A stretch of DNA of 64,000 nucleotides, taken from NCBI GenBank assembly GCA_947087275.1, contig CAMUBZ010000003.1:9132-73131 (forward strand), written 5' to 3'. Each line of letters starts with the position of its first letter. Within the stretch, counting starts at the first letter, position 1. The notes beneath the pieces were generated by a model. The model ran no database searches and was not told the DNA's origin. It saw nothing but the letters and a program-made list of their open reading frames with translations. The stretch comes from an uncultured Candidatus Saccharibacteria bacterium (GTDB lineage Bacteria; Patescibacteriota; Saccharimonadia; Saccharimonadales; Saccharimonadaceae). A program made the position numbers and the translations under genes. Shown here piece by piece: positions 1 through 64,000 of this stretch.

Positions 1-249
1 TATGGCTTTTTGTTGAACCAAGACATCTGCCGGCAGTGCTACCAAATTTTTAGTGAGGCAAATGACGCTAAGAAGCGCACCGCTGAGGAGCTAAAAACCA
101 GTATCAACTTCTTCGTGGATGGTTTTACCGGGCTGTTAATTAAATATTATCGTCAAGAACTTGATTTAACCTTGGAACAGATAGTGAACTATAGCATGGA
201 GGCGGCAAAAACTCTATTGCCACAAGTGATTGCGCGAGAAAGCGCCTAG
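1..249 (+). CDS. hypothetical protein, C-terminal fragment (gene starts upstream of the window)
   Basis: Frame is open from base 1 to TAG at 247-249. No family recognised. Confidence 0.3.
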   Translation, partial: YGFLLNQDICRQCYQIFSEANDAKKRTAEELKTSINFFVDGFTGLLIKYYRQELDLTLEQIVNYSMEAAKTLLPQVIARESA

Positions 250-1421
250 CGCGAAAGTATCATTAAGTTTTCGATGTGTGGCGTGCGAGGGAAGAAATTG
301 AACGGCATGACGTTAGTAACGTGATACTGCGCAGATAAAATTTTGACGTCACGGGCTTGCGTGGCAGGATTACAGGAGAGATAAATAATAGTAGGTGGGC
401 AAACAGTCAGTAGTTTATCTAATAACTCTGGACGACAGCCAGCGCGCGGTGGATCGAGAATCACGGTTTGGTCGGGCTGGATATATTCTAGGGCTTCTTC
501 GGATTTTGCCCACACAGGAGTAGCGGTGGTCACCCCTTGGCAATTACGTTCCATCTCGCGGTAGGCGGATTTATCACACTCAACTAGGGTTAATTCTTTA
601 TCACGTGCTACAGATAATCCAATAGTGCCAACGCCAGCATAGAGATCAAGGACGTTGGTAGTACTGATATGCTTCTGGATTTCAAGAAGCGCCATCTCGT
701 AGACTGGTAAATTGATTTGAAAGAAGCCATTGGGTGAATAGCTATATTTGTGGCCTAGCAAGTAATCTTCAAGTGGCGTAAACTCGGGATGTGGTTGATG
801 ATTTTCGTAGAGCCCGCCGCTGACTTTGCCACCTTTATCACAACGTAACAGTAGAGACTGATACTTGCGGGCATCAGCCTTCTCCGCATTGAGCTTACCT
901 ACAATGCGCTCCGCTTGGTCCCAAATTTCTTGACGTTCTAGGCTAGACTGAGTAATTGGGATCTTGCGATGCGAACCCCGGCCATGGAATGCAAGATGAA
1001 TCTGCTCGTCCTCGTGGCTGTAGTAGAGTGAATACTCCATTTTGTTACGGTAAAACAGGTCGTGGCCATTAGTCTGCACGAGCGGAACTTCTGGCACTAC
1101 CAAATCATGCTGGCGGAAGATTTCGAGCAGAATTTCGCGCTTCTGCTCAAGCTCATAATCATAGTCCATCATTTGCCAAGGTGAAGTAGCAAGATAGCAT
1201 ACGTCTTGTGGTTGGACACGACGTTCAGAGGTTTGTTCAATCTTAGTAGCAACACCTTCAAGATAGTGACTCTTGTTTTTGGTGAGCTGAAACTCAGTTA
1301 TAACTTCGCCCGGCAAGGCATTCCAGAGCATGGCCTTTTTACCGTCAGCCAATGTGCCGATGGCTTGTCCGCCGGGGATAAGTTTGTCGATTATAACCCG
1401 TTCCGTGATATATTTATTCAT
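246..1421 (-). CDS. class I SAM-dependent RNA (uracil-5-)-methyltransferase, TrmA/RumA (RlmD-like) family
   Basis: Motifs VLDLYAGVGTIGLSVA, ILDPPRAGC and IIYLSCNPATQARD. Start moved to ATG at 1421 (MNKYITERV), which overlaps the upstream stop by 8 nt. Confidence 0.85.
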   Translation of the reverse strand: MNKYITERVIIDKLIPGGQAIGTLADGKKAMLWNALPGEVITEFQLTKNKSHYLEGVATKIEQTSERRVQPQDVCYLATSPWQMMDYDYELEQKREILLEIFRQHDLVVPEVPLVQTNGHDLFYRNKMEYSLYYSHEDEQIHLAFHGRGSHRKIPITQSSLERQEIWDQAERIVGKLNAEKADARKYQSLLLRCDKGGKVSGGLYENHQPHPEFTPLEDYLLGHKYSYSPNGFFQINLPVYEMALLEIQKHISTTNVLDLYAGVGTIGLSVARDKELTLVECDKSAYREMERNCQGVTTATPVWAKSEEALEYIQPDQTVILDPPRAGCRPELLDKLLTVCPPTIIYLSCNPATQARDVKILSAQYHVTNVMPFNFFPRTPHIENLMILSR

Positions 1422-2727
1422 ACCGTAAGGCTTCGATTGGGTTCTTGCGGGCGGCTTTGATAGCCGGTGCAGTACCAGCAATTAGGGCAATAATCATAAT
1501 GATAATCACAATAGGTAAGACATTGCCAACGGTAAACTTGAATAATTCAAAGGTCGGGAAGACTTCGAGGAAGGCGCCAGGTTGGTGTACGGCAAAATTG
1601 ACTGCATTACCAATCAGCATAGCAACGATTACGCCAAAGACTGACCCCCAGAAGCCCAACAGAATGGCCTCGGTGGCAAATTCGGTGAATACGCGGCCAG
1701 AGGACATGCCAAGGGCCTTATCAAGACCGATTTCGCGGGTACGTTCTTCTACGGACATGAGGAGAGTGTTGACGATACCGATGGCTGCCGCTAGGAGCGC
1801 AATCCCGCCAAAGATGCTGAAGACGATCATAATAACGTCAAAGAAAGTCCGAATAACGCCCATCATATCGTTGATGGTCCAAGCGTAGTAGCCAGCATCG
1901 CTGATGGCTTGTTTGATTTCATCTTCAGTGAAGCGTGTATTGTCGAATGTCGCCATGACATAATAAGTAGGTGCCTCGTAATTGGCTGGATAATATTTAG
2001 TAGCGAAAGTATACATTTCATCATAAAGCGCTCGCGAAAGCAACATGCCGAACTGTGATGAGACAATGCCGTTGGCCTCGACACCGACGACTTCAGCCTT
2101 AAATTCCTTGAAAGAGCCGTCAAACTCATCTTTGAGCGCAAAAGTAATGGTTTGGCCAATGATATCTTCGTCTTTTTCGTAACCGAGGGCTTGAGGATAT
2201 TCTGGCGGAAGGACAATTTGGTTCTTTTGCTTGGCTTCCTCGGTCTGATCGACGAGAGTACCAGCGGCAAGTGGGATGTTGAAGTTCCCTGGTGGCAAAA
2301 TCATAGCGCTACCAACATTATATTTTTTATCGGTCTTGCTACTAGTGATATAGCCAGTGCCATTCAGAGGAGTGGGTGAATAAAAGCTATCAGCATCAAT
2401 ACCGTCGATATTTTTGAGAGTTTCGAGATCGGTGTCACTCAAAACGCCAATGGTATTAGTCTTCTCGGTGAATTCCTGAGGGCCAGTGGAGGCGGACATC
2501 TGCTCGCTCATCATAGCCGCAGAGTCTTTGGACATCAACATAATGAAATTGTCACCACCAAGCGCCGCGGTCTGCTCGTCAATGAAGGCGTTGACACCGC
2601 TATTGATGGCAACATTAAGGATAATTGTGAAACTACCGACAAAAATCGCAAGAATGGTGAGGAAAGTGCGCACCTTATTGCGAAATAGGTTGTGATTGGC
2701 AGTACGTAAAGTCTCAAAAAAGCGCAT
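1414..2727 (-). CDS. ABC transporter permease, FtsX/MacB-like
   Basis: N-terminal TM helix, large periplasmic insert and C-terminal FtsX-type 3-TM bundle. Translationally coupled to the ATPase gene. Confidence 0.8.
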   Translation of the reverse strand: MRFFETLRTANHNLFRNKVRTFLTILAIFVGSFTIILNVAINSGVNAFIDEQTAALGGDNFIMLMSKDSAAMMSEQMSASTGPQEFTEKTNTIGVLSDTDLETLKNIDGIDADSFYSPTPLNGTGYITSSKTDKKYNVGSAMILPPGNFNIPLAAGTLVDQTEEAKQKNQIVLPPEYPQALGYEKDEDIIGQTITFALKDEFDGSFKEFKAEVVGVEANGIVSSQFGMLLSRALYDEMYTFATKYYPANYEAPTYYVMATFDNTRFTEDEIKQAISDAGYYAWTINDMMGVIRTFFDVIMIVFSIFGGIALLAAAIGIVNTLLMSVEERTREIGLDKALGMSSGRVFTEFATEAILLGFWGSVFGVIVAMLIGNAVNFAVHQPGAFLEVFPTFELFKFTVGNVLPIVIIIMIIALIAGTAPAIKAARKNPIEALRYE

Positions 2728-3476
2728 TATTTGGTTCCTTTCTTGGTTTTGGTCTCTTTGGCTATTTTAGTAGTTTTAGCTTTGACGGCTTTGGTGCCGG
2801 TATCTTCTACAATCTTGCCGTCAGAAATACGGATTTGCCGGTCACAAAGTTTGGCCAAATCTTCGTCATGAGTAACAATGATGAGCGTAACGTGCTTCTT
2901 GCGATTGAGGTCAAAGAGTAATTTGATAACTTTATCACCAGTAGCAGAATCTAGGTTACCTGTGGGCTCATCGGCAAAGAGGATTTTGGGATTATTGACA
3001 ATAGCACGGGCAATACAAACGCGTTGCTTTTGCCCGCCGGAGAGGTCGTTGGCCTTAAACTTGACGCGCTCAGAAAGACCAACAGTCTTGAGGGCTTTCT
3101 CGGCCAACTCATGGCGTTCTTTGCGGCGAGTACCAGCGATCTTGAGTGGCAGAGTGACGTTCTGCAAGACGCTGTCATTAGGGTTCATAAAGAACTGCTG
3201 AAAAACAAAACCAAAACTACGATTGCGCAACTGGTTAAGTTTGCGTGCTTTGAGCTTGGTAGATTCTACGCCATCAACTTCAATGGTACCCTTAGTAGGC
3301 TTATCGAGGAGCGCCAGCAAGTGCATAAGAGTCGACTTGCCTGAGCCGGATTTACCCACGATAGCGACCGATTCGCCAGCGTTGATGGTAAGGTTGATAT
3401 TTTTGAGTGCAGTAAACGCATTGGAACGCTTGCCGTAGACTTTTGTAAGATTTTTGACTTCAATAACTGGGTTCAT
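2727..3476 (-). CDS. ABC transporter ATP-binding protein (MacB/LolD-like)
   Basis: Walker A GKSGSGKST, signature LSGGQKQR, Walker B LFADEPTGNLD. Start set to ATG at 3476, preceded by TGGTATAAT-N6. Confidence 0.9.
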   Translation of the reverse strand: MNPVIEVKNLTKVYGKRSNAFTALKNINLTINAGESVAIVGKSGSGKSTLMHLLALLDKPTKGTIEVDGVESTKLKARKLNQLRNRSFGFVFQQFFMNPNDSVLQNVTLPLKIAGTRRKERHELAEKALKTVGLSERVKFKANDLSGGQKQRVCIARAIVNNPKILFADEPTGNLDSATGDKVIKLLFDLNRKKHVTLIIVTHDEDLAKLCDRQIRISDGKIVEDTGTKAVKAKTTKIAKETKTKKGTK

Positions 3477-3482
3477 CTTACT

Positions 3483-3491
3483 ATTATACCA
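3483..3491 (-). promoter_or_regulatory. extended -10 box (TGGTATAAT) 6 nt upstream of the ATG at 3476; candidate leaderless promoter
   Basis: Minus strand reads TGGTATAATAGTAAGATG. Confidence 0.45.
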
Positions 3492-3504
3492 TGGTTCAGC
3501 GAGG

Positions 3505-4866
3505 CTATTTGGCATATTGCCAAACTTGACCTTCAGGCGTATCCAGAACTTTGATATTTTGCATGATCAGTTGGTCACGCAATTCATCGGACCGAGCAAA
3601 ATCTTTGGCGGCACGGGCTTGAGCACGCTCTTCTAGAAGTGATATCTGCTCAGCGGTGATATTAGGAGAATCCTGAATTAAATTGAGGCCAAAGACTTCA
3701 TCAACTTGCTTCCAGAAATCCAGGCTACATTTTTCGGCTTGGTCGATGATTGCAAAGGCTTGAGAAGAATTAAGATTGTCATTTAGGGCAGCCTTGATAT
3801 TTGCTAGGACTTCTGCGCTGTCAATGGAATCGTGTTTTTGATAAGCGCGGGCAACTTGATTACGCCAACTGAGCCGCCGGCTACGTGCGGCATCTAGATC
3901 TTGCAAAGTAAAGTTGCGCTCGGATTGGTAATTCCCTTGCAGCACCCACATCTTGAAGTCCATCGGACTATAGCCTTTATCAACCAAATCTTGAATCGTA
4001 TAGCCGTTACCAAGCGACTTGGATATTTTTTCGCCATCGCTAGTAAGATGATTACAGTGCAGCCAATATCTAGACAATTGTTTGTCAAAGGCAGCCAAGG
4101 TCTGAGCGATTTCGTTAGTATGATGTACTGGAATATGGTCAATGCCGCCGGTGTGAATATCGATTGGCTCGCCAAGTTCGGTATGAATAATGGTAGAGCA
4201 TTCGAGATGCCAGCCAGGATAGCCAGGGCGATTAAGATAATCCCAGCGCATGGCATGTTTCTCGCCGGGTTGAATAAATTTCCAGACAGCAAAGTCGCTG
4301 ATGTTACGCTTCTCAGAAGAAAACTCCACGCGGGCGCCCGCTTGCAACTGGTCTAAATCTAGGCGAGCAAAATCAGCATAAGTCGGCAACTTACTGGTAT
4401 CAAAATAAATGCCATCGGAAGTCTCATAGGTATAACCATTCTCAATAAGTTTATTAACTAGCGCCTTATCCTCCTCAATATAATCGGTAGCCTTCGCGGT
4501 GACGTCAGGCGGAGTGAGGTTGAGAGCCTTATAATCCTGCACGAAAAGATTAGTGTAATATTCGGCGACTTCCCACACAGTTTTGCCACTTTGGCGGGCA
4601 CCCTTTTCTAATTTATCTTCGCCCTCATCACCATCAGACGTGAGATGGCCGACATCAGTCAAGTTGAGCACGCGATAAGGCGTATAGCCATTCAGCTTGA
4701 GTGTGCGGATCAGCAAGTCCCAGTAGATATAAGCAGCAAAATTGCCAATGTGTGGCGTACTATAGACGGTAGGCCCGCAAGTGTAAATCTTGACCTTGTT
4801 GGGGTCTTGTGGTCGGAATTCTTCAACTTTGCGCGTGAGCGTGTTGTAGAGTTTGATTTTGTTCAT
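3505..4866 (-). CDS. cysS: cysteine--tRNA ligase
   Basis: HIGH-type motif PHIGNFAAY and KMSKS-type motif KISKSLGN. Length is typical of class I CysRS. Confidence 0.93.
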   Translation of the reverse strand: MNKIKLYNTLTRKVEEFRPQDPNKVKIYTCGPTVYSTPHIGNFAAYIYWDLLIRTLKLNGYTPYRVLNLTDVGHLTSDGDEGEDKLEKGARQSGKTVWEVAEYYTNLFVQDYKALNLTPPDVTAKATDYIEEDKALVNKLIENGYTYETSDGIYFDTSKLPTYADFARLDLDQLQAGARVEFSSEKRNISDFAVWKFIQPGEKHAMRWDYLNRPGYPGWHLECSTIIHTELGEPIDIHTGGIDHIPVHHTNEIAQTLAAFDKQLSRYWLHCNHLTSDGEKISKSLGNGYTIQDLVDKGYSPMDFKMWVLQGNYQSERNFTLQDLDAARSRRLSWRNQVARAYQKHDSIDSAEVLANIKAALNDNLNSSQAFAIIDQAEKCSLDFWKQVDEVFGLNLIQDSPNITAEQISLLEERAQARAAKDFARSDELRDQLIMQNIKVLDTPEGQVWQYAK

Positions 4867-4867
4867 C

Positions 4868-5722
4868 TTAGAGTCCCTTTTCCCGTATAATACGCTTGAG
4901 TTCGATTAACATTTTGTTACGTTTTTGTGCAGAAACGTCATGATGCCCGATAACGCTCACAAAACGGACGTGAGGGTTATTTGTGGCAATCTTTTTGAGG
5001 TTAGAACGCATCACGAGCGGGTCAAAATGCCCATGAATAATCAACGTAGGGAGTTTAATTTTGGTGTAAGTTTTGTAATTATGTGAGTTGAGAATAATGT
5101 TATCCATTGAACGGTCAAAAGCCGGGGTTTTGATATATTGACTACTAAAACTGCTGAAGCGCTGCACAAAATTCGCTACTACCTCGATAGCGGGCTCATC
5201 CTTAGCCAGTTTATAAAGTGAGCCGTAGGATTTGGTGTAGACTTTGTCGGGGAGTTTAGCTAGTTCCTCAGACATCAAAACGGGAGGCGATACAAGAATT
5301 AGACCAGCAATGTCAAAGGCTGACTGAAAATTCACGGTAAAATCTGCTGCAATGAGTGAACCCATAGAATGTCCAACTAAGACTACTGGGCTCGTAATTT
5401 TGAGTTTTTTGAGAGAGTTCTCGAGGGCTTTTTCGTAATCAAGATAGTCATAATCTAGCCAATTAGATTGTAGTGACTTACCGAATCCTAACAAATCTAG
5501 TGCCACCATGCGCACGCCCTTGAGATCGGGGTTTGCCGAAAACTGGCGAATCGTGGTGCGCCAAGTCTCTGATGTCGCCGAAATGCCATGCAAAAAAACT
5601 ACCGTGAGACGAGGATGTTTGACTTTATTGTCGAGAGCAACTTTGAGGCGAATAGGGCGGCGCAACCAGCGGTGCCAGATACGCGTGCGCCAGTTGTAGA
5701 ACTTACTTAGCGCTCGTGGCAT
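4868..5722 (-). CDS. alpha/beta hydrolase fold protein
   Basis: Nucleophile elbow GHSMGS. Overall layout matches the alpha/beta hydrolase fold. Confidence 0.7.
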   Translation of the reverse strand: MPRALSKFYNWRTRIWHRWLRRPIRLKVALDNKVKHPRLTVVFLHGISATSETWRTTIRQFSANPDLKGVRMVALDLLGFGKSLQSNWLDYDYLDYEKALENSLKKLKITSPVVLVGHSMGSLIAADFTVNFQSAFDIAGLILVSPPVLMSEELAKLPDKVYTKSYGSLYKLAKDEPAIEVVANFVQRFSSFSSQYIKTPAFDRSMDNIILNSHNYKTYTKIKLPTLIIHGHFDPLVMRSNLKKIATNNPHVRFVSVIGHHDVSAQKRNKMLIELKRIIREKGL

Positions 5723-6726
5723 CAGGCTTGCTCCGTTTCGGCCTGTGCGATCGCGGCTTGCTCGAGTAACTGTGGCAAAATCTTGATGACGTCCGCCACC
5801 ACATCGGTATATTCAATGTCATAAGTACGGAAGCCAGCGGCAAAAGGGTGCCCGCCACCACCAAAATAACCCGCGATTTGATCAGCAATCGGCTCGCTGG
5901 TGCGCACTTTGCCAGTAACTTTGCCATCAGGATAGGTTTTGACGGCGATTGCAGCAACTACACCTTCCACCAAACGCATTTCTTCAAGAATGAGGACGTT
6001 GGGGTTGTATTCATCAGAATACTGCTGGATTTCTTCAAACGGGATGTGAATGGTGGCTAGCTGATTGTCCAAAGAATATTCAATACGTTTGATAAGGTCA
6101 GCTTTGTAATCCAAAATTCGAGGAGATTTTTTCATGAAATCACGCCGACGTTCTTCTAGCTCGGCTGGGCTCACGCCCAAGTCAATCAAACCAGCCATAG
6201 TGCGCATGGTGTCTGCCGTGACAGAGGCGCTAACGAGGCCAAGAGTATCAGAAGAAATCCCAGCATAAATCGCTTCGGCGGCGGGGCGTGGAATGTCTAA
6301 CTTTTGGTCGATGGCAATTTTGTAGATGAGTTCGGTGCATGCTGGCAAAGTCTCGATGATGGACTCGTGTGGAAACTCCAAATCATCCTCGGTTTCGTGA
6401 TGATCAAGGACTAATACGGGCTTGCCGTAGAGCGAATTACGGATGGCAGCATCATCTAACAATTTGGATAGCAAAATGCTAGCGGCTGTATCAACAATAA
6501 TATAAGCGTCGGCTTTGTAATCAAATTCATTAGTGACGCGCGACCAATCCGGAAAATAGCGCAAATATTTGGGAATGTCGACTGGGCAATATAGATGGTC
6601 CTCAGTGTCCTGCAAGATATAATCTAGAGCAATTGCAGAGCCTAAAGAATCGCCGTCAGGGTTTTCGGCCTGAATAATGCAGATGCGATTTTTGCCATTC
6701 AAAAAAGTCGTAAACTTGTCGTACAT
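5722..6726 (-). CDS. DHH/DHHA1 family phosphoesterase (NrnA-like oligoribonuclease / pAp phosphatase)
   Basis: Motifs DGDSLGS, DHHE and GGGHPFAAG. Start set to ATG at 6726, preceded by TGGTATAAT-N6. Confidence 0.8.
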   Translation of the reverse strand: MYDKFTTFLNGKNRICIIQAENPDGDSLGSAIALDYILQDTEDHLYCPVDIPKYLRYFPDWSRVTNEFDYKADAYIIVDTAASILLSKLLDDAAIRNSLYGKPVLVLDHHETEDDLEFPHESIIETLPACTELIYKIAIDQKLDIPRPAAEAIYAGISSDTLGLVSASVTADTMRTMAGLIDLGVSPAELEERRRDFMKKSPRILDYKADLIKRIEYSLDNQLATIHIPFEEIQQYSDEYNPNVLILEEMRLVEGVVAAIAVKTYPDGKVTGKVRTSEPIADQIAGYFGGGGHPFAAGFRTYDIEYTDVVADVIKILPQLLEQAAIAQAETEQA

Positions 6727-6732
6727 AGTACT

Positions 6733-6741
6733 ATTATACCA
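6733..6741 (-). promoter_or_regulatory. extended -10 box (TGGTATAAT) 6 nt upstream of the ATG at 6726; candidate leaderless promoter
   Basis: Minus strand reads TGGTATAATAGTACTATG, nearly identical to the element at 3483-3491. Confidence 0.45.
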
Positions 6742-6742
6742 C

Positions 6743-6884
6743 AGAAGTCTAAATAGTTTCCCAGACACGGAGTTCTTCCGGCCTGTCGTTACAGGCGGAC
6801 GCCTCCTCTTCCTCGGCACGTGTCGACAAATCTTCGAGTTTGTCGACTGCCTGCGGAATGGTCTGAAAAACTATTTAGACTTCT
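6743..6884 (-). ncRNA. structured GC-rich intergenic RNA candidate E1 (unknown family)
   Basis: A perfect 17-bp closing stem (6743-6759 with 6868-6884) and CAGAC/GTCTG enclose hairpins at 6781-6796 and 6822-6847. It shares a core hairpin with E2 at 13991-14107. Confidence 0.45.
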
Positions 6885-7563
6885 CTTGCATATTAGTATG
6901 ATGTCGTTGACTGGGCTGTTTATTGGGGAAAGCCTTTTCCAAACGGTTGTTTAACTTCTTTTTAACTTTGTTATTATTGCCAGCCAGAACTTTTTGGACG
7001 CGTCGAGAAATCTCCTCAGTGGCATCAGGCTGGGTAGCGCCAACCGTAACGCGCACACCTAAAATCAGCCATAGAGAAAGTAAGATATCACAAACCAGCC
7101 AAGCAAATAAAATACCTGCCGCCAAAAGTAAGAGTGGCGAGTAAAGGCTATCAAACAGGTTGTAGAAGAAAGGTGTAGTAACTTCAACAATTAAAATACC
7201 AGCCAAACCGAAGGACAAGACCGAGCTCATACAAATACGTCCGTTGATGTTGACGGACTTCTCGGAATAGTCCCACCAACGGACGCGAAATAGCTTTTCC
7301 ATAATGAAACTAGCACTGTATTCCAAAACGGCTCCTCCAACCAACGCTACGCAAAAAATGGCAAGAGGACTCTCGGCTTGATTGAGCAAAAGCGAGATAA
7401 GCACGGCGCCAGTACCATAAATCGGACAAATTGGCCCAACTAGAAAACCCCGATTAACAAACTTTTTGTGGTTGATAAGACTAATACAAACTTCCATCAA
7501 CCAGCCAGCAAAAGAATAAAGCATAAATAATAAGAACCAAATTGCAATTTTTTCAAGCATCAT
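6871..7563 (-). CDS. multi-pass membrane protein, PF06541-like (putative ABC-transporter type IV / CmpB-like)
   Basis: N-terminal YSFAGWLMEV and RGFLVGPICPIYGTG motifs; about 6 TM helices. Confidence 0.55.
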   Translation of the reverse strand: MMLEKIAIWFLLFMLYSFAGWLMEVCISLINHKKFVNRGFLVGPICPIYGTGAVLISLLLNQAESPLAIFCVALVGGAVLEYSASFIMEKLFRVRWWDYSEKSVNINGRICMSSVLSFGLAGILIVEVTTPFFYNLFDSLYSPLLLLAAGILFAWLVCDILLSLWLILGVRVTVGATQPDATEEISRRVQKVLAGNNNKVKKKLNNRLEKAFPNKQPSQRHHTNMQEKSK

Positions 7564-8713
7564 CTACCTCTATCTTTCCGATTAAATTTGTGCTTTCTGC
7601 TTCGGGTAAAGTTTCGACATTCTTGAGTTTGCGTTCAATCTGGCGTGAGGCAGTCTCGGCATCGCTAATCTTGTTGGCGGTTTCTTGAAGTTTTTTCTTG
7701 GTGGCGGCAAGCAAATCGCCAAACTTAGAGAATTGGGATTTGACAGCGCCAAGGGTTTGCCAAACTTCGGCCGAACGTTTTTCGATGGCGACGCTGCGGA
7801 ATCCCATGGTGAGGCCAGACAAAATCATCGGGAGCGTGGACGGCGAGGCAAGAGCAACATTGTACTTTTGGCGAATCTCGTCGGACAGACCAGGTATACG
7901 CAGAATCTCTGCATAAAGACTTTCGGTGGGGACAAACATCACGCCAAAATCCGTGGTAGCAGGTGGGTCAAGATATTTAGTAGAGATTTTCTTGGCCTGT
8001 TCTTTGACGTCCACAGTCAAAGCCTTGCGAAATTGCTCGATTTCGGCTTTCTCGCCATGATCATAGGCATTAAGCAAACGAGCATAATTTTCGACCGGAA
8101 ACTTGGAATCGATCGGTAGAAAAACCAGCTTTTCTTCTCTGCCTGGCATTTTGATGGCAAATTCTACCCGGTCGCTGCTGCCAGACTTAGTAATAACATT
8201 CTCTTGATATTGATCCGGCGAAAGACAATCGGAAATAATATTGCCAAGCTGAACCTCACCGTAAATCCCGCGAGTTTTGACGCCCTCCATGACCTTTTTG
8301 AGGTCGCCAACGCCATGGGCGAGGTTGCGCATCTCGCCCAGACCCTGATAAACCTGCGTTAATTGCCCAGAAATAGTTTTGAAACTCTCATTAAAACGTT
8401 GTTCAACCGATTTCTGCAGTTTTTCATCAACGGTCTGGCGCATTTCCTCCAACTTCTTGGAGTTGTCGTCTTGCAGGCTCTTGACACGACTATCTACGGT
8501 GCGCTGAATGCCTTGGAGGTTATCCGAGATTTCCTTACGATTCTCGCGGAATTCACCTTCGATTTTGGGAGCCAGTTTGTCGAGTTCGCCCTCGACGCGG
8601 ATGAGGCGCTCTTCGAGACGTGAAGTATCAACTCGTGCCACAGGCTTGCGTATAAGAAGCATCAGAAGCAGGACGACGATAACAATACCCAGTATGACCA
8701 GAATGATATCCAT
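7553..8713 (-). CDS. rmuC: DNA recombination protein RmuC
   Basis: N-terminal TM helix, long coiled coil and a C-terminal RmuC nuclease-like domain (FVPTESLYAE). Start set to ATG at 8713; the upstream MCYNTL codons are the promoter TGCTATAAT. Confidence 0.8.
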   Translation of the reverse strand: MDIILVILGIVIVVLLLMLLIRKPVARVDTSRLEERLIRVEGELDKLAPKIEGEFRENRKEISDNLQGIQRTVDSRVKSLQDDNSKKLEEMRQTVDEKLQKSVEQRFNESFKTISGQLTQVYQGLGEMRNLAHGVGDLKKVMEGVKTRGIYGEVQLGNIISDCLSPDQYQENVITKSGSSDRVEFAIKMPGREEKLVFLPIDSKFPVENYARLLNAYDHGEKAEIEQFRKALTVDVKEQAKKISTKYLDPPATTDFGVMFVPTESLYAEILRIPGLSDEIRQKYNVALASPSTLPMILSGLTMGFRSVAIEKRSAEVWQTLGAVKSQFSKFGDLLAATKKKLQETANKISDAETASRQIERKLKNVETLPEAESTNLIGKIEVDDA

Positions 8714-8719
8714 AAGAGT

Positions 8720-8728
8720 ATTATAGCA
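8720..8728 (-). promoter_or_regulatory. extended -10 box (TGCTATAAT) 6 nt upstream of the ATG at 8713; candidate leaderless promoter
   Basis: Minus strand reads TGCTATAATACTCTTATG. Confidence 0.45.
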
Positions 8729-8732
8729 CACT

Positions 8733-9152
8733 CTAATATACTACAAACTCTTCGCTTTTTAGATCACAATAGTATCTACCTCTTTCCGCCGTAAACCTCA
8801 ATACGCAATAATCGGGGTCGGTTTTGCCACCTTTGTAAAACAAAGTGTCACCCTTCCGCCAGAGTTTATTTTTTGTTGCTTGGTCAGTCAGAACTTCCAT
8901 TTTTCCAACTAACATTACGCCCTCGTATTTTATTAAGCCCTTGCGATAAAAATAAATACTGGCACTCGGATTTTGAAGATATTGCTGGGTGCGCATCGCA
9001 GAAGTATTAGTAGAAAAGTAAAATTCCCTCAAACCATTGTGCTGGCGCGGTTTTAACATCGCTTTGATATTCGGAAAGCCGTTTTCGTCCACTGAGCCAA
9101 TAAGGCTTACCTTGCGTTTTTCTATAAATCTTTCTAGCCGTTTTAAGTCCAT
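8733..9152 (-). CDS. pyridoxamine 5'-phosphate oxidase family protein (general stress protein 26-like)
   Basis: Size and sequence pattern of the split-barrel FMN-binding family (SLIGSVDENGFPNIKAM ... DPDYCVLRF). Confidence 0.6.
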   Translation of the reverse strand: MDLKRLERFIEKRKVSLIGSVDENGFPNIKAMLKPRQHNGLREFYFSTNTSAMRTQQYLQNPSASIYFYRKGLIKYEGVMLVGKMEVLTDQATKNKLWRKGDTLFYKGGKTDPDYCVLRFTAERGRYYCDLKSEEFVVY

Positions 9153-9153
9153 A

Positions 9154-9696
9154 TTATTTCTCGCAATTCTTCTTGTGGGCTTTGAGTTTTTTCATTGCCC
9201 AGTCGTAATGACTTGGCATTACGGAAATAAAATAACTACCGAGATTAGTCGTGCCAGTCCAGTCGTAAAAACCTTTTTCAAAAAGTTCTTGGTCGGTAAA
9301 ATTGTCAACCAATTCTAATACATCAGCGTGTGACTGCTCAAACATTTTGCGCGCATCGGCTTCGCTGGTATCTTGATGCTTTTCCCAAAGCATCATATTC
9401 ATATCACCGTAAGTTTTCCAAGTGTAGGGTTTTAGCAGGAACTGTTTGTCCAATTTCTTCTCTACATTATTTTTCGCAAAATCTAGCATCATCTGATGCC
9501 ACTCATACAAATGGATATAAATATCTCGCACATTCTTATCACGACCCCAGTGGCGCTCGGTTTTCTTGGGGTCGCCCCGGAAATCAAACTTAGTGGATTT
9601 CTCCGCTTCACTCATATTATCTATCATATCAAGTAATTTTTGGTAGTTTTCGGTGGCGGCTTTTTGTAATTCGGCTTTGCTTTTGGCTCGGGGCAT
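9154..9696 (-). CDS. ClbS/DfsB family four-helix bundle protein
   Basis: N-terminal KAELQKA..NYQKLL and RDKNVRDIYIHLYEWH motifs typical of DUF1706/ClbS. Confidence 0.7.
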   Translation of the reverse strand: MPRAKSKAELQKAATENYQKLLDMIDNMSEAEKSTKFDFRGDPKKTERHWGRDKNVRDIYIHLYEWHQMMLDFAKNNVEKKLDKQFLLKPYTWKTYGDMNMMLWEKHQDTSEADARKMFEQSHADVLELVDNFTDQELFEKGFYDWTGTTNLGSYFISVMPSHYDWAMKKLKAHKKNCEK

Positions 9697-9756
9697 AAGA
9701 ATCTTTCTATAATTATGATTTGTCCTGATTTTATTATATCATCTACCGACTTTCCC

Positions 9757-9987
9757 GTGCGCAGCGGGTATACCTATTTGCCTAATACTGCTGGTACATT
9801 TAGACTTGCGGCTAGTGTTGCAGAATACTGGTCATCGCGCGCATCCAGCACACGATTTGATGGAGTAAATGTATCTAGTGCTTACAAATTTGAGTTTAGT
9901 AGTATTATCAATCCTTCTAGTGGCCCAGATGCTAGAGCATATGCTTTCCCCCTCCGCTGCCTTAGTACTGTATTAGGTATGTAGGAG
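9757..9987 (+). repeat. orphan FISUMP/DUF1566-like C-terminal cassette, copy A
   Basis: Runs from GTGCGCAGCGG to CCTCCGCTGCCTTAGTACTGTATTAGGTATGTAGGAG. Open frame VRSGY...YWSSRA...AY...PLRCLSTVLGM*; no SD. Confidence 0.9.
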
Positions 9988-10075
9988 TATGAGAGAACAA
10001 CATGTAAGCATGTTTACATGTTGTTCCGAATCGACGCTCATACCAGACGACGTTAGTCGCCTGGCTATGTAGGAG
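9988..10075 (+). repeat. 3' add-on module (two hairpins) ending in a second TATGTAGGAG
   Basis: Hairpins at 9995-10026 and 10043-10064; direct repeat TATGTAGGAG at 9978-9987 and 10066-10075. Homologous modules follow copies C, F and H. Confidence 0.75.
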
Positions 10076-10105
10076 TGAGAGGGGAGCAGGCACCAATATA
10101 GCGCC

Positions 10106-10133
10106 AAAAAGAGGCTCACGTGGAGCCTCTTTT
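10106..10133. terminator. bidirectional intrinsic terminator (downstream of fusA)
   Basis: AAAAA-GAGGCTC-ACGTG-GAGCCTC-TTTT. Confidence 0.7.
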
Positions 10134-10148
10134 ACAAGCACTGCGATT

Positions 10149-12248
10149 TTATTTAGTATTGCGCTTCTCAATAATATCGGCAGCAACGTTTGGTGGTACT
10201 TCCTCATAAGCCGAAAGTTCCATCGAGCTAGCAGCGCGGCCTTGGCTCATGGAGCGCAAGTCGCTGGTGTAGCCGAAGAGGTTGGCTAGTGGGCAGAATG
10301 CCTTGATGAGTTTGGCACCACCGCTGAGGTCTTCCATACTGTCGATACGGCCACGGCGAGAGTTGATATCGCCAATTACGTCACCCATGAATTCCTCTGG
10401 AGTGGTGATTTCAAGTTTCATGATAGGCTCAAGCAGGACTGGATTGGCTTTCTTGATACCTTCGCGAGTAGCAAGACTACCAGCAAGTTTGAAGGCAAGT
10501 TCGTTAGAGTCGACATCGTGGTAGCTACCGTCATAAAGAGTAGCTTTCACATCGACAACTGGATATCCAGCAATTACGCCACCAGCAAGAGTTTCTTCGA
10601 TACCCTTTTGGACTGGCTTGCGGAATTCTTGAGGCACCACGCCACCCTTGATCTGGTCGATAAATTCAAAACCTTTGCCAGGTTCGTTTGGCTCAAATTT
10701 AACCCAAACATCACCGTACTGACCGCTACCACCGGACTGCTTGACGTGCTTACCTTGGGCTTCAGCAGTACCACGAATAGTCTCGCGGTAGGCAACCTGA
10801 GGAGCACCAGTGTTGGCTTCGACGCCGTGCTCTTTGTTGAGACGGTCGATAGCAATTTCGAGGTGAAGTTCACCCATACCAGAGATGATGGTCTGGCCGG
10901 TTTCTTCGTCGGTATGCACGCGCAAGGTTGGGTCTTCTTCGACAAGTTTTTGCAAGCCAAGACCCATTTTTTCTTGGTCGGATTTAGTCTTTGGTTCGAC
11001 CGCCACAGATACTGGAGGATCTGGGAAAGTAATGTCTTCGAGATGGATTGGGTGAGCTGGGTCACAAATAGTGGTACCGGTAGTGACATTCTTCATGCCG
11101 ACTACGGCGGCGATATCACCAGCACAAATCTCGGTGATTTCTTCACGTTTGTCAGCAAACATCCGGACAATACGACCGATGCGCTCCTTGTCACCAGTGG
11201 TGGCGTTGAGCACGGTGTCGCCAGATTTGAGTTTGCCGGCATACACGCGGATGAAAATCAGTTTACCGACGAATGGGTCGGTAGCAATTTTGAAAGCAAG
11301 AGCAGTCAATGGTTCCTTGTCGTCAGCTTTGCGGATAACTTCGTTACCAGTCTTAGGATCAATACCAACGGTTTGGCCTTGATCACGATCGAGTGGGCTT
11401 GGTAAGTAATCTGTCACGAGGTCGAGGACCTTCTCCACAATCACACCACGGCCGTCACCACCAGTGACGAGGAAGAAGTCGCCATCAAGCACGCGCTTAC
11501 GCAAAGCAGCCTTGAGTTCAACTTCGGTGATAGCCTCTTCGCCTTGGTTGAAGAATTTTTCCATTAGGGCTTCATCGGCCTGAACGGCTTCTTCAACTAA
11601 GAGTGAACGAGCATTCTTGGCTTTCTCGAGCATATCAGCTGGGATTTCACCAACTGTGAGTTCGTGATCAGCGTAATCTTTGTAGGTGTAAGCCTTCATG
11701 TCGATAAGGTCGACCACACCGCAAATGTCTTTTTCAAAACCAATTGGCAAGTGAATAGCGACAGCATTCTTGGACAAACGCTTGTGGATACTATCGAGGG
11801 ATTTGTAAAAATCGCCACCGATCTGGTTGATTTTGTTGATGAAACAGATGCGAGGCACGCCATATTTGGTGGCTTGGCGCCAAACCGTCTCGGACTGAGC
11901 CTCAACGCCCATCTTACCATCAAACACTACCACGGCGCCGTCAAGCACGCGAAGTGAGCGTTCCACTTCGGCAGTAAAGTCGATGTGGCCTGGGGTGTCG
12001 ATAATGTTGATTTTGTGATTTTTCCAGTAGACTGTGACAGCAGCAGAAGTAATGGTAATACCACGCTCTTTTTCCTGTTCCATCCAGTCGGTAGTAGCGC
12101 CACCGGTGCCGCCCTTCACTAGGTCGATTTTGTGCTTGAGACCAGTACGATAGAGGATGGCCTCGGACGTAGTAGTCTTACCCGCGTCGATATGGGCAAT
12201 AATCCCAATATTGCGGAATTTTGATAGGTCTTTGACTTCACTTGCCAT
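10149..12248 (-). CDS. fusA: elongation factor G
   Basis: G1 AHIDAGKTT and G3 DTPGH motifs, full five-domain length (699 aa). Confidence 0.95.
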   Translation of the reverse strand: MASEVKDLSKFRNIGIIAHIDAGKTTTSEAILYRTGLKHKIDLVKGGTGGATTDWMEQEKERGITITSAAVTVYWKNHKINIIDTPGHIDFTAEVERSLRVLDGAVVVFDGKMGVEAQSETVWRQATKYGVPRICFINKINQIGGDFYKSLDSIHKRLSKNAVAIHLPIGFEKDICGVVDLIDMKAYTYKDYADHELTVGEIPADMLEKAKNARSLLVEEAVQADEALMEKFFNQGEEAITEVELKAALRKRVLDGDFFLVTGGDGRGVIVEKVLDLVTDYLPSPLDRDQGQTVGIDPKTGNEVIRKADDKEPLTALAFKIATDPFVGKLIFIRVYAGKLKSGDTVLNATTGDKERIGRIVRMFADKREEITEICAGDIAAVVGMKNVTTGTTICDPAHPIHLEDITFPDPPVSVAVEPKTKSDQEKMGLGLQKLVEEDPTLRVHTDEETGQTIISGMGELHLEIAIDRLNKEHGVEANTGAPQVAYRETIRGTAEAQGKHVKQSGGSGQYGDVWVKFEPNEPGKGFEFIDQIKGGVVPQEFRKPVQKGIEETLAGGVIAGYPVVDVKATLYDGSYHDVDSNELAFKLAGSLATREGIKKANPVLLEPIMKLEITTPEEFMGDVIGDINSRRGRIDSMEDLSGGAKLIKAFCPLANLFGYTSDLRSMSQGRAASSMELSAYEEVPPNVAADIIEKRNTK

Positions 12249-12339
12249 AAGTTCGTGTTCCTTTTTATCCTTTTTCTAGACATTAAAAATAGACTTTTCT
12301 ACATTTTAACATAAAATTTAGGGATTTGGTAGGGGTATT

Positions 12340-13996
12340 TTATAGAATTGGCGGCTGGTCGGTAGAGAGGAGGTATAACTTATGTTTGGCACGGGTCAAG
12401 GCGACATAAATCAAACGTTGTTGGTCGGCAATCTCTGCTTCCCTAGTATCGCCAAAAAGTTGAAAAATCGTAGCATGCGGATGTTGACTCTGGATAATAT
12501 CGCGGTTCATTTCTAGCAAGATGACAATATCCGATTCAAGCCCCTTGGATTTATGCATGGTCATGCAACGTACCTGCTGATTAAATGCAGTTGCGGACAT
12601 AATTCCCTGAGCGGACACGAGATGATGCAGGGCTTGCAGGAATACCTCAAGCGTAATGCCGTCAAACGAAGTAAAATTATGGCGATGCAGAAGCATAATA
12701 TCGTTATGAGGATGGCGCTGGATAATGCGCAAGACTGATTTGAGCAATTTGGCCGCACCGATGGGGATTTTCTCGGGTGGGATCTTCCCGGCGGTGGCTT
12801 GGCTGAGCGCTAGCAAAATCTGTCCGTCACCCAAACAGTCTTCGGCTAAGTCGCTTCGGTCAAAACGCACTTTGTTGGGATTATAATGGTAAATTTTGCC
12901 ATGCTTACGGCTGAAGGCCCGAGCAGGAGTGGCTTCTGGGTTGTAATTAGTGAGCATATACCGATTTGCGCGTTCCACAATACGCCGATCGCTACGGTAG
13001 TTGGTGGCAAGCGGAATATTGACTGGGTTTTCAGGGAAGAATTGGGCGAAGTTAATAAAATAGTTCACATCGGAACCGGCAAAACGGTTGATAGCCTGCC
13101 AGTCATCGCCCACACAAAACAGGTGTGCCTCCGGCGTAATCCTACGCATGGCCTGCACTAGAGCAAAGAAAAGATAGGAAAAATCTTGATATTCGTCGAT
13201 CAGGATGTATTTGAGCGGGCGAATGCGTCTACGCAACACATCAGGGCAATTTGAAGACAATAGAAGTTCAGTGGCGGTTGCCATAAGGAGATTAAAGTCG
13301 ATTTTGGGTGCGTGGAGCGCCGCTAGATACCTGCGATAGACATCCAGCGAAACTTGATGAAACCGAATATTTTTGGCAAAATCTGGCTTGTTATGATGCT
13401 CAGCACAATATTGTGATGCCTGAGACTCTAAGTTTTGCAGACCCTGATAGCCAGGGTAATATTGACCGGCGCGCGTAATGAAGTTGTTAGTGATACTAAG
13501 GAGTTCTAGTTGATCTTTGGGAGAAAGTTTAAGGTGAAGTTCTTCTAAGGTTTGTTGTAGGAGTTGAGCGATAAGCGCGTCATGTTCCTCGGTACTAATG
13601 ATTTCCGGACGTTCGCCGGCAAGTTTTACGAGGTCGAGGGCGAATTTGTGGAAGGTGGAAGCGGGAGAGATATTGCGAGCACTGGCCGAAGAAATGCTGG
13701 CGAGAGGAATATTATCCACTTTAACTTCTGCAATCCGCTGGTTGACCTCGGCCGCGGCGGTGCGGTTGAACATAAAAATGGCGATTTCGTCGAGGTTAGC
13801 CAGGCCGTGAGCCACCAGATAGGCAACTTTAGCTACGATGACGCGAGTTTTGCCCGAACCCGCTCGTGCTGTGACCAAAGTATTCTTATGATGATCAATC
13901 GCAGCGCGTACTTGATCATCGTCTAGGGTGTAAGGCTGACCAAAAAGTGTAACGTGGTCGCGAAACCAGTTACTGGCATCCAATACGCTATTCAAG
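12340..13996 (-). CDS. UvrD/REP/PcrA-family ATP-dependent DNA helicase (start uncertain)
   Basis: Walker A ARAGSGKT, DEYQD, TMHKSKGLE and YVALTRAK motifs. The long-ORF N-terminus (13997-14118) runs through RNA candidate E2 and is probably not translated; likely TTG/GTG start near 13996. Confidence 0.8.
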
Positions 13997-14107
13997 CACA
14001 AAGTCCTTCCTGGGTGACGTGTCGCTCGGGCCTGTCGTGGCAGGCCTCGCGCACTGCATGCTCGCCCGTGGGCTCCGCACCCACCCAGAAAGTTCTTTGC
14101 ACTTGAA
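13991..14107 (-). ncRNA. structured GC-rich intergenic RNA candidate E2 (related to E1)
   Basis: 13-bp closing stem (13991-14003 with 14095-14107) has two G-U pairs only on the minus strand. Second stem 14010-14016 with 14082-14088; core hairpin GGCCTG-TCGTGG-CAGGCC at 14029-14046 is shared with E1. Confidence 0.45.
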
Positions 14108-14118
14108 CTGCATATCAA

Positions 14119-15537
14119 CTATTGCAATTTCTTTCGCAGGATTTCTTGTACTGAGCTCGGGTTGGCCTTGCCCTTGGATTCTTTCATCACCTGTCCAACA
14201 AGGAAGCCCAAGACTTTTTCTTGGCCAGCCTTATAATCCGCTTGCGCTTGCTGAGTTTCGGGCTTGGCGAGCACGGCATCAACAATCGCTTCAAGTGCGC
14301 CCAAATCGTTCTCTTGTACTACGCCCAGTTCCTTCGCAATCGTGTGCGTATCTTTGTAATGCATTTCGGGATCAAAGAATTTGAGAAAAACTTCCTTGGT
14401 GCCAGTACTGGATAGCTCATTCTTGGTGTTCATCGCTACCAAGTCAAGTAGTTGGGTTTTGCTCGGCAACTCATCGTTGAGCAAACTAGTGTTTTCTTCG
14501 GCCAACAAGACCGACGAAAAGAGGTTAGCGACTTTTTTGATGGCTGAACTGTCTTCAAGTTCGGCCAACTTCCGCATCAACTGTGGATAATCTAACAAAA
14601 CTTCAATCAAATCTGTTGGCAAAATTTCGGCAAACTGCTGGCGATACCACATTGGCATCTTGGGCAAATTCTGGCGTGCTTGTTCGACGTCGTCAGCGGA
14701 TAACCTGAGTGGCGGGATATCAGGCTCGGGCATATAGCGGTAGTCGGCCGCACCCTCTTTGCTACGTTGGCCAGTGGTCTCACCAGTGGCGTCGTTCCAA
14801 CCGCGGGTTTCTTGAATGACTGTCTCGCCTTTTTCCAGTAACTTGGTTTGGCGTTTGATTTCGTATTCCACCACACGCTCCACACTGCGGAAGGAGTTGA
14901 GGTTCTTGATTTCGGTCTTAGTACCAAGTTCACTGCTACCTTCTGGAGCAATGCTAATATTCACATCAAAGCGCATATTACCATTATAGAGGTCGCCAAA
15001 AGTCACTCCGGCATAAGTCATCACGCGCCAGAGTTCCTTGGTATAATCGCGGGCATGCGCCGCACTATGAATGTCGGGCATGGAAACGATCTCGATGAGT
15101 GGAGTACCAGCGCGATTGAGGTCAATCAAACTATAAGCACTCTCGTGAGTGGACTTGCCGGCATCCTCCTCGAGGTGAGCATGCTCTACCCGGACTTTGG
15201 TGCCGTCGGGTAGTTCTACGTAGCCCTCGCCAATAATTGGATGGAAGAGTTGTGTAATCTGATAGCCCTTGGGCAAGTCAGGATAATAATAGTGTTTGCG
15301 GTCAAAACGACTTTCAAGATTAATCTGGGAATTCAGTGCTAAACCAGCCCGAATCGCAAACGGAATTGCTTCCTGATTAAGTCGCGGCAACATACCAGGC
15401 AAACCATAATCCACGGGCGAAACACAAGAGTTAGGCTCTTTGCCGCGCGCATCATTATCGACTTCGGAAAAAAGTTTGGTCTTAGTACAGAGCTGTACAT
15501 GGCATTCAATACCAATTGTAGGAATGTATTTTGTCAT
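14119..15537 (-). CDS. gatB: Asp-tRNA(Asn)/Glu-tRNA(Gln) amidotransferase subunit B
   Basis: Full-length GatB pattern (IGIECHVQL, RFDVNIS, C-terminal YqeY-like tail). Confidence 0.93.
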   Translation of the reverse strand: MTKYIPTIGIECHVQLCTKTKLFSEVDNDARGKEPNSCVSPVDYGLPGMLPRLNQEAIPFAIRAGLALNSQINLESRFDRKHYYYPDLPKGYQITQLFHPIIGEGYVELPDGTKVRVEHAHLEEDAGKSTHESAYSLIDLNRAGTPLIEIVSMPDIHSAAHARDYTKELWRVMTYAGVTFGDLYNGNMRFDVNISIAPEGSSELGTKTEIKNLNSFRSVERVVEYEIKRQTKLLEKGETVIQETRGWNDATGETTGQRSKEGAADYRYMPEPDIPPLRLSADDVEQARQNLPKMPMWYRQQFAEILPTDLIEVLLDYPQLMRKLAELEDSSAIKKVANLFSSVLLAEENTSLLNDELPSKTQLLDLVAMNTKNELSSTGTKEVFLKFFDPEMHYKDTHTIAKELGVVQENDLGALEAIVDAVLAKPETQQAQADYKAGQEKVLGFLVGQVMKESKGKANPSSVQEILRKKLQ

Positions 15538-15956
15538 TAGATAGCCCCCAAATCTTTGAGCGCTTGGCGGAAGGCGGCAAGGGCGCGACTGACTTGACCA
15601 TAATCAACTTCAAAATCGTCGTCATGTGCGATTTGGTTGCGCATCTTGTGCGCTGCCCACACTGCATTAGGTTTTTCAAATCTGTCCGTTACACGCTTGA
15701 GGCGTTCACCCATGGTCTTGCCTGGGAGGCCGAGTTCGTTCAAAGCACGATCAAGCAATTTATCCGCAGCGATTACTGACATTTCGTATGTCCGGGGGTC
15801 GTCGCGCACGAGGCCATTTTCGATCTTGAGCCACCGCGTCTGATATTCTTCAACATCAAAAGCATGGCTGTGGCGACCAGTCAAGGTCATGGCCAAAAGC
15901 GCCAAAATCCCTACCGCGACAATCGCAATTACCAAAAAGATTACCGGTGAACTCAT
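15537..15956 (-). CDS. hypothetical membrane-anchored protein inserted between gatA and gatB
   Basis: N-terminal TM helix (VIFLVIAIVAVGILALLAM); ATGA overlap with gatB. Confidence 0.55.
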   Translation of the reverse strand: MSSPVIFLVIAIVAVGILALLAMTLTGRHSHAFDVEEYQTRWLKIENGLVRDDPRTYEMSVIAADKLLDRALNELGLPGKTMGERLKRVTDRFEKPNAVWAAHKMRNQIAHDDDFEVDYGQVSRALAAFRQALKDLGAI

Positions 15957-15957
15957 A

Positions 15958-17337
15958 TTATGCCTCCTCTAGTTCTTTTGCAAATTTAATTAAACTTTGG
16001 TCGCTACGGCGTGGACCCACCAACTGCAAGCCCAAATCTAGGCCACCCTCAGTCTTGCCAGCCGGAACCGTGAGACCAGGCACGCCAGCCAAGTTGAGCG
16101 AGACCGACATTACATCTTCGAGATACATCGCCACTGGGTCATTGACCTTTTCGCCGAGCCTAAAGGCTGGGCTGGGGCTAACTGGGGTGAGGATAAAATC
16201 ACACTGTTCAAATGCATGTTTATACTCGTTAATAATCAGTGTGCGCGCCTTGGCGGCTTTGAGATAGTAGGCATCATAAAACCCAGAGCTAAGCACAAAA
16301 TTGCCAATCATAATCCGGCGCTTATTCTCGGGCATAAAGCCTTCGTCTCTAGTATTGCCATAAAGTTCACCGAGGTGAGCTGAGTTTTCGCTACGGTAGC
16401 CATAGCGGATACCGTCGTGCCGCGAAAGATTACTCGAAACCTCAGCTGGAGTGATAATATAATACACTGCCAAAGCATATTTGAGCGCAGGCATTTCTAA
16501 CTCTACAATTTCATGCCCCTTAGACTGAAGCAACTCGACTTTACGTTGCAAAGCCTGGCGGATTTCTGGCGCCACAGCGTCATTGTCAAAATCTTTGATA
16601 ATACCAATTTTCTTGGGGCCGTCTGTTGCTGGCTCTTGGCCATAATAATCAGGCAAGGTGGTCATATCATACGGATCTTGCCCGGCGCACACTCGCATGA
16701 GCAAGTCCAAATCCTCGGCGTCTCGCGCAAAGAAACCAACGCAATCCAGCGAAGAGGCCATTGCCACCACACCATAGCGGCTAATTGTGCCATAAGTGGG
16801 TTTGATGCCATAGACGCCGTTAAAACTAGCCGGTTGACGAATCGAACCACCAGTATCTGTGCCGGTGGCAAAGGGCACAATCCCGAGTGCGACTGCCACG
16901 GCCGACCCGCCAGAACTACCACCAGCCACGCGCTCCAAATCTTTGGAGTTCTTGGTAGGACCATAATAAGAGTTCTCGGTACTTGACCCATGAGCAAAGG
17001 CATCCAAGTTGGTGCGGCCAATTACAATCGCGCCCTCGGCTTCTAGTTTCTTGACTGCCGTAGCGGTGACTGGGCTAGCAAAGCCATTCAGAATCAAGGC
17101 TGAGGCCGTAGTCTCGCCATCCGGGCTGAGGAAGTTATCTTTGATGGCATAAGGCACGCCAGCAAGGCGCCCTACATCTTCGCCCCTCGCAATGCGCGCA
17201 TCTATTTCTTTGGCGCGTTCGATTGCTGCATCGTTAATCCAGGTGAAAATCTGGTAATCGTCTTGATACCGGTGTGCCTTGTTGAGCGCTTCCTGCACCA
17301 AGCTGACCGCACTAATCTCTTTACTCGCAGTTTTCAT
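15958..17337 (-). CDS. gatA: Asp-tRNA(Asn)/Glu-tRNA(Gln) amidotransferase subunit A
   Basis: Amidase signature GGSSGGSA and catalytic-region pattern. Confidence 0.93.
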   Translation of the reverse strand: MKTASKEISAVSLVQEALNKAHRYQDDYQIFTWINDAAIERAKEIDARIARGEDVGRLAGVPYAIKDNFLSPDGETTASALILNGFASPVTATAVKKLEAEGAIVIGRTNLDAFAHGSSTENSYYGPTKNSKDLERVAGGSSGGSAVAVALGIVPFATGTDTGGSIRQPASFNGVYGIKPTYGTISRYGVVAMASSLDCVGFFARDAEDLDLLMRVCAGQDPYDMTTLPDYYGQEPATDGPKKIGIIKDFDNDAVAPEIRQALQRKVELLQSKGHEIVELEMPALKYALAVYYIITPAEVSSNLSRHDGIRYGYRSENSAHLGELYGNTRDEGFMPENKRRIMIGNFVLSSGFYDAYYLKAAKARTLIINEYKHAFEQCDFILTPVSPSPAFRLGEKVNDPVAMYLEDVMSVSLNLAGVPGLTVPAGKTEGGLDLGLQLVGPRRSDQSLIKFAKELEEA

Positions 17338-17340
17338 ATT

Positions 17341-17628
17341 CTATAATACCTTTGGAACTTTGATTTGATAGTCGCGTACTTCCCTAGTGAGAGCCAGAAG
17401 CTGCTCGCGGTCCGCCTCTTGAGGCCGAATTTCATCTGGACGCCAGATATTTTCCATTTCGAAGACTTGATAAGTTGGCTCGATACCATCCGTGTCAAGT
17501 TCATCAAGTTGCGAAATATAGCCAATAATCGACCTGAGATCCCCCTCCAGAGCAAGGCTTTGTTCTTTACTAAGTGCAAAATTGGACAACTTAGCCAAAT
17601 GCCCAATAGTTTCCTGATTAACTTCCAT
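17341..17628 (-). CDS. gatC: Asp-tRNA(Asn)/Glu-tRNA(Gln) amidotransferase subunit C
   Basis: 95-aa protein directly upstream of gatA with the GatC pattern (LAKLSNFALS...DELDTDGIEPT). Confidence 0.85.
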   Translation of the reverse strand: MEVNQETIGHLAKLSNFALSKEQSLALEGDLRSIIGYISQLDELDTDGIEPTYQVFEMENIWRPDEIRPQEADREQLLALTREVRDYQIKVPKVL

Positions 17629-17658
17629 GTATATATTATACTACAGGCGGCGCGCTAC

Positions 17659-18291
17659 TTAGAGATTTTCTCGGATTTCGGGGAACAAATCATAGACATT
17701 ATGACCCAAAAGACCGTCAATCTCGGATTTGAGCCTAAGTACAGCCAGGATACAATTTTGCGTCCCTGCCCAAGTACCATGGCGGCTCAAGACATCCACA
17801 ATCCGTTTGTCGATTGTCATGACGCTATATTTACACATCAAATCACACAGGATCACAACCTTTTCGCTAAGCGAATAGGTGTACTGTGGGAGAAAATCAA
17901 AGATTAGTTTGTCGCGCACCGGGTCGGGCGGAGTGCTAAGGATACAAGCCGGGTCATTCTCAGGATAAGAGTGCACGAGGCAGATGTTGCAGTAGTCTTC
18001 CGGAAAACCTTGCGCTTTCAAAAATTCGTAACCATTTATGATATGGTCGCTACCTGGACCGATGAGCCGGCCGATATCGTGCAGGTAGCCTAAGGTGCGC
18101 ACCTTATCAACGTCGAGGTCAAAGCCCTTAGCCTGGAGAGCGGTAGCAATCGTAGCGGCAGCATCACCCACACAGATTGTATGCCGGAGCGAGCTGAATT
18201 CAGGATCAGGCGAGAGTTGTTTGAGGAGCGTTAGGACAGATTGGCTGGTTGGTAGTACGTCTTGAGGTTGGCTAGGACTATTCGGCTGCAT
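17659..18291 (-). CDS. HD domain-containing phosphohydrolase
   Basis: HD motif LGYLHDIGR. Start taken as ATG at 18291, overlapping the MerR-family stop. Confidence 0.65.
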   Translation of the reverse strand: MQPNSPSQPQDVLPTSQSVLTLLKQLSPDPEFSSLRHTICVGDAAATIATALQAKGFDLDVDKVRTLGYLHDIGRLIGPGSDHIINGYEFLKAQGFPEDYCNICLVHSYPENDPACILSTPPDPVRDKLIFDFLPQYTYSLSEKVVILCDLMCKYSVMTIDKRIVDVLSRHGTWAGTQNCILAVLRLKSEIDGLLGHNVYDLFPEIRENL

Positions 18292-18643
18292 GTGTAACTT
18301 CCTCTTGTCGTTCAATAAAATCGATTGCCTTTTGGCGAGTCTCAATCTCGTGCCAAAGTTGGCGTTTGCGGGTAGTAAGCATAGCCAAGCGCTCAGCCTC
18401 AGTACTAGGACCTTGACGATAAAGGCGTGAATATTGACGAATTTCCTTAGGACGGAAACCAGCTTGCTTCATACCTAGTAAAACTCGGGCTAAGTCCACC
18501 TGCCAAGGTTCCAAAATCCGACGATGACGCTGATCGCGACGCACGTGGGGGATAAGGCCTTGGTTGCACAAATTGGTGATTGAATATTTTGGCACGCCAA
18601 GAGATTCGCTAGCATCCTTAATAGTAAGTTGGATTTGACTCAT
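18278..18643 (-). CDS. MerR family transcriptional regulator
   Basis: N-terminal winged HTH (LTIKDASESLGVPKYSITNLCNQGLIP) followed by a coiled-coil dimerisation helix. Confidence 0.8.
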   Translation of the reverse strand: MSQIQLTIKDASESLGVPKYSITNLCNQGLIPHVRRDQRHRRILEPWQVDLARVLLGMKQAGFRPKEIRQYSRLYRQGPSTEAERLAMLTTRKRQLWHEIETRQKAIDFIERQEEVTHAAE

Positions 18644-18649
18644 GTTTAT

Positions 18650-18655
18650 ATTATA
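18650..18655 (-). promoter_or_regulatory. -10 box TATAAT 6 nt upstream of the MerR-family ATG; candidate leaderless promoter
   Basis: Minus strand reads TATAATATAAACATG. Confidence 0.4.
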
Positions 18656-18670
18656 GTTGATTACGTCTAA

Positions 18671-18767
18671 AACTGAATAATTTTAATATTTTTATTCAGT
18701 TTATCTTTTATGCCACCCCTGTTATTACGGAGGATTAACTGAATTATTTTGCCTTTTTTATTCAGTA
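18671..18767. promoter_or_regulatory. two 31-bp palindromic operator candidates (AACTGAATAA-N11-TTATTCAGTT)
   Basis: IR1 at 18671-18701 is perfect; IR2 at 18737-18767 has one mismatch. Centres are 66 bp apart, and IR1 overlaps the -35 region of the MerR-family promoter. Confidence 0.55.
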
Positions 18768-18787
18768 GTGTTATCGTTATGCGCCAC

Positions 18788-19000
18788 TTCCTACATACCT
18801 AATACAGTACTAAGGCAGCGGAGGGGGAGACTATTCCAACGATCATAAGCACTCTCAGGGTATGTTCCATTAGGGCTAAAACCCAGATTATAAGCGTGTG
18901 TGGTAGATGGATAAGCAGTTGATGCCCAGTATACTCCATAACCGCCTATATTCCTTAATCCACCATTATCGTTGTCTATGCCTATAAACCCGCTGCGCAC
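18788..19000 (-). repeat. orphan FISUMP/DUF1566-like C-terminal cassette, copy B
   Basis: Same conserved borders. Frame MRSGFIGIDN...YWASTAYPSTTHAYNL...PLRCLSTVLGM*. Confidence 0.9.
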
Positions 19001-19030
19001 GAAGTAAAGAGGGTATGCTATAATAAAATT

Positions 19031-19369
19031 ATGAGAATTTTACGAGGGTCAATTTCGAAAGATAGTTTAGCGAATGCAGCAGTGGTTTTTGATGACTCAA
19101 TGGTCAAAGGCGTAGTAGATGTAAAACGCGGACTGCTCGCGCTAGACGCTGAACTACATGCAGATTTGGAAAAGATACTTCTAGAGGATGGCTCGGCGCA
19201 AGATGATGTCTGGGGGATTAACCTCTGGTTTGAGGATGAGGGTGAGGATTTTGTGGAATTTGATTCGATGATTAACGTACGTCCGCGTCAAAACAACCGT
19301 AGTCGTAGCGTAGAGAACCCTGAATTACGGCAGCAAATTACGAAAGTCGTGCAAAAATGGATACAATAA
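19031..19369 (+). CDS. hypothetical protein
   Basis: 112-aa acidic ORF with protein-like composition. Family not recognised with confidence. Confidence 0.5.
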   Translation: MRILRGSISKDSLANAAVVFDDSMVKGVVDVKRGLLALDAELHADLEKILLEDGSAQDDVWGINLWFEDEGEDFVEFDSMINVRPRQNNRSRSVENPELRQQITKVVQKWIQ

Positions 19370-19698
19370 ATTGCCAACACCAGCGTCTTGCCGGTGGCGA
19401 CTGGGCCAAGTTGCCATTCTGTTTGCAAATGGGAAACGTGGGAAGCGAAGTTTCACGCTCACTAAAGTGGTTTGGTAAGAACGAAAAGCGTTTCAATTCG
19501 GCCTTTGACCGCGCCCTAGAACTCTTTGATTTAACAATAGAAGGTGCGCTTGGCTATGATGGACGGCTAAAAGAAGTTTGTCGAGCACGCGAGGAATTCT
19601 GCGACTATTTCTTAGGTAATAGTTGGGGTACCGACCCAGAAAAAATGATGCGTTACTACGATCAGTTTGCAATTTTAGGGCATAGTACCCAAACCTAG
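19357..19698 (+). CDS. hypothetical protein
   Basis: 113-aa ORF overlapping the previous gene by 13 nt (operon-like). Confidence 0.5.
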   Translation: MDTINCQHQRLAGGDWAKLPFCLQMGNVGSEVSRSLKWFGKNEKRFNSAFDRALELFDLTIEGALGYDGRLKEVCRAREEFCDYFLGNSWGTDPEKMMRYYDQFAILGHSTQT

Positions 19699-19710
19699 CA
19701 TTTTTTCAGA

Positions 19711-19739
19711 AATGTGCTACAATATTTGTAGAGCACATT
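19711..19739 (+). promoter_or_regulatory. TGCTACAAT extended -10 embedded in a 12-bp-arm palindrome
   Basis: AATGTGCTACAA-TAT-TTGTAGAGCACATT. It lies upstream of the SD and GTG start at 19778. Confidence 0.4.
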
Positions 19740-19777
19740 ACAATCAGTGCTTAATTTTGGGGTCAGGAGGGGTAAAC

Positions 19778-20335
19778 GTGGAAATTAGGCAACAAAAAAC
19801 GTCAAAAACTGTTAAAATCACCGAGTCGGAGCAAATTTTTCTGAATGTCATTTCCTATGGTGTAGGAATTATCACCGCTATCATTGCTTTGTTAGCATAT
19901 ACCATAGTCGATTTGATGGGCGGGGAATATTTCGAAGGTCGTTGTCATATGAAGGTCGCACTGATTATAGTCGTAATCCTTGTCTTCTATGGCATTCTTC
20001 AATACCCTGTCAAGATGATATTACGTCATTTGTTTCACATTGAAGAAATTGGAGACATAGACGTAGACGAATTCTCGCTTTGTTTTAATATTGTCTTGCC
20101 GCTGCTAGAGTATGCAGACCCATTTATTAGTTTTCCGCATTGGCTGGGCGTATTAATTCTTTGCAGCGACAGTGCTATTTGCATAGTAGTATCCATTTAC
20201 ATCGCCCAAATTGCAGCCTTTATTGGTCCAATTCTGTATACTATTATGACAATAATATTCTTGTGTAATTTTTTGGTTTTGCTCTACCTCGGGTTTGCAG
20301 GCGGCTTCCGTACTAATGTCGTAGTTAAAAAATAA
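19778..20335 (+). CDS. multi-pass membrane protein, hypothetical
   Basis: GTG start 8 nt after AGGAGG; 4-5 predicted TM helices. Confidence 0.55.
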   Translation: MEIRQQKTSKTVKITESEQIFLNVISYGVGIITAIIALLAYTIVDLMGGEYFEGRCHMKVALIIVVILVFYGILQYPVKMILRHLFHIEEIGDIDVDEFSLCFNIVLPLLEYADPFISFPHWLGVLILCSDSAICIVVSIYIAQIAAFIGPILYTIMTIIFLCNFLVLLYLGFAGGFRTNVVVKK

Positions 20336-20396
20336 TTCTCCTCGCGGGCATTTGTAAAAATGGAAAAGTGTGCGTGATTCTCGGTAATTTGACGTC

Positions 20397-20426
20397 AAAA
20401 GGAGTCAAGAAATTGACTCCTTTTTT
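20397..20426 (+). terminator. intrinsic terminator
   Basis: GGAGTCAA-GAAA-TTGACTCC followed by TTTTTT. Confidence 0.7.
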
Positions 20427-20449
20427 CACTAATCTACCATACAAGATTC

Positions 20450-20674
20450 GTGCGCAGCGGGCTCTTCACGCTTGCTACTACTGACGTCCTGAGATACGTT
20501 GCTACTGGTGGTTATGCATGGTCATCACGCAGCTCATCGACAAATCATTTTGGCACGGTTGTTCCAAGTGCTTACTATTTTGTTGTCAGCACGAGCAACA
20601 TGTCGTCGTATAGCGATCATCACTACTACGGCCTCCCCCTCCGCTGCCTTAGTACTGTATTAGGTATGTAGGAG
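20450..20674 (+). repeat. orphan FISUMP/DUF1566-like C-terminal cassette, copy C
   Basis: Conserved borders. Frame MRSGLFTLATT...YAWSSRSS...AYYF...PLRCLSTVLGM*. Confidence 0.9.
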
Positions 20675-20758
20675 GCGAATGAAGTAAAAAGTGCAAGCCC
20701 TTTTTACTTCTGAGCCGACGTCTATACCAGTCAACGTCAGTTGGCTGGTATGTAAGAG
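20675..20758 (+). repeat. 3' add-on module (two hairpins) ending in TATGTAAGAG
   Basis: Hairpins at 20681-20710 and 20727-20748. Near-identical to the module after copy H, except for an inverted hairpin core. Confidence 0.75.
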
Positions 20759-20770
20759 AGTATGAGTAGG

Positions 20771-21490
20771 CTATAGATTGACCACTGCTTCTAAGTTTTC
20801 CCACTCACCCGTAAAATTGTTCAGCACTTGCCATCGATCATCCATCTGGCGCACCTCGCGTAACCCGCCCTGAGCCCCAGTAATCGCATAAGTTTCTGGC
20901 TTACCATAATAAGAGTCTTCTGGCACGAGATAGACAAGATAACTCTTTCCTACCTCTGGCTCAACATCCCCCTGGGCTAAATCATGAATATATTTACCCT
21001 CATCGGATTCACCAGCTGCGGCTTGCATTTCTTGTCGTTTAGCATTCCCCTCTGGCGAGAGACTGCCGGTATAATATTGTTCTGCGGGTAACGTTCCGCC
21101 CAGGCGATAAAATACATAACTTTGACCTTCTTCGAGTTCACCTTTATAGCCAGCAATGATCGTCATACGGCCATAAGTATACGGTTTAACATATCCTTGA
21201 GCGATTTCGCTATAGTTATTCGCGCCGTCAATGGAATCAATTTTCACCAAAGCAATATAGTCGCTATGCTCGGCCATCACGGACGGGTTAGAGATATCAA
21301 TGATGTAATCTATCACACTCCCGACGTTTTCTCTTTGATCAGGTTTAGTTGTAGCATCCTCCTGCGTATCTTCATTCTCTTGCGTAAGGACATCGCCATC
21401 GTCGCGCTTTGTTTGTAAAATCATAATCGCTGCCGTAGCACTAATAATACTCGCTAGCACCACTAAAACTAAAATAATTTTCTTCTTCAT
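20771..21490 (-). CDS. hypothetical secreted or membrane-anchored protein
   Basis: N-terminal signal/TM segment MKKKIILVLVVLASIISATAA. ATG at 21490 is preceded by TATAAT-N6. Confidence 0.55.
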   Translation of the reverse strand: MKKKIILVLVVLASIISATAAIMILQTKRDDGDVLTQENEDTQEDATTKPDQRENVGSVIDYIIDISNPSVMAEHSDYIALVKIDSIDGANNYSEIAQGYVKPYTYGRMTIIAGYKGELEEGQSYVFYRLGGTLPAEQYYTGSLSPEGNAKRQEMQAAAGESDEGKYIHDLAQGDVEPEVGKSYLVYLVPEDSYYGKPETYAITGAQGGLREVRQMDDRWQVLNNFTGEWENLEAVVNL

Positions 21491-21496
21491 AACTAT

Positions 21497-21502
21497 ATTA
21501 TA
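21497..21502 (-). promoter_or_regulatory. -10 box TATAAT 6 nt upstream of the ATG at 21490; candidate leaderless promoter
   Basis: Minus strand reads TATAATATAGTTATG. Confidence 0.4.
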
Positions 21503-21535
21503 TATCAAAAGCTCTTTTCTTACTGATTGTACCGC

Positions 21536-24500
21536 TTACATCTCGGCGACGTCTTCGGCAGATGGCCCACTAGCCATATCGGCAGTTTCGGCCATTTCCT
21601 CAGCGTCCTCAGCCAAGGTGATTGCGAGTGGCTTCACTCCTGTACCTACCGGAATCTTGCGACCAATGATTACGTTCTCTTTCAGGCCCTTCAAGTGATC
21701 AACACGGCCGTTAATCGCAGCGTTAATCAAGACACGGGTTGTATCCTGGAAGGATGCAGCCGAGAGGAACGAATCGGACCAGATACTGACCTTGGTGATA
21801 CCTAGGAGCAAGTTCTCATAGGTGGCAGGCTCTTTACCAGCCGCCTCAAGGCGCTGGTTCTCGGCAATAATTGCTGCCTTGGAGACAATATCGCCTGAGA
21901 CAAAGGTTGAATCACCGGCTTCGTCAATCATCACACGGCTAAACATCTGGCGGACGATAATCTCAAGGTGCTTCGCTGAGATTTCGTGGCCTTGCGCCGC
22001 GTAAACCGAAATCACGTCGTTCATAATGTAACGTGCAGTTTCTTCGGCACCCTTGTATTTGAGCAAGTCTTGCAAGTTCAAGGAACCTGTAGTCAACCGG
22101 TCACCAGCTTCAAGGCGATCACCAGACTTCACGAGCATCTCGGCATCGCCTGGGACTTCCACGCGCACAGCACCACCAGCATTCGCCACCACAATAATGG
22201 CATCTTTGGTGAGTTGTGCATTACCGTCAACTGGTGAGATCAGTGGTTCTTTGCCCTTACCCTTGTCAGCCAAGACATCGCCGGCTTGTACGCTAGCACC
22301 GTCTTTCACGGTAGCCTTGCGACCATCGAGGTCAAAGCGAATCGTCTCGCCCGCTTCTGGAGTAATCTGAGCAATGTATTTGTTGTTATCTTCCCAAACT
22401 TCCACCACGCCAGCAATCGGTGTTGTATAGGCCTGACCTTTTGGTGCGCGCGCTTCAAGCAACTCTTCCACACGAGGAAGACCGCGAGCGATAGCACCAG
22501 AACCAGCCACACCCGAGCCGTGTTTGGTATCGAGGGTCAACTGCGTACCTGGCTCACCGAGAGACTGAGCAGCAATCACACCAACTGGCTGATGCGCTTC
22601 CACGAGCTCACGGGTAGACATGTCCACACCATAAGCCTTGCGCGGTACACCACTGATAGCGGTTGTCGTCAGTACCGACTGAATCTTGACGCTGTCAATA
22701 TTCTCGTCGTCTTCAATCTGCTGAGCAATTTCTGGGCTGATCAGTTGATCAGCATCCACATAGCCTGGCACCGGTTCCGCAGTATAGCGGCCGGTGATTC
22801 GAGCAGCAAAGCCGATACCAGTGTATTCGCTTTCGCTCTTGTAAACCGCAAAGCCTGGGTCAGCCACTTCTTCGTCAGTTGTAAAGACATCCTGGGCCAC
22901 GTCAACCAAACGACGGGTAAGATAACCAGAGTCGGCAGTACGGAGAGCCGTAGACACCTGACCCTGACGCGCACCTCGGGTGGCGATAAAGGATTCTAGG
23001 GTGTTCAAGCCCTTCTTATAGCTAGACTTCACTGGCAACTCGATTTCGTTGTTGTTGATATCCACCATGATACCAATCTCAGCCGAAGCGAGTTTGATGT
23101 TGGAGATACTACCACGAGCGCCCGAGTTCACCATCACGGCAATGTCGGTATCCATTTCGGCGAGTTTGCTCTTCAAGAAGTCAGAAATCTTCTTGTCGAT
23201 GTCGCGCCAGTTGGCTACGGTCAAGTTATAGCGTTCGTCTTCAGTCACCAAACCTTGGTCAAACTGTTCCTGAATCAACGCCGTCTTAGCATCGCCTTCA
23301 GCAATAAAGTCATCAATTTCTGGATAGGTTGGATAGTCATCTTTCGAAGTCGAAACCGAAGCGATGGTTTCATACTCAAAGGCGAGGTTCTTGACTGCGT
23401 CAGCCGTCTTCACCATAGCCTCAGCACCAAAGTCATCAAAGATGTTAGCCATCACGCGCTTGAGTTGTTTACTGGTCTGGACAGAGTTGTCGTAAGGATA
23501 TTCCTTTGGCAAAACTTCGTTAAAAATCACACGTCCAAGCGTAGTATTGCGGATTTCACCCTTAGCAAACACGCGGATTGGCGTTTGCAAAGCGATCAAA
23601 CCTTGGTCGTAGGCCATTTCCGCCTCATAGACAGAACTAAACGGCTTGACTTCTTTGGACTCGGTACCTGGCTTGTCGTAAGTCAAGTAGTAAATACCCA
23701 AGACTACGTCCTGATAAATCGCTAGCACTGGAGCACCATCGGCTGGTTTGAGCAAGTTCTTACCAGCGGACATCAACTCAGCGGCTTCAGCTTGAGCGGC
23801 GTCAGAGAGTGGCAAGTGGACTGCCATTTGGTCACCGTCGTAGTCAGCGTTAAAACCGCTCGCCACGAGTGGGTGCAACTGAATCGCTTTACCATCAATC
23901 AACTTAGGTTGGAAAGCCTGCACAGACAAACGGTGCAAAGATGGAGCACGGTTGAGCAAGACATACTTACCTTTGATACATTCGTCCAAACCGTCCCAGA
24001 CCACCGCTTCGCCGGCGTCAATCATGCGCGTAGCGGAGCGAATGTTGGCCGCATGCTCGTTAGCAATCAACCAAGAAATCACGAATGGTTTAAAGAGTTC
24101 AAGCGCCATCTGTTTTGGCAAACCACATTCATTCAGTTTCAATTCTGGACCAACCACAATCACGGAGCGGCCAGAGTAGTCTACGCGCTTACCCAGCAAG
24201 TTCTGACGGAAGCGACCTTGTTTACCTTTGAGCAAGTCGGAGATACTCTTGAGTTTGCGACGGCCATTTTGGGCGCTAGCGCTACGGCTACCGTGTACGG
24301 CCGAGTTATCAATCAAAGCATCCACCGCTTCTTGTAACATGCGCATTTCGTTATGGCAAATCACGGCCGGAGCATTCAGCTCGAGCAACTTGCGCAAACG
24401 GTTATTACGGTTAATCACGCGGCGATAGAGGTCGTTCAGGTCAGAGGTAGCAAAGCGACCGCCAGGCAAGGCCAACATTGGGCGTAGATCTGGTGGGATC

Positions 24501-25399
24501 ACTGGCACTACGGTCATCACGAGGTCAACTGGTTTGATGCCAGCAGCTTCCATACCCTCAAGCACCTTGAGGCGTTTCATCACGCGCTTTTGCTTTTGAC
24601 CTTTCGAGGCTTCGGCTTCTTCACGCAGCTCAGAAATCATGGTTTTGAGGTCAATCTCATCCAACAATTTCTTAATTGCAGTGGCACCCATCTCAACTTC
24701 GATCAAATCTTCGTAATCTTCAGGTAGGTTGCGATATTCTTGTTCGCTAATGACGGCACCCTTTTGCATCTTCTCGAGAGCGCTCTTCTTGGCTAGGTAT
24801 TCGGTCTCTAGGGCCTCAGATTCTTTGGCCTGTTCGTCGGCCAAAGCGGTGATGTTGGCATTGGCATCCTTGGCCATTTCTTCGTAGCGCAAGCGAATAG
24901 CTTCGCGAGCGGCAGTAGTCTCAGCTTCAAGATCGGCCAAGGTCTGGGCAATCTTCTCATCCTGAGCATCGACAATCAGATACGAGGCAAAGTAAACCAC
25001 TTTCTCAATGTTCTTCACGGTCAGGTTAAGCAAGACGCTGAGTGCAGACGGCGTACCGCGCATAAACCAGATGTGTGCTACTGGTGCTGCTAAGGTGATA
25101 TGGCCCATGCGCTCACGACGAGCGATTGACTTAGTCACCAAGTTTCCTTCTTTGTCGACGGCAGCTTCGCGGGAGCGAACGCCCTTCAACTTAGAATCAT
25201 GCGGATTAATGTCTTTGACTGGTCCAAAAATCCGTTCACAGAACAAACCATCGCGTTCTGGCTTTTGAGTACGATAGTTAATCGTCTCTGGCTTCAAGAC
25301 TTCACCATAACTCCAACCGAGAATGTCTTCCTTACTGGCAACACTCAGTCGAATTGAGTCAAAGTCGCTGGCGCTGATAAAATTATCCATCCAAGCCAT
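21536..25399 (-). CDS. rpoC: DNA-directed RNA polymerase subunit beta'
   Basis: NADYDGDQMAVH catalytic motif and full-length beta' architecture. Start at ATG 25399, directly after the rpoB stop. Confidence 0.95.
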   Translation of the reverse strand: MAWMDNFISASDFDSIRLSVASKEDILGWSYGEVLKPETINYRTQKPERDGLFCERIFGPVKDINPHDSKLKGVRSREAAVDKEGNLVTKSIARRERMGHITLAAPVAHIWFMRGTPSALSVLLNLTVKNIEKVVYFASYLIVDAQDEKIAQTLADLEAETTAAREAIRLRYEEMAKDANANITALADEQAKESEALETEYLAKKSALEKMQKGAVISEQEYRNLPEDYEDLIEVEMGATAIKKLLDEIDLKTMISELREEAEASKGQKQKRVMKRLKVLEGMEAAGIKPVDLVMTVVPVIPPDLRPMLALPGGRFATSDLNDLYRRVINRNNRLRKLLELNAPAVICHNEMRMLQEAVDALIDNSAVHGSRSASAQNGRRKLKSISDLLKGKQGRFRQNLLGKRVDYSGRSVIVVGPELKLNECGLPKQMALELFKPFVISWLIANEHAANIRSATRMIDAGEAVVWDGLDECIKGKYVLLNRAPSLHRLSVQAFQPKLIDGKAIQLHPLVASGFNADYDGDQMAVHLPLSDAAQAEAAELMSAGKNLLKPADGAPVLAIYQDVVLGIYYLTYDKPGTESKEVKPFSSVYEAEMAYDQGLIALQTPIRVFAKGEIRNTTLGRVIFNEVLPKEYPYDNSVQTSKQLKRVMANIFDDFGAEAMVKTADAVKNLAFEYETIASVSTSKDDYPTYPEIDDFIAEGDAKTALIQEQFDQGLVTEDERYNLTVANWRDIDKKISDFLKSKLAEMDTDIAVMVNSGARGSISNIKLASAEIGIMVDINNNEIELPVKSSYKKGLNTLESFIATRGARQGQVSTALRTADSGYLTRRLVDVAQDVFTTDEEVADPGFAVYKSESEYTGIGFAARITGRYTAEPVPGYVDADQLISPEIAQQIEDDENIDSVKIQSVLTTTAISGVPRKAYGVDMSTRELVEAHQPVGVIAAQSLGEPGTQLTLDTKHGSGVAGSGAIARGLPRVEELLEARAPKGQAYTTPIAGVVEVWEDNNKYIAQITPEAGETIRFDLDGRKATVKDGASVQAGDVLADKGKGKEPLISPVDGNAQLTKDAIIVVANAGGAVRVEVPGDAEMLVKSGDRLEAGDRLTTGSLNLQDLLKYKGAEETARYIMNDVISVYAAQGHEISAKHLEIIVRQMFSRVMIDEAGDSTFVSGDIVSKAAIIAENQRLEAAGKEPATYENLLLGITKVSIWSDSFLSAASFQDTTRVLINAAINGRVDHLKGLKENVIIGRKIPVGTGVKPLAITLAEDAEEMAETADMASGPSAEDVAEM

Positions 25400-25400
25400 T

Positions 25401-28400
25401 TTACAACTCCTCTCCGAGGTCAAGATCCGCGTCGTCTTCTGCTGAGCCGGCGTCCAAATCTTCAGCCTCCGTTATTTCTATCCCCTCATCATCCAGCATT
25501 TCTTGGGCTTCCTCGTCATCCAAGTCCACCACTGTATCTTCAAAGTTTTGATTGCCGTGCTGGGCGTAAATCAAACGATCATCATGTTGTTTCTCAATTT
25601 CGCGGGAAGTTTTTTCAATCACTTCGCCGGCATCAGTCGATTCACCATGGTCAAGCAAGTCAACCTTAAGTCCAAGTCCCTGGAACTCTTTCACCAAGAC
25701 GTTGAAACCTTCTGGGAGTTTTGGTCCCTCAATTGGTTCGCGCTTAATGATAGATTCATAAGCCTTGGCACGTCCGTAAACGTCATCCGACTTAATAGTC
25801 AACATTTCTTGCAAAGTAGTTGCGGCACCGTACGCTTCGAGGGCCCACACCTCCATTTCTCCAAAGCGCTGACCACCGTTCTGAGCCTTACCACCAAGTG
25901 GCTGCTGGGTGACTGTAGTATAAGGACCAGTCGAGCGAGCGTGAATCTTGTCTTCCACCATGTGGTGTAATTTGAGCATATGCATCACACCCACAGAAGT
26001 TCGTTCGTTAAACGGTTCACCAGTCAGACCATCATAAAGTTGGACGCGACCATCACGGCTAAATCCAGCCTTCTCTAGTTGCTCGGAAATCGTCTCATCA
26101 GAGACACCGTTGAATGGCGGGGTGGCTACCTTATAACCAAGAGCCCGTGCCGCCATGCCAAGGTGAATCTCAAAGAGCTGACCGAGGTTCATACGGCTTG
26201 GCACACCCATTGGAGAGAGCAGGACGTCGATTGGCGTACCGTCTTCCATAAATGGCATATCCTCAACTGGGAGGATGCGGCTCACCACACCCTTGTTACC
26301 GTGGCGACCAGCAATTTTATCACCGACGCTAATCTTGCGCATCTCAGCAACGTAGATCTTAATTTGCATCAAGACGCCAGCTTTGAGTTCGTGGCCTTGT
26401 TCACGAGTATACACACGTACGCCCACCACTTTACCCATAGATGAACCATTCATGCGCACTGAGGTATCACGCACATCTTTGGCTTTTTCACCGAAGATGG
26501 CACGTAGCAAACGCTCTTCGGAACTGAGTTCCTGTTCACCCTTTGGCGTAATTTTACCAACCAAGATGTCGCCTGGCATCACTTCAGAGCCAACTACCAC
26601 GATACCGTCTTCACCAAGGTGACGGAGACTCTTTTCTGGTACGTTCGGGATGTCCCGAGTGACTTGTTCTGGCCCAAGTTTGGTTTCGCGGACTTCTACG
26701 TCAAAATCTTTGATGTTGATTGAGGTGAGCTTATCATCCTCGACCAAGCGTGAAGAAATCACGATAGCGTCATCCATGTTGTAACCACGCCATGGCATGA
26801 AGGCTACGAGCAAGTCTTTACCTAATGCCAATTCGCCGTCGGTGACAGAAGCGCCTTCGATCAAGATGTCATCTTTCTTCACTTTTTGACCACGAACCAC
26901 CTTAACGCGTTGGTTATAACAACGGTCGTCATTAGTCTTCTCAAAGTGCTCGACTTTGTATTCCTTTTCACCGTCTTTGTATTTGACGATGACGCTCACG
27001 CCGTCGGCTTTCACCACTTCACCGGCTGCTTCAGCCACAGCGACTTGAGAAGTGTTCATCGCGACCACGTGCTCGATGCCAGTACCAACAGTTGGAGCAT
27101 CATTCTTCAGCAAAGGCACAGCTTGTTTCTGCATGGCGCAGGCCATCAAAGAGCGGTCGACACGGTTCTTCTCCACAAATGGAATCAGACTAGCGGATGT
27201 ACCCAAAATTTCTTTGTGAGCCGCATCAATGTGAGTCACGAGGTTAGAAGCCACTTGGGTTGGGCGACCCTTCACGCGAGCGGATACCCAATCCTCGGCA
27301 AATTCGCCTTTATCATTCAACTTCACGGAAGCGTCGGCAATAATCATGTCATTCTCGGTGTCAGCGTCCACATAGACTACTTCGTCGGTGACTTTGCCGT
27401 TCTTCACCACGCGATATGGGGCTTCAATAAAGCCATATTCGTTGATGCGAGCATAGGTTGCCAAGTTGAGCACCAAACCCACGTTACCACCTTCTGGGGT
27501 TTCCACAGTACAGATACGGCCATAATGTGTCGGGTGCGCGTCACGCACGTCAAATCCAGCACGCTCACGGGTCAAGCCACCAGGACCCATAGATGACAAA
27601 CGCCGCTTATGAGCCAATTCAGAATAGCCATTGACCTCATCCATCAGCTGCGAAAGTTGTGAACTCGAGAAGAATTCTTTCACGGCGGCCACCACTGGGC
27701 GCGAGTTCAAGAGTTGCGATGGAGTAACTTCTTCAGGCGAGACCATCGACATGCGGTCAAGAATGTTGCGTTGCAAGCGAAGCATACCCAAGCGGAACTG
27801 GCGTTGCACCAATTCGCCCACCAATTTGACACGACGGTTACTCAAAGAGTCGATGTCGTCCGGTGCTTCTTGGGTGTTGTTGAGGCGGATAATCTCGCTG
27901 ATAATCGCGATCAAATCTTTCATCTGCAAAGTGCGGTGGGCAGCATCGTTAGGCGTGTCATAGCCAAGACGGCGGTTCAACTTAAACCGACCTACGCGAG
28001 AACAGTCATAACGACGGTAATCAAAGAAAGCCCGCTCAATCATAGATTTAGCGTTTTCCACGGTTGCCAAGTCACCTGGGCGCAAACGACGGTAGACTTC
28101 TAGCAAAGCAGCGGATTGGCCAGTAGCAGTGTCTTTCTCGAGAGTGGCATTAATATAGCTGATTGAGCCATTGTCGACTTCAGCAAATTTATCCCGGATT
28201 TCTTCGTCTTTAGCAATACCAAGAGCCTTCAAGAAAGTGGTTACCGGAATCTTGCGGCGGCGATCGATTTTGACGTTGATACAACCACTAGCGGTGGTCT
28301 CAAATTCAAGCCAAGCACCGCGGCCCGGAATCACTTTGGCACCATAGTAACGCTTGCCGTTCATTTCGTCAGCGGTAAAGAAGACACCGGCGCTACGAAT

Positions 28401-28811
28401 CAGCTGGCTGACCACCACGCGTTCAGTACCGTTGATAATGAAGGTGGCGCGGTCAGTCATCCAAGGGTAGTCACCGAAGTAGATATCCTGCTCCTTGACT
28501 TCACCGGTCACTTTGTTGGTGAGCTCTACCTGCACGTGCAAGGGCGCAGCGTAGGTAGAAAGGTTATATTTGGCAGTTTTTTCGTCCTCTGCCGGGGCCT
28601 TAAAGTAATAGTCTTTAAAGCGAAGGGACAATTTTTGCCCAGTATAGTCGTCGATTGGGTTCAATTCGTTGAACACCTCACGCAGACCAGATTTTACAAA
28701 ATCTTCCCAGCTATCCTTCTGATGAGCAATCAGATCTGGGATTGGGAGTGCTTGGTCGCCTTCGGTGAAAAACACCCGACCATCAGCAGCTTTGCTAGTT
28801 GCTTTACTCAC
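25401..28811 (-). CDS. rpoB: DNA-directed RNA polymerase subunit beta
   Basis: Conserved beta-subunit blocks (e.g. GRHGNKGVVS, PSRMNLGQ). GTG start at 28811 after AGAGAGGAAAC. Confidence 0.95.
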   Translation of the reverse strand: MSKATSKAADGRVFFTEGDQALPIPDLIAHQKDSWEDFVKSGLREVFNELNPIDDYTGQKLSLRFKDYYFKAPAEDEKTAKYNLSTYAAPLHVQVELTNKVTGEVKEQDIYFGDYPWMTDRATFIINGTERVVVSQLIRSAGVFFTADEMNGKRYYGAKVIPGRGAWLEFETTASGCINVKIDRRRKIPVTTFLKALGIAKDEEIRDKFAEVDNGSISYINATLEKDTATGQSAALLEVYRRLRPGDLATVENAKSMIERAFFDYRRYDCSRVGRFKLNRRLGYDTPNDAAHRTLQMKDLIAIISEIIRLNNTQEAPDDIDSLSNRRVKLVGELVQRQFRLGMLRLQRNILDRMSMVSPEEVTPSQLLNSRPVVAAVKEFFSSSQLSQLMDEVNGYSELAHKRRLSSMGPGGLTRERAGFDVRDAHPTHYGRICTVETPEGGNVGLVLNLATYARINEYGFIEAPYRVVKNGKVTDEVVYVDADTENDMIIADASVKLNDKGEFAEDWVSARVKGRPTQVASNLVTHIDAAHKEILGTSASLIPFVEKNRVDRSLMACAMQKQAVPLLKNDAPTVGTGIEHVVAMNTSQVAVAEAAGEVVKADGVSVIVKYKDGEKEYKVEHFEKTNDDRCYNQRVKVVRGQKVKKDDILIEGASVTDGELALGKDLLVAFMPWRGYNMDDAIVISSRLVEDDKLTSINIKDFDVEVRETKLGPEQVTRDIPNVPEKSLRHLGEDGIVVVGSEVMPGDILVGKITPKGEQELSSEERLLRAIFGEKAKDVRDTSVRMNGSSMGKVVGVRVYTREQGHELKAGVLMQIKIYVAEMRKISVGDKIAGRHGNKGVVSRILPVEDMPFMEDGTPIDVLLSPMGVPSRMNLGQLFEIHLGMAARALGYKVATPPFNGVSDETISEQLEKAGFSRDGRVQLYDGLTGEPFNERTSVGVMHMLKLHHMVEDKIHARSTGPYTTVTQQPLGGKAQNGGQRFGEMEVWALEAYGAATTLQEMLTIKSDDVYGRAKAYESIIKREPIEGPKLPEGFNVLVKEFQGLGLKVDLLDHGESTDAGEVIEKTSREIEKQHDDRLIYAQHGNQNFEDTVVDLDDEEAQEMLDDEGIEITEAEDLDAGSAEDDADLDLGEEL

Positions 28812-28930
28812 AGTTTCCTCTCTTTTTAGTGGTTTATAATCTTTTGCGCCGAAGATTACTGTGAAATTTTGTGCACACGGCCCGCAATTCCAGTGCATAC
28901 CAAAAAATCACTCACTACTTCTTGTGGTCT

Positions 28931-28959
28931 ATTTTAGCGCAGATTCAGAAAAAATGCAA
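28931..28959 (-). promoter_or_regulatory. candidate rpoB promoter (TTGCAT-17-TAAAAT)
   Basis: -35 at 28954-28959 and -10 at 28931-28936 on the minus strand. Confidence 0.45.
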
Positions 28960-28971
28960 TAAATAAATGCT

Positions 28972-29005
28972 AAAAAATGACGGGAAGATATAGATATCCC
29001 GTCAT
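28972..29005 (-). terminator. intrinsic terminator after the membrane-protein gene 29018-29518
   Basis: ATGACGGGA ... TCCCGTCAT followed by a T-tract on the minus strand. Confidence 0.65.
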
Positions 29006-29017
29006 TTAAGACATGTC

Positions 29018-29518
29018 TTAACGTTTGGCAGACCGGGGCATATTGCAGTACTCTAAAAAGCTGATGGACTTAGTCGGATACTTTAATTTGTACGGAAGCC
29101 AACATAGATAGCAAGAGAGAGCAATGAAGACGCCCACGATGACGAACGTAATGCGCATATAGCGTAACGTTTCAATTATCGGGCTATCTATCGCCATGGT
29201 TGGCCATAGCAAAGACGTAACCATGGTTAATAAGGCCCCTCTTTTGTCATCACGCCATGATATGTCTTTAGTGCAAAGTAACCTTCGCGCATAGTCAAAG
29301 TGCCAAATTTTCGCCCACCATGCAACCACGATTGTGAGGCCCCACGTAAGCACCAAAGCTGTCGCGCTAAGCGCACTTTTGTCCGAACTAACAACTCTAA
29401 CCGTAATTATGACTGCTGCTATGGTTGTATAGACCCATGCAAAAATAGTCAGCTCATAGATACAAAGTGCGGCCTGCCCGGGAAAATTGTATTCCGTTTT
29501 TTCGGGTTTTTCGTTCAT
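29018..29518 (-). CDS. multi-pass membrane protein, paralog of 52293-52796
   Basis: ATG at 29518 follows AGGAGG. Shares the N-terminus M-x-EK-x-EKT and C-terminus YP..I.FL.YCN with the 52293 gene; 4 TM helices. Confidence 0.6.
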   Translation of the reverse strand: MNEKPEKTEYNFPGQAALCIYELTIFAWVYTTIAAVIITVRVVSSDKSALSATALVLTWGLTIVVAWWAKIWHFDYARRLLCTKDISWRDDKRGALLTMVTSLLWPTMAIDSPIIETLRYMRITFVIVGVFIALSCYLCWLPYKLKYPTKSISFLEYCNMPRSAKR

Positions 29519-29601
29519 ATTCTTCCTCCTTGTTGAGGAATGCCTGTCCAAGAAAAAGACACATTATCAAAGATTTAATGTACGGCACCCCCATTTCTTC
29601 C

Positions 29602-29630
29602 ATTATAGCACACTTTACCATAAAAGTCAA
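29602..29630 (-). promoter_or_regulatory. consensus promoter TTGACT-17-TATAAT with TGn
   Basis: -35 at 29625-29630 and -10 at 29602-29607 on the minus strand; drives 29018-29518. Confidence 0.6.
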
Positions 29631-29648
29631 TACGAATTATGTTTTCCC

Positions 29649-29876
29649 GTGCGCAGCGGGATGATACCTCCAGACGCTGGTAGACTATGGCGTATTGGTC
29701 AGAATGGCTATAACTGGGCATTACGAGCAATGTCTATTCATACCGATGGTACAGGATATCTTAGCGCTTATGACCTAAAGATTGACGCTAATATAGTTTA
29801 TCCGTCAGAGGGGCCAAGTTATCGTTTCTACGGTCTCTCCCTCCGCTGCCTTAGTACTGTATTAGGTATGTAGGAG
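29649..29876 (+). repeat. orphan FISUMP/DUF1566-like C-terminal cassette, copy D
   Basis: Conserved borders. Frame VRSGMIPPDAG...YNWALRA...AYDL...LSLRCLSTVLGM*. Confidence 0.9.
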
Positions 29877-29959
29877 ATGAGTAAAGCAAAAAAGAAGTCT
29901 CTGCGGTAGGTGACTAACGCACCGTGCAGAAACTTCATTACTTTTATTATATCAAAAGA

Positions 29960-30361
29960 TTATTGAATGTCAATAATTTGACCACGACGATTTATAAACT
30001 TAATTTGTTTGATTTCCTTGATTGCAGTAAAACACACTCTTAGCTTTTTCTCAATTGCTTTGTCTGGGATATGTTTCATGCGCCGTGAGTCAAAGATAAT
30101 AGAATCCGATTGCCACTTACCTCGTTTGAGATTCCTTTCTACCGTTTTTAAGTTGCTCGCTCTTGGTGACTTCATTTCCCAAACGACACCATCAACTAAA
30201 CAATCCGCCGTTTGTCTTCCCTTTTTATCTATTGTTTTTAAGAACTCCACTACATGGCCGTACTTGATTAGAACTTTAGCTGTTTCCTGTTCATGAGGCC
30301 AAACGTCGACTCCGACAGGAATGATGATTTTGCCCTGTTTTTCAGTTTTAGGTTTCCTCAT
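29960..30361 (-). CDS. PD-(D/E)xK nuclease-like small protein (restriction-endonuclease fold)
   Basis: Motif E...AD-x10-WEMK, 133 aa. Paralogs at 33726-34127 and 44263-44649, with a conserved leader TTATGCTAGGCTCAGGAG-ATG. Confidence 0.55.
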   Translation of the reverse strand: MRKPKTEKQGKIIIPVGVDVWPHEQETAKVLIKYGHVVEFLKTIDKKGRQTADCLVDGVVWEMKSPRASNLKTVERNLKRGKWQSDSIIFDSRRMKHIPDKAIEKKLRVCFTAIKEIKQIKFINRRGQIIDIQ

Positions 30362-30440
30362 CTCCTGAGCCTAGCATAAAATCAGAAAAATTAGCAAGCA
30401 TAGGCATGATGTTTTTGTATATTTTCCCATAAGCCATACA

Positions 30441-30653
30441 CTCCTACATACCTAATACAGTACTAAGGCAGCGGAGGGGGAAAGCGCCCCAACGATGATC
30501 TGGAATATCTGACGGGTTGACTGTTATATTAAAATAGAGGTCATACGCATCACTAACGGATGCAGCTGTGCGTGATGACCACCAGAGACTACCATAGCCG
30601 GCATTCCGGAAAGTGCCAGTAGTATTCGCCGGATTAACATTCCCGCTGCGCAC
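30441..30653 (-). repeat. orphan FISUMP/DUF1566-like C-terminal cassette, copy E
   Basis: Conserved borders. Frame VRSGNVNPANTTGTFRNAGYGSLWWSSR...AYDL...FPLRCLSTVLGM*. Confidence 0.9.
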
Positions 30654-30674
30654 GAAAGACAATGTTCAGCATCT

Positions 30675-31730
30675 TCATTGCATATGCAAAAATTCTAAGC
30701 AATGTGGCATCTTATCTCGAATTGTATCTACAACAGCTTGTTGCTCTGCATACGGTAGCGGGTTAGCAAATAGCTCATTAATGTGTTCAACCATAGCCTT
30801 TAAGCTAACACCCCAGCGTATAGGTGGAGCAAACTGGCCTTCTGTGGATGAAAAAATGTATAATCTCGAGTATCGCAAAATAATTTCCGCAAATGCATCT
30901 AAGATTTCGTGCAGCTCGTATGGATGAATATTATATTTATGTTTTTTATGATAAATAGTCTTCTTCACAAAGGCGTCATCCGGTTCAATGATAGTCTCTA
31001 TTTCAAATTTTTTACCATCTATCCATTCTTCTCTATGGAAATTGTCGCGTTGATACTCCCTAAGTAACTTATAATTATTAGCATAATAGTCGCCACAACG
31101 ATAAAGCTTATCGTATAAGTCTAATAGTTTCTTTTTAAACTCCTTGACTGCTTTGAAATTATAAATCATTACTTTACGATTATTTACAATCAAAGATTGT
31201 GTGACTTGATCAGATTCGAATTTCTCGATATTAATCATCAAATTGTCGCTTAAAGTTGCTTGTCTAGTCTTATAGTCTTTCGAACGTATAGCAACAAATT
31301 CCCAGCCAGTATCTTTTGCAATCTCACGCCATCGCTCTTGAGTTGAGTTCTCTAAATCGGGAAAATTACGCATTCTTCTTAAGAACGCGCCGCCGCTCGT
31401 ATGATCAGCCCCGGAGTTCGCAAACAGACTACGCATACTCAGCATCAGGGCGTCAAAACAACTTTTTTGCAAGAGATTTACCGCTCGCATATTCTCGGGG
31501 TCCAAGATGCCTACGCTGGTCACTTCGTACTTCTCGCCGTCTTTTTCAACAATCTCAGAAGGAAAGTGGTGCGCCTCCTCATATTTATCACATGCGTGCA
31601 TTAAAATATGATCAATGATCTGCTGCTGGATAATTCTTTCTATGCAGAGCGCCAGATCATCTACCACATACTCTTTCGCTTTATCTTTACCAAAGAATAC
31701 TGTATTTACATCTTCAATACTATCGATCAT
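30675..31730 (-). CDS. hypothetical protein (351 aa), accessory
   Basis: Long ORF with protein-like composition and no recognisable motif. AT-rich compared with neighbouring core genes. Confidence 0.55.
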   Translation of the reverse strand: MIDSIEDVNTVFFGKDKAKEYVVDDLALCIERIIQQQIIDHILMHACDKYEEAHHFPSEIVEKDGEKYEVTSVGILDPENMRAVNLLQKSCFDALMLSMRSLFANSGADHTSGGAFLRRMRNFPDLENSTQERWREIAKDTGWEFVAIRSKDYKTRQATLSDNLMINIEKFESDQVTQSLIVNNRKVMIYNFKAVKEFKKKLLDLYDKLYRCGDYYANNYKLLREYQRDNFHREEWIDGKKFEIETIIEPDDAFVKKTIYHKKHKYNIHPYELHEILDAFAEIILRYSRLYIFSSTEGQFAPPIRWGVSLKAMVEHINELFANPLPYAEQQAVVDTIRDKMPHCLEFLHMQ

Positions 31731-31802
31731 ACTGATATTGTAACACAGATATTACAATGGAAAAGCGGCACGATAATACATGTGCCGCTTGAAGTTCTAA
31801 TA

Positions 31803-32462
31803 TTAGAACTTTCCCTCCACGCCAGCAATATGCCAGCTTAATTTTGCTTTCCATTCACTCGAAGAAACTTTGGGTCCGTCATCCGGTGTGGAAGAGGTAA
31901 ACAACGTAAATTCGGCACAAGTAGGCGTCAGTCTCAAAGCCGTTTCGGTGGATGCATCGTTGCCAAGAATAGGCGTCGCACCAATATCATGCTTCAGGCA
32001 TAAGTCGTCAACTGCCTCAAAACTGCTTTCGCCGATGTACATCTTCTGCGTTTCCAAGCTATAAATCTTAATCCGCATATAGCCATTGTCGCCCGCTGCC
32101 ACCTGAAAAGAATACTGCACATCAATTTCGTAGTTACTGCGCCCGTTCTCTAATTCGGCGCGCAAAGCGTCCGGAAACTCAAAGCGGATGCGATAATCAG
32201 TGCCAGCATTGAATTTACCCTCGCCTTCAGCAGTCAATTCTGTACATAACGGTAAGGCTTCACCGCCGTTAGTTTGGTCGCTATAGGTCAGCTCACCCCA
32301 ACAAGTTTCTTTGGGATTCTCTGAGCCATAACGTGGATACTTTTGGTCCATTTCATGAACCCAGTTTAACCGGTCTACATAAAATGCCACCGCGGCCACA
32401 GCTGCCACCACCAAAATAAACTCGCCCCAATGTTCCCGCAAAAAATTCTTTACTTTTTCCAT
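31803..32462 (-). CDS. hypothetical membrane-anchored or secreted protein
   Basis: N-terminal TM helix (WGEFILVVAAVAAVAFYV) and a consensus promoter upstream. Confidence 0.55.
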   Translation of the reverse strand: MEKVKNFLREHWGEFILVVAAVAAVAFYVDRLNWVHEMDQKYPRYGSENPKETCWGELTYSDQTNGGEALPLCTELTAEGEGKFNAGTDYRIRFEFPDALRAELENGRSNYEIDVQYSFQVAAGDNGYMRIKIYSLETQKMYIGESSFEAVDDLCLKHDIGATPILGNDASTETALRLTPTCAEFTLFTSSTPDDGPKVSSSEWKAKLSWHIAGVEGKF

Positions 32463-32553
32463 ATTTTCCCTCCAAAAAGTGTATTTGTGGGCCAGGATAG
32501 TTCTAAATCAAACTCAAAAACTACCAGAGTGCCCGCCCACGCTCCATACCTCC

Positions 32554-32582
32554 ATTGTAGCACAGATTTATATTTTTGTCAA
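32554..32582 (-). promoter_or_regulatory. consensus promoter TTGACA-17-TACAAT with TGn
   Basis: -35 at 32577-32582 and -10 at 32554-32559 on the minus strand. Confidence 0.6.
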
Positions 32583-32612
32583 GCATTTTACTGGATTTTG
32601 GTAAGTTCTGTC

Positions 32613-32641
32613 AAAAATCTCCCTCGAGAAGGGAGATTTTT
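32613..32641. terminator. bidirectional intrinsic terminator (after the KH-domain gene)
   Basis: AAAAATCTCCC-TCGAGAA-GGGAGATTTTT. Confidence 0.7.
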
Positions 32642-32659
32642 GTGATCTTATCAGCAAGA

Positions 32660-33094
32660 TTAAATGTCGAGATCGTCCAAATCTGCGAGTTCGGCACGGG
32701 TTTTCTCGGCCAACTCGTTCTCGGCTTCCCCACCATCCATCGGGGCTTCGCCCTCGAGTTCTTGGTCGGCAAGTTCACCAACACCTTCGGCTTCGGCTTT
32801 TGTCTCAACTGCTGGCTTGGCTACTGGAGCCTCACCACCCTCAACACCATCAGTGTTCACAACTTTAAGATTGTAGCGAGCGCCATTCTTGGTGCCAAGC
32901 ACACGTAACAACGTACGGATGCTCTGGGCAGTCGCACCACGTTTGCCAATCACTCGACCAACGTCTTCTGGGTCTACGGACAAACTGAGCAAGACGCCAC
33001 GCTCGTCAATTTCGCGTTCCACAGTTACCTTGTCTGGATTATTCACCAGGGTTTTAACGATATATTCTACAAATTGTTGGTCGATGGTTGACAT
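32660..33094 (-). CDS. KH domain RNA-binding protein (YlqC/UPF0109-like) with an acidic C-terminal tail
   Basis: VGRVIGKRGATAQSIRTLL KH motif. Located directly after rpsP, as in many bacteria. Confidence 0.75.
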   Translation of the reverse strand: MSTIDQQFVEYIVKTLVNNPDKVTVEREIDERGVLLSLSVDPEDVGRVIGKRGATAQSIRTLLRVLGTKNGARYNLKVVNTDGVEGGEAPVAKPAVETKAEAEGVGELADQELEGEAPMDGGEAENELAEKTRAELADLDDLDI

Positions 33095-33204
33095 ATGGTC
33101 TCCAGTTATTATTTATGTATTTGTATTAAATTATATCACAAGCGCAAAAAAAGTGACAAAAATGACAGCAAAAAAGCACCCAAGTGGATGCCTTTTTGCG
33201 AAGA

Positions 33205-33576
33205 TTATTCGGCGCTCTCAGCACCCGCTTCGGCGGCTGGCTCTTCGGCTGGAGCCTCCTCTTTGGGCTGATTTTTGCGCAACTTGTCGGCATGCTTAGC
33301 CTTGGCTTGTTTCTGTGGGGCTTCTTTGTACCATTTTGGTAGTTTGATTCCCTCTTTCTTCAAAACAAAGGCGACACGGCTAGATGGCTGAGCGCCGTGC
33401 TCAAGGTAGAACTCCACCTTTTCTTTGTCCAAGACGACTTTCTTGGTCTCGGGGTTGTAATTGCCGACCTCGGCTACAACACGACCCGAAAGTGGGTGGC
33501 GCTGCGCTTCTTGGACGACTATCCGGTACACTGGGGCGTGCACACGGCCATTACGCTGCATACGAATCGCTAGCAT
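33205..33576 (-). CDS. rpsP: 30S ribosomal protein S16 with a low-complexity C-terminal extension
   Basis: MLAIRMQRNGRVHAPVYRIVV N-terminus is typical of S16. Confidence 0.9.
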   Translation of the reverse strand: MLAIRMQRNGRVHAPVYRIVVQEAQRHPLSGRVVAEVGNYNPETKKVVLDKEKVEFYLEHGAQPSSRVAFVLKKEGIKLPKWYKEAPQKQAKAKHADKLRKNQPKEEAPAEEPAAEAGAESAE

Positions 33577-33603
33577 GATTTCTCCTTATTAGTTAACAAC
33601 CTG

Positions 33604-33631
33604 ATTATAACAAACTTTTTCCACCCTGTAA
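33604..33631 (-). promoter_or_regulatory. candidate rpsP promoter (TTACAG-16-TATAAT)
   Basis: -10 at 33604-33609 and -35 at 33626-33631 on the minus strand. Confidence 0.4.
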
Positions 33632-33725
33632 AGCGTTTCTTGCCCATGAAAAAGAGGGCTGACCTAATGTTATACAACACTAGGACGCCCTCAATAATTT
33701 GATTATATCATAGACGCTAATACTG

Positions 33726-34127
33726 TCAATTATTTTTAAATTTCTGCAGCTTTCCAGTTTTGCTTATAATATGTAAATTACGTACTTTGCGAGTACTCCA
33801 AAAACAGGTTGAAAGCTGTTTAATTGCTAGAATATCTGAGCCCTTGAGCCGGCGCAAATCCATGATAACGTTACTAGATTGGCTAGCTGCACGATAAAAC
33901 AGGCGCTCAATTGCTTTTCTAGTATTTACTGTTGGGCTTTTGGCCTCCCATTCTAGTCCATCCATCACAAAGCCTGGTCGTTTATCTTTTGGCGTATGAG
34001 ATGCGGGAATCAGCTCCAGTCTTTTAGATAAGTTAGTATAAAACAGAATTGTGTCCATTTCTTGAGGCTCAGGTTTGGCTCCGTTAGGAATTATCTTCCC
34101 TCGTTCAGCGTGTTGAATTTGTTTCAT
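33726..34127 (-). CDS. PD-(D/E)xK nuclease-like small protein, paralog of 29960-30361
   Basis: Same length (133 aa), WEAKSP motif and a conserved leader TTTATGCTGGGCTCAGAGA-ATG. The first acidic PD position is PG here. Confidence 0.5.
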   Translation of the reverse strand: MKQIQHAERGKIIPNGAKPEPQEMDTILFYTNLSKRLELIPASHTPKDKRPGFVMDGLEWEAKSPTVNTRKAIERLFYRAASQSSNVIMDLRRLKGSDILAIKQLSTCFWSTRKVRNLHIISKTGKLQKFKNN

Positions 34128-34228
34128 TCTCTGAGCCCAGCATAAACCAGCAAAATTTACCAAGCACAAGCACGATATTTTAGAAAAATTGCATGCTTGC
34201 ACGTACTAGCCAAAAAGCGTTAAAACTA

Positions 34229-34257
34229 TTGACAAAAGTGCAAAACTGTGCTACTAT
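34229..34257 (+). promoter_or_regulatory. consensus promoter TTGACA-17-TACTAT with TGn
   Basis: -35 at 34229-34234 and -10 at 34252-34257. Confidence 0.6.
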
Positions 34258-34347
34258 GAAGGGATAGGGGGTGATGAGGTGAAAAATCGCGCAAAAATGA
34301 CCGCAATTTCACTAAATTGTACATTGACATCACCCGTAGGAGGTTAT

Positions 34348-34869
34348 ATGAATAGAGAATTATTTCATGTTCGCAACATTGGCAACAAAAAGGCATCACC
34401 GCGCCTTGCAGCTCAAGCGCACGCGATTGAGCTAAATATCATTACGCCAGCGACGGATGAGGATTTGCAAAAGTATTTTTTAATTGAAAAGGCAAATCTT
34501 CCTAGCTACGCCAACACTAAGGCGGCTACGAAGGAGATTCGCGCGAATCTCCGGACAATATTGTCCGGGCGGAATGAACGTTGGCACCTCTGGGAGATTT
34601 TCGTATACGATGATCATATTTCTCTGCATTTTGTTGATATGCAAAACAGAGGGCGAACGGTCACAGCGTTGTCAATACACGTGTCTTGGGCACCACTGAC
34701 AAAGCTGAGTTTTAATGTTCCTGAAGAGGATATCCCCCAGAATGATTTCCAGATTGAATGCAGCCTTGAAAAGCATAAGCGGCGTACACTTTATGTCGAA
34801 TACACTGACACAGAAGAAGATGCGCGCAAATCAGAAATCTACGACTGTCGGCCTCTGAAGATAGTGTGA
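34348..34869 (+). CDS. hypothetical protein (173 aa), accessory
   Basis: ATG follows AGGAGG and the gene is followed by a terminator. No family recognised. Confidence 0.5.
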   Translation: MNRELFHVRNIGNKKASPRLAAQAHAIELNIITPATDEDLQKYFLIEKANLPSYANTKAATKEIRANLRTILSGRNERWHLWEIFVYDDHISLHFVDMQNRGRTVTALSIHVSWAPLTKLSFNVPEEDIPQNDFQIECSLEKHKRRTLYVEYTDTEEDARKSEIYDCRPLKIV

Positions 34870-34880
34870 TGCAAGCGAGA

Positions 34881-34913
34881 ACTGCGGATCCAGATTGGAA
34901 CCGCAGTCTTTTT
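34881..34913 (+). terminator. intrinsic terminator
   Basis: ACTGCGG ... CCGCAGT followed by CTTTTT. Confidence 0.65.
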
Positions 34914-34927
34914 GTGCTTGGAATAAA

Positions 34928-35653
34928 TTATCTTTGCGCTTTTTCTTGTGCCTTGAGGTAAACTTTGACCCCTTCAGACGCGGCGGCGCCTTCGGCCTCT
35001 TGCTTAGAGTGGCCAGTACCTTGACCTTTCAGTTGCTTACCTACATAAACACCGACAGTAAAGGTCTTGTCGTGATCGGGGCCTTCTTCGCCTAGAACGC
35101 GATATTGTGGCGTGGAACCATCATAATGTTGGGCTAATTCCTGCAAATAGGACTTGGGGTCGCGCCAACTACCGTCGCGCAAGATTTGGTCAAGTTTAAT
35201 CAGGATGTGCTTGGCAATAAAGTCACGTGCCGTGTCATAGCCTTGGTCAAGATAAATTGCACCAATCACTGCCTCAAAACAGTCGGCCAAAATCACGGCA
35301 TGCGCCCGGCTAGACCCGTGTTTTTCACCCTTAGAGAGGCGCACGAGCGGTTCGTAGCCTAGTTCTTCGCCTGCCGCACCGATACTTTCGGTACGGACCA
35401 GAGCAGACCGCCAAGCCGTCATGATACCTTCTGGCTCGTCGTAATTACGATACAAAAAGTCAGAAGACACCAGCTCAAGCACAGCATCACCCAAGAATTC
35501 AAGCCGCTCGTTGTGAGCCTTGGCGCTGGCTTTGTGCTCGTTGACGTAGCTACGGTGCGTAAGCGCAGTAATCAGCAGGTCGATGTCGTTAAATTCAAAC
35601 CCCAACTTCTCGCGAGCAAACTTTTGATATTCTTCAATTTGTGTTGGATTCAT
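34928..35653 (-). CDS. rnc: ribonuclease III
   Basis: Signature ERLEFLGDAVL plus a C-terminal dsRBD. Confidence 0.92.
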   Translation of the reverse strand: MNPTQIEEYQKFAREKLGFEFNDIDLLITALTHRSYVNEHKASAKAHNERLEFLGDAVLELVSSDFLYRNYDEPEGIMTAWRSALVRTESIGAAGEELGYEPLVRLSKGEKHGSSRAHAVILADCFEAVIGAIYLDQGYDTARDFIAKHILIKLDQILRDGSWRDPKSYLQELAQHYDGSTPQYRVLGEEGPDHDKTFTVGVYVGKQLKGQGTGHSKQEAEGAAASEGVKVYLKAQEKAQR

Positions 35654-35672
35654 TTTTGGTAAAACCTCCCTT

Positions 35673-36365
35673 TTATAATCCTTGGCGAATTTTGTTTTTG
35701 GCCAGCAGCATCAACTTTTCGATATCCTCGTATTCGATGGCGTCGATAGCGTCATTAAACTTAAACCATTTGATGCCCTTCATCCACTGTTCTTTGGTGG
35801 GAGTTTCGGCGTCATCAAGGGCGCGCACCAGATAGATCTGCGTAGTCATCAAGACTAATTTGTCGACGCGACGATACTGAAACTGAATTTTGCCGAGCCA
35901 CGTGAGGACTTGGATGTGGAACAGCCCAGATTCTTCACCAATCTCGCGGATTGCGGTCTGTTTGGCGGTTTCACCGGGCTCAATGTGACCTTTGGGAATC
36001 GTCCAGCGACCTTTGGAATCCTGAATCAGGAGGATTTCAATATCTTTTTGGTCATGCGTAATGCGAAAAACGATGCCGCCGGCAGTCGGCTCACGCACAA
36101 TCTCTTGAATAGCGGGTTTCTTAAAGACGCGTGTCGTGAGTCGCGAAAAGGCGTTGGTCTTCTCGCGCTCCGACTTGAGCGGCAAAGCCTCGGGAACTTT
36201 GCGTTGAGCAGGCAACTTGCTAGACTGCGGTGCTGAAGCCTGAGCCGCAGATGATGCTGGTTGTTTGGCCTTATGCGGCGTTGGCTGCTTCCCCTCCGGC
36301 TTCGCCTTCAGCTGCGGGTGCTGCAGCGCTTGGGTCTGCGGCTTCCGGCTGTGCTTTTTCTTCAT
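35673..36365 (-). CDS. NUDIX hydrolase with a basic low-complexity N-terminus (start uncertain)
   Basis: Nudix box [23 protein letters not shown]. Any ATG start overlaps the nusB 3' end. Confidence 0.7.
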
Positions 36366-36831
36366 CTTGATTCTCCTTCTCTTTCGGAGATGAATTTTCA
36401 TCATTATAAATTTGGCGGTAGGCTGTACCAAGCACGCCGTTGATAAACTTGGACGAATTGTCCGAGCCGAACGCCTTGGCCAGTTCTACCGCCTCGTTGA
36501 TTGCTACCTTGGGCGGCACAGTTTCGGCTGAGCGCTCAAGTTCATGCAAGCCAATTCTGAGGACATTGCGGTCGATGGCTGCAATCGTGGAAATTGGCCA
36601 CTCTGGGGCCATAGGCTGCAATTCGGCGTCTAATTCCTCGAAACGCCCGGAGACGTCGCGCGCCAAAGTGTAGACAAACTCAGTGTCGCCTAGGGCTTTG
36701 GCATAAGGCTCAATATTTTTTGCGACGATAGTATCGATTTCTGCCGACGGGTCTCCCGCCTTGCTACGAAATTCGTACTCGTACAAACTCTGTAAAACAA
36801 TGATTCTGCCTAGATGCCGATTGCTGGCCAT
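36271..36831 (-). CDS. nusB: transcription antitermination factor NusB with an acidic/Ala-rich tail
   Basis: [17 protein letters not shown] and the NusB helical-core pattern. Confidence 0.85.
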
Positions 36832-36842
36832 TTTATTTCCTT

Positions 36843-37103
36843 TTATTTAGATTTTTTAGTGTTGGTAACTTTGGTTGTCGTGGTCTTTTTTGCTGTAGAC
36901 TTTTTGGCTGCGGCCTTGCGTGCTTTGACGGACTGCGTCGCAGCTGGTTTGACAGTCTTGACCTTGACATTGGGGGTTTGCTTAGCGGTTTCGAACGCTT
37001 TCACTGGAGAAGTGCGGTTCACGCTACGCGCCAACTTGAGGCGAAGATGGCTCCGACGGAGGCCAGTCTTGCGTGGGCTACTCTGTTTTTTAGGTTCAGG
37101 CAT
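36843..37103 (-). CDS. rpmF: 50S ribosomal protein L32-like with a Lys-rich C-terminal extension
   Basis: N-terminus [19 protein letters not shown] resembles L32 (PKRKTSKSRR..RRSH). No Cys zinc ribbon. Confidence 0.45.
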
Positions 37104-37208
37104 AATGCTCCTTTTTAATATCAAATTCTGTAGTTGATTTTATCACATTTTGTAGAGGCCTGCAAGAGGTTTTGCAAGAAAAGTGGTCAAATTTGACCCT
37201 ATAATTCC

Positions 37209-37237
37209 ATTATAGCACACATTATAGAAAAAGTCAA
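37209..37237 (-). promoter_or_regulatory. consensus promoter TTGACT-17-TATAAT with TGn; duplicate of the promoter at 55886-55914
   Basis: The 38 nt at 37205-37242 are identical, as reverse complement, to 55881-55918. Confidence 0.6.
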
Positions 37238-37290
37238 TAGTTTCACCAAAAATGGCGCCCTCTGAGCGCCATAAATGGGGTGAAAATTGA

Positions 37291-38274
37291 TTATTCCTTG
37301 CCTTGCCAGTAGTCAACCGGGTCGGATTTGGCTTTGCGCCGGTCAATGATGATTAAAATCGTCGCGATAATAACGACACAAGCGATAATAACCAGAGCAA
37401 TGACGAGAGCGACATTAACAAAACGGTCAGTATAACTGGAATCGCTCTCGCTTTCCTGTAAGGTCACTGTGCCATTTTCTTCCAACACGGCTGTGCGATA
37501 AAAGGCTTCTGGAGCGGAGGTGGTCGTGATGGCATACATCAGTTCCTGACCAGCCCAATAATTCAGCGCCACATCGTCGTAATAAAGCGAGCCCTCGTGT
37601 GGAGCGGCATAAAGCGTGAACTCAATTTGGAAGAACATAATTTGATAACCATCCATATCCATCACATGCTCCATATTGTTCTCAAATATCTGCGCTATGG
37701 GTGCACCCTCAGCAGACGTAAACAAGAGAGCAGCCACATCCGGTGCAAACTGACCGCCGTCGCCCAAACCGCTAACTTCTCCTGAACCTTCCAGATAATA
37801 CAGATCAAGGGTTTCTTCACTACTAATACCAAATGTGTCACACCATGTGTCAATTGCGCTACCGTTTACCGAATAGCCAATTGCATTGGGGCTATTCTTG
37901 AGCAAAGTGTTCGGGAAACGCACCTGCAAGTTAATGTCTTCGTATTTCTCTAAATGGGATTGATCAATACTGCACATGAAGTCTAATGTAATCTGATAAA
38001 AATGGCCTGCTTCCAGTGGCGCCGACAGGATATGCATGTTGTCCAACATCTGATCAAACGTATCGGTGTCCCTAGTGAGGCCATCGTAGACCGACATCAC
38101 AATCATCATATCGTTCGCAAAACCATAGTCAGACATGCTACTCCATGTATCGTCCAACGAGACATCAGGCGGAATGACTTCCAGTGAGCCTGATGTCTCT
38201 GCGCTAACGGTTAGCGGCCGCCCCACCATGCACAGCGCACACAACAACATTACTACCAACATTTTCTGTTTCAT
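37291..38274 (-). CDS. hypothetical cell-surface protein (signal peptide plus C-terminal TM anchor)
   Basis: Signal peptide MKQKMLVVMLLCALCMVG...VSA and C-terminal TM helix with RRKAK stop-transfer. ATG at 38274 is 9 nt after GGAGG. Confidence 0.6.
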   Translation of the reverse strand: MKQKMLVVMLLCALCMVGRPLTVSAETSGSLEVIPPDVSLDDTWSSMSDYGFANDMMIVMSVYDGLTRDTDTFDQMLDNMHILSAPLEAGHFYQITLDFMCSIDQSHLEKYEDINLQVRFPNTLLKNSPNAIGYSVNGSAIDTWCDTFGISSEETLDLYYLEGSGEVSGLGDGGQFAPDVAALLFTSAEGAPIAQIFENNMEHVMDMDGYQIMFFQIEFTLYAAPHEGSLYYDDVALNYWAGQELMYAITTTSAPEAFYRTAVLEENGTVTLQESESDSSYTDRFVNVALVIALVIIACVVIIATILIIIDRRKAKSDPVDYWQGKE

Positions 38275-38456
38275 ACATTTCATCCTCCGTTTTTCTGTTT
38301 TTGGCTGAAGGTTGGCAACTCAGAATCAAAAATCAATTTTCTAAGTTACCAAAACATTCAGTTGTTTTATACAATGATTTTAACATAAAACAGAATTTAT
38401 AGCAATCACAAAGCGCCCAGTAATACTGGGCGCTCGAGACAAACTTAGTTTTTTGG

Positions 38457-39338
38457 CTAGTGGCGCCTAGACCGCCAGTCCAGAATCGCACAAGCAATGA
38501 TACTAATCAGCACTGATGCGCTAAAGATAACTCCCAAAATTCCGGCAAATGTCCAGTCGTCCGCAACGGAGGCTGCAGATTGACTGGATGCCGAGGATGA
38601 CGTCGGCGGAGTAATGATTTCGGCATCATCAATGGACTGCCCGGTTGTACTGGTGGCAGCCTGCGTGATAGGTATAGTACGGAAACTAAAGACCACACTC
38701 CCGGCATGTTCAGAGCCATAGAGTACAATTCCAATCATGGAATTGCTGCCAAGGCTGACACCACGATGAAATAACTCATCATCGGAAATTGAAGTTCCGT
38801 TGGTGGGGTCCTGATTGACAACCTTTGCAGAGCCTTGCACAAACTCCAGCGCCATAGGCTCGCTGGCTAATAAGGTCAAGGAAGTGCTCACAGCAGCCGG
38901 CTGACTATTCGCGGCGGTAATTGTGGCCGTCAATGTACGCTCGTCGGTCAGTGTCGACGGCATGTCTACCAGCAAAGTAGTATCGCTCGCAATCGCGTGC
39001 GTCCTAACACCGGTCGGCAAGCCGTTATTGTCATAACTAACAATAACATCGTACTGCTGACCCATCTGCAACTCCAGCACACTGCCACTGGTTGTGACCG
39101 TACCGTCCGGGCTGGTGACGTGAAGAAAATTTTCTTCACCTACCAACGAGTTAAAAACCGGAAAGTCCGGCCGAGTTTCTTCCGTGTAGAGCGGTCGACC
39201 GTCGCTGGCGGTGGGGCCTTCAGACGAAGGCTCGTTGGCAATCTCTGCCGCAAATGCCGTTGAACTCGATAACAGCAAGCAAATTGCAACCATACAGGCT
39301 GCGGGCGTCGCAAAATACGACCTCACATGTTTCATCAT
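38457..39338 (-). CDS. hypothetical cell-surface protein (signal peptide plus C-terminal TM anchor)
   Basis: Signal peptide ...SSTAFA, Ser/Thr-rich stalk and C-terminal TM helix with RSRRH tail. Confidence 0.6.
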   Translation of the reverse strand: MMKHVRSYFATPAACMVAICLLLSSSTAFAAEIANEPSSEGPTASDGRPLYTEETRPDFPVFNSLVGEENFLHVTSPDGTVTTSGSVLELQMGQQYDVIVSYDNNGLPTGVRTHAIASDTTLLVDMPSTLTDERTLTATITAANSQPAAVSTSLTLLASEPMALEFVQGSAKVVNQDPTNGTSISDDELFHRGVSLGSNSMIGIVLYGSEHAGSVVFSFRTIPITQAATSTTGQSIDDAEIITPPTSSSASSQSAASVADDWTFAGILGVIFSASVLISIIACAILDWRSRRH

Positions 39339-39432
39339 ATATCCCTCCTAAAACGATGAAAGACGTACCTTTGCATGAAAAACTAAATTTACAAAGGTAC
39401 ATGCGGCAGCAAGATTTGCCGACACCCCGCAA

Positions 39433-42069
39433 TTATATCACAATATTGAGGAGTTTTGCACCTCTTGGGATAATCACCTTACGAATTTCGTGGCCAGCGA
39501 TGAATTTTTGCACGTTAGCATCAGCCAACGCTAATTCACGCAACTTGTCTTCGTTGCCCAAATCATCAGGTGAAACTTGAATCTTGCCACGTAGTTTGCC
39601 GTTTACCTGTACCACGACCTCAACTGTATCGGCTACGAGGTATTTCTCGTCCCAGGTGGGCCAAATGTCATCTTCGTCTAACTTTTTGAGCATTTCGGAA
39701 GCCAAATGCGGAGCAAAAGGCTTAAGTAATTTGGCCAAAACCGTTAAATCTTCGTGTGTGGCGCCGGATTTGTAGAGTTCGTTGACGTATTCCATCAAGG
39801 CGGCTACGGCCGTGTTGAAACTATTGCGATGGATATCTTCGGTAACTTTCTTAATCGTAGCATGGCGCAATGCTAGTTGGCGAGCAGTTTGGCTGCGAGG
39901 GTTGCTATTTGTCGTCGCGGTGGCGCTCTCAGAATCGAGCCCTTGCGGGCCGTGATTCTGGCCCGCGCCAGCCTGATAGTTATGCTCCGGCAAATTAGCA
40001 ACACCTTCGCGCGCCGACTGCTCGCCACCAAAGCACAGCGTCCAGCAACGGTTGAGGAAGCGGTAGACACCGCCAATGGCCTCGGTGTTCCAGGCGGCAT
40101 CTTGGTCGTATGGCCCAATAAACATCTCGTAGGTACGCAGAGTGTCGGCACCATAGCCACTGTCGATCACCTCCAGCGGGTCAATCACGTTACCCTTGGA
40201 TTTACTCATCTTCTTGCCGTCAGGGGCGTTAATATAGCCGTTGTAAAGCAACTTCTTGATGGGTTCGCGGAACGGCAAATAGCCTTGATCGGCAAAGAAT
40301 TTGCACCAAAAACGGATGTAAAGCAAGTGCGCTACAGCATGGTCACCACCCACGTAGATGTCGGTAGGTGCCCAATACTTGATTGCCTCTGGATCCCAAG
40401 CCGCCTCAGTATCATGCGGACTCACATAACGCCAAAGATACCATGAGGAACAAGCGTAACCATCCAAAGTGTCGGTTTCGCGCGTACATTCAATATCGTT
40501 GCCATTTTCATCTTTCAGCGTAACCTTGAGCCAGTCAGTCGCCTTGGCAAGTGGTGAGCGACCAGTATCATCAGGCTGATAATCAGTAATCTCAGGATGC
40601 ATCACTGGTAGTTGGTCTTCAGGAATTGGATGCACGTTGCCGTCTTTATCGTAGGCTACAGGAATAGGACAACCCCAATAACGTTGGCGGGAAATTAGCC
40701 AATCGCGCATCTTGTAGGTAACCTTTTTATGACCAATTCCCTGTTCTTCCAACCAGCTCACAATCTGCTCGCGCGCATCTTCGCTGCGGGTGTCGTTGAA
40801 CTGCCCAGAGTTGACCAAGATTCCCTCACCATGATAGCAACGGCTATCGTCATCACTATTCTCAGGCTTTTCGACGACTTCAATTACTGGAAGGTCGAAT
40901 TTTTCGGCAAACTCAAAATCGCGCTCATCATGCGCTGGTACGGCCATAATAGCACCAGTGCCATAGCCCATTAAAACGTAATCGGCAACCCAAATTGGCA
41001 TTTTGGCACCAGTAGCCGGGTTCAAAGCATAACTCCCCGTGAAGACACCGGTTTTCTCTTTGTTCTCTTGACGCTCAATTTCTGATTTCTTCAGAGCATC
41101 AGCACAATACTGCTCAACTTTGGCGCGAGTATCGTCGTTGACCAAAGTCTTGAGCAAAGGATGCTCGGGTGCCAAGACCAAGAAGGTGGCGCCGAAAATG
41201 GTATCGGGACGTGTAGTGAAGACCGTAATGCCCAAGCGCGAACTTGCTTCTGCGAGCACGGGCGCGCTCTCGTCATCTAAAGAATCCGACCCGCGCGCGC
41301 CGAGAGATTGCTCGCTACCAGCAAGTTCGCTCTTATGCTTCGCGCCTGGCGTCAAACCTTCCACCTCAAACGTAATCTCGGCACCTTCGGAACGGCCAAT
41401 CCAGTTCTTTTGCGCAGTTTTGATGCGCTCGGGCCATTCCACGTGATCAATATCTTCCAACAGCTCATCCGCATAATCTGTGATTTTGAAGAACCACTGT
41501 TTCATCTTCTTCTTTTCAACTTCACTGCCGCAGCGCCAACAATGGCCGTTTTCAACCTGTTCGTTGGCGAGTACGGTCTTGTCTACTGGGCACCACCACT
41601 GATATGACTCTTTTTGATAAGCGAGACCTGCCTTGTAGAGTTGCAAGAAGCACCACTGGGTCCAACGGTAATATTCGGGATCAGAAGTGTTGATTTCCCG
41701 ACTCCAGTCGATAGCATAGCCCAACTTTTTGGCCTGTTTGCGGAAGTTGGCAATATTGGTCTCGGTAGCCGACTGAGGTGAAATTCCAGTCTTGATAGCA
41801 TAATTTTCGGCCGGCAGACCAAAGGTATCGTAGCCAAAAGGCCGCAGAACGTTCAATTCTTGCTGATTATAGAACCGCGTCAAAACATCGACAATAGTAA
41901 AGTTGCGCACATGCCCCACGTGGAGACCAGCGCCAGAAGGGTACGGGAACATCTCGGCAAGATATTTCTTCGGCTTGCTCTCGTCGATTGGTCCTGCTTT
42001 GAAGGCTTCGGTTTCATCCCAAATTTTTTGCCATTTTTGTTCGATTTTCAACGGGTCATATCTATCCAT
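39433..42069 (-). CDS. leuS: leucine--tRNA ligase
   Basis: HIGH-type GLHVGH and KMSKS motifs plus a CP1 editing domain. Contains two low-complexity inserts. Confidence 0.95.
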   Translation of the reverse strand: MDRYDPLKIEQKWQKIWDETEAFKAGPIDESKPKKYLAEMFPYPSGAGLHVGHVRNFTIVDVLTRFYNQQELNVLRPFGYDTFGLPAENYAIKTGISPQSATETNIANFRKQAKKLGYAIDWSREINTSDPEYYRWTQWCFLQLYKAGLAYQKESYQWWCPVDKTVLANEQVENGHCWRCGSEVEKKKMKQWFFKITDYADELLEDIDHVEWPERIKTAQKNWIGRSEGAEITFEVEGLTPGAKHKSELAGSEQSLGARGSDSLDDESAPVLAEASSRLGITVFTTRPDTIFGATFLVLAPEHPLLKTLVNDDTRAKVEQYCADALKKSEIERQENKEKTGVFTGSYALNPATGAKMPIWVADYVLMGYGTGAIMAVPAHDERDFEFAEKFDLPVIEVVEKPENSDDDSRCYHGEGILVNSGQFNDTRSEDAREQIVSWLEEQGIGHKKVTYKMRDWLISRQRYWGCPIPVAYDKDGNVHPIPEDQLPVMHPEITDYQPDDTGRSPLAKATDWLKVTLKDENGNDIECTRETDTLDGYACSSWYLWRYVSPHDTEAAWDPEAIKYWAPTDIYVGGDHAVAHLLYIRFWCKFFADQGYLPFREPIKKLLYNGYINAPDGKKMSKSKGNVIDPLEVIDSGYGADTLRTYEMFIGPYDQDAAWNTEAIGGVYRFLNRCWTLCFGGEQSAREGVANLPEHNYQAGAGQNHGPQGLDSESATATTNSNPRSQTARQLALRHATIKKVTEDIHRNSFNTAVAALMEYVNELYKSGATHEDLTVLAKLLKPFAPHLASEMLKKLDEDDIWPTWDEKYLVADTVEVVVQVNGKLRGKIQVSPDDLGNEDKLRELALADANVQKFIAGHEIRKVIIPRGAKLLNIVI

Positions 42070-42132
42070 AGAGATAATTATACCATATTCTGAGTTGATT
42101 TATGATATAATAACAGTAACAAAGAGAGGTTT

Positions 42133-42960
42133 ATGGAAAAGATAATAGCGCCAACGGACGGTAATACTGAATGGGATATGTCGGATGCCCCGGAGTTTAG
42201 GGCTGAAGCGCCTAGCGCGGTGGAGGAAGTCAAATTCTGGAGTAATGAGTATAATACCGCTGAGGCTCAGTTTGCCAAGTATGCTAAAACTATGAGCTCA
42301 AGCGCTCGTGATGAAGAGGGCTATCGGGCAACCGTTGCTAAATACGAGAATGATATTGCCTATGACTGGCAAAGATTGGACAAGGCCACCAATAAAGCAA
42401 TGACAGATCGGCTAATTCGCTCTGCTTATGAATTAGCCGATACCCAAGGCTTGGGTATCGTTGCGCCGGCCGAAACAATCGAGGCAGCAACGGGTATATT
42501 TTATGATGAGCGCATGTCCGCCTTGAATCAAAAAATCCTTGCCGAGGAGCAGAACGACACCACAACTGCCGACCAGTCCGTTCTCCGGCAAACCTGGCGC
42601 AAGGTGATGGACTATATTGAGGCTTCAACGGATTATGATTTTTTGCATCGTGACTATAATTCTTACCAAAACGCGCGTCGCGCTTGCCACAACAACATGA
42701 TTCGGCAACTCAATGATTTGAACCATCTGGCCGAAAAATATGACACCACGCGCTTTACACCACGTGATTTTATGACGAATGATTTTGATTACGACCAACG
42801 ACGCGACCGTGGCAGTAAATTAAATAATCGTGCTAATTATGACCGGGAAAGCGTTTTGGCGTATTTTCGCACAGTTTTTGAGAAAGATTTTAACAAAATG
42901 GAGCAAAAAGCTGCCTATACGAGCCGTGATTTGCAGGCAGGCATGACGTATTACGACTAA
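42133..42960 (+). CDS. hypothetical protein (275 aa)
   Basis: ORF with helical, acidic protein-like composition. No family recognised. Confidence 0.5.
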   Translation: MEKIIAPTDGNTEWDMSDAPEFRAEAPSAVEEVKFWSNEYNTAEAQFAKYAKTMSSSARDEEGYRATVAKYENDIAYDWQRLDKATNKAMTDRLIRSAYELADTQGLGIVAPAETIEAATGIFYDERMSALNQKILAEEQNDTTTADQSVLRQTWRKVMDYIEASTDYDFLHRDYNSYQNARRACHNNMIRQLNDLNHLAEKYDTTRFTPRDFMTNDFDYDQRRDRGSKLNNRANYDRESVLAYFRTVFEKDFNKMEQKAAYTSRDLQAGMTYYD

Positions 42961-42976
42961 TTTTGTGATAAAAGCA

Positions 42977-43005
42977 TTGACTTTTTGCGCAATCTGTGCT
43001 ACAAT
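42977..43005 (+). promoter_or_regulatory. consensus promoter TTGACT-17-TACAAT with TGn
   Basis: -35 at 42977-42982 and -10 at 43000-43005. Confidence 0.6.
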
Positions 43006-43091
43006 AAGGAGTGAGACTAATGTTAGTCTCTAGTTTTTGGCGGTTATAGCCAAAAACTATCAACAGTCCTTTACAGAATGGGGGAAAGATT

Positions 43092-43346
43092 ATGAAAAAA
43101 CAAAGCATTTACGAGTATTTTGCACAAATGTCACAGGAGGATTTTGAGAGCAAATTCTCGGAATTGGCTCACTCTGACGCCTTCTCCGCGATAGCCTCTA
43201 AGGCATTTACTCCGGATGATGTGGCTAAGGTAAAAAGTGCACTGATTACAGCCGGTGTTCGTGAAGATTGGCTCACCAATGATTTGCGCATCCTCACGGT
43301 TGTCAACCATATCACATCCAAAATCGTGAAAAAGAAAACTACATAA
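43092..43346 (+). CDS. hypothetical small protein (84 aa)
   Basis: ATG follows GGGGGAAAG. The leader carries two hairpins. Confidence 0.45.
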   Translation: MKKQSIYEYFAQMSQEDFESKFSELAHSDAFSAIASKAFTPDDVAKVKSALITAGVREDWLTNDLRILTVVNHITSKIVKKKTT

Positions 43347-43396
43347 TCTATCTGGGGCCACATGCGTTGGTCCCTTTTTTCTGTTATAATAACTTC

Positions 43397-43900
43397 ATGA
43401 AACTTCAACTCGTCTTGTATAATATTCGCTCGGTATATAACGTGGGGGCGATTTTGCGCACGGCGGAGGGATTGGGTGTGGAACAGGTGGTGTTTTCTGG
43501 CTATACGCCGCGTTATGACGATGCGACCTTGTTGCCGCACCTGCGCGAAAAGCTGAACCATCAGATTGCGAAGGCGGCCTTGGGGGCGGAAAGAATGGTG
43601 CCACAAGTAGCAGTAGCAGATTTGCCGAGTTGGCTGACAGAGCAAAAAGATCAGGAGTGGACGGTGATTGGGCTAGAGAATAATCTGGCGCCAGAGGAAG
43701 AAGCACGGAAGTTGGTTTTGGGTGCACCAGTTGAAGCCGAAAAAGTAGTGCTGGTTTTGGGTGAAGAAGTGAATGGCATTCCGGCCGATATTCGCGAATG
43801 CTGCGACTACTTCCTAGAGATTCCGATGGTGGGGCGAAAGGAATCGTTCAATGTGTCGGTGGCGACTGGTATTGCGGTGTGGGGGCTGCAGAATTCTTAG
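43397..43900 (+). CDS. TrmH/SpoU family RNA 2'-O-methyltransferase
   Basis: Motifs NVGAILRTAEGLG, LVLGEEVNGI and IPMVGRKESFNVSVA. Confidence 0.8.
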   Translation: MKLQLVLYNIRSVYNVGAILRTAEGLGVEQVVFSGYTPRYDDATLLPHLREKLNHQIAKAALGAERMVPQVAVADLPSWLTEQKDQEWTVIGLENNLAPEEEARKLVLGAPVEAEKVVLVLGEEVNGIPADIRECCDYFLEIPMVGRKESFNVSVATGIAVWGLQNS

Positions 43901-43914
43901 TGCCATATATGCAC

Positions 43915-44004
43915 TTCCTACATAGCCACATCACTACGTTCTGTGGTATGAGCGTCGTCTCGAAAGCAAAAGAACAAGTTCACTTGTTCTTTTGCTTTAC
44001 TCAA
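43915..44004 (-). repeat. 3' add-on module (two hairpins) following copy F
   Basis: Hairpins at 43963-43998 and 43926-43946. Ends in TATGTAGGAA (43915-43924 on the plus strand). Confidence 0.7.
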
Positions 44005-44214
44005 CTCCTACATACCTAATACAGTACTAAGGCAGCGGAGGGAGTAACCGTAAGAGAGGAATCGCGGGCTATTGGATGGCTGCACAGTAAGATTTCCTAT
44101 TACAAGATTATATGCATTCTGCGCGCTTTCTAGCCATGAAGACCACCAACATCCGCTAAAAACTGTGCCCTTTAAAGTGCTAGCAGTTCTTAAATCAATA
44201 TACCCGCTGCGCAC
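44005..44214 (-). repeat. orphan FISUMP/DUF1566-like C-terminal cassette, copy F
   Basis: Conserved borders. Frame MRSGYIDLRTAS...CWWSSW...AYNL...YSLRCLSTVLGM*. Confidence 0.9.
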
Positions 44215-44262
44215 GAAGTAAAAATGTTGTACATTTTACAACATATATGCTAAAGTAGGGTA

Positions 44263-44649
44263 GTGAAGTTTAATCTCATCATTCCTACTGGCCTCAAGCC
44301 AAAGCCGACGAAGGACGAAATGGCTGTTGCTGAGGTGCTATCGAACTATTTTCATAGCGACATCAAATTTGTTGCTCGCGGCATTTCGCATACTCCAGAT
44401 ATTTTTATTATACGGCTTAATCAATACTGGGAAATCAAAAATATACGTGGCAATGGGCGACGTACTATTGCAAATGTACTACGAGAAGCCTAATATCAAG
44501 CAGAGAATCTTGTTATCTCACTAACGCGTACATCAATGAGTGCGCAACAGGCCTCAGGTAGAATTCGACAGTACATCAGAGAAGGACGCACGCGTATCAA
44601 ACGAATAGTGATTATTACAAAAGCCAAAAAAGTGCTTGTCATAAAATAG
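44263..44649 (+). pseudogene. PD-(D/E)xK nuclease-like paralog interrupted by one in-frame TAA (44491-44493)
   Basis: Motif TPD-x11-WEIK. The same frame stays open after the TAA and still aligns to the paralogs (QAENLVISLTR versus QSDSIIFDSRR). Confidence 0.6.
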
Positions 44650-44735
44650 AACTTGTGATATTATAAGGACAATAAGAGACGGATGCGATACTGAACTGAA
44701 TCAATAGACCGTCTCTTTTTATATAAAACTTTTTC

Positions 44736-44960
44736 GTGCGCAGCGGGTATATCTTCCCAACTGTTGAGAGTGGTCACAATGCGGGTTCGCGAGCTATGGG
44801 CGCCACTGGAGACTATTGGACATCGCGAGCATCTTCTACATCACCTTCTAATGCCTATTGGCTTGAAATTACTACAACAGTGCTTCCGTCACGCACTCCG
44901 CTCAATCGCTACAATAGTTTCCCCCTCCGCTGCCTTAGTACTGTATTAGGTATGTAGGAG
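44736..44960 (+). repeat. orphan FISUMP/DUF1566-like C-terminal cassette, copy G
   Basis: Conserved borders. Frame MRSGYIFPTVES...YWTSRASS...AYWL...FPLRCLSTVLGM*. Confidence 0.9.
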
Positions 44961-44995
44961 ATGAGAGGGGGAATAAAAATTGTGAGAAAAAGTCC

Positions 44996-45121
44996 TTGCT
45001 ATTTTAAAAAGCATAAGTTATACTAAGGACAGTTCGGAAGAACATAAGGCTAACTGCGAGCCAACGATAAGTTGAGAGCTTATATGTTCAAAAAGTCGCC
45101 CTGCGTTGAAGGCGATTTTTT
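44996..45121 (+). ncRNA. orphan promoter-hairpin-terminator unit; candidate small RNA
   Basis: TTGCTA-17-TATACT (44996-45024), an imperfect hairpin at 45040-45090, and a terminator stem 45095-45115 with TTTTTT. No ORF of 60 aa or more. Confidence 0.35.
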
Positions 45122-45141
45122 GGTTTTATGCTTAATTTTTC

Positions 45142-45351
45142 GTGCGCAGCGGGTACGTCTACTTGCCTAATACTAGGACTCATGATGGCGCTGGCCAATA
45201 TGGATATTGGCGAACATCTCGTGCCTATTCATCAACTACACAGGCTTACCGCTTAGGGTTTCATGCTAGCATCGTATCACCATCTTTGAGTGATCCACGC
45301 TCCAACGCTTTCCCCCTCCGCTGCCTTAGTACTGTATTAGGTATGTAGGAG
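45142..45351 (+). repeat. orphan FISUMP/DUF1566-like C-terminal cassette, copy H
   Basis: Conserved borders. Frame MRSGYVYLPNT...YWRTSRAYSSTTQAYRL...FPLRCLSTVLGM*. Confidence 0.9.
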
Positions 45352-45436
45352 GCGAATGAAGTAAAAAGGGCTTGCACTTTTTACTTCTGAGCCGACGTCC
45401 ATACCAGTCAACGTTAGTTGACTGGCTATGTAGGAG
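45352..45436 (+). repeat. 3' add-on module (two hairpins) ending in a second TATGTAGGAG
   Basis: Hairpins at 45358-45387 and 45404-45425. Direct repeat TATGTAGGAG at 45342-45351 and 45427-45436. Confidence 0.75.
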
Positions 45437-45444
45437 TGGAGTAA

Positions 45445-45477
45445 AGTAAAAGAAACGGGCAGCCTATGGCTACCCGT
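45445..45477 (-). terminator. intrinsic terminator after 45491-46060
   Basis: ACGGGTAGCC-ATA-GGCTGCCCGT followed by a T-rich run on the minus strand. Confidence 0.55.
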
Positions 45478-45490
45478 CCCACTGAAAAAA

Positions 45491-46060
45491 CTATGGCCCC
45501 TTCGAAATCCCAAGCAGACTGATCTTCGGCGCATCCCGGTAGTCAGTATCCCATTCGGTGAAGTATTCTGCGATTTGCTCGTAGTAATGCATCGACGCCA
45601 AGCGCAATAACACATACGCCAGAAGGTTCTCGGCAAGATGAGAACCTTCGTCATCCGATGACGACTTGCGCGGCTTCAGAAAATACATAAATACCCGAAT
45701 GACCAGCTTACCCATGTAATTCTGATCAGGGTCGTCCCGGTTTCTAGCAGCATAATACTGCGTTGCGTCCAGACAAAATACCGGTTTTTTCTTGGTGCCA
45801 ACGACCGCATCGTGCCCCTTATCGTCAAGCAATGCAATCCTCGCATAAGAATGCGGCTCATCTTCACCGCATTTGAACTCGCGGATTTCCAGCGTAAAAG
45901 GGTCCTTGCAAAGCGGCGTAAATTCGTTCAATAGACTATTGGCTAATTCTGTAAACATGGCGTTACTTCGGTCGTCTTCCTTCTCCTCACCGTTTTCGCA
46001 AATGGGAGGAAGGTCGGTAAACAAGCCAAAACTTGCGTTTTCCAGTGTAATTCTCTTCAT
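45491..46060 (-). CDS. hypothetical protein (189 aa), accessory
   Basis: Consensus promoter and SD upstream. No family recognised. Confidence 0.5.
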   Translation of the reverse strand: MKRITLENASFGLFTDLPPICENGEEKEDDRSNAMFTELANSLLNEFTPLCKDPFTLEIREFKCGEDEPHSYARIALLDDKGHDAVVGTKKKPVFCLDATQYYAARNRDDPDQNYMGKLVIRVFMYFLKPRKSSSDDEGSHLAENLLAYVLLRLASMHYYEQIAEYFTEWDTDYRDAPKISLLGISKGP

Positions 46061-46113
46061 AACGTACACCATCCTTTTTAATATTTGGGAAGATAGAGAA
46101 GTCCCATGCCTCC

Positions 46114-46142
46114 ATTATATCACACCTTATCAAAAAAGTCAA
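46114..46142 (-). promoter_or_regulatory. consensus promoter TTGACT-17-TATAAT
   Basis: -35 at 46137-46142 and -10 at 46114-46119 on the minus strand. Confidence 0.6.
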
Positions 46143-46183
46143 GTGCTTGAGGCGCTGAACTTGACTTTGATGAATAATATTGG

Positions 46184-46915
46184 CTATTTGATAAGGATTT
46201 CGTCTTCGGGCAGTTGCTGAAAACCGGCCGCAGAGGTAAAACCGTCATAGTAATTAGTTTTGACGGGCGGGTGACCAATCTTGTTGGCGGCTTTGACAAT
46301 TTCGTGCACGTCGTCAGTCAACTTATAGATGCGCATGTCACCCTTAGAAATCATGCCGAGAGGCAACATTTTGCTCTGGAAAAACTTGTCTAGTGGTTTC
46401 CAATAGTTCTTGCCGAAGAAGAATACGGGCATGTGTGGCATTTTGCCTTCTTGCATCAAGATGATGATTTCGGCAAGTTCGTCCAGCGTGCCGAGGCCAC
46501 CTGGGAACATCACATAGACCTTGGCGGACATCGCCAACATCACTTTGCGCGCGAAGAAATATTGGAATTGCATCGTGTCGGTAAGATAAGGATTGGGAAA
46601 TTGCTCGTGTTTGAGGGTAATATTGAGGCCAATACTACGACCGCCGTACTCAAAAGCGCCTTGGTTGGCGGCTTCCATAATCCCGGGGCCACCACCAGTA
46701 ATCACAGCGTGACCATTCTGCGCCAACAGTTGACCAAGTTCGCGAGCCTTTTTGCAATACTTATTATCTTGTGGCACTCGAGCGGAACCAAAAATTGTGA
46801 CGCCTTGCGGATAAGTGCGAACGATTTTGAGACCACGTTCAAGGTCGTTGGCGTAGGCCTTGGCGCGCTCCACGTCGGCGGCTTCGAGTTCGGCTAAAAT
46901 CTTTTCGTCTAACAT
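46184..46915 (-). CDS. LOG family protein (TIGR00730 Rossmann fold; nucleotide 5'-monophosphate nucleosidase-like)
   Basis: GGGPGIMEAAN and PGGLGTLDEL motifs. Confidence 0.8.
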   Translation of the reverse strand: MLDEKILAELEAADVERAKAYANDLERGLKIVRTYPQGVTIFGSARVPQDNKYCKKARELGQLLAQNGHAVITGGGPGIMEAANQGAFEYGGRSIGLNITLKHEQFPNPYLTDTMQFQYFFARKVMLAMSAKVYVMFPGGLGTLDELAEIIILMQEGKMPHMPVFFFGKNYWKPLDKFFQSKMLPLGMISKGDMRIYKLTDDVHEIVKAANKIGHPPVKTNYYDGFTSAAGFQQLPEDEILIK

Positions 46916-46926
46916 AGTTCCCTTTC

Positions 46927-47922
46927 TTATAGAGTTAAATCAGTAATTTTTTGAATTGGCATGGGGTGCAGATCTTCATCCCCAGACAATATGCCTGCCT
47001 TGGCACCGTATTTTTGCACGACACTGGCGGCGTTGGCCGCGGCGAATTGCAGTGCACGGGCGAAATGGCTATCTTTGGATTTGCCTGGCGGTTCACTCGT
47101 ATAAGCCGCCAAGAACCCGGCACCAAAGGCATCGCCGGCACCAGTGGCATCGCGCATTTTGACTTGCTCATAAACGCCTAGTCGGTAAACCTCATGATGG
47201 TCGGTAGCAATTGAACCCATTTCACCGTCGGTAATGATGACGGTCTCGCAATAGGCAGCCAAATGTACTAATAGTTCCGTTAGGACGACGCCCGGAACGA
47301 TTTTGGCGGCTTCACGCTTGTTGACCAGCAAAACATCAACATCGCTCAACAAGCCAATGAGTTTGGGCAGTTGTTTGATTTCCAGCTCACCGGGATTAAA
47401 CATAATCTTGGCACCCAGCGCATGTGCAGTTTCGAAAAAGGCCAATAGCGTATCCATATCACCACGCAGGCTCGTGACATAGAGCCAATCGGGAGCGATT
47501 AACTCTAGATCGCTAGCGGAAAGATTATGGAAGCGACCCGAAACCCCACGGTGAGTGAGGATCGTGCGCTCGCCACTTTTGGCATCGAGCATCACTACAG
47601 AACAGCCAGTTTTGCCGCGCAAGAATTCGACATAACTACTGTCGACATTTTCTTCGTCGAGGCAAGCCAACACGGCTTCGCCAGCTGCATCGTGAGCCAA
47701 GTTGCCCATATAAATCGTCTCATGGCCATGTCTAGCAAAACTCACGGCGGCATTAGTTCCCCCTCCACCAACTTCAAAGGCAACCTTATCGATGTCGACC
47801 TTGGTGCCAATCACCAACTGGCCAAAAATCGACTGCCCAGCGACTTCGGAGCCAACAAAATCATCCCGGTCAATCAGGTAGATATCTTGCAGAGCCGAAC
47901 CAAGCGAGACAATCCGCGCCAT
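46927..47922 (-). CDS. PfkB-family carbohydrate kinase (ribokinase-like)
   Basis: GGGGTNAA and DATGAGDAFGAGFLAA motifs. Confidence 0.8.
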   Translation of the reverse strand: MARIVSLGSALQDIYLIDRDDFVGSEVAGQSIFGQLVIGTKVDIDKVAFEVGGGGTNAAVSFARHGHETIYMGNLAHDAAGEAVLACLDEENVDSSYVEFLRGKTGCSVVMLDAKSGERTILTHRGVSGRFHNLSASDLELIAPDWLYVTSLRGDMDTLLAFFETAHALGAKIMFNPGELEIKQLPKLIGLLSDVDVLLVNKREAAKIVPGVVLTELLVHLAAYCETVIITDGEMGSIATDHHEVYRLGVYEQVKMRDATGAGDAFGAGFLAAYTSEPPGKSKDSHFARALQFAAANAASVVQKYGAKAGILSGDEDLHPMPIQKITDLTL

Positions 47923-48570
47923 CTAAATCAAAACGCCTTTCTTTTCACATTCGGCTAGCAATGACTGATACATAGCGGCGGCATCGGCGGCCTGAGTAAT
48001 AGCGCTGCCAACATTAATAACGTCAATTCCGGCATGTGCCAAGGCACGCACGTTGCTGAGGTTGGCGCCGCCATCCCAACCGATCTCGACATCGGCTTTG
48101 ATATTGCGAATCAGTGGCACCTTTTCGGTTTGCATCATGTCAATAACGCCACCTTGGCTACCCAACTCACCCGCAAAAATCATGACGTGGTCGGCAACTT
48201 GAATCAGATTAGCGACTCGGCCCGGAAAAGTTGTCTTGATCATGGCAAGACCCACCTTGATGCCAGCATCTTTGAGCTGCGTGAATAAACTATTTAAATC
48301 ATCGTCCACCTCGGCGTGCAAAATACAGAGGCGTGGCTTAAGGTTGAGAATATCGGACAAATGTTCGGATGGCCGCGCAGACATCACATGCAGGTCGATC
48401 GCCACACCCTCAGGAATCTTCATACTAGCAAGCGGGACCAAAGTTGTTGGCGCAAAACTACCGTCTGAGGCGTCAATTTGAATACGTTTGGAAAACTGGC
48501 TAAATTTGGTCAAACTTTCATCAAAAAACGCTTGGTTGTCGGTAGTAATGGTAGGAACGATGGCCGCCAT
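47923..48570 (-). CDS. rpe: ribulose-phosphate 3-epimerase family protein
   Basis: Collinear with Rpe blocks: IVPTITTDN, QIDASDGSFAPT, IDLHVM, WDGGA, VGSAI. Confidence 0.65.
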   Translation of the reverse strand: MAAIVPTITTDNQAFFDESLTKFSQFSKRIQIDASDGSFAPTTLVPLASMKIPEGVAIDLHVMSARPSEHLSDILNLKPRLCILHAEVDDDLNSLFTQLKDAGIKVGLAMIKTTFPGRVANLIQVADHVMIFAGELGSQGGVIDMMQTEKVPLIRNIKADVEIGWDGGANLSNVRALAHAGIDVINVGSAITQAADAAAMYQSLLAECEKKGVLI

Positions 48571-48575
48571 AATTT

Positions 48576-49100
48576 CTATTCCTCCTCGTCGTCTTCGTCG
48601 TCGCCACCAAACTTGAGGCTAAATTCGATGCCACCACTAACTTTGGCGTGGTCCTCATCGAGACGTTTGACGCGGCGCACATAGCGTTCCTCAAGTTTGG
48701 GATGCGTGTGGCACATGGTCTTGATGAGTTTTTCCATGGTATCAACATCAAGTTTGTCGCCAGAAAGGCAAAGAATGTTGGCGTGGTCGTCTTCGCGGCC
48801 GGCTTTGACGCTCTCGAGCGTGCTAGCGTTGATCGCACGCGCACCTTTGATGCGGTTGGCTTGCATACAGACACCATGCGCTGAACCACAAATCAGCACA
48901 CCGAAGCTGTATTTATCTTTGGCGACGGCCCGAGCCACAGCCAGCGCCGGATCGTTAAAATCGTCATCTTCGACTAGACTGTCGGCTCCCAAATCTTCGA
49001 CAATAACGTTTTCGTGGCAATCGCGGATAAGAGGCAGAAGGTCTTCCTTTTTCTGAAAACCACGATGGTCTGCTCCGACATAGATATGATATTCTGGCAT
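48576..49100 (-). CDS. rpiB: ribose 5-phosphate isomerase B (RpiB/LacA/LacB family)
   Basis: ADHRG and GVLICGSAHGVCMQANR motifs. ATG at 49100 follows AGGAGG. Confidence 0.85.
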   Translation of the reverse strand: MPEYHIYVGADHRGFQKKEDLLPLIRDCHENVIVEDLGADSLVEDDDFNDPALAVARAVAKDKYSFGVLICGSAHGVCMQANRIKGARAINASTLESVKAGREDDHANILCLSGDKLDVDTMEKLIKTMCHTHPKLEERYVRRVKRLDEDHAKVSGGIEFSLKFGGDDEDDEEE

Positions 49101-49128
49101 ATTTCCTCCTTTATTCCTCTTTAGTCTA

Positions 49129-50133
49129 TTATACTTCGCGGCCAAAATCAACCGAGAGTTCGACGAGGCGGTTAGAATAGCCCCACTCGTTGTCGTACCA
49201 AGCCACAACTTTGACCAAATTGCCACCCACGACATCAGTCAAAGGCAAATCAACCACAGCTGAATGCGAATTACCCCGGAAATCCGACGAGACCAATTCG
49301 TCGTGCGTAACGTCCAAAATTCCCTCGTAATATGGCTCTTCGGCGGCCTTTTCAAAGACAGCATTGAGCTCTTCGACAGTAACGTCGCGTTTGAGTACAG
49401 CAGTAATATCAGCAAGGCTCACCACAAGACTAGGTACACGGACGCTTAGTCCATTGAAGCGGTTCTCAAGACTCGGAATTGTGAGTGCGGCGGCCTTGGA
49501 AGCACCAGTCGTAGTTGGCACAATATTGACGGCGGCGGCTCGCGCTTCGCGGATATCTTTGGCAGAATCGTCGACTAATTTCTGCGAGGCGGTGTAGGAA
49601 TGAACGGTGGTCATCATGGCCTTTTCGATGCCGAAATTATCTTCGATAACTTTCATCACTGGGGCGATGCAGTTCGTAGTACATGACGCGCAGCTCAAAA
49701 TATCATCATCAGCGGTAACGACTTCTTCGTTGACGCCGAGGACGACAGTCTTGGCACCGGGGCCTTTGGCCGGGGCAGAAATCACGACTTTGCGCGCGCC
49801 AGCCTTGATATGTAGACGGGCGTCGGCCGGATTGCAAAAACGTCCAGTGCACTCGAGGACGGTGTCAATTTCTAACTTGTCCCAAGGTAATTTGATGGGA
49901 TCGGGCTCAGACATAAAGAGGATTTTGGTGCCGTCAACGATAATATGCTTGTCATCAAAGCCAACTTCGTGGTCATACACACCATAAGCAGAATCATACT
50001 TGAGCAAATGGGCGAAGGTGGCGGGGTCGCCAAGGGTATTGATGGCGACGATTTCGGCATCACGGCGCTCAAAAGCAATCTTGAACGCACAACGCCCAAT
50101 CCGTCCAAATCCGTTGATTGCTAGTCTCACCAT
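49129..50133 (-). CDS. gap: type I glyceraldehyde-3-phosphate dehydrogenase
   Basis: NGFGRIGR and active site SCTTNC. Confidence 0.93.
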   Translation of the reverse strand: MVRLAINGFGRIGRCAFKIAFERRDAEIVAINTLGDPATFAHLLKYDSAYGVYDHEVGFDDKHIIVDGTKILFMSEPDPIKLPWDKLEIDTVLECTGRFCNPADARLHIKAGARKVVISAPAKGPGAKTVVLGVNEEVVTADDDILSCASCTTNCIAPVMKVIEDNFGIEKAMMTTVHSYTASQKLVDDSAKDIREARAAAVNIVPTTTGASKAAALTIPSLENRFNGLSVRVPSLVVSLADITAVLKRDVTVEELNAVFEKAAEEPYYEGILDVTHDELVSSDFRGNSHSAVVDLPLTDVVGGNLVKVVAWYDNEWGYSNRLVELSVDFGREV

Positions 50134-50220
50134 TTGTTTTTGCCTCCTAGTTCTAGATTTATGTTTATTATAGCATAAGTTGAATCAAGATAATGTTGTG
50201 AAAATTACAATACTTACTTC

Positions 50221-50445
50221 GTGCGCAGCGGAGGCTTTGCCTTAACGGTTGCGAATGGCATCCTCAGACGTGCTGGCCAAGGTGGTATTTATTGGTCAAA
50301 TCAGGCTGGAATATACATATCTGATATATCGGCTCCTGCATATTATCTCGATTTAAATGCTACCAGTGTGGCTTCATCCGGGCTAAATAGTCGTTACCAT
50401 GGTTTCCCCCTCCGCTGCCTTAGTACTGTATTAGGTATGTAGGAG
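50221..50445 (+). repeat. orphan FISUMP/DUF1566-like C-terminal cassette, copy I
   Basis: Conserved borders. Frame MRSGGFALTVAN...IYWSNQ...AYYL...FPLRCLSTVLGM*. Confidence 0.9.
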
Positions 50446-50453
50446 TGGGAGAT

Positions 50454-50482
50454 AAAAAATGACCCCTTGCGGGGCCATTTTT
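50454..50482. terminator. bidirectional intrinsic terminator (after rpsG)
   Basis: AAAAAATGACCCC-TTGC-GGGGCCATTTTT. Confidence 0.7.
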
Positions 50483-50495
50483 ACTAACTCTATAA

Positions 50496-50975
50496 TTACG
50501 CGCGAGCGAAGTGAGCAAAGGCGCGGTTGGCCTCGGCCATGCGGTGACAGTCTTCTTTCTTCTTGAAGGCAGTACCGGTTTCGTTGTAAGCGTCGATAAT
50601 CTCAAGTTCGAGGCGCTTGGCGTATGGCATTCCCTGACGGGCACGAGCAGCTTGCACCAGCCAAGAAAAGGCAAAGTGCTGCTGACGGTGGCCGGAAATT
50701 GGGAATGGAATTTGATAGTTAGCACCACCAACACGGCGAGACTTAACTTCAAAATCTGGGCTGATATTAGCCAGAGCCTTTTCGAACACAGCCACTGGAT
50801 CTTCGGAATTCAACTTCTTGGCGGCACCCTCGAGGGCGGCATAGACTGCACGCTCAGCGGCCTGCTTCTTGCCGTCAAGCATGGACTTATTAATCAAACG
50901 CTGCACCAAGACCGACTGATATTTGCGATCCGGGTTAGTTTTGCGCTGAAGAGACTTTGTAACTTTGCGTGACAT
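50496..50975 (-). CDS. rpsG: 30S ribosomal protein S7
   Basis: Typical S7 sequence (DRKYQSVLVQRLINKSMLDGKK). Confidence 0.95.
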   Translation of the reverse strand: MSRKVTKSLQRKTNPDRKYQSVLVQRLINKSMLDGKKQAAERAVYAALEGAAKKLNSEDPVAVFEKALANISPDFEVKSRRVGGANYQIPFPISGHRQQHFAFSWLVQAARARQGMPYAKRLELEIIDAYNETGTAFKKKEDCHRMAEANRAFAHFARA

Positions 50976-50978
50976 AGA

Positions 50979-51389
50979 TTATTCTCCCTTCTTCGCACCG
51001 TATTTAGAACGGCCTTGCTTACGATTTTGTACACCTTGAAGGTCAAGCGTACCACGCACAATGTGATACCGCACACCTGGAAGATCTGGCACACGACCGC
51101 CACGAACAAGCACTACGGCGTGCTCCTGGAGGTTGTGACCTTCACCACCGATATAGGCCCAAACTTCTTGACCGTTGGTCAAGCGCACACGAGCGACTTT
51201 GCGCAAAGCGGAGTTTGGTTTCTTTGGAGTCTTGGTAGTGACCTTGAGACAGACGCCACGCTTGAGTGGAGCAGCCTGCTCATAACGCTTGGTCTTGAGC
51301 GTGTTAACAATGGAACCGAGCGCCGGAGCCTTGGATTTCTTGGCGGCTTTCTGGCGTGGTTTACGAATCAACTGGTTGATAGTTGGCAC
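50979..51389 (-). CDS. rpsL: 30S ribosomal protein S12
   Basis: [24 protein letters not shown] and [13 protein letters not shown] motifs. GTG start. Confidence 0.95.
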
Positions 51390-51465
51390 GATAAAATTCC
51401 CTAATTAAACTTAATATTTTGGCATTTTGTTTACAGCAATGCAAAATGCCCGAAACTCTTTCTTG

Positions 51466-51494
51466 ATTATAGCGCAAATTGCGAAAAAAGGCAA
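51466..51494 (-). promoter_or_regulatory. candidate rpsL promoter (TTGCCT-17-TATAAT) with a leader hairpin at 51421-51451
   Basis: -10 at 51466-51471 and -35 at 51489-51494 on the minus strand. Confidence 0.5.
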
Positions 51495-51535
51495 GAACTT
51501 TATTGCTTGCGTATCGCTCCTGCGCACCTAATACA

Positions 51536-51751
51536 GTGCGCAGCGGGTACTTCAGTTTGGCTACTACTGCTGGCGTCCTCAGTCACACTAGTGCAGCTGG
51601 CGACTGGTGGTCATCGCGAGCGTCTTCGTCGGCTGCTTATGGGTACCACTCGAACTTCGGTGCTTCAAGCGTGGCTCCGTCGGCCGACTCTGGTAATCGT
51701 TACGTCGGTCGTCCCCTCCGCTGCCTTAGTACTGTATTAGGTATGTAGGAG
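51536..51751 (+). repeat. orphan FISUMP/DUF1566-like C-terminal cassette, copy J
   Basis: Conserved borders. Frame VRSGYFSLATTAG...DWWSSRASS...RPLRCLSTVLGM*. Confidence 0.9.
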
Positions 51752-51981
51752 TACGAAATGATAAAATCAAGTTGTGGATACACCTCCATGGGTACCAAAA
51801 GCAGCCCGAGCTCACTCCTCCGCTAGCTGGCGGTCCTCGAGAAAAGATCGTGAAGTTCCCTTCTGAGTTCTAAGAGAAACATTGAGGCTTGATGATTTTT
51901 GGCTACGGCCAGAAAGACAATATATGAACTTCTAACCATTCCGGTCACTGACTGCGATTTTTTCGTTGTTTGAGTAGAGGC

Positions 51982-52168
51982 GTGCGCAGCGGGTATGTCA
52001 ATCCGGCTAACTCGGCTGGTACCTTTAGGAACGCTGGCAACAACGGCAACTGGTGGGCGTCGCGAGCCTACTCGTCCACTACCCACGCGTACAACCTCAA
52101 CGTTTATACGACGGTGAATCCGTCAAACAACAGCAATCGTTACGCCGGTTTCTCCCTCCGCTGCCTTA
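51982..52168 (+). repeat. FISUMP/DUF1566-like cassette, copy K, 3'-truncated after CCGCTGCCTTA
   Basis: Frame VRSGYVNPANSAGTFRNAGNNGNWWASRAYSSTTHAYNL...FSLRCL. Homology ends at 52168 and unrelated sequence with a promoter follows. Confidence 0.85.
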
Positions 52169-52198
52169 TTTTTGCCGCGGGGGTGCCGATCTTTGCCA

Positions 52199-52227
52199 TT
52201 GACAAATTACATTATCCGTGGTACAAT
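52199..52227 (+). promoter_or_regulatory. consensus promoter TTGACA-17-TACAAT with TGn
   Basis: -35 at 52199-52204 and -10 at 52222-52227. It begins 31 nt after the copy K breakpoint. Confidence 0.6.
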
Positions 52228-52292
52228 AGAGAGATGAGGGGTGCACATTTCGGTTTTGACTATGCTTGGTGTGCTCCCAGAAGGAGGAAAAA

Positions 52293-52796
52293 ATGACAGA
52301 AAAATCTGAAAAAACCGTACAATATCGTTTCTCGTCCACTAAAATTCTGAAAGTTTTTACATTTCTCTCAGCCTTGATACTTATCAACCTGGTAGCTGCG
52401 ATTGTCGTTTTGATTCGTGCCTGGCCATGTGGCATTACCAAAGAGACCTGCGCCGTGGTAGGCATTACTTGGTTGCCCGCAATCATCGCATTGATTGGTG
52501 GAAAGATGTGGTGGAATTTTGCGCGTTCTCTGGAAGGAACAAAAGGATTATGTAATATCAGGTCGATTGGGTCCACTCTTCTGATGACCGGAGCACTAGC
52601 CTTTGTTAATGCAGTAATATACTGGCAAACAGATGACCTTAGGATAATCTTAAATAATATTTTGTTTGTTTATCTACTGTTTGGGTCGAACGTGGTATTC
52701 ACGATTCTTGAAGTCTATTCAAATTATCGCCATGAATATCCGCAACGCACAATCGATTTCCTGACATATTGCAATCTGACGAGAATTATTAAGTAA
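52293..52796 (+). CDS. multi-pass membrane protein, paralog of 29018-29518
   Basis: ATG follows AGGAGG. Shares N- and C-terminal motifs with the 29018 gene; 4 TM helices. Confidence 0.6.
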   Translation: MTEKSEKTVQYRFSSTKILKVFTFLSALILINLVAAIVVLIRAWPCGITKETCAVVGITWLPAIIALIGGKMWWNFARSLEGTKGLCNIRSIGSTLLMTGALAFVNAVIYWQTDDLRIILNNILFVYLLFGSNVVFTILEVYSNYRHEYPQRTIDFLTYCNLTRIIK

Positions 52797-52810
52797 CAGG
52801 CATAGTACTA

Positions 52811-52845
52811 TGCCGGAACCGTAAAAGGTTCCGGCATTTTGCTTT
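52811..52845 (+). terminator. intrinsic terminator
   Basis: TGCCGGAACC-GTAAAA-GGTTCCGGCA followed by a T-rich run. Confidence 0.7.
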
Positions 52846-52866
52846 TCTGATCATCTACGGTCAAGA

Positions 52867-54204
52867 CTACTTCTTGGCAGTTTTCTTGGCTGGTTTCTTT
52901 TCTGTCTTTTCGGCTTTGGCAGTCTTCGGCTGATTAGCATCAACCAAGAAGTCGAGGGTCTTGTCAATCGTCATGCGATTCTTGATATCTTGGCGCACTT
53001 CTGGCTTTTTGAGATTCGCCAAAGCCTCTTTGGACTTCTGGTAGACATCTTTCAGCTCAGCAATCTTGGCGTCGACTTCTTCTTCGCTAGCGGTAATTTT
53101 CTCATCACGAGCCAAGATTTGTAGCACTAAGGATGCTTTGACGCGGGCTTCGGCGAGTTCGCGAGCCTGTTTCTCCCATTCCTCTTCGCTCTGGCCCACA
53201 CGCTCCAAGTATTGCTCAAAAGTCATACCATGACTCATGGCATTGCGATTCATATCATCTTTAATAAAACGCAATTGGTCGTTAATCAAAATCTCGGGAG
53301 CGGCAACCTTGGAAACCTTAACCAGTTCATTCACCAAGTCATCGCGATATTTCTCAGCAGCCTTATGCGCGTTTTGTGCTTCGAGATTCTTCTTGATGTC
53401 GGCGCGCAGTTCATCCATATTCTTAAAATTGCCGCATTTCTTGGCTAAATCGTCGCCCTCAGTAGGCTTGACGACCTCATTGACTTGTTTGACCAGAGTC
53501 TCAAACACAGCCTTTTGACCAGCAAGCGACTTCTCAGGATAATCTTTGGGGAAAGTGACCTCGAGATCAAACTTATCGCCCGCTTCGTGCCCGATAATTC
53601 CCTCTTCAAAGCCGGGGATAAACTGGCCAGAACCAAGCACCAGATGATGATCTTTGGCACTACCACCGGCGAATTCGACGCCATCTTTTTTGCCGACAAA
53701 GTCGATGATGACCTCATCACCATTCGCAGCGGCCTTCTTGACGACCTTTTTCTCGGCATAAGCGTCAATAATATTATCTATAATCTCTTGGACATCTGCC
53801 GCCGAGGCTTCAACTTTGTCCATTTTGGCTTTGAGTTTCTTGTAATCGCCGAGTTTGACTTCTGGCAGAATGTCAGCATTGGCGGTATATTCGGCGCTCT
53901 CGTCAGGAACGTACTTAGTAACGTTGACTTTCTCGATAGCAATTGGAGCTAACTTGGCCTGGTCAAAAGCAGCCGGCATAGTGGTGCGCACGGCAACGTC
54001 AATCGTCTCGCTGGCAATATCATTGGGAGAGAGGCTTTTCTCAACCATGGAGGCAGGAGCCTTACCCTTGCGGAAACCCTGAAGTTTAACGTCTTTGGCA
54101 AGATTTGCAATCGCCTTTGCGCGGGCAGTCTTGAGGTCGTCGCTGTCGAGTACGACCTTGACTTCCACCTTAGTATCAGATAAGTTCTTTGTTGTAGTCT
54201 TCAT
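52867..54204 (-). CDS. tig: trigger factor
   Basis: N-terminal ribosome-binding motif GFRKGKAP, an FKBP-like middle domain and a C-terminal arm. Confidence 0.92.
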   Translation of the reverse strand: MKTTTKNLSDTKVEVKVVLDSDDLKTARAKAIANLAKDVKLQGFRKGKAPASMVEKSLSPNDIASETIDVAVRTTMPAAFDQAKLAPIAIEKVNVTKYVPDESAEYTANADILPEVKLGDYKKLKAKMDKVEASAADVQEIIDNIIDAYAEKKVVKKAAANGDEVIIDFVGKKDGVEFAGGSAKDHHLVLGSGQFIPGFEEGIIGHEAGDKFDLEVTFPKDYPEKSLAGQKAVFETLVKQVNEVVKPTEGDDLAKKCGNFKNMDELRADIKKNLEAQNAHKAAEKYRDDLVNELVKVSKVAAPEILINDQLRFIKDDMNRNAMSHGMTFEQYLERVGQSEEEWEKQARELAEARVKASLVLQILARDEKITASEEEVDAKIAELKDVYQKSKEALANLKKPEVRQDIKNRMTIDKTLDFLVDANQPKTAKAEKTEKKPAKKTAKK

Positions 54205-54210
54205 ACAGAC

Positions 54211-54219
54211 AGTATAGCA
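54211..54219 (-). promoter_or_regulatory. extended -10 (TGCTATACT) 6 nt upstream of the tig ATG; candidate leaderless promoter
   Basis: Minus strand reads TGCTATACTGTCTGTATG. Confidence 0.4.
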
Positions 54220-54236
54220 CAGAAAACAGAGATGCG

Positions 54237-55826
54237 CTATGGGGTAATCAGGCCGGTGCGGGTAGTGGTGCGTAGATGGCGCAAAACATCTTTGGTGTCG
54301 ACGTCAATCTTGACGCCAGGGTTGAGGATATTGTGGGGGTCAAATAGGGCTTTGACGTCGTGATAGAGTTGCTGCTCGTTCTCTGGCAAAGGTTGAGCGG
54401 CAGGCAAAGATTTGACGCGTCCTTCTGGCGTGCCACCAGTGATTGAACCGCCATGCTTGACGATGAGGCGCGAATATTGGCGCAAGAAACTCATCAAAAG
54501 TTGACGTCCAGAAAGCGAAGTGCAGTCGATGGTGGGGCGTACGGAGTAGTTGGCGGTAGCAAACGAACCAAATAGAGGGAGCGGAATACCTAGAGTTTCT
54601 TCTAGGACTTGCGCATCTTGCACGAACTCGGCGAATTTATAACTCGGAATATAAACATCGTCAAGAGCAGCAAGACGTTCGCCGTCATTACCGGAATTCA
54701 GGAAGCTGAGCAAAGCGTTCCGGAATTCCAAAAAGTCTACGGCGTTATCTTTGGTTTCGGTAACAGCAAAAGTCCCCGGTGGCAAAACATTCACGCATTG
54801 TTGCAACTTGCGTTCAGTTTTGCCTTTACGAAAGTCAAAACCAACCTCCAACAACCAGCCATCGTCCGGGCTTTGTTCCAATAAATCTGGCCGACTGCCC
54901 TCAGTAGCAGCAATCTCAAAAATGCGCATATCATAAATCCGGATAAAGGCTGGTTCAAGGTCTTTGATAAAATCTAGTGCGCGAAGCAGCGCTTTGGTGT
55001 CACGCAAAACCGCCACCATACTACGCCGATCGGGAGCCGCTAGGTTGACCCGCAAAATCACATCCGTAATAATCCCGAGCGTACCCTGTGAAGCAAACAT
55101 TAACGGGAGTAAGTTGGTGACGTGGCCTTGGCGCACGCGAGTGATATTGGCGTAACCCGCGGTGTCAAAGGGGCGCATAGTGCGTTCGGTAACGGTTTCG
55201 GCGTGGTCGTCAAGTAGCTGTTCAATACGCCGGTAGAGTGTGCCCTCGGCAGAAGTAGTTTGCATTTTGGCGTCGATCGCACGGGTGGTGTAGGGCAGCA
55301 TCTGTACAATGTCGCCACTCGCTAGGACAACCTCGGTTTGCTCGACAAAGTGGAAAATCCCACCATGACGCGCTCCAAAATCATCACTTTGGCAGTTAGC
55401 AATGAGACCGCCAATCGTTGCGCGTGGGTCAGCGTCGATCGGCAAAGTGAGGCCGTGCAGGTTGAGGGCGGTATTGAGGCTGCCCAAAGTAATCCCGGGT
55501 TGCACCCGCACCAAACGACCACGCACGTCGATTTCTTCAATATGATTGAGGCGCTCAGTGGAAATCAGCATGCCGTCGCCGATAGCAGCGCCAGTTTTGT
55601 CGAGGCCAGTGCCGCGCACAGTGATTGGCAAGCGAAAGTTGCGCATCGCCAACTGATTCGCAAAGCGCACCAGTCGACGCACGTCATCGGCAGTTTCGGG
55701 CAGAGCAATGAAACGGGGCGTGTATTGCAAAACTGAACGATCAGAGGTATAAGTCTGGATAATCGACGGACGCTCAAAAACATTGCCAACAATATGCCGA
55801 TTCAGATATTTAGCAAGTTTACTCAC
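54237..55826 (-). CDS. FAD-binding oxidoreductase (FAD-linked oxidase, GlcD-like)
   Basis: FAD_binding_4-type N-terminal domain (VRGTGLDKTGAAIG) and a C-terminal oxidase domain. GTG start after GGTGGGAGA. Confidence 0.7.
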   Translation of the reverse strand: MSKLAKYLNRHIVGNVFERPSIIQTYTSDRSVLQYTPRFIALPETADDVRRLVRFANQLAMRNFRLPITVRGTGLDKTGAAIGDGMLISTERLNHIEEIDVRGRLVRVQPGITLGSLNTALNLHGLTLPIDADPRATIGGLIANCQSDDFGARHGGIFHFVEQTEVVLASGDIVQMLPYTTRAIDAKMQTTSAEGTLYRRIEQLLDDHAETVTERTMRPFDTAGYANITRVRQGHVTNLLPLMFASQGTLGIITDVILRVNLAAPDRRSMVAVLRDTKALLRALDFIKDLEPAFIRIYDMRIFEIAATEGSRPDLLEQSPDDGWLLEVGFDFRKGKTERKLQQCVNVLPPGTFAVTETKDNAVDFLEFRNALLSFLNSGNDGERLAALDDVYIPSYKFAEFVQDAQVLEETLGIPLPLFGSFATANYSVRPTIDCTSLSGRQLLMSFLRQYSRLIVKHGGSITGGTPEGRVKSLPAAQPLPENEQQLYHDVKALFDPHNILNPGVKIDVDTKDVLRHLRTTTRTGLITP

Positions 55827-55885
55827 TCTCCCACCTAATTAACACTTATGTTTAGTATAACATAGAAGATTTAGCACGAGAACTA

Positions 55886-55914
55886 TTGACTTTTTCTATA
55901 ATGTGTGCTATAAT
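55886..55914 (+). promoter_or_regulatory. consensus promoter TTGACT-17-TATAAT with TGn, 6 nt upstream of the ATG at 55921
   Basis: The 38 nt at 55881-55918 are identical to the minus-strand promoter at 37205-37242. Confidence 0.6.
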
Positions 55915-55920
55915 GGAAGG

Positions 55921-56106
55921 ATGAGAGCATTTTCTTCTAAAATTCCGGAAAAATGCTGGGTGGGCGAGCAGCAAAAGGTATGCTATGCCACCCGCGAAGA
56001 GGCAGAAGCGGCGGCGCTGGTGGCCGAGCATGATTATGGTGCACCGAAATTAGCCGTATATAAGTGTGAATATGGCGACCATTGGCACCTCAGCTCGCAT
56101 AATTAG
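55921..56106 (+). CDS. hypothetical small Cys/His protein (61 aa)
   Basis: C-x8-C ... C-x5-H-x-H pattern (KCWVGEQQKVC ... YKCEYGDHWHL). Probably leaderless. Stop overlaps the convergent gene by 4 nt. Confidence 0.45.
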   Translation: MRAFSSKIPEKCWVGEQQKVCYATREEAEAAALVAEHDYGAPKLAVYKCEYGDHWHLSSHN

Positions 56107-57959
56107 CGTGGCCGCACACCAGTGTTGGGGGCTTTGGGGATAAAAGTACCGGTATCATCTGGCACGATCAGAGAGTCAGGCGTTGCGGGTTGTGTTGGAT
56201 CTGGGGTTGGTATAACGGGCAATGCTGGCTGCGTAGGCGCCGTGGAGGAAGGCGGCGGAGTGGTTTCTGAGTTGGGACCTAGAGTGACGCTAGCAGCAGT
56301 GCCACGGCCGGTTTGGTTGGAATAGGGTATGAGCCGGACGGTGGTTCCCTTGGTGACATCGCCAATCGTCAGATATTTTTGAGTGGCAGGAAGTTGACCA
56401 ATCGGGGTGTCATTGATAGCAACAAGGATTTGGTCGGCATCAGTTTCAAAATCCAAACGATATTCCGTGGCTGAGAGTTGTGTGACATTAAGGCCAGAAA
56501 TACTGGCGGGGATGAAATTTTGATTGTCGTAAATGTCGAGGATCTGGACGTCTTGGGCGGTGCGCTGAGTAATTTCGGTAATTCCTGTTTCGTAGGCGTC
56601 AATGTCGTAGACTTTGCCGTTGGTGGCTTGGGCGAGTGGGGCCATAGTGGCTATGTAGTTCTTTGGCGTAAAGCCATAAATGTTTACCGGATCGATACTG
56701 ATGCTAAGCCGGGCAATTTCGGCCAACTGGGGCTGGTGTGGGTTACTTTGCGGATTGTATTGGCTCGTCAATAGAACGAGGGACTTGTTGGCGCCCGCCT
56801 GCCAACTGAGCTCGGACATTGCCTGATGCGCAACGGCAAGGCTTTGGTCGCTATATTCTCCAGAAAATCGATAATAATTCAATTTGCCCAGCATTTGGCG
56901 AAACTCGTCAGCGCTACACGTGAAGTCACAGAAGATATCGGGCTCAGCGTTGGCGGTATCATGATAGACATAAAGCGCCACGCGGCCACCTAGACTATAG
57001 ATTTGGTTGGCCAGATTTTGTGCAATCAACTTAGTCTTAAAGAAATACGCCGTCTGGTAATGTCGTTCGAGTTGGATAATAATTGCAAGGTCATGCGGCG
57101 AAGATGTGCTCGGAGCAATATCTTCACCTTGCGTAGTAAAACTCGTAGGAAAGTGCTGCCGCAATTTGGATACGATTGTGTTTGCGGCGTTGTGGTAGAG
57201 ACCGAGGCTAGAGTAAGCCGTATGGTCGCTGATGCTTAGACCAGAACTACACATCATATCTTGGCCATTACACCAGGTGCCAAGTTTGTTGAGATATTCT
57301 GAGGGCTGGTATGGTTGATAACTGCCCAAAATTCCTTCATAAGTGTGGCAATCCGGCACATAGGCGCGGTAGTTAGATAGATTTTGACCACGACAAGCGT
57401 CGGGACGATTGCCGGCACCCTCGGGCAAATAAATTTTGGGGTCACCAAAGGTGGCTGCATAGATAATCTTGGACGCGTCGAGTTCGTTGAGCGTACCAGA
57501 AATTACCATTGCGCCCTGAGAATAACCGCCCAAAACGAAACGCGTACTGGGGCAAACTGACGTAACTTGTTGTAGATAAGATTTGAGCTCATTACGCCCG
57601 AGCAGGACTGACTGGCCAAAGTCGAAACTCTGGCCTGCACTGACAAAGGCGCCGAGCAAGTTGCCAAATCCGTCTAACGACCCGGCAACTGCTACCGCCG
57701 GATACTGGGCGCCACCTTGAGACTGGCTGCCGAGTTCATAAAAACTGTATTTGAGTGTGCTGGCGGTGAGCCGATCTGAGATAGCATTTTGCCAACTTTG
57801 ATAACTGGTGTCGCCTAAATCTTCACCAGAGCCGCGAGCGAAAATGAATTGCACATTATCGCAACCGGTAGCAGCTATGGCTGGTTGAACTGGGATATTG
57901 GCTAGACAACAACCAACGCTAATAAAACTTGTTAATATAATTCGCAGAAATTTTTGCAT
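56103..57959 (-). CDS. secreted cutinase-like serine esterase with a large C-terminal extension and Pro/Thr-rich tail
   Basis: Signal peptide, then C-x-NVQFIFARGSGE and the GGYSQGA nucleophile motif typical of the cutinase family. Confidence 0.65.
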   Translation of the reverse strand: MQKFLRIILTSFISVGCCLANIPVQPAIAATGCDNVQFIFARGSGEDLGDTSYQSWQNAISDRLTASTLKYSFYELGSQSQGGAQYPAVAVAGSLDGFGNLLGAFVSAGQSFDFGQSVLLGRNELKSYLQQVTSVCPSTRFVLGGYSQGAMVISGTLNELDASKIIYAATFGDPKIYLPEGAGNRPDACRGQNLSNYRAYVPDCHTYEGILGSYQPYQPSEYLNKLGTWCNGQDMMCSSGLSISDHTAYSSLGLYHNAANTIVSKLRQHFPTSFTTQGEDIAPSTSSPHDLAIIIQLERHYQTAYFFKTKLIAQNLANQIYSLGGRVALYVYHDTANAEPDIFCDFTCSADEFRQMLGKLNYYRFSGEYSDQSLAVAHQAMSELSWQAGANKSLVLLTSQYNPQSNPHQPQLAEIARLSISIDPVNIYGFTPKNYIATMAPLAQATNGKVYDIDAYETGITEITQRTAQDVQILDIYDNQNFIPASISGLNVTQLSATEYRLDFETDADQILVAINDTPIGQLPATQKYLTIGDVTKGTTVRLIPYSNQTGRGTAASVTLGPNSETTPPPSSTAPTQPALPVIPTPDPTQPATPDSLIVPDDTGTFIPKAPNTGVRPR

Positions 57960-58139
57960 TTTCCTCCAATTTCTTGTGATAATTTTAGTATTGGCGCGAG
58001 TATAACAAAAAATTTTTGAATTTTACAAGCACAAGTTCGATAAAATGCCAAATTTGATGTTTTTAGAGCACAAAAATTCCACCAACGGCAAGCGCTAGTG
58101 GAATTTAGTGAAGCCTAGATGTTGTAAAAATTACAACAC

Positions 58140-58787
58140 TTACCAAGTGATTTCTGTGAGGCCGTGAGACTTGAGGAACTCGTTGGCCTTTCGGAAGTGC
58201 CCGTTACCAAAGAAACCATTGTGGGCAGAAAGTGGCGACGGGTGCGCAGACTCCAGCACGAGGTGCTTATTTGTGTCGATTAATGGTTTCTTACTACGTG
58301 CATCCCGACCCCACAAGATAAAGACGAGATGGTTGCATTGCTCGTTAAGGTAACGCACGGTGGCCTCGGTGAAAATCTCCCAGCCCTTGCCCCGATGCGA
58401 GCCAGCCTTGTGCGCCTCAACTGTGAGAACATTGTTGAGCAGAAGCACACCTTGACTCTGCCATGGCGCCAAGTTACCCGTAGGATTAGCATGCTGACCA
58501 TATTCGCTGTCGATTTCTTTATAGATATTCACTAGCGAAGGTGGCACAGGCTGGGAATTTGGTACCGAAAAGGCCAAACCGTGAGCAGCACCAGGCGTAT
58601 GATAGGGGTCTTGCCCTAGAATGACGACTTTGACTTGACCAAGATCGGTGGTAAAAGCACGGAAAACTTGGGGCTTAGCTGGAAAAACCTTCCCCGTTTC
58701 GTAAGCCAAATGCAGGAATTTGCTGAGTTCGACAAAATACGGCTTGGCGAACTCAGATTCGAGAAAAGGCTTCCAACTTTCGTGCAT
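58140..58787 (-). CDS. ung: uracil-DNA glycosylase (family 1)
   Basis: GQDPYH, GVLLLN and HPSPLS motifs. Confidence 0.93.
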   Translation of the reverse strand: MHESWKPFLESEFAKPYFVELSKFLHLAYETGKVFPAKPQVFRAFTTDLGQVKVVILGQDPYHTPGAAHGLAFSVPNSQPVPPSLVNIYKEIDSEYGQHANPTGNLAPWQSQGVLLLNNVLTVEAHKAGSHRGKGWEIFTEATVRYLNEQCNHLVFILWGRDARSKKPLIDTNKHLVLESAHPSPLSAHNGFFGNGHFRKANEFLKSHGLTEITW

Positions 58788-58796
58788 CTTGCGCTC

Positions 58797-60071
58797 CTAG
58801 GCCTTAACCTGCTTAGCCTCTTTAATTTTGGCAATTTTCTTGGCAGGCTTGATACTGCTAAAAATGAGACCGAGGCCAAGCAAGAGGCCAAGGAAGCCGG
58901 TAATTGTGCCGAGATACGGCACTAGGCTAAGCAAACCCATAATCACGATACCAATGAGAGCCTCGACAAAGATGTTGCCCTTGGCTTTGCAAAGTTTTTC
59001 GACAATCACGTGGCCAAGCCAAGCGCCAGTAAAACCTTGTGCGAGGTAAATAGCAATAAGATAGAGAGCGATGGCGATGATCCCAAGTGGCGCGGCAACC
59101 AAAGTGAAGAAGGTAAAGAGCGCTATGATTGGCACAGCAATCAAGAGCCCTAAGCCAATCGCGAGGTTGGTGCCAAAACGCCCAACAGTAGTCTCAGCAG
59201 CCAATTTATCATGCAAGCGTGGAAAGAGCGCACAAATAATCACCATAGCCAGGAAAAGTGCCACAATGCTCATGATTTGGCTGTAAACTCGCGCAATAAG
59301 GATAGCCGTGGCGTCAGGTTCGTCAAGATGATAAGGGCTAGTATTGGCGGCTTTGATGCGCTCGAGTCCAGAGATATCAGCATCATCGTTGTAGACAAAA
59401 GCACCAGCAACTTCAACTTGGCCGACAATCTTGAGATGTGCCACTTCTAGTTCAAGATTACCGGAAATTTTGACATCTTGCAGCGTGAGCGTATCGCTTG
59501 TGACAGCGAGATTGCCCGCAACGTCTGTATCGACGGTCAGAATATTAGCAGCCGCAAACACGTCGCGACCAATTTTGGCTTCCGATGACAAGGTGACCGT
59601 ATTACCTACGATATACAAGTCGCGCACGGTTTCTCCGGAGAAGTTAATCGTGTTACCAAACAGTACGCCATACTCTGTGACGGGGCGCAGTGAAAGGTTA
59701 TTGCCAAAAAAGAATGACAGGCCAGTACGATTTTCGAGATTGCTCGTGAGATTGTTCCCCATCAAGAACCGACTGTGCCCAGCCGTAAAATCAACTACCC
59801 GCTGGTCCTGCTCCAAATCAACAGCAAAAGTTGGCGCAATCTCCGTCTTGTTATCTTCGTCCTTGGTAGTTTCTAAGTCTCTAAGAATCGCGTCGAGAGA
59901 TTCACCTTTGTCCCAACGGCGCACAATTTCGGCTTGCCGTGCCTCGCAGGCAGCTTTGTTCTCATCGTCTGGGCATGGCGCAAGACTCAACGCCGAGGCG
60001 GGAGCACTACTAACGCCAGCAACGCCAAGGGCGACCGCGCCGCAGATTAGGCTAATAATTAACTTTTTCAT
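58797..60071 (-). CDS. hypothetical membrane protein: signal peptide, beta-helix-like repeat region, C-terminal multi-TM domain
   Basis: Repeats of the G-N-[LIV]-x-[LIV] type (bactofilin/polymer-forming-like) followed by about 4 TM helices. Confidence 0.5.
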   Translation of the reverse strand: MKKLIISLICGAVALGVAGVSSAPASALSLAPCPDDENKAACEARQAEIVRRWDKGESLDAILRDLETTKDEDNKTEIAPTFAVDLEQDQRVVDFTAGHSRFLMGNNLTSNLENRTGLSFFFGNNLSLRPVTEYGVLFGNTINFSGETVRDLYIVGNTVTLSSEAKIGRDVFAAANILTVDTDVAGNLAVTSDTLTLQDVKISGNLELEVAHLKIVGQVEVAGAFVYNDDADISGLERIKAANTSPYHLDEPDATAILIARVYSQIMSIVALFLAMVIICALFPRLHDKLAAETTVGRFGTNLAIGLGLLIAVPIIALFTFFTLVAAPLGIIAIALYLIAIYLAQGFTGAWLGHVIVEKLCKAKGNIFVEALIGIVIMGLLSLVPYLGTITGFLGLLLGLGLIFSSIKPAKKIAKIKEAKQVKA

Positions 60072-60079
60072 TCTCCTCC

Positions 60080-61261
60080 TTATTTGATATTAGTGTCGAT
60101 ATCGACATCGGAAATTTCGTATTTGCGCTTTTCGGCAACTCGAGTGAGTAACTTGGTAGCCAACCAACCAACAAAGGCTAGAATAAAGAAGTAAACGAAG
60201 CCAAAGGTGGTGAAACTGGGCTCAGACTCGGTAAATAGGTCGAGGATTGCCGCGCCAGCTGACATCGAGGTGACGATGGTCAAACTGTTGATTGAACTCG
60301 ATGTCACGTCTTGTTTGATACCATCAAACAGTTTTTGGGCAGACTGGACATAGTTCTTGGTCATATCCCACAAATCTTTAATATATTCTAGAGTATTGCG
60401 CAAAGTTTCGTATCTAAATCCAGAAATTGCAAGGAACTCCTCAAGTTCTTTGTCTTGTTTAGCAATCCGCTCACGGGTAGAAATATAAGTAGACATTTGA
60501 CGGATGCGTCCATCAATCAAGGTAACCGTTTTGGCATAGGATTCAAGTTTGGTGGAGAACTTAATTACGTCGCTACCACGCACCTTGGCACGATCTTTAA
60601 CGTGGTCGATTTTTTCCCAAATAATGCGGTGCAAATTGAGATAGCGATGCAACTGACCTTTGAACTCACGGATAAAGATTTGTTCTTCGATATAGCGTTC
60701 AATCTTGGGGCGAGAAGTTTTCTTGTTGTTGATGAAATAATATTTGTCGCCGCGCAAAACGCTGTAACTCTTGTTGTCAAATTCAAAGTATTTTTGACGT
60801 TCGGTCTTGGATAATAACTCCGCAATTTCTTCACGCGAGGCGTTATCACAGACTACAAAGTACGGATAGATGTTTTCGATATGAGCTAGTTCTTTCGGAA
60901 CCGGTGCACCCAAGCTAAAGATATAGTTGAAAGCAGGAGATAATTTTTGCTCGTAGTAATCCTTGAGCCGTTCGACATCGGCAAACAGAGTTTCTTCGCT
61001 AACGTCTTCGCTACCAATTGCAATTAAGCCGTCTTCAAAAATTTTGACCCGCAAATGTTCGCTCGTAACGAACATCACAAATTCTTCGCCGGCAACACCA
61101 TATTCAACGCTACCAAGGTCGAGATTCTTGCGTAGTTCCGCGAGTTTTTTCTTATTGAGTTTGAGCTGAGATTCGCCGTTACGCAGAAAGTCGTAGACTT
61201 CCGACAACTGCAACATGGTGCGCTGAAACCACCCACCGATGTAGATACTATTGATCTTCAT
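60080..61261 (-). CDS. hypothetical protein with C-terminal TM helices
   Basis: 393-aa ORF, coiled-coil rich with 2 C-terminal TM segments. No motif recognised. Confidence 0.5.
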   Translation of the reverse strand: MKINSIYIGGWFQRTMLQLSEVYDFLRNGESQLKLNKKKLAELRKNLDLGSVEYGVAGEEFVMFVTSEHLRVKIFEDGLIAIGSEDVSEETLFADVERLKDYYEQKLSPAFNYIFSLGAPVPKELAHIENIYPYFVVCDNASREEIAELLSKTERQKYFEFDNKSYSVLRGDKYYFINNKKTSRPKIERYIEEQIFIREFKGQLHRYLNLHRIIWEKIDHVKDRAKVRGSDVIKFSTKLESYAKTVTLIDGRIRQMSTYISTRERIAKQDKELEEFLAISGFRYETLRNTLEYIKDLWDMTKNYVQSAQKLFDGIKQDVTSSSINSLTIVTSMSAGAAILDLFTESEPSFTTFGFVYFFILAFVGWLATKLLTRVAEKRKYEISDVDIDTNIK

Positions 61262-61282
61262 GTGCCTCCCTTTTACCTTTCC

Positions 61283-61720
61283 TTAAACATCTTTGGAGAA
61301 AAACTTCGCGTCGACTACTTCGAAGCCATAATGCTGATACATTGCGTGAGCCGGCTGACGGAAATTTTTGGACCAGAGTTCAACCGTCTTGACGCCGCAT
61401 TTCTTGCAAATGCGGAAGGTCTCGTCGAGCAATTTGGTGCCCAAGTGGTGCCGACGCATATCTGGTTTGACGCAGACGTGATTGAGAATGGCATAAGTGT
61501 TCATGTCCTCATAAATCGTGGGGATAATAGTGATTTTGGTGTGGGCCACGATCTCGCCATTCAAATAGCCATTGAGATAAATTTGGTTGGGGTCATGCTC
61601 GTACTTTTTCCAAATTTTCTCGGCGTAAGCCAAGGGGGTCTGTTCGTCAAAACATTCATTAGTTAGACGAATGATGTCTTCTAAGTCATTGCGCCCAGCA
61701 ATGCGAAATTTTACCTCCAT
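61283..61720 (-). CDS. GNAT family N-acetyltransferase
   Basis: Acetyl-CoA binding block VKPDMRRHHLGTKLL. Confidence 0.75.
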   Translation of the reverse strand: MEVKFRIAGRNDLEDIIRLTNECFDEQTPLAYAEKIWKKYEHDPNQIYLNGYLNGEIVAHTKITIIPTIYEDMNTYAILNHVCVKPDMRRHHLGTKLLDETFRICKKCGVKTVELWSKNFRQPAHAMYQHYGFEVVDAKFFSKDV

Positions 61721-61737
61721 ATTGTGTACCTCTAAAA

Positions 61738-62199
61738 TTATTTGGTGTAGTTGCCGTTTTCGTCGAACGTGAAGTTCTCTTCGTTGCCGTAGGCACCGCC
61801 GTAAGCCTTGATCAGGCCATTAATCCAGTCAACCAAAGTCCAAATCCAGCCAGCAAAACCGCCAACGATAGTAATCCACCCAATAGTGCAAAGCAAAAGT
61901 TTGAGCACACCAAGGCCAACTTGACCGCGCATAAAACGATCAACACCGAAACCGCCAAACATGAAAGTTCCAATCCAGACAAAGATATGTTTGTTGATGG
62001 AACGTTCGCCGTCAACAGTAGCACAAGAAGAACTTTCGGTGCGCTTGACGATGAAGTTTTTGCCGTCGCGGTAGACATCGACTTTATCGCCAACTTTAGG
62101 GTTGGAGAATTGCAGAGATGCGATCGGAGTGGTGACGACTTTGCCGTCGTCTTCGCCGATCTTGACTTCTGCGCCGTTGATACTTAGAATTTCTGCCAT
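61738..62199 (-). CDS. TM2 domain-containing protein
   Basis: NKHIFVWIGTFMFGGFGVDRFMRGQ and a second TM helix typical of TM2 (PF05154). Confidence 0.7.
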   Translation of the reverse strand: MAEILSINGAEVKIGEDDGKVVTTPIASLQFSNPKVGDKVDVYRDGKNFIVKRTESSSCATVDGERSINKHIFVWIGTFMFGGFGVDRFMRGQVGLGVLKLLLCTIGWITIVGGFAGWIWTLVDWINGLIKAYGGAYGNEENFTFDENGNYTK

Positions 62200-62236
62200 A
62201 TTTTCACCTCTCTATGACTATTTTTACCAATTAATT

Positions 62237-62458
62237 TTATTGTACTACATCAACTAACTTTTGTCGACTAGACATACCAGTTTTGATTACAATGCAAGAC
62301 TTGGCAACGTCAAAATGTTGGCTTAATAATTTGACGAGTGCTGTATTGGCCGCGCCGTCAATCGGTTTTTCGCGCAAATAAACTGTCAGTTGTTTGTCGT
62401 TTTGTAGTACGAGTGGGCCCTTTTTGGAGCCAGGTTTGACGATGACGGAATAAATCAT
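62237..62458 (-). CDS. DUF167 (YggU-like) family protein
   Basis: VKPGSKKG ... DGAANTALVKLLS pattern. Start set to ATG at 62458. Confidence 0.65.
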   Translation of the reverse strand: MIYSVIVKPGSKKGPLVLQNDKQLTVYLREKPIDGAANTALVKLLSQHFDVAKSCIVIKTGMSSRQKLVDVVQ

Positions 62459-62472
62459 ACTATATATTATAG

Positions 62473-63174
62473 TTACTTTTGGCGCAAAATCCACTGAATC
62501 ACTTTGGATTTAAGCTGAAAATAGGTTTTCTCGTCAAATTGCATGTTGGCGATGCAATATTTTTGGTTGGTAAGGTGGCTACAAAAGATACATTCGTATA
62601 AGTCGCTAGCATCTTGAATGAAGAAAGAATTGCTAATCTTGGCAGAACAGATGACGTGGTAAGAGTTGGAGCAAGTGTTAGAGTCATCGACGCGCATGGA
62701 AAAGTTGATGCCGGTGCTACGCTGGCAAGCGATAGCAAATTCAGAATCATAAGTACCGTCACAGAAGATGATATTTTTGCAGCCGCCACAGTTGGTGGAA
62801 TTATAAACGTTCCGAGAATGATAAATCGGATCGCTGGCACTGACATTCTCGCTGTCATAAACGCGCTCGGTGGTGATATAGTTGATATCCTGCCAAGCCT
62901 GGAGTAAGTCTTTCATACCCTTGATGGGGCGTAGAGGCTGGAGCCACCCCTCAGTTTCGCTGCGTTTACCAGAATTAGCGTCGGTGATATATTTCTCAGC
63001 ATTAGGCATGGCAGAATAAGTAGCCTCACCAGTAGTAGAATCTTTGACCATAGTTGGAAGCTGAATATCGGGCGCAAACTTGGCTTTGAGCTGCTCCAGA
63101 GTATAGGGATTATCCTGGCCAAAAATTGCCTGAAAAATTTGGTTGGCTGTGGTTAAAGTTGTGGTTTCAGTCAT
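62473..63174 (-). CDS. hypothetical Cys-rich protein
   Basis: C-terminal half has regularly spaced Cys residues (CGGCKNIIFC, ACQRS, CSNSYHVIC, CIFCSHL, YCIANM). No family recognised. Confidence 0.45.
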   Translation of the reverse strand: MTETTTLTTANQIFQAIFGQDNPYTLEQLKAKFAPDIQLPTMVKDSTTGEATYSAMPNAEKYITDANSGKRSETEGWLQPLRPIKGMKDLLQAWQDINYITTERVYDSENVSASDPIYHSRNVYNSTNCGGCKNIIFCDGTYDSEFAIACQRSTGINFSMRVDDSNTCSNSYHVICSAKISNSFFIQDASDLYECIFCSHLTNQKYCIANMQFDEKTYFQLKSKVIQWILRQK

Positions 63175-63192
63175 AAATTACCTCCAAAAAAA

Positions 63193-64000
63193 TTAATGAT
63201 TAAGTGCCTGCCGGCTTGTACTAATACTAGCCATGAAGTCACCGATGTCAGCATCATCAAAAGCAAAATCGAAATCAGAATCGCCAGAAGTTGATGAAGG
63301 CGCAGCGGGACGGATTTGCGGAATTGGTTTAGCCGGAACCGGATCCCCCGGCGAGTAATCGGTGGTGCTGGCCTTAAAAATTGGCAGGTTTTTGCCTGCA
63401 TGACTAATTTGCACCAAACACTCGCGACATTTGAGGCCAGATAATAACTTGGCTTGGTCATCATCTGTGTCACTGCCCACCAATTTAATCTCTAAGTTCT
63501 GTGCCAGCATATTAGCGTCCGTACGCGACACCCGAAATAGATAATAATTAGAGACATTGGCAAAAATCGAATCGCGCAAACTCGGGCTAATCTGGGCGAA
63601 GTATTGCCCAGCTAGAAACACCGAAACTCCGTACTTGCGTAGTTCAGAAAGAAAACGTGGCAAAATGGGATTTTCAACTACCGCGACTTCGTCAATAATA
63701 ATCAAGAGTTGTTTGGATGACGAGCGACTTTGGGCTAAGAGAAAAATTTGTTGCATGAGTAGACCAGCCAAAGTCCGAACGACTTGGTCGCCAAACTGGA
63801 GACGATTGAGCGAAAAAATCGTAAGAAATGTATCCTGCAAAACCCCTGCTAGGCCTACCGATTGGCAGGCTTGGTTGAAGGCTGGGACCATCTGCATCTC
63901 ATCGACAAAAGCGATAATTGGAGCAATGGCCTCGCTATAGGATTTGGTTTTGAGTTCTTGAAAATCCGTGAGAAAAAATTGCGCAACGCTATCCGGCAAC
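63193..64000 (-). CDS. P-loop NTPase C-terminal portion, TraG/VirD4/HerA-FtsK-like; N-terminus lies beyond the window
   Basis: Walker B-like LIIIDEVAVV followed by RKYGVSVFLAGQYFAQI, as in type IV secretion coupling or DUF87-type ATPases. ORF is open to the window edge. Confidence 0.5.
   Translation of the reverse strand, partial: LPDSVAQFFLTDFQELKTKSYSEAIAPIIAFVDEMQMVPAFNQACQSVGLAGVLQDTFLTIFSLNRLQFGDQVVRTLAGLLMQQIFLLAQSRSSSKQLLIIIDEVAVVENPILPRFLSELRKYGVSVFLAGQYFAQISPSLRDSIFANVSNYYLFRVSRTDANMLAQNLEIKLVGSDTDDDQAKLLSGLKCRECLVQISHAGKNLPIFKASTTDYSPGDPVPAKPIPQIRPAAPSSTSGDSDFDFAFDDADIGDFMASISTSRQALNH

Follow-up and report, generated by a model that had tools for sequence, protein, structure and literature searches.

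The dispersed repeats in a 64-kb stretch of Saccharibacteria DNA (hereafter the window, meaning the whole stretch analysed) comprise, with high confidence, the template repeat (TR) of a diversity-generating retroelement (DGR), copy K, and ten orphan variable repeats (VRs), copies A-J. We consider it probable that the explanation holds as a whole: a chromosomal DGR with K as its template and A-J as archived VRs that may form a swap reservoir. The donor role of the orphans within it is more tentative.

Eleven bordered repeats in the window

A search for GTGCGCAGCGG, 160-190 nt and CTCCGCTGCCTTA gave exactly 11 matches in the window, with 0 expected from 100 shuffles. These are the 11 repeats located in a preliminary description of this DNA, whose amino-acid pattern for the cassettes is also correct. 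The full copies A-J are 210-231 nt long, every length being a multiple of 3, and their 3' border (35 nt) is 100% identical across all ten. In each, a frame of 68-75 codons stays open between a conserved GTG and a conserved TAG.

The orphan VR cassettes of the long class are A (9757-9987, plus strand), recognised by its border pattern, frame and 3' border and ending in an IMH-like tail; C (20450-20674, plus), flanked by two hairpins; D (29649-29876, plus), whose tail points toward a CdiA_C-like ORF; G (44736-44960, plus), immediately 3' of a terminator hairpin; and I (50221-50445, plus). Those of the short class are B (18788-19000, minus), which retains 24 nt of target-gene sequence upstream (..PLYF); E (30441-30653, minus), with its tail toward the same CdiA_C-like ORF as that of D; F (44005-44214, minus); H (45142-45351, plus), also immediately 3' of a terminator hairpin; and J (51536-51751, plus), which lies within an insertion missing from the related strain L018.

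Depending on the copy, homology to the full-length gene described below reaches 0-24 nt 5' of the GTG, and the 5' truncation points fall close together, 0-24 nt from the VR start. Upstream of the GTG, the frame closes within 2-13 codons in most copies. We found no Shine-Dalgarno sequence at the copies, as had been described, and no dedicated promoters above chance at the orphans. The GTG is not the sole start-like codon, however: an ATG in frame precedes A by 42 nt, and TTGs in frame are present at D, E, J and K.

A strong hairpin follows the tail by 6-10 nt in 6/10 orphans; a cruciform is often found at that place in DGR targets. An extended 3' module, delimited by repeat families D5 and D2, hairpins and a motif, follows A (10024-10077, plus) and consists of a second hairpin and a second CTATGTAGGAG tail-like motif. 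It recurs after C (20690-20748), H (45385-45438) and F (about 43915-43965, minus strand), and its two stems differ by compensatory changes.

Copy K is the template repeat

Judged from its sequence, K (51982-52168, plus strand, short class) is a DGR TR with its own putative promoter, a structured leader and a distinct tail, and not the truncated cassette it had been taken for. Asn accounts for 19% of K, with 9 AAC and 3 AAT codons, while A-J have 0-1 AAC, and where K has Asn, the 58 cassettes compared have their hypervariable columns. In these AAY columns, mean entropy is 3.12 bits, compared with 1.52 bits elsewhere (p=1e-6); 82% of codons have a pyrimidine as third base, and NNY-type residues make up 90%. 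Orthologues of K in related strains are syntenic, between the S12 and trigger factor genes, and their adenines are preserved; between K and K18, mismatches affect 2/40 adenines and 17/145 other bases.

K has the 5' border of the cassettes and the GC-rich stretch of their 3' border, after which it runs into a different conserved tail. This IMH*-like TR-specific tail (..GCCGCGGGGGTGCCGATCTTT; 52169-52194, plus) replaces the VR-type tail and is conserved in K, L018, L110, L014, P0022, P0454 and P0449, of which L014, as well as P0467, combines the TR tail with a VR-like, non-Asn interior. By sequence inspection, CGATCTTT in the TR tail is complementary to AAAGATCG, an invariant sequence of the leader.

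The conserved leader of the template RNA (51775-51981, plus, about 200 nt) was delimited by comparing three TR loci, which share leader blocks even though they come from different genomic contexts and different TR classes. Its consensus fold contains 10 pairs with compensatory changes among the 3 sequences, and the leader matched no Rfam family. Just upstream, an extended -10 promoter of the TR transcript, TGATAAAAT, is predicted at 51759-51767 (plus), and the window, L018 and L110 all have TGnTAnAAT at this position before the leader.

The target gene and reverse transcriptase in relatives

In related Saccharibacteria, we found the full-length gene with matching borders that the preliminary description had anticipated (5' TTCGTGCGCAGCGGG; 3' CTCCGCTGCCT.AGTACTGTA..). 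Its product, one of a family numbering at least 252 full-length members, is a secreted protein of about 560 aa with a pilin-like domain at the N-terminus and a FISUMP domain at the C-terminus. The profile searches support the relation of the cassettes to the C-terminal part of a FISUMP-type domain: full-length relatives score 49.9 and 46.2 bits against TIGR02145, above the cutoff of 41.65, and K gives E=0.037 with TIGR02145 and E=0.0085 with PF09603. The cassette corresponds to FISUMP model positions of about 121-175 of 176, so it is about the last third of the domain rather than the C-terminal half proposed earlier. A structure search left a C-type-lectin fold unconfirmed (best PDB match, E=1.2); its best viral match was a FISUMP phage protein (E=0.01).

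The last 65 or so residues of the target vary between strains, exactly within the cassette borders. In one cluster, 13 variants have the same residues 1-487 and differ only in the segment between FVRSG and PLRCLSTV. Residues 1-493 of the full-length protein have no match anywhere in the window, and about 60 copies lack an upstream ORF, which agrees with the description of the cassettes as orphans.

About 1 kb from the target gene, the relatives encode a 413-aa reverse transcriptase (RT) that passes Pfam RVT_1 and carries the motifs IGNLTSQ and YVDD. Its best match among solved structures is 8ub7, the Brt of Bordetella phage BPP-1 (E=4e-21). No accessory (Avd-like) protein was recognised, and the 332-aa ORF that precedes the RT matches no family. 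Unusually for a DGR, the TR and the RT are not neighbours. Neither the RT nor the full-length target lies in the 64-kb window; we infer their presence in this genome from the relatives.

The TR of L110 differs from the expressed VRs of L107 and L108 by 15 mismatches each, at 11/42 adenines and 4/161 other bases (p=6.7e-6). Likewise, the K-class expressed VR of L021 mismatches the TR consensus at 12/38 adenine and 12/128 non-adenine positions (p=0.0015). These mismatches show that the DGR is active in relatives. Together with the template K and the Brt-like RT beside the target gene, they make the DGR the main diversification mechanism, not the pilS/vls-type gene conversion suggested in the preliminary description.

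Stable orphans and replacement between the borders

The comparison of K with A-J gave no adenine bias (adenine mismatch 0.57, the same with any other reference copy). Hence, A-J are at present neither products nor targets of K. The orphan closest to K is E, at 56% amino-acid identity. A-J are stable across samples, and K is not rewriting them: identical orphans occur on up to 32 contigs (the protein of A on 5 other contigs), whereas a given full-length variant appears on 1-2 contigs and almost every sample has a different expressed VR. Among three near-clonal assemblies (0-1 differing positions over 14-20 kb), four orphans show no difference.

At the borders, third-position diversity is 0.00-0.11, compared with 0.56-0.68 at interior codons with a conserved amino acid, and interiors are about 50% diverged within a genome although the borders are 100% identical at the DNA level. 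The tail variant is genome-specific but common to all copies inside one genome, which points to concerted evolution. In some genomes the stop codon is not conserved, and +1 tail variants read on as GHIE...

L102 and L107 are 98-100% identical over about 8 kb, including native flanks on both sides and the RT, but only about 55% identical, with indels, exactly between the borders. Hence, the segment between the borders has been replaced in situ between strains, length class included. This upholds the replacement part of the earlier proposal that the cassettes are silent donors for recombination; for direct donor-to-recipient transfer, we found no clean case of orphan sequence in the expression locus with both native flanks kept. 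The one apparent transfer of this kind, in L106, extends into 3' flanking sequence of the orphan itself and could be a chimera of the assembly. Orphan P0094 has 100% nucleotide identity to the VR of P0368, and since this identity runs on into the orphan's flank, a chimera is possible there as well. Class differences between strains could also come from different TR classes instead of orphan donation, and a long-class TR matching the class of L107 and L108 exists.

Alternative origins of the repeats

The orphans may instead be functionless by-products, that is, relics of duplication, aberrant retrohoming or recombination that left VR and tail in intergenic DNA and that persist only through youth and harmlessness. 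We regard this as unlikely. For a reduced genome, the orphans are very dense: there are 10 in 64 kb, about 45 among the fragments of a single MAG and hundreds of different sequences in databases. The frame is intact in 61/62 distinct cassettes, with all indels in-frame, and other lineages have tandem in-frame cassette arrays; the divergence of interiors between identical borders, the clustered truncation points and the in situ class replacement at the expression locus also argue against simple relics. J, present in the window but absent from L018, indicates that orphan turnover can be recent, as by-products would have it, and intact frames are therefore weak evidence for selection. The stability of the orphans without adenine bias relative to K, the variable stop codon, the lack of promoters above chance and the sporadic truncated target genes of Treponema denticola DGRs (PMC4891356) fit by-products too.

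That tip variation arises solely by RecA-type gene conversion from pilS/vls/MgPar-type silent cassettes, without a retroelement, is highly improbable. Promoterless, 5'-truncated copies that share borders with the full-length gene, in situ replacement with indels and the P0094/P0368 identity would all suit such a system, the last with the reservation of a possible chimera. Gene conversion as the sole mechanism is, however, largely refuted by the adenine-specific mismatch tests, and it leaves aside the Brt-like RT adjoining the target gene, the Asn-rich template with its dedicated structured RNA and the coincidence of hypervariable columns with the AAY codons of the TR.

We give very little weight to A-J as active remote DGR targets, non-coding VRs still rewritten by TR cDNA through the IMH-like tail. 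All ten do carry the tail expected for the expressed VR, a GC-rich stretch shared with K and, in 6/10, the hairpin; yet their non-adenine positions and lengths are far from those of K (5/10 belong to other length classes), and identical orphans recur across contigs and near-clonal assemblies while the expressed VR varies almost everywhere.

It is scarcely credible that the cassettes are independent genes for 7-8 kDa proteins or a MITE-like mobile element bounded by terminal inverted repeats. In favour, the frames are open, gene callers predict 69-130-aa proteins and, by inspection, both borders contain a 7-nt inverted repeat (GCAGCGG/CCGCTGC). Against, the copies lack a Shine-Dalgarno sequence, and the one start-like codon they have in common is the codon for a Val in the full-length protein. 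Their upstream ORF extensions are mutually unrelated, the stop position varies across genomes, and a segment that covers just the final third of a larger domain is not likely to fold by itself. We saw neither a transposase nor a target-site duplication, and the border pattern is absent from viral contigs. The new mobile or att-like element offered earlier as an alternative finds no support.

Discussion

In the preferred explanation, a chromosomal DGR with archived VRs, the K locus would be transcribed from its own promoter into a leader-TR-tail RNA. A Brt-like RT encoded elsewhere in the genome would copy the TR RNA into cDNA, misincorporating opposite adenines, and the cDNA would overwrite the VR at the 3' end of the target gene. 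A-J are ten 5'-truncated VR copies with an IMH-like 3' tail, intergenic, gene-less and untranslated, whose diversity probably arose by DGR mutagenesis while the sequences occupied an expressed VR and which now persist in situ as stable, archived variants of several scaffold (length) classes. The identities of these parts follow from the comparisons above. As for what the orphans do, the use we think most likely is that of a reservoir, from which homologous recombination through the DNA-level-conserved borders would swap variants into the expressed VR and switch its scaffold; occasionally, orphans may also be swapped into the TR locus.

The prototype DGR is brt/TR/mtd of Bordetella phage BPP-1, and cellular DGRs occur in Legionella, Treponema denticola and CPR/Patescibacteria. 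The present system resembles them in an RT most similar to Brt with the IGxxxSQ and YxDD motifs, a TR rich in Asn (AAC), a VR at the C-terminal end of a surface protein, adenine-specific mismatches and a GC-rich 3' stretch in TR and VR followed by differing tails (IMH versus IMH*-like). It differs in that the TR is far from the RT, with its own putative promoter, an upstream structured leader of about 200 nt and no TR-RT spacer, in that no Avd-like accessory protein was recognised and in that dozens of gene-less VR copies per genome, in several length classes, mismatch the resident TR.

With Neisseria pilE/pilS, Borrelia vlsE/vls and Mycoplasma genitalium MgPa/MgPar, it shares promoterless, 5'-truncated copies of the variable part of one expressed surface protein, dispersed as in MgPar or, in other lineages, in tandem in-frame arrays as in vls, with variable interiors between conserved DNA borders and whole-segment replacement at the expression site. 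Unlike in those systems, the diversity bears the adenine imprint of a DGR, a TR and RT exist and unidirectional conversion from orphan to expression site is tentative.

Isolates of Treponema denticola contain truncated 'suspicious' DGR target genes, one per isolate and treated as decay products (PMC4891356). They too are short VR-bearing ORFs (58-136 aa) without the N-terminal part of the target, whereas the 64 kb studied here contain ten, with intact frames and strictly conserved borders.

An archive of ten orphan copies is unusually large and is not described for DGR systems. If orphan swapping is true, it would allow switching of scaffold classes with indels, which is out of reach of adenine mutagenesis.

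Eleven bordered repeats with a common frame

The preliminary description placed eleven bordered repeats in the window, and its coordinates proved exact: the pattern GTGCGCAGCGG-N160-190-CTCCGCTGCCTTA matches 11 times, with 0 matches expected (100 shuffles). Ten full-length copies (A-J) form units of 210-231 nt, every length a multiple of three, and their 35-nt 3' border is 100% identical. As had been described, each of A-J keeps an uninterrupted frame, open for 68-75 codons from a conserved GTG to a conserved TAG, and the amino-acid pattern proposed earlier agrees with the translations. Upstream of the GTG the frame shuts after 2-13 codons in most copies. The eleventh copy, K (51982-52168, +), belongs to the short class with B, E, F, H and J, and the longer classes are made up of A, C, D, G and I. 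Common to all copies is ..CCCTCCGCTGCCTT, followed by AGTACTGTATTAGGTATGTAGGAG in A-J and by a different conserved tail in K.

The window is a gene-dense piece of a bacterial chromosome: among its products are ribosomal proteins S12 and S7, GAPDH and trigger factor. Neither a tRNA gene nor an Rfam match turned up in it. Orphan copies of the variable tip take up ~3.7% of the window, in a reduced genome. The border sequence is present in several Candidatus Saccharibacteria metagenome-assembled genomes (MAGs), often in many copies per MAG and often tightly clustered. A metagenome scan with GAPDH as the anchor returned relatives at <=68% identity only, 0 of them with cassettes. We rejected a phage origin of the cassettes: the border pattern was not found in IMG/VR viral contigs.

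We found an intact frame in 61 of 62 distinct cassettes. At interior codons with a conserved amino acid (W, S-S, A-Y, P, R and others), third-position diversity is 0.56 in 58 cassettes and 0.68 in the window, far above the 0.17-0.30 at positions 1-2 of the same codons. Hence, the interior was shaped by protein-level selection. Third-position diversity in the two borders is 0.00-0.11; hence, conservation of the borders acts on the DNA itself, as one would expect of cis-acting or recombination sequences.

Further elements were seen near the copies. Behind orphans A, C, H and F comes a second repeat module (10024-10077, 20690-20748, 45385-45438 and, on the minus strand, ~43915-43965). It runs from a long, sequence-variable hairpin through ..CGACG..ATACC and a second hairpin (CCAG....GTTA....CTGG), which has compensatory differences between copies, to a second tail-like CTATGTAGGAG, and it may be the extended native 3' flank (a cis element) of this species' expression locus, the locus of the full-length target gene. 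Directly upstream of J, at 51497-51535, lies an inverted partial cassette 5' border (..GTATCGCTCCTGCGCAC, compared with the reverse complement GTACCCGCTGCGCAC). Head-to-head cassette pairs 18-100 nt apart are common in the CAYXCA01 MAG (loci L003, L004, L006, L007, L009, L010 and L016). An unrelated 44-nt inverted repeat (6723-6766 / 6861-6904; 82% complementary, arms 94 nt apart) has its left arm in the 3' end of ORF 5722-6819 and its right arm in the 5' end of ORF 6871-7563.

The full-length target in relatives varies between the same borders

A profile built from the eleven cassette translations was used to search a 90%-clustered protein collection and an exhaustive representative library. 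The clustered collection yielded 539 matching proteins, the best 120 of which are all 69-130 aa, without a Pfam domain and unnamed; the exhaustive library yielded 2,862 matches, multi-domain giants among them. Within this family P0142 (569 aa) is a complete protein with a signal peptide, an N-terminal β-sandwich domain and a FISUMP-type domain, in which the blocks D-x-R-D-G-x-x-Y...C-W-M-x-Q-N-L and C-P-K-G-W are canonical, and its C-terminal end reads ...PLYFVRSG-[variable]-LRCLSTVIDI. The target has at least 252 full-length relatives. A recipient gene elsewhere had been postulated; we found such a full-length gene in relatives, with borders identical to those of the window copies. By tblastn, P0142 matches the window through residues ~494-569 only, solely at the eleven repeats, and residues 1-493 have no match anywhere in the 64 kb. 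Hence, the window copies are orphans, as had been claimed.

The proposed likeness of the cassettes to TIGR02145/FISUMP stood in part. Full-length relatives pass the NCBIfam cutoff of 41.65 bits (49.9 and 46.2 bits, profile positions 33-175), the L107 protein falls slightly under it (39.4 bits), and P0159 reaches 92.5 bits against PF09603. The cassettes cover profile positions ~121-175 and correspond to roughly the last third of the domain, not to the half first described. Alone they are below the cutoff: K gives E=0.037 (TIGR02145) and 0.0085 (PF09603), and A-I gave no match in searches with these two profiles.

The structure model of P0142 has a pLDDT of 82.5. With the whole model, structure search matched pilin-like folds only, via the N-domain (residues ~60-205), which resembles the chaperone-usher pilin/adhesin subunits CfaB, Csu and FimA (Foldseek E~5e-5). 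This modelled likeness points to a fibre-like adhesin on the surface of an organism that lacks a chaperone-usher system. Modelled alone, the FISUMP domain reaches a pLDDT of 90.6 and a pTM of 0.91; it had no significant match among PDB structures (top, the Lcl C-terminal domain, E=1.2), and its top viral match is a FISUMP-annotated phage protein (E=0.01). A profile search against PDB sequences found nothing. Since the structure search gave no significant PDB match, the 'lectin fold' of the preliminary description rests on family membership.

Residues 1-487 are essentially invariant among 13 full-length members of one 90%-identity cluster. Variation in this same target begins right after FVRSG and stops at PLRCLSTV, and the length classes differ. 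At the DNA level, L102 (ENA) and L107 (JGI), loci of relatives from independent assemblies, are 98-100% identical over ~8 kb that take in the gene body, the native 3' flank and downstream genes, and between GTGCGCAGCGGG and GGTTTCCCCCTCCGCTGCC they have only ~55% identity over ~200 nt, with indels. The expressed copy is hypervariable exactly between the cassette borders.

A reverse transcriptase lies beside the target in relatives

In L102 and L107 the full-length gene is followed, ~1 kb downstream, by a 413-aa ORF that passes Pfam RVT_1 (37 bits vs 29.6). Its best solved-structure match is 8ub7 (E=4e-21), which is Bordetella phage BPP-1 Brt, confirmed by a 100% match to the annotated brt gene, and its motifs are IGNLTSQ, aligning to IGSLTSQ of Brt, and YVDD. 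A co-oriented 332-aa ORF overlapping this reverse transcriptase (RT) gene, a candidate for an accessory protein of the Avd or HRDC type, matched nothing in Pfam, NCBIfam or PADLOC. Neither motif search nor tblastn gave any sign of an RT in the window or in the first 17 loci examined; no template repeat was found within ±10 kb of the L102 target. By these searches the RT, the candidate accessory ORF and the full-length target are known from relatives, and the window has none of them.

Small CdiA_C-like (PF18451) ORFs occur in the window at 29960-30361 (-), flanked exactly by the 3' tails of orphans D and E, and at 33726-34202 (-). Their homologues flank the full-length target in relatives (L102, L107 and L021) and are polymorphic between strains (74% aa identity, L102 vs L107); they could form a toxin/immunity-like module that moves together with the VR locus.

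Copy K as a template repeat

K has 9 AAC and 3 AAT codons (19% Asn), and every other copy has 0-1 AAC. With the other copies it has in common the 5' border and, of the 3' border, the GC-rich part; beyond this comes a distinct conserved tail, GCCGCGG..GGTGCCGATCTTT. Such a GC-rich stretch in common, followed by divergent tails, would correspond to the IMH of a variable repeat (VR) and the IMH* of a template repeat (TR) in a diversity-generating retroelement (DGR). Orthologues of K keep the Asn pattern and the same syntenic slot, with the S12 gene on one side and the trigger factor gene on the other. When K is compared with one of them, K18, no base is better conserved than adenine, with mismatches at 2/40 adenines vs 17/145 other bases. 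K is intergenic, with its own predicted promoter and leader, and is to all appearances an invariant, adenine-rich (AAC/Asn), non-coding template. TRs of a second length class exist too, likewise Asn-rich and ending in the tail seen in K (P0451, P0454 and P0449).

Compared with the expressed VRs of L107 and L108, the TR of the related locus L110 has 15 mismatches to each, at 11/42 adenines and 4/161 other bases (Fisher p=6.7e-6). Between L107 and L108 themselves, the VR interior (180 nt aligned) has 11 differing sites (6.1%), 8 of them transversions, vs 1.4% over 1.5 kb upstream. In K's class the only expressed VR at hand, L021 from a different species, differs at 12/38 adenines vs 12/128 other bases of the K/K18 TR consensus positions (p=0.0015). 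Judged from these alignments, TR/VR pairs whose mismatches favour TR adenines are present in both classes.

Three TR loci have in common a TGnTAnAAT promoter and a conserved non-coding leader of ~200 nt directly upstream of the TR (window 51775-51981; L018 974-1186; L110 378-609). In the window the 5' end of the leader-TR-tail transcript is predicted near 51773. The consensus fold of the leader, drawn from only three sequences, has 10 pairs with compensatory changes; among its elements are a GAAGUUC/GAACUUC long-range helix and a hairpin in which both bases have changed in 5/7 pairs. Invariant leader AAAGATCG (also given as AAAGAUCG) is complementary to invariant TR tail CGATCTTT (also CGAUCUUU). 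Rfam has no family for the leader. The single-sequence fold of leader and TR was not significant (z=-1.2), and the three-sequence consensus was informative. Hence, the Asn-rich K, the adenine-specific TR/VR mismatches and the conserved structured leader argue that K is a DGR TR within a dedicated structured RNA, and the leader is probably the RT-binding scaffold of this RNA.

TR-type tails were also seen elsewhere. At ~11845-11868 of L102, ~200 nt downstream of the expressed VR, CCGCGGCGAGAGTGCCGATC closely resembles the TR-specific tail (GCCGCGG.GGGTGCCGATC, window 52174-52191), so a TR-tail-like element lies downstream of the target VR as well. A TR-type tail with a VR-like, Asn-poor interior occurs at 6316-6526 of L014, where the leader is absent, and in P0467 (9 contigs); these may be corrupted or self-mutagenised TRs, or VR-to-TR recombination products.

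Copies A-J as orphan variable repeats

The tail of A-J is of the VR type, not the TR tail, and ahead of the VR start A-J retain 0-24 nt of the target gene; the 5' truncation point in other genomes is sometimes further upstream, at DGVNYNIAAAPLYF, MLPTAGSQ or CPKGW. By these ends, what A-J copy is the target gene's VR end and not the TR. The columns of K's AAY codons are hypervariable (entropy 3.12 vs 1.52 bits, p=1e-6); in them 82% of codons end in a pyrimidine, and NNY-type residues make up 90%. The diversity of A-J bears the imprint of a DGR.

The simple reading of A-J as the VRs of K is ruled out: against K they have no adenine bias, and lengths and non-adenine positions differ, so they are not its current VRs. 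With no upstream ORF for A-J and no match to target residues 1-493 in the window, we filed them as orphan VR copies and not as DGR targets; a VR at the 3' end of a coding gene is found in the full-length genes of relatives. Five orphans of K's class and five of longer classes mean that one genome holds scaffolds which the resident TR cannot generate.

Identical orphan sequences occur on up to 32 contigs, and each full-length variant on 1-2 contigs; three assemblies, which differ from one another at 0-1 positions over 14-20 kb, carry four orphans in identical form. These counts, like all the population evidence, rest on metagenomes assembled from short reads, and such assemblies are broken or wrongly joined at these repeats. 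Because of the missing adenine bias, the multi-contig identity and the stability in three assemblies, A-J are taken not to be undergoing rewriting now. J is not present in a related strain; hence, orphans can be young.

The preliminary description found no Shine-Dalgarno sequence before the copies, and this held; the GTG that it named as the only start-like codon simply encodes Val in the full-length gene. The orphans' ORF extensions on the upstream side are unrelated to one another, several copies do sit directly behind terminators, promoter-like sites before orphans are at chance level, and a +1 tail variant in other genomes has lost the stop codon. Together, these features make translation of A-J unlikely. 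A-J can be described as putative silent cassettes, that is, promoterless partial copies sharing borders with the expression locus. That the window holds a DGR TR together with orphan VR copies is, in our judgement, very likely.

Extended -10 boxes (TGnTATAAT) were seen 5-8 nt before ATG at window 19001-19031 (TGCTATAATAAAATTATG at 19031), 9697-9745, 51466-51475 and other genes; a spacing this short suggests that leaderless mRNAs are frequent in this genome. Upstream of several orphans, the 'ttattatagca' strings represent these extended -10 promoters read on the opposite strand.

Possible donor role of the orphans

The copies had been read as silent donors comparable to pilS and vls. For A-J we consider a role as recombination reservoir quite possible, though somewhat short of an even chance. 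Class replacement with both native flanks kept is seen at the expression locus (L102 vs L107). Borders are identical within a genome and the tail variant differs between genomes, which indicates concerted evolution. The TR-tail loci with VR-like, non-Asn interiors (L014 and P0467) favour a reservoir, as do tandem in-frame cassette arrays in other lineages, reminiscent of vls, and the high cassette density in a reduced genome suggests the same. In three proteins of other lineages (P0121, P0124 and P0127), 3-5 cassette-like units stand in tandem in one frame (..FPLRC-STIVQLPLAF-VRSG..).

Against a reservoir, a clean orphan-derived tract inside the expression locus was not found, class differences between strains could come from different TR classes, and orphans such as J can be young. 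That the orphans are functionless by-products we hold to be somewhat less likely than a donor role.

Orphan P0094 occupies a constant position behind a FemAB gene on >20 contigs, and the VR of the 'full-length' P0368 matches it at 100%; the match runs on for at least 250 nt into the orphan's own flank. Such a pattern would arise from a true crossover or, on the more cautious view, from a chimera assembled across the shared 54-nt repeat; since the match extends into the orphan's 3' flank, we downgraded it as proof of donor transfer. Expression-locus contigs break or switch flanks at the VR: L106 runs into an orphan flank, L108 diverges 165 nt downstream and lacks the RT module, and L109 stops 12 nt after the gene and is uninformative as donor evidence.

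If A-J are a reservoir, the DGR would point-mutagenise the ligand-binding tip of a Saccharibacteria surface adhesin, and dozens of orphan VR cassettes genome-wide would store its earlier products in several scaffold classes. By way of the borders conserved at the DNA level, this archive would trade cassettes with the expressed VR and with the TR locus, combining retroelement hypermutation and pilS/vls-like cassette switching in one locus. We put this two-tier system forward tentatively and regard it as, on balance, doubtful.

Discussion

DGRs are known already, including in CPR and in Saccharibacteria strain TM7x (PMC8144416; bioRxiv 10.1101/258137), and single truncated VR-bearing ORFs of Treponema denticola have been called 'suspicious targets' (PMC4891356). 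In the literature we found no description of large dispersed orphan VR repertoires or arrays with strictly conserved borders, of a TR distant from the RT that has a promoter of its own and is preceded by a structured leader, or of several scaffold classes coexisting in one genome. DGR-finding tools that demand a TR near the RT or a VR in a gene would miss this TR and the orphans, and the cassettes are now annotated as hundreds of unrelated 'hypothetical proteins'. The repeats also break metagenome assemblies and make chimeric contigs at the target gene, and public MAGs of these organisms are likely mis-joined at them.

Saccharibacteria are obligate epibionts with tiny genomes, and their attachment to the host is poorly understood. 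Our analysis identifies a likely hypervariable Saccharibacteria adhesin, with a pilin-like N-domain and a FISUMP domain that bears a variable tip, and also the DGR template RNA of that adhesin. If the orphans are a recombination reservoir, this would be the first DGR coupled to a silent-cassette archive, and the reach of DGR variation would extend from point changes on one scaffold to scaffold switching.

What the first reader, a model, noticed from the sequence alone, without database searches (positions are those of the whole stretch)
29649..30653. A PD-(D/E)xK nuclease-like gene is bracketed by inverted cassettes, twice
Copy D(+) and copy E(-) face each other with their invariant 3' borders pointing inward. 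They give perfect inverted repeats of about 39 bp (CCCTCCGCTGCC...GTAGGAG) flanking a 564-bp segment (29877-30440). That segment holds only the nuclease-like gene 29960-30361 with its leader.

A second paralog, 44263-44649, now carries an in-frame stop. It is bracketed by F(-) and G(+) with their 5' borders pointing inward, giving an 18-bp inverted repeat ATACCCGCTGCGCACGAA at 44198-44215 and 44730-44747. The third paralog (33726-34127) has no flanking cassette.

A restriction-endonuclease-fold protein repeatedly embedded between inverted copies of an invariant sequence suggests three possibilities: a nuclease that targets the cassette borders to start gene conversion or homing, a composite mobile module, or an invertible segment.
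Basis: partly seen in the sequence, partly recalled or inferred. Interest (0 to 1): 0.8.

Follow-up and report, generated by a model that had tools for sequence, protein, structure and literature searches.

The report
Toxin-like nuclease–RNA module between silent cassettes
A small nuclease-fold gene in a Saccharibacteria chromosome does sit between inverted copies of a repeated gene fragment, twice, but it belongs to a widespread self-contained "nuclease plus hairpin RNA" module that probably lodged there, rather than an enzyme that cuts the repeats.

Summary
Cassettes D and E give a perfect 38-bp inverted repeat around a 564-bp segment. Cassettes F and G give a 20-bp inverted repeat around a paralog with an in-frame TAA. 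Bracketing of 2 of 3 paralogs has permutation P of about 0.001.

The window is a Candidatus Saccharibacteria core chromosome. The cassettes are start-less 3' fragments (last ~70 aa) of a secreted Fib_succ_major-type surface protein. Their borders are invariant and their interiors are hypervariable and mosaic, like silent donor copies.

The 133-aa protein has a confident PD-(D/E)xK fold. Its only significant PDB neighbour is the tRNase toxin CdiA-CT of Burkholderia pseudomallei 1026b.

Every family member carries a sigma70 consensus promoter over its last codons, followed by a ~48-nt hairpin RNA supported by covariation. This nuclease+RNA module occurs without cassettes in 79 of 80 metagenome loci, including Coriobacteriia, and in changing contexts. 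In cassette-bearing Saccharibacteria, 6-7 of 9 copies abut a cassette.

No inversion and no recombinase were found.

Best reading: a toxin/RNA-antitoxin-like selfish module lodged in cassette-pair spacers. A border-cutting role is not excluded but has no support.

The parts
29649..29876 (+). Cassette D. A start-less 74-codon 3' fragment (VRSG...LRCLSTVLGM*) of a Fib_succ_major-type surface-protein gene. The invariant 5' border is GTGCGCAGCGGG and the invariant 3' border ends at 29876.
29839..29876 (.). Left arm of the perfect 38-bp inverted repeat. The right arm is 30441-30478.
29888..29936 (-). Nuclease-associated hairpin RNA plus T-run: an 11-bp outer stem, a 2/4-nt internal loop, a 4-bp inner stem and a 7-nt loop. 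It also terminates the nuclease gene. It ends 12 nt from the 3' border of cassette D.
   Evidence: (61.4 bits, E 4e-13)
29946..29973 (-). Sigma70 consensus promoter TTGACA-N16-TATAAT. It overlaps the last codons and the stop codon of the nuclease gene and points at the hairpin RNA.
29960..30361 (-). n1: a 133-aa stand-alone PD-(D/E)xK protein of Pfam CdiA_C (PF18451). The catalytic residues E24, D53, E62-x-K64 and Q84 are conserved.
30368..30397 (-). Promoter box of n1 (TTGCTA-N18-TAGGCT). Its -10 element lies 6 nt from the ATG. The same box precedes n2 and occurs in cassette-pair spacers of other MAGs.
   Evidence: inferred from sequence
30441..30653 (-). Cassette E, a 69-codon 3' fragment with the same borders as D. 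Its interior is only about 45% identical to D.
33726..34127 (-). n2: a paralog (29% identical to n1, CdiA_C E 5e-9) with no adjacent cassette. It has its own stop-overlapping promoter (33702-33729) and hairpin (33649-33692).
44005..44214 (-). Cassette F (68 codons). Its 5' border faces n3. A hairpin at 44224-44244 lies just upstream of that border.
44263..44649 (+). n3: a divergent paralog with an in-frame TAA at 44491-44493, so a pseudogene. A 46%-identical, also broken, copy sits between divergent cassettes in another species (L023).
44636..44720 (+). n3 stop-overlapping promoter-like site (TTGTCA-N17-TATTAT, 44636-44664) and hairpin plus T-run (44675-44720). They end 15 nt before the 5' border of cassette G.
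44736..44960 (+). Cassette G (73 codons). Together with F it gives the 20-bp perfect inverted repeat 44198-44217 / 44733-44752.

Best explanation
The DNA between the inverted cassettes is one copy of a self-contained two-part module. It has its own promoter and encodes a stand-alone 130-aa PD-(D/E)xK protein of the CdiA-CT(Bp1026b)/PF18451 tRNase-toxin family. A consensus sigma70 promoter overlaps the gene's last codons and drives a ~48-nt structured hairpin RNA, which also terminates the gene. I read this as a toxin plus RNA-antitoxin-like (type III-like) selfish or defence module.

The cassettes are promoterless, start-less 3' fragments of a secreted Fib_succ_major-type surface-protein gene. 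They are kept as a dispersed donor library with invariant borders for segmental gene conversion. They usually lie as inverted pairs with short spacers.

The nuclease modules have lodged in such spacers: n1 in a convergent pair and n3 in a divergent pair. These spacers are among the few neutral, recombination-prone sites in a compact genome. Once there, an addictive module would also protect the flanking cassettes from deletion. On this reading the nuclease does not cut the borders and the segment does not invert.

Shown: the anatomy, the fold, the RNA structure and promoter conservation, the distribution, and the adjacency statistics.
Inferred: toxin/antitoxin function, the insertion history, and the stabilising effect.
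For: Nuclease identity:
- Pfam CdiA_C at 47.9 bits against a cut-off of 26.6.
- AlphaFold2 model with pLDDT 89.9.
- The only significant PDB fold match is 4G6V_A, CdiA-CT of Burkholderia pseudomallei (the Bp1026b toxin) (E 8e-7, TM 0.69). It is also the only significant profile-sequence match, E 0.003.
- E24, E62, K64 and Q84 are invariant and D53 is nearly invariant in 46 homologs.
- Characterised PF18451 members are tRNases.

RNA partner:
- All paralogs inspected (28-77% aa identity) have TTGACA-N16-18-TAnnnT over the stop codon, then a hairpin and a T-run.
- 41 of 61 unique loci have this promoter, against 1.2 in shuffles.
- The Asp codon inside the -35 element is GAC 48: GAT 2, against about 1:1 at four other conserved Asp positions. 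The preceding Ile is ATT 40: ATC 0.
- A covariance model finds the hairpin about 30 nt after the gene in nearly every one of 89 sources (97 hits in 554 kb).
- 91.6% of cells are paired, 10 of 15 pairs show compensatory changes, and the covariation score is 0.385 against 0.169 in shuffles (0 of 500) and at most 0.104 for slid partners.
- The apical motif is conserved between Saccharibacteria and Coriobacteriia while the outer stem covaries.
- Some loci have tandem hairpin copies.
- There is no protein immunity ORF beside n1.

Autonomy and mobility:
- The ~520-bp module is 86-88% identical in four different contexts, with context breakpoints at its ends.
- Typical contexts are restriction-modification islands, a Y1 transposase, a reverse transcriptase, and a tRNA gene.
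- 79 of 80 metagenome loci have no cassette within 4 kb.

Cassettes as silent copies:
- Indels are all multiples of 3, stops lie 2-63 codons upstream, and borders are invariant at synonymous sites within and across species.
- A full-length 569-aa secreted protein ends in a cassette.
- One locus has a constant 52-aa part joined to about 37 different mosaic cassettes.
- Inverted pairs with 18-442-nt spacers are the norm.
- The 564-bp and 521-bp segments are almost exactly one module each.
Against: - The adjacency is stronger than a neutral 'any intergenic site' model predicts. In-window P is about 0.001-0.006. Six of nine family genes in cassette-bearing genomes directly abut a cassette or the full-length gene, and a seventh has only a tRNA gene in between. 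In n1, L050, L010 and L035b the hairpin end faces a cassette 3' border; the gap is 12 nt for n1 and about 25, 190 and 160 nt for the others. This could reflect a functional link.
- Neither toxicity of the protein, nor expression of the RNA, nor an antitoxin role has been shown. The hairpin could be just a conserved terminator.
- The module is absent from PADLOC.
- Something sequence-specific must keep the 12-nt and 26-38-nt borders invariant across species. No such factor has been identified, so a nuclease role cannot be excluded.
- L010, L023 and L035 were fetched because they hold cassettes, which biases the 6-7 of 9 count.
Confidence: 0.5

Rival explanations
1. Recombination initiator. The nuclease, perhaps controlled by its hairpin RNA, nicks or cuts the invariant cassette borders and so starts gene conversion from silent cassettes into an expression locus. 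This would resemble HO endonuclease at the yeast MAT locus, or the restriction enzymes recently shown to drive gonococcal pilin variation.
For: - The protein has a PD-(D/E)xK fold with intact catalytic residues.
- Adjacency to cassettes is non-random in this window and recurs in other cassette-bearing Saccharibacteria, including next to the 3' end of a full-length gene.
- The borders are invariant at nucleotide level across species, as a protein recognition site would be.
- There is a precedent for restriction-type nucleases cutting pilE/pilS to drive antigenic variation (PMC13321361).
Against: - The family is found mostly where there are no cassettes: 79 of 80 loci, and Coriobacteriia.
- The closest characterised relatives cut tRNA, not DNA.
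- n2 has no cassette nearby.
- n3 and its L023 counterpart are pseudogenes, yet their flanking cassettes and borders are intact.
- Most cassettes (7 of 11 here, and nearly all in CAYXCA01) have no nuclease gene nearby.
- The palindromes inside the borders (TGCGCA, AGTACT) are not avoided elsewhere in the window.
Confidence: 0.12
2. Composite cargo module. The two cassettes act as portable homology arms. Any DNA lying between two cassettes can be moved between loci, strains or species by double crossover, with uptake by natural transformation. The nuclease gene is cargo that spreads this way.
For: - The borders are 100% identical across species.
- The n1 and n3 types each recur next to cassettes in unrelated genomic contexts: window against L050 and L037, and window against L023.
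- Spacers of cassette pairs hold varied cargo behind a shared promoter box.
- Saccharibacteria are reported to be naturally competent (abstract of PMC10187176, seen).
Against: - The junctions between module and cassette differ between the window and L050.
- Only one side is shared.
- The 5' border is only 12-20 nt long, which is short for RecA-mediated exchange.
- No direct polymorphism (filled against empty site) was recovered, because assemblies break at the cassettes.
- There are no target-site duplications and no transposase.
Confidence: 0.2
3. Invertible segment. A site-specific recombinase flips 29877-30440 (or 29649-30653) and 44215-44735 between the inverted repeats, as in a shufflon or a phase-variation switch.
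For: There are perfect inverted repeats of 38 bp and 20 bp. A tyrosine recombinase lies next to a convergent cassette pair in one distant MAG (L022).
Against: - All contigs recovered from other samples are collinear with the window.
- No recombinase, invertase or transposase is encoded anywhere in the 64 kb.
- Inversion would not fuse either cassette to an upstream reading frame.
- The same repeats are scattered over 42 kb among essential genes.
Confidence: 0.03
4. Coincidence of density. Cassettes fill so many intergenic regions in this lineage that small genes get bracketed by chance.
For: There are 11 cassettes in 64 kb. The ndk gene in L007, rpsG-rpsL here, and a DUF5674 operon are also bracketed. 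About 24% of the genes in the window have a cassette within 250 nt (my count).
Against: Permutation gives P of about 0.001-0.006. The adjacency recurs in other genomes.
Confidence: 0.08

Closest known systems
CdiA-CT(II) of Burkholderia pseudomallei 1026b and Myxococcus SitA3 (Pfam PF18451, PD-(D/E)xK tRNase toxin domains)
   Same: Pfam family match, predicted fold (TM 0.69 to 4G6V_A) and the E...D...ExK catalytic arrangement.
   Different: Those are C-terminal domains of large delivered polymorphic toxins, each followed by a protein immunity gene. Here the domain is the whole 130-aa protein. It has no delivery part and no immunity ORF, and it is followed by a conserved hairpin RNA with its own promoter.
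Type III toxin-antitoxin systems (ToxIN, CptIN, TenpIN)
   Same: A small nuclease-type protein is genetically coupled to a short structured RNA separated by, or including, a terminator. Some loci have tandem RNA copies. The module is mobile and found in islands. This is a 'works like' comparison and is inferred.
   Different: From my own knowledge: known type III toxins have the ToxN/AbiQ fold, and their RNA repeats lie upstream of the toxin gene. Here the fold is PD-(D/E)xK and the RNA is a single hairpin downstream, driven by a promoter inside the gene's 3' end. Function is untested and PADLOC has no model for it.
Toxin-antitoxin cassettes inside chromosomal integron arrays (Vibrio superintegrons)
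   Same: From my own knowledge: addictive modules interspersed among repeated cassettes, proposed to prevent loss of the array. That is the same logic proposed here for a module lodged between silent cassettes.
   Different: There are no attC sites and no integrase here. The cassettes are gene fragments rather than complete promoterless genes, and the antitoxin would be RNA.
Neisseria pilE/pilS antigenic variation with the SmaCla 3' repeat and restriction-enzyme cleavage (PMC13321361)
   Same: Dispersed, truncated, promoterless donor copies share conserved coding blocks and a conserved 3' flank that extends beyond the stop codon. Variants are mosaic. In Neisseria, PD-(D/E)xK-type nucleases contribute breaks.
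   Different: The protein here is a Fib_succ_major/lectin-like surface protein, not a pilin. The copies are scattered one by one or in inverted pairs between core genes. No expression locus was seen in this window. There is no evidence that the neighbouring nuclease cuts the cassettes.
HO endonuclease and MAT/HML/HMR cassettes of yeast; free-standing homing endonuclease genes
   Same: The concept of a site-specific nuclease starting gene conversion from silent cassettes, and of a nuclease gene sitting next to its target.
   Different: No cleavage was shown here. The gene family is mostly found in genomes without the supposed target. The borders next to the gene are intact and identical to all the others.
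Shufflons and invertible phase-variation segments (for example R64 pilV)
   Same: Alternative C-terminal coding segments arranged as inverted pairs with conserved short repeats at their 5' ends.
   Different: There is no recombinase gene, no constant upstream reading frame, no observed inversion, and the copies are dispersed among essential genes.

Membership tests
PF18451 CdiA_C / CdiA-CT(Bp1026b)-like PD-(D/E)xK nuclease domain | Sequence match above Pfam's gathering score | tested here: met
   n1 scores 47.9 bits and n2 36.6 bits against a cut-off of 26.6. The two halves of n3 match the family profile collinearly, at E 8e-4 and 0.11.
PF18451 CdiA_C / CdiA-CT(Bp1026b)-like PD-(D/E)xK nuclease domain | Restriction-endonuclease-like fold superposable on 4G6V chain A | tested here: met
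   The model has pLDDT 89.9 and pTM 0.84. Foldseek against 4G6V_A gives E 8.4e-7, TM 0.69, and no other match below E 0.1.
PF18451 CdiA_C / CdiA-CT(Bp1026b)-like PD-(D/E)xK nuclease domain | Conserved acidic and Lys catalytic residues (E...D...ExK) | tested here: met
   E24, E62, K64 and Q84 are invariant and D53 is nearly invariant in 46 homologs.
PF18451 CdiA_C / CdiA-CT(Bp1026b)-like PD-(D/E)xK nuclease domain | tRNA-cleaving activity | not testable with these tools
   Known only for CdiA-CT Bp1026b and SitA3.
Polymorphic toxin system (CdiA, SitA, MuF-type) | The toxin domain sits at the C-terminus of a large delivery protein | tested here: not met
   All 118 homologs are 73-178 aa stand-alone proteins. 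A PHROG family (phrog_13257) whose profile is 405 positions long matches the domain at its C-terminal end, profile positions ~275-397, but the proteins here have no such N-terminal part.
Polymorphic toxin system (CdiA, SitA, MuF-type) | A cognate protein immunity gene lies immediately downstream | tested here: not met
   No ORF follows n1 before cassette D, and the downstream neighbour varies among loci.
Type III toxin-antitoxin system | A structured antitoxin RNA is encoded next to the toxin gene | tested here: inconclusive
   A conserved hairpin RNA with its own promoter is present, with strong covariation. Its antitoxin role is untested.
Type III toxin-antitoxin system | Tandem RNA repeats upstream of a ToxN/AbiQ-fold endoRNase | tested here: not met
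   The RNA is downstream and usually single. The fold is PD-(D/E)xK.
Cassette-dedicated recombination or homing nuclease | Co-occurrence of the nuclease family with its target repeats across genomes | tested here: not met
   79 of 80 metagenome loci have no cassette within 4 kb, and Coriobacteriia have the gene. Within cassette-bearing Saccharibacteria, 6-7 of 9 genes abut a cassette.
Cassette-dedicated recombination or homing nuclease | Sequence-specific cleavage of the cassette border | not testable with these tools
   This needs biochemistry. The palindromes in the borders show no avoidance elsewhere in the window.
Invertible segment / shufflon | Inverted repeats flank the segment | tested here: met
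   Perfect inverted repeats of 38 bp and 20 bp.
Invertible segment / shufflon | A site-specific recombinase is encoded nearby | tested here: not met
   Pfam scans of 60 ORFs, covering most of the larger ORFs of the window, found none.
Invertible segment / shufflon | Both orientations are present in populations | tested here: not met
   Seven contigs carry the gene. All that were read are collinear with the window. These are short-read assemblies, so the test is weak.
Silent-cassette gene-conversion system (pilE/pilS-like), for the flanking cassettes | Many truncated, promoterless copies with conserved borders | tested here: met
   There are 11 copies here and more than 30 in related MAGs. All start at VRSG with stops just upstream.
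Silent-cassette gene-conversion system (pilE/pilS-like), for the flanking cassettes | A full-length expressed gene ends in the same cassette | tested here: inconclusive
   One was found in a related metagenome contig (P0372, 569 aa with a signal peptide). None was found in this window.
Silent-cassette gene-conversion system (pilE/pilS-like), for the flanking cassettes | Mosaic replacement of the variable part at a fixed locus | tested here: met
   At the locus downstream of gyrA, the constant part is 96-100% identical in 20 of the 37 variants and 79-83% in the rest; about 37 different cassettes are joined to it and they share sub-segments.
Transposon / MITE-like composite element | Terminal inverted repeats plus target-site duplication and a transposase | tested here: not met
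   Inverted repeats are present. No direct repeat flanks either unit (read) and no transposase is in the window.

The most novel reading that the evidence does not exclude
The CdiA-CT-like nuclease and its hairpin RNA form a new kind of RNA-controlled nuclease. In cassette-bearing Saccharibacteria it is stationed at cassette borders and makes the break, or drives the antisense transcription, that starts gene conversion of a host-binding surface lectin. This would be a bacterial counterpart of HO/MAT switching, in an epibiont that must keep adapting to its host's surface.
Probability: 0.1. Interest if true: 0.9.

Novelty: new variant of a known kind. Interest (0 to 1): 0.6.

Why it matters
Three points matter.

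1. A toxin-type tRNase domain, otherwise known as the tip of delivered polymorphic toxins, exists as a stand-alone gene. It is hard-wired to a conserved small RNA whose promoter is written into the gene's last codons. It occurs in at least two phyla and is absent from Rfam and PADLOC. If the RNA is an antitoxin, this is a new type III-like toxin-antitoxin family.

2. The flanking cassettes point to a silent-copy diversification system for a lectin-like surface protein in Saccharibacteria. Attachment to host bacteria is central to the lifestyle of these organisms. The system is functionally parallel to diversity-generating retroelements but works by recombination.

3. The repeated lodging of the nuclease module between cassettes gives a testable link between selfish modules and upkeep or turnover of a variation library. 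Tests could distinguish stabilisation, hitch-hiking on homology arms, and break induction.

Tried and rejected
- **Diversity-generating retroelement.** Rejected. Cassettes differ by indels and at all four bases. The window has no reverse transcriptase, and the 351-aa ORF next to E has no reverse-transcriptase domain.
- **UGA recoding.** Two in-frame TGA codons lie between the 351-aa ORF and cassette E. Rejected, because rpoB and rpoC are intact under table 11.
- **Group II intron.** The 5' border starts GUGCG. Rejected because the cassettes show coding constraint (all indels are multiples of 3).
- **Known RNA families.** None matched at gathering score in the window or in 7 loci, apart from tRNAs. 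Nothing matched for the hairpin at E up to 10.
- **Parent gene via the constant region of the gyrA-downstream copy.** Only 82-128-aa fragments were found. The full-length gene came from the exhaustive profile search instead.
- **Hypervariation of D and E between samples.** None. All 49 differences in L002 lie outside the cassettes, 46 of them clustered in rpoB at the contig end.
- **Empty-site or inverted alleles.** Assemblies break at the cassette 3' border, so no information was gained. The look-up for the SpoU-like neighbour of cassette F found nothing.
- **The 'D8' repeats after cassettes A, H and F as relics of the nuclease hairpin.** The covariance model does not match them.
- **Restriction-site avoidance of the border palindromes TGCGCA and AGTACT.** Not seen.
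- **Y1 transposase as the mover of the module.** It lies outside the shared 520-bp block.
- **PADLOC defence models.** No hit.
- **Nuclease remnants in other cassette-pair spacers.** Only L023 has one.
Full report
**What is in the sequence**

The window carries 11 copies of a ~210-230-bp cassette (A-K). The 5' border is GTGCGCAGCGGG, found 11 times against 0.28 expected. The 3' border is CTCCGCTGCCTTAGTACTGTATTAGGTATGTAGGAG, found 10 times against 0 expected.

D(+) 29649-29876 and E(-) 30441-30653 converge. They form a perfect 38-bp inverted repeat (29839-29876 / 30441-30478) inside an 82-nt, 79% complementary repeat, with 564 nt between the arms.

F(-) 44005-44214 and G(+) 44736-44960 diverge.

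ORF 29960-30361(-) lies between D and E. A paralog at 44263-44649(+) with an in-frame TAA (44491-44493) lies between F and G. A third paralog at 33726-34127(-) has no cassette nearby.

I shuffled the order of 63 genes and 11 cassettes, and separately relabelled which genes are the paralogs. Either way, two of three paralogs are bracketed on both sides with P = 0.001-0.002.

**Where this is**

Exact matches to the 3' border occur only in Candidatus Saccharibacteria MAGs, plus one MAG labelled Bacillota.

The window is core chromosome. It holds rpoB, rpoC, fusA, rpsL, rpsG, rpsP, rnc, leuS-like, gatA/B, GAPDH, trigger factor, RmuC and UvrD. It has no recombinase, transposase or reverse transcriptase.

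**What the cassettes are**

- Each cassette encodes 68-75 aa, VRSG...PLRCLSTVLGM*.
- All indels between copies are multiples of three. In-frame stops lie 2-63 codons upstream, and no start codon or ribosome-binding site is conserved.
- The borders show no synonymous variation in more than 30 copies from several species.
- The cassette is the last third of a Fib_succ_major-type domain. The Pfam hit for copy K is weak, but the exhaustive profile search found full-length proteins ending in a cassette.
- The clearest is P0372: 569 aa, with a signal peptide and the motif ...CPKGWMLPTAG...PLYF|VRSG...LRCLSTV. Multi-domain giants were also found.
- Almost all other database members are 70-130-aa orphan fragments.
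- In other Saccharibacteria, a longer fragment downstream of gyrA has a constant 52-aa part (96-100% identical in 20 of the 37 variants, 79-83% in the rest) joined to about 37 different cassettes that share sub-segments.
- In related MAGs the cassettes mostly form inverted pairs with 18-442-nt spacers that hold hairpins and small cargo.

This is the anatomy of a silent-donor library for segmental gene conversion, as in pilS or vls. No expression locus lies in this window.

**What the gene is**

- n1 matches Pfam CdiA_C (PF18451) at 47.9 bits.
- With 46 homologs, AlphaFold2 gives pLDDT 89.9.
- The only significant PDB neighbour by fold or by sequence profile is 4G6V_A, the tRNase toxin CdiA-CT of Burkholderia pseudomallei (the Bp1026b toxin) (Foldseek E 8e-7, TM 0.69; profile E 0.003).
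- E24, D53, E62-x-K64 and Q84 are conserved.
- Characterised PF18451 members are tRNases carried at the tips of delivered toxins.
- Here the domain is the whole protein. All 118 homologs are 73-178 aa, from Saccharibacteria and from Eggerthella and Gordonibacter. No immunity ORF follows n1.

I aligned the n1 locus with orthologs from four other contexts. The stretch after the stop codon is more conserved than the coding sequence.

- Every paralog inspected, down to 28% aa identity and including the Coriobacteriia copies, has the same layout: TTGACA-N16-18-TAnnnT over its last codons, then a hairpin and a T-run.
- 41 of 61 unique loci carry that promoter, against 1.2 expected.
- The Asp codon inside the -35 hexamer is GAC 48: GAT 2, against about 1:1 at four other conserved Asp positions. 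The preceding Ile is ATT 40: ATC 0. This is selection on the DNA sequence, not on the protein.
- A covariance model built from 22 hairpins finds 97 copies in 554 kb, nearly all about 30 nt after a family gene. Some are in tandem.
- The structure has 91.6% paired cells, 10 of 15 pairs with compensatory changes, and a covariation score of 0.385 against 0.169 in shuffles (0 of 500) and at most 0.104 for slid controls.
- In the window this RNA is at 29888-29936(-), 12 nt from the border of cassette D. n2 and n3 have their own hairpin variants.
- Rfam has no such family.

**Is the gene tied to cassettes?**

At family level, no.

- 79 of 80 metagenome loci (426 kb) have no cassette within 4 kb.
- Close orthologs of n1 (73-75% identical) sit beside a Y1 transposase, in restriction-modification islands, beside a reverse transcriptase, or after a tRNA gene. 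The ~520-bp module is 86-88% identical between these contexts and the context breakpoints fall at its ends.

Within cassette-bearing Saccharibacteria, the adjacency does recur.

- L050 has a convergent cassette about 25 nt from the hairpin.
- L010 has a convergent cassette.
- L035 has a copy convergent with the full-length gene.
- L023 has an n3-type pseudogene between divergent cassettes.
- L037 has the order cassette, tRNA, nuclease.
- n2 and a second L035 copy are not adjacent to any cassette.

That is 6-7 of 9 copies. Three of these loci were ascertained through their cassettes, which biases the count.

Bracketing is not specific to this gene. The ndk gene is bracketed in L007. Here, rpsG-rpsL and a DUF5674 operon are bracketed too.

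**Mechanism**

The 564-bp and 521-bp segments are each almost exactly one module: promoter, ORF, internal promoter and hairpin. The simplest history is insertion of a mobile module into the short spacer of an existing convergent pair (D/E) and an existing divergent pair (F/G).

I read the module as a toxin plus RNA-antitoxin-like element. This is inferred from a toxin-family nuclease, the lack of a protein immunity gene, the hard-wired RNA, the island contexts and the mobility.

Spacers between silent cassettes are neutral and recombination-prone. An addictive module there would also guard its neighbours against deletion, as toxin-antitoxin cassettes are thought to do in integron arrays (my own knowledge).

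The alternatives rank as follows.

- **Border-cutting initiator.** This is attractive in view of the gonococcal restriction-enzyme precedent. It is weakened by the family's distribution, its tRNase relatives, the two pseudogenised n3 copies with intact flanks, and the many cassettes with no nuclease nearby.
- **Movement of cassette-flanked cargo by homologous recombination at the universal borders.** This remains plausible.
- **Inversion.** This has no support. The contigs are collinear and no recombinase is present.

**Verdict**

The proposed mechanisms are largely not supported.

The reinterpretation is more specific. This is a new stand-alone nuclease+RNA module that tends to lodge between silent surface-protein cassettes in Saccharibacteria.

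Function remains untested. The toxin/antitoxin reading and the reason for the adjacency are inferences.

Noticed in passing
window 9757-52168 (cassettes A-K); L035 3732-5441; L023 and L024 around 8000-8375: The cassette family as a whole looks like a dispersed silent-donor library for the C-terminal ~70 aa of a secreted Fib_succ_major-type surface protein. A full-length 569-aa gene exists in a related contig. A locus downstream of gyrA in other Saccharibacteria carries about 37 different mosaic cassettes behind a constant part.
   Followed up: partly
window 44996-45121 (+): Between cassettes G and H there is a promoter (TTGCTA-N17-TATACT), then about 70 nt, then an intrinsic terminator. This may be a small RNA gene. 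Rfam has no match.
   Followed up: no
window 10024-10077, 45385-45438 and about 43925-43975 (reverse strand): A 54-nt repeat lies downstream of cassettes A, H and F. It is a hairpin with a GTTA loop followed by GGCTATGTAGGAGTG, the same tail as the cassette 3' border. The nuclease-hairpin model does not match it.
   Followed up: partly
window 30654-30677: The 351-aa ORF 30675-31730(-) is in the same reading frame as cassette E, separated only by TGA AGA TGC TGA. It has no Fib_succ similarity, so this is probably coincidence.
   Followed up: partly
window 7553-8731 (-): A RmuC-family gene (PF02646) lies in the window. From my own knowledge, RmuC is linked to limiting inversion at short inverted repeats. 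That could matter in a genome full of inverted cassettes.
   Followed up: no
L022 4977-6129: In a MAG labelled Bacillota, a 190-aa tyrosine recombinase lies directly upstream of a convergent cassette pair whose copies lack the usual 3' tail. This may be a true shufflon-like variant of the system, or a mis-binned contig.
   Followed up: no
L010 289-639, L013 3784-4225, L014 2584-2848, L015 2232-2575: The spacers of divergent cassette pairs in several species share a 120-200-nt element (76-90% identical). It lies behind a promoter box that also precedes n1 (window 30355-30411) and n2. No Rfam family matches, and only a ~33-codon ORF is present.
   Followed up: partly
L071 434-522, L085 4399-4495, L115 3539-4591, L075 1221-1404: Some loci have tandem or extra copies of the nuclease-associated hairpin RNA. 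These resemble the repeat arrays of RNA antitoxins.
   Followed up: no
window 51982-52167: Cassette K lacks the conserved 3' tail after CTCCGCTGCCTTA. It is the copy most similar (76% aa) to the cassette of the full-length protein P0372.
   Followed up: no
window 29598-29632, 37205-37239, 46110-46144, 55881-55918 and others: A repeated ~35-nt element proved to be a family of near-consensus extended -10 promoters (TTGACT-N17-TGCTATAAT) in front of ordinary genes. It is not part of the cassette system.
   Followed up: partly
L030-L034 5176-6156: Orthologs of n1 in mouse-gut Saccharibacteria lie two genes upstream of a 326-aa reverse transcriptase, inside a restriction-modification island. No template/variable repeat pair was found.
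   Followed up: partly

Follow-up and report, generated by a model that had tools for sequence, protein, structure and literature searches.

Probable targets of a DGR, bounded by invariant borders, are scattered through a Candidatus Saccharibacteria genome

Introduction

To our knowledge, diversity-generating retroelements (DGRs) are the only known natural system in which defined protein-coding DNA is rewritten by reverse transcription. A DGR target requires a GC block and an IMH of about 21 bp, with a hairpin downstream of them, and homology over a minimum of 8 bp at the 5' end, whereas the region upstream of the variable repeat (VR) is dispensable (PMC3240598). In DGR RNAs the segments upstream and downstream of the template repeat (TR) pair with each other in a conserved duplex, termed 'cPRT Stop' (10.1101/2023.10.23.563531).

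DGRs with multiple targets, multiple templates and trans-acting components have already been described, as has a CPR-specific clade. Thiohalocapsa PB-PSB1 carries a cellular DGR with remote targets and trans-acting components (PMC10907252), a Stenotrophomonas DGR comprises two TRs and six VRs in DUF1566 proteins (PMC6642488), and a dedicated CPR/Patescibacteria DGR clade is known (PMC8144416). On Saccharibacteria DGRs or orphan VRs we found nothing specific in the literature.

The DNA analysed here is a stretch of 64,000 nt (referred to as the window) from the genome of an uncultured Candidatus Saccharibacteria bacterium. Saccharibacteria are obligate episymbionts that rely on surface recognition of their hosts, and their genomes typically have a size of roughly 1 Mb. 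For a region of the window containing two related cassettes (44736-45351) it had been predicted from the sequence that the borders of the cassettes are constrained or homogenised as DNA or RNA, whereas the interiors are old paralogues under protein-level selection. Here, we follow up this original prediction, drawing on both the window and related genomes. The cassettes are likely to be VR-type DGR targets, with one further copy, K, likely to be one of the templates of this genome.

Results

Cassette borders are invariant

The window contains ten complete cassettes of 209-230 nt, i.e. about one per 6 kb, seven of them on the plus and three on the minus strand (Table 1). Each cassette starts with the 11-mer GTGCGCAGCGG and ends with the 36-mer CCTCCGCTGCCTTAGTACTGTATTAGGTATGTAGGA. 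With up to three mismatches permitted, the 36-mer was found ten times in the window, each time without any mismatch, and never in shuffled sequences. The 11-mer has 11 exact occurrences vs. a chance expectation of about 1.5, a number reached by no shuffle. Its eleventh occurrence marks copy K (51982), which agrees with the 36-mer over its initial 14 nt and then has a different 3' end. The nucleotide at position -1 is C in 10 of the 11 copies, and the sequences upstream of the 11-mer are unrelated between copies. In all these counts the original prediction proved accurate, and so it did for the 7-nt inverted repeat formed by the reverse-complementary motifs GCAGCGG (5') and CCGCTGC (3'), which is real and invariant and bounds each cassette; only the extent of the 36-mer has to be corrected, as it spans 1 nt, ten codons, the TAG stop codon and 2 nt instead of the nine codons assumed. 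Altogether, the 470 border positions across the window show zero changes, all synonymous positions of the ten border codons and the 2 nt past the stop codon being invariant.

All 11 copies have a single open frame, stop codons are abundant in the other two frames, and every cassette length preserves the frame. The encoded peptide follows the pattern VRSG...WSSR...AY.L...PS...LRCLSTVLGM. Four cassettes (A, C, F and H) are followed by a clear hairpin that starts 7-9 nt past the border (z between -2.8 and -6.6). The hairpins of D and I are marginal, and B, E, G and J have none.

Table 1. Positions of the candidate VR-type cassettes, the hairpin elements and the putative template module in the window.
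Feature	Position	Strand	Remarks
Cassette A (VR-type, 5'-truncated)	9757..9986	+	exact 11-mer and 36-mer, open frame
Two-hairpin element after A, ending in the second TATGTAGGAG	9987..10075	+	compensatory changes in both stems, four copies
Equivalents of the two-hairpin element	about 20674-20765 (+), 43915-44005 (-), 45351-45436 (+)		same four-copy comparison
Cassette B (VR-type)	18789..19000	-	exact borders, open frame; head-to-head with C across the gene unit 19031-20335
Cassette C (VR-type)	20450..20673	+	exact borders; hairpin downstream, z = -3.5
Cassette D (VR-type)	29649..29875	+	exact borders; tail-to-tail with E around a CdiA_C-like ORF
Cassette E (VR-type)	30442..30653	-	exact borders; no downstream hairpin
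Cassette F (VR-type)	44006..44214	-	exact borders; hairpin downstream, z = -6.2
Cassette G (VR-type)	44736..44959	+	exact borders; no downstream hairpin; first copy in 44736-45351
Cassette H (VR-type)	45142..45350	+	exact borders; hairpin downstream, z = -2.8; second copy in 44736-45351
Cassette I (VR-type)	50221..50444	+	exact borders
Cassette J (VR-type)	51536..51750	+	exact borders; immediately 5' of the template module
Structured RNA leader (predicted)	51770..51981	+	conserved core about 51786-51933, followed by a variable linker
Copy K, putative TR	51982..52168	+	AAC-rich; 5' 11-mer and first 14 nt of the 3' border
Template-specific tail TTTTTGCCGCGGGGGTGCCGATCTTT	52169..52194	+	occupies the place of the IMH-like element

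Cassette interiors are saturated with change

Searches with interior-only profiles recovered the same 11 copies of the window and no copy with degraded borders, so the contrast between borders and interiors is real. The transition between the two in conservation is sharp rather than graded. Pairwise, the interiors in the window are 42-61% identical (median 49%), and as the longest exact block common to any two of them comprises 13 nt, there has been no recent exchange among them. The median pS of 0.70 indicates saturation, with a pN of 0.47 and a pN/pS of 0.67, and identical amino acids are encoded by the same codon in 435 of 956 cases, as compared to 343 cases expected from independent draws. 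In the block of 15 codons shared by K and B we counted 11 synonymous differences, two replacements and two identical codons, exactly as stated in the original prediction, which was also right in that the interiors vary in length and sequence and are rich in synonymous change. The protein-level purifying selection that had been ascribed to them is present, but weak, as judged from the pN/pS of about 0.67.

Borders that diverge in proportion to the interiors would argue against a constraint specific to the borders. This was not seen: of 157 copies from three other genomes that were identified through the interior, 145 have an exact 5' 11-mer and 147 a 3' 25-mer with no more than two mismatches.

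Copy K has the features of a template repeat

Copy K is the most AAC-rich, i.e. Asn-rich, of all copies in the window (9 AAC codons, 22% A). It shares CCTCCGCTGCCTTA with the cassettes, but the next 22 nt, GTACTGTATTAGGTATGTAGGA, are present in the targets only and K has TTTTTGCCGCGG... at this place. A tail of the form (T)nGCCGCGG..GGTGCCGATCTT replaces the last 22 nt of the 36-mer in K, in L021, a copy from a related genome, and in their counterparts. It is conserved after the template copies at six of the seven loci that we looked at initially and at about 30 loci from metagenomes. Upstream of the template copies a leader of about 150-190 nt is conserved in 25 modules, and we scanned for such modules with the leader signature CACTCCTCCGC-N18-26-AAGATCGTGAA. 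Within these 25 modules 12 base pairs of the leader exhibit compensatory changes, and the predicted structure has an outer stem (GAAGUUC/GAACUUC) and a C(UACG)G hairpin; the leader matches no family in Rfam. Moreover, CGATCTTT in the tail is complementary to AAAGATCG in the leader, both being conserved and invariant, and pairing of the two around the TR would resemble the 'cPRT Stop' duplex. As leader and tail are common to L021, K and their counterparts and are absent from the cassettes, K is predicted to be a template repeat of a DGR.

K is the only template in the window. Nevertheless, it cannot have served as single template for all cassettes, since the ten cassettes differ from K at 27-42% of the non-A positions and by indels. 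The 29 templates that we collected do not include a close match to any of the ten either, the best values being about 28-41%. K-type templates are found in related strains (P0130, P0131), and a protein search for the current VR of K returned K-type templates only. Repeated adenine mutagenesis of the cassettes with themselves as templates was rejected as well because adenine is not depleted (the cassettes contain about 19-20% A, with no depletion relative to the templates) and G, C and T positions also differ.

Related genomes contain an RT and adenine-specific changes

When reference genomes were searched with the 3' border, three MAGs of Candidatus Saccharibacteria proved to contain the same borders, together in no fewer than 165 different cassettes; the genome of the window represents a fourth organism beside them. 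In one of the MAGs, locus L009 encodes an RT of 426 aa (1501-2781) that contains the motifs IGNLTSQ...YVDD and matches RVT_1 with E = 9e-10. Its best relative of known structure is 8ub7_A (E = 4e-22), an RT of 328 aa, which we take to be the Bordetella bRT; the next match has E = 5e-5, and Drt, retron and group II RTs are far behind. The RT has relatives in the thousands, some of which are named as Saccharibacteria proteins. Its neighbours at L009 are gyrA and an ORF of 117 aa that carries a cassette. We recognised no homologue of Avd, and a 340-aa ORF upstream of the RT lacks a match in Pfam, NCBIfam and the PDB. In the window there is no YxDD-containing ORF, and gyrA, the neighbour of the RT in the relatives, is also absent from it.

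The Asn-rich copy L021 and the cassette of L009, located in the same genome, differ at 0 of 158 non-A positions and at 11 of 41 A positions. This adenine-only difference is the defining relationship of a DGR. Further pairs exhibit the same pattern, namely L107/L007 (0/168 non-A and 13/40 A mismatches), L109/L068 (1/158 and 11/41) and L109 together with the truncated orphan L113 (2/158 and 12/41). Adenine-only templates were found for four cassettes in this way, one of the four being a truncated orphan. The signature extends to a group of truncated cassettes: in 31 truncated orphans having a template within 15%, the mismatch frequency is 38.1% where the template base is A, as compared to 9.5% for G, 9.2% for T and 10.7% for C. 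In the genome with the best template coverage 16 of 33 cassettes are within 15% of a template. As in the window, most cassettes of the related genomes have no close template (median 29%). Single contigs, one of them 225 kb in length, harbour at least six modules of ncRNA, TR and tail, which are of different types and have the same borders. By extension, we infer that the genome of the window possesses an RT and further templates that match its ten cassettes, and that these cassettes are still targeted.

Discussion

A model for the rewriting of the cassettes

Based on these findings we suggest that a template RNA, composed of the structured leader, the TR and the tail, would be converted into cDNA by an RT whose gene lies outside the window, and that this RT would misread adenines during the process. 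The cDNA would then replace the stretch of the target that lies between two fixed points. The 3' fixed point would consist of the GC-rich block CCTCCGCTGCCTTA, which is common to template and target, and the subsequent 22 target-only nt GTACTGTATTAGGTATGTAGGA, which may be the equivalent of the IMH and set the direction of the transfer. The 5' fixed point would be the first 11 nt of identity between template and target, GTGCGCAGCGG, which may be enough to join the other end of the cDNA. According to this model two factors keep the borders invariant: neither a template nor a target can do without them, and whatever they have in common with the template is renewed whenever homing occurs. By contrast, the interiors would be very different because several templates with deeply diverged interiors are kept, all encoding the same lectin-like C-terminus. 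The saturation of the interiors would thus go back to a family of old, diverged templates, and further differences would stem from adenine mutagenesis, from homing that is mosaic or incomplete, and from ordinary drift. Several observations speak against the model: the window encodes no RT, its ten cassettes are neither adenine-only derivatives of K nor close to another template, cassette A does not vary between samples, four cassettes have no hairpin downstream, no Avd homologue was recognised, the cassettes do not form the 3' ends of full-length genes, and the evidence for a lectin fold is weak.

The constraint on the borders as nucleic acid, as proposed originally, is retained in this model, with the borders being recognition and homology elements that bound the replaced segment. 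Recombination sites and a nucleic-acid recognition element had both been considered; the latter is consistent with our data, as the borders fit DGR retrohoming, whereas we found no evidence for a site of a recombinase or nuclease, nor for gene conversion of the GENECONV type. The view of the interiors as old paralogues holds insofar as they represent diverged types with the same protein motif, but paralogy mainly concerns the set of templates, and the cassettes themselves turn over fast.

Other explanations

Rather doubtful, though a serious alternative, is a silent-cassette reservoir of the pilS/pilE or vls kind, in which promoterless donors exchange with the gyrA-adjacent gene or with the templates via gene conversion or RT template switching, the borders serving as homology anchors. 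As in Neisseria pilE/pilS and Borrelia vlsE, there are many promoterless, truncated copies with open frames, conserved borders and variable interiors, and the products at one expressed locus are mosaic. Among the cassettes listed, 166 of 167 are in frame and free of stop codons in spite of the absent start signal (about 14 would be expected to be stop-free in shuffles), as one would expect of donors. Low-divergence cassettes are mosaics of template-like and foreign blocks, and the gyrA-adjacent VR of one strain (L006) is a mosaic of two template types. Likewise, interiors may be nearly identical at non-orthologous loci and show no adenine bias (99.5% for L044/L088), an interior type lost at one locus may be kept at another (L002+ vs. 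L017), and the copies at template loci vary in type between genomes, some being adenine-poor as if they had been overwritten. However, the Neisseria and Borrelia systems rely on DNA recombination and have no RT, template RNA or adenine bias, whereas the Saccharibacteria lineage has a DGR RT and adenine-specific changes that can be traced. The adenine-specific mismatches to the traceable donors thus argue for reverse transcription rather than DNA recombination. Moreover, RecA-type recombination is inefficient at homologies as short as the 11 nt of the 5' border, the boundaries would not be expected to be sharp, the interiors in the window share no longer exact block, and no clear polarity is evident among the blocks shared between cassettes, of which 10 have their anchor at the 3' end, seven have it at the 5' end and 14 are internal. 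A role of the orphans as silent reservoir could, nevertheless, coexist with the reading of the cassettes as DGR targets.

We consider it unlikely that the cassettes are functionless relics of ectopic retrotransposition, i.e. cDNAs of DGR or VR RNAs inserted at non-cognate sites, the borders of which are invariant only because the copies are young or quickly removed. Such an origin would be in line with the truncation of all copies at the 5' boundary of the template and with their intergenic location on both strands, next to housekeeping genes (EF-G, rpoB, rpoC, S12, S7, GAPDH, trigger factor, LeuRS and GatA/B in the window). In the other genomes a few copies, about 3%, are decayed, and orphans are static within a strain: cassette A is identical in five metagenome samples (the ENA samples behind ERZ13657767, -770, -779, -780 and -781), so this orphan is not visibly hypervariable at present. 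Yet, copies with saturated interiors and entirely unchanged borders cannot be both old and unconstrained, neutral copies would have gained stop codons or frameshifts, which all cassettes listed but one lack, and the cassettes have a target-type tail that is not encoded by K-type templates. Relics would also not be expected to have their interiors replaced between intact borders at fixed loci. At orthologous sites the flanks are 85-98% identical and the interiors just 48-56%; L001 and L006 have identical flanks and interiors of 79.5% identity, and L002+ and L091+ have flanks of 97.8% and interiors of 51% identity that differ in length. The segment that is replaced thus ends at the borders, which also favours our reading of the cassettes as DGR targets. 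In one head-to-head pair one cassette is unchanged and its partner wholly replaced, and the orthologue of cassette A, L101, has seven substitutions and an in-frame deletion of 15 nt, all of them inside the interior.

That the cassettes are independent small genes of about 70 aa, which start at the GTG of the border and keep the borders for translation or for the C-terminus of the protein, is highly improbable. Every cassette does have an in-frame GTG at its start and a conserved stop codon at its end, and gene callers predict ORFs of 84-124 aa at the cassettes, but a Shine-Dalgarno-like motif precedes none of the 11 cassettes in the window vs. 23 of 38 genes. Selection at the protein level cannot explain the borders, as their synonymous positions, and even the 2 nt beyond the stop codon, are invariant and those of the interiors are saturated. 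Furthermore, the peptide resembles just the last third of the Fib_succ_major/Lcl_C lectin-like domains, with matches below threshold. An NCBIfam scan of the cassette proteins gave no match, a PDB profile search with the cassette alignment no meaningful one, and the AlphaFold model of the long-form target has a pLDDT of 46 and is unusable for assigning a fold. This longer form (117-124 aa, GWMLPT...) adjoins gyrA and the RT in the relatives, where the frame of any cassette extends upstream by at most 78 codons among the matches listed; no cassette of the window lies inside a long ORF.

Finally, a site-specific recombinase system (a shufflon or an invertible segment) or a MITE-like transposon, with the 36-mers of head-to-head pairs as terminal inverted repeats, is extremely improbable. 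Head-to-head is the commonest arrangement (40 of 61 neighbouring pairs among the matches listed), and in these pairs the long conserved repeat is outermost, at the 3' ends of the cassettes, so that the 36-mers often form long inverted repeats around cargo genes or a short spacer; on a smaller scale, the 7-nt inverted repeat bounds each cassette. However, many cassettes are single and have the 7-nt repeat only, the sequences of the two arms in a pair are not related to each other, roughly 45 ORFs of the window that were scanned encode no recombinase or transposase domain, and no target-site duplications were seen at the cassettes. The crossover sites of a shufflon are located 5', outside the invertible segments, i.e. 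the geometry of the cassettes is the opposite, and a MITE would not diverge as unevenly as observed (borders 100% vs. interiors about 49% identical). The RT and the adenine-specific pattern account for the data without any recombinase. The beginning of the cassettes with GTGCG could suggest a group II intron boundary, and ttttcgtgcgCAG|...|GTATGT could suggest spliceosome-like splice sites, both of which were rejected in view of the bacterial context, the coding interior, the unrelated upstream sequences and the lack of an Rfam match (at gathering thresholds across the window and at E <= 5 for 51700-52300); integron attC sites and IS200/IS605-type elements have no supporting features and were rejected, too, and the window contains no tRNA or tmRNA.

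Comparison with known DGRs

In our preferred reading, i.e. as VR-type DGR targets, the cassettes have much in common with the prototype DGR of Bordetella phage BPP-1 (TR, VR, IMH, bRT and Avd). In both systems a GC-rich 3' block common to template and target is followed by about 21-22 bp that are specific to the target, the 22 nt GTACTGTATTAGGTATGTAGGA of the cassettes corresponding to the IMH. Short 5' identity suffices for integration in BPP-1, the region upstream of the VR being dispensable, and the cassettes offer 11 nt of identity where at least 8 bp are required. Hairpins are located just downstream of some cassettes, the template is AAC-rich, and changes are restricted to adenines in the Saccharibacteria relatives. 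The template RNA of BPP-1 needs flanking segments that pair with each other, and the complementary segments found here may do so, too. In contrast to BPP-1, RT, templates and targets in Saccharibacteria are scattered on the chromosome instead of being combined in one cassette, and no Avd homologue has been recognised. Here, a large structured RNA precedes the TR, and downstream there is only a short tail (about 26 nt), whereas BPP-1 has a 140-nt Spacer at this side. Additionally, templates are numerous and targets are present in dozens, the majority of them outside full-length genes. None of the cassettes in the window forms the 3' end of a target gene with a lectin fold, and adenine-only differences between VR and TR were found in the relatives, but not between A-J and K.

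With cellular multi-target DGRs the system shares an RT that serves remote targets in trans, the presence of more than one template, lectin-like targets of the DUF1566/FISUMP type (here with sub-threshold matches) and a CPR host. It differs in its scale, as there are ten targets per 64 kb, at least 60 per genome in the relatives, and at least six templates on one contig. It also differs in that the targets consist of the VR alone, are cut off at the 5' end of the template, lack a ribosome-binding site and are frequently arranged head-to-head, that most of them have no close template, and that different templates apparently write to the same expressed VR, resulting in mosaics. Three features are thus unusual, namely the dozens of cassettes per small genome, their truncation at the 5' end of the template together with the absence of a ribosome-binding site, and the frames that are nevertheless kept open. 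Neither VR-only cassettes that are 5'-truncated and present in dozens nor this layout of the template RNA turned up in our search of the literature.

One may speculate further that the system is a networked DGR, in which a single RT uses numerous template modules, every one of which has a separate structured RNA, to write into a shared pool of sites defined by their borders. The promoterless, in-frame VR-only cassettes would constitute a library that exchanges segments with the templates and with a single expressed lectin-like gene. Such a hybrid of DGR and pilS-like system in a reduced episymbiont might combine adenine mutagenesis with the combinatorics of cassette types; we put this extension forward tentatively and would not assume it to be correct at present.

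If the cassettes are indeed DGR targets, a visible share of the genome would be devoted to one repeat family that is defined only by DGR cis-elements. The cassettes would then represent a natural experiment on the minimal DGR target, consisting of 11 nt and 36 nt with nothing needed upstream, and the architecture of the template RNA would be unlike that of the Bordetella model. This would raise the question of the purpose of VR-only cassettes that have no translation signals. The 47 nt of border sequence would also be an obvious portable targeting tag for engineered DGRs.

As a minor observation, the motif TTATTATAGCATA is found upstream of many cassettes. Read on the opposite strand, this motif is the extended -10 element (TGCTATAAT) of the divergent neighbouring gene, and it was rejected as a part of the cassette element.

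Border integrity and pairing potential

Copy A, one of the target-type (VR-type) cassettes, differs from its counterpart in a related strain (L101) by a 15-nt in-frame deletion and seven substitutions in the interior, and by three more changes that begin 3 nt past the end of the 36-nt 3' border; its borders are unchanged and the flanks are 99.5% identical between the strains. In other genomes, about 3% of the copies detected by their interiors have a damaged 3' border, the damage being a cluster of substitutions, a 9-nt deletion or total loss, and detection by interiors revealed no such copy in the window.

GCAGCGG of the 5' border, CACUCCUCCGCU of the leader RNA upstream of the template repeat (K) and CCCUCCGCUGCC of the 3' border are all invariant. 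The latter two are similar to each other and each is complementary to GCAGCGG; judged from sequence, both the leader and the 3' border are thus potential pairing partners of the 5' border.

Directly 3' of the 3' border, cassettes A, C, F and H carry an element of about 88 nt that forms two hairpins, has compensatory changes in both stems and terminates with a second TATGTAGGAG. It could be an insertion with a flanking direct repeat or, alternatively, an extended target hairpin.

Arrangement and surroundings

Among the relatives, 40 of 61 neighbouring cassette pairs are arranged head-to-head (e.g. L031, L052 and L064). Their shortest spacers measure 16-18 nt; those of 100-130 nt contain a conserved AACAGGGGTAGAG motif surrounded by two hairpins. 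Pair B/C of the window flanks a three-gene unit consisting of a DUF5674 gene and two genes of unknown kind.

Some cassettes are adjoined by small ORFs with a CdiA_C domain, the C-terminus of contact-dependent inhibition toxins. The 340-aa ORF preceding the DGR-type RT of a relative (L009), which has no match in Pfam, NCBIfam or PDB, is a candidate for an accessory protein replacing Avd. Directly after the tail of K begins a near-consensus promoter (TTGACA-N17-TACAAT), located upstream of a 167-aa membrane-protein-like ORF without a family match.

Some template-locus copies in relatives are low in adenine (13-17% A, 1-5 AAC) and match none of the cassettes found in the genome that carries them; they look as if they were overwritten or degraded templates. 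One template contains a frameshift.

Locations of the features (window coordinates unless a relative's locus is named)
Feature	Location	Strand	Remark
Deletion region, copy A	9775-9789
Changes past 36-mer, copy A	9989-9994
Damaged 3' borders	L063 ~1004, L032 ~4454, L027 ~5142	-	found by interiors
Leader CACUCCUCCGCU	51813-51824
Two-hairpin element	9987-10075		after A
Two-hairpin element	~20674-20765		after C
Two-hairpin element	43915-44005	-	after F
Two-hairpin element	45351-45436		after H
Head-to-head pair B/C	18789-20673		encloses genes 19031-20335
Head-to-head pair F/G	44006-44959		encloses 521-nt spacer
CdiA_C ORF	29960-30361	-	between tail-to-tail cassettes D/E
CdiA_C ORF	L009 2859-3407	-	between RT and adenine-only VR
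340-aa ORF	L009 552-1574	+	immediately upstream of RT, overlapping it
Promoter region past K	52200-52296
167-aa ORF	52293-52796
Adenine-poor template-locus copy	L001 ~3960-4180	-
Adenine-poor template-locus copies	L007; L054
Frameshifted template	L029 ~4858-5040
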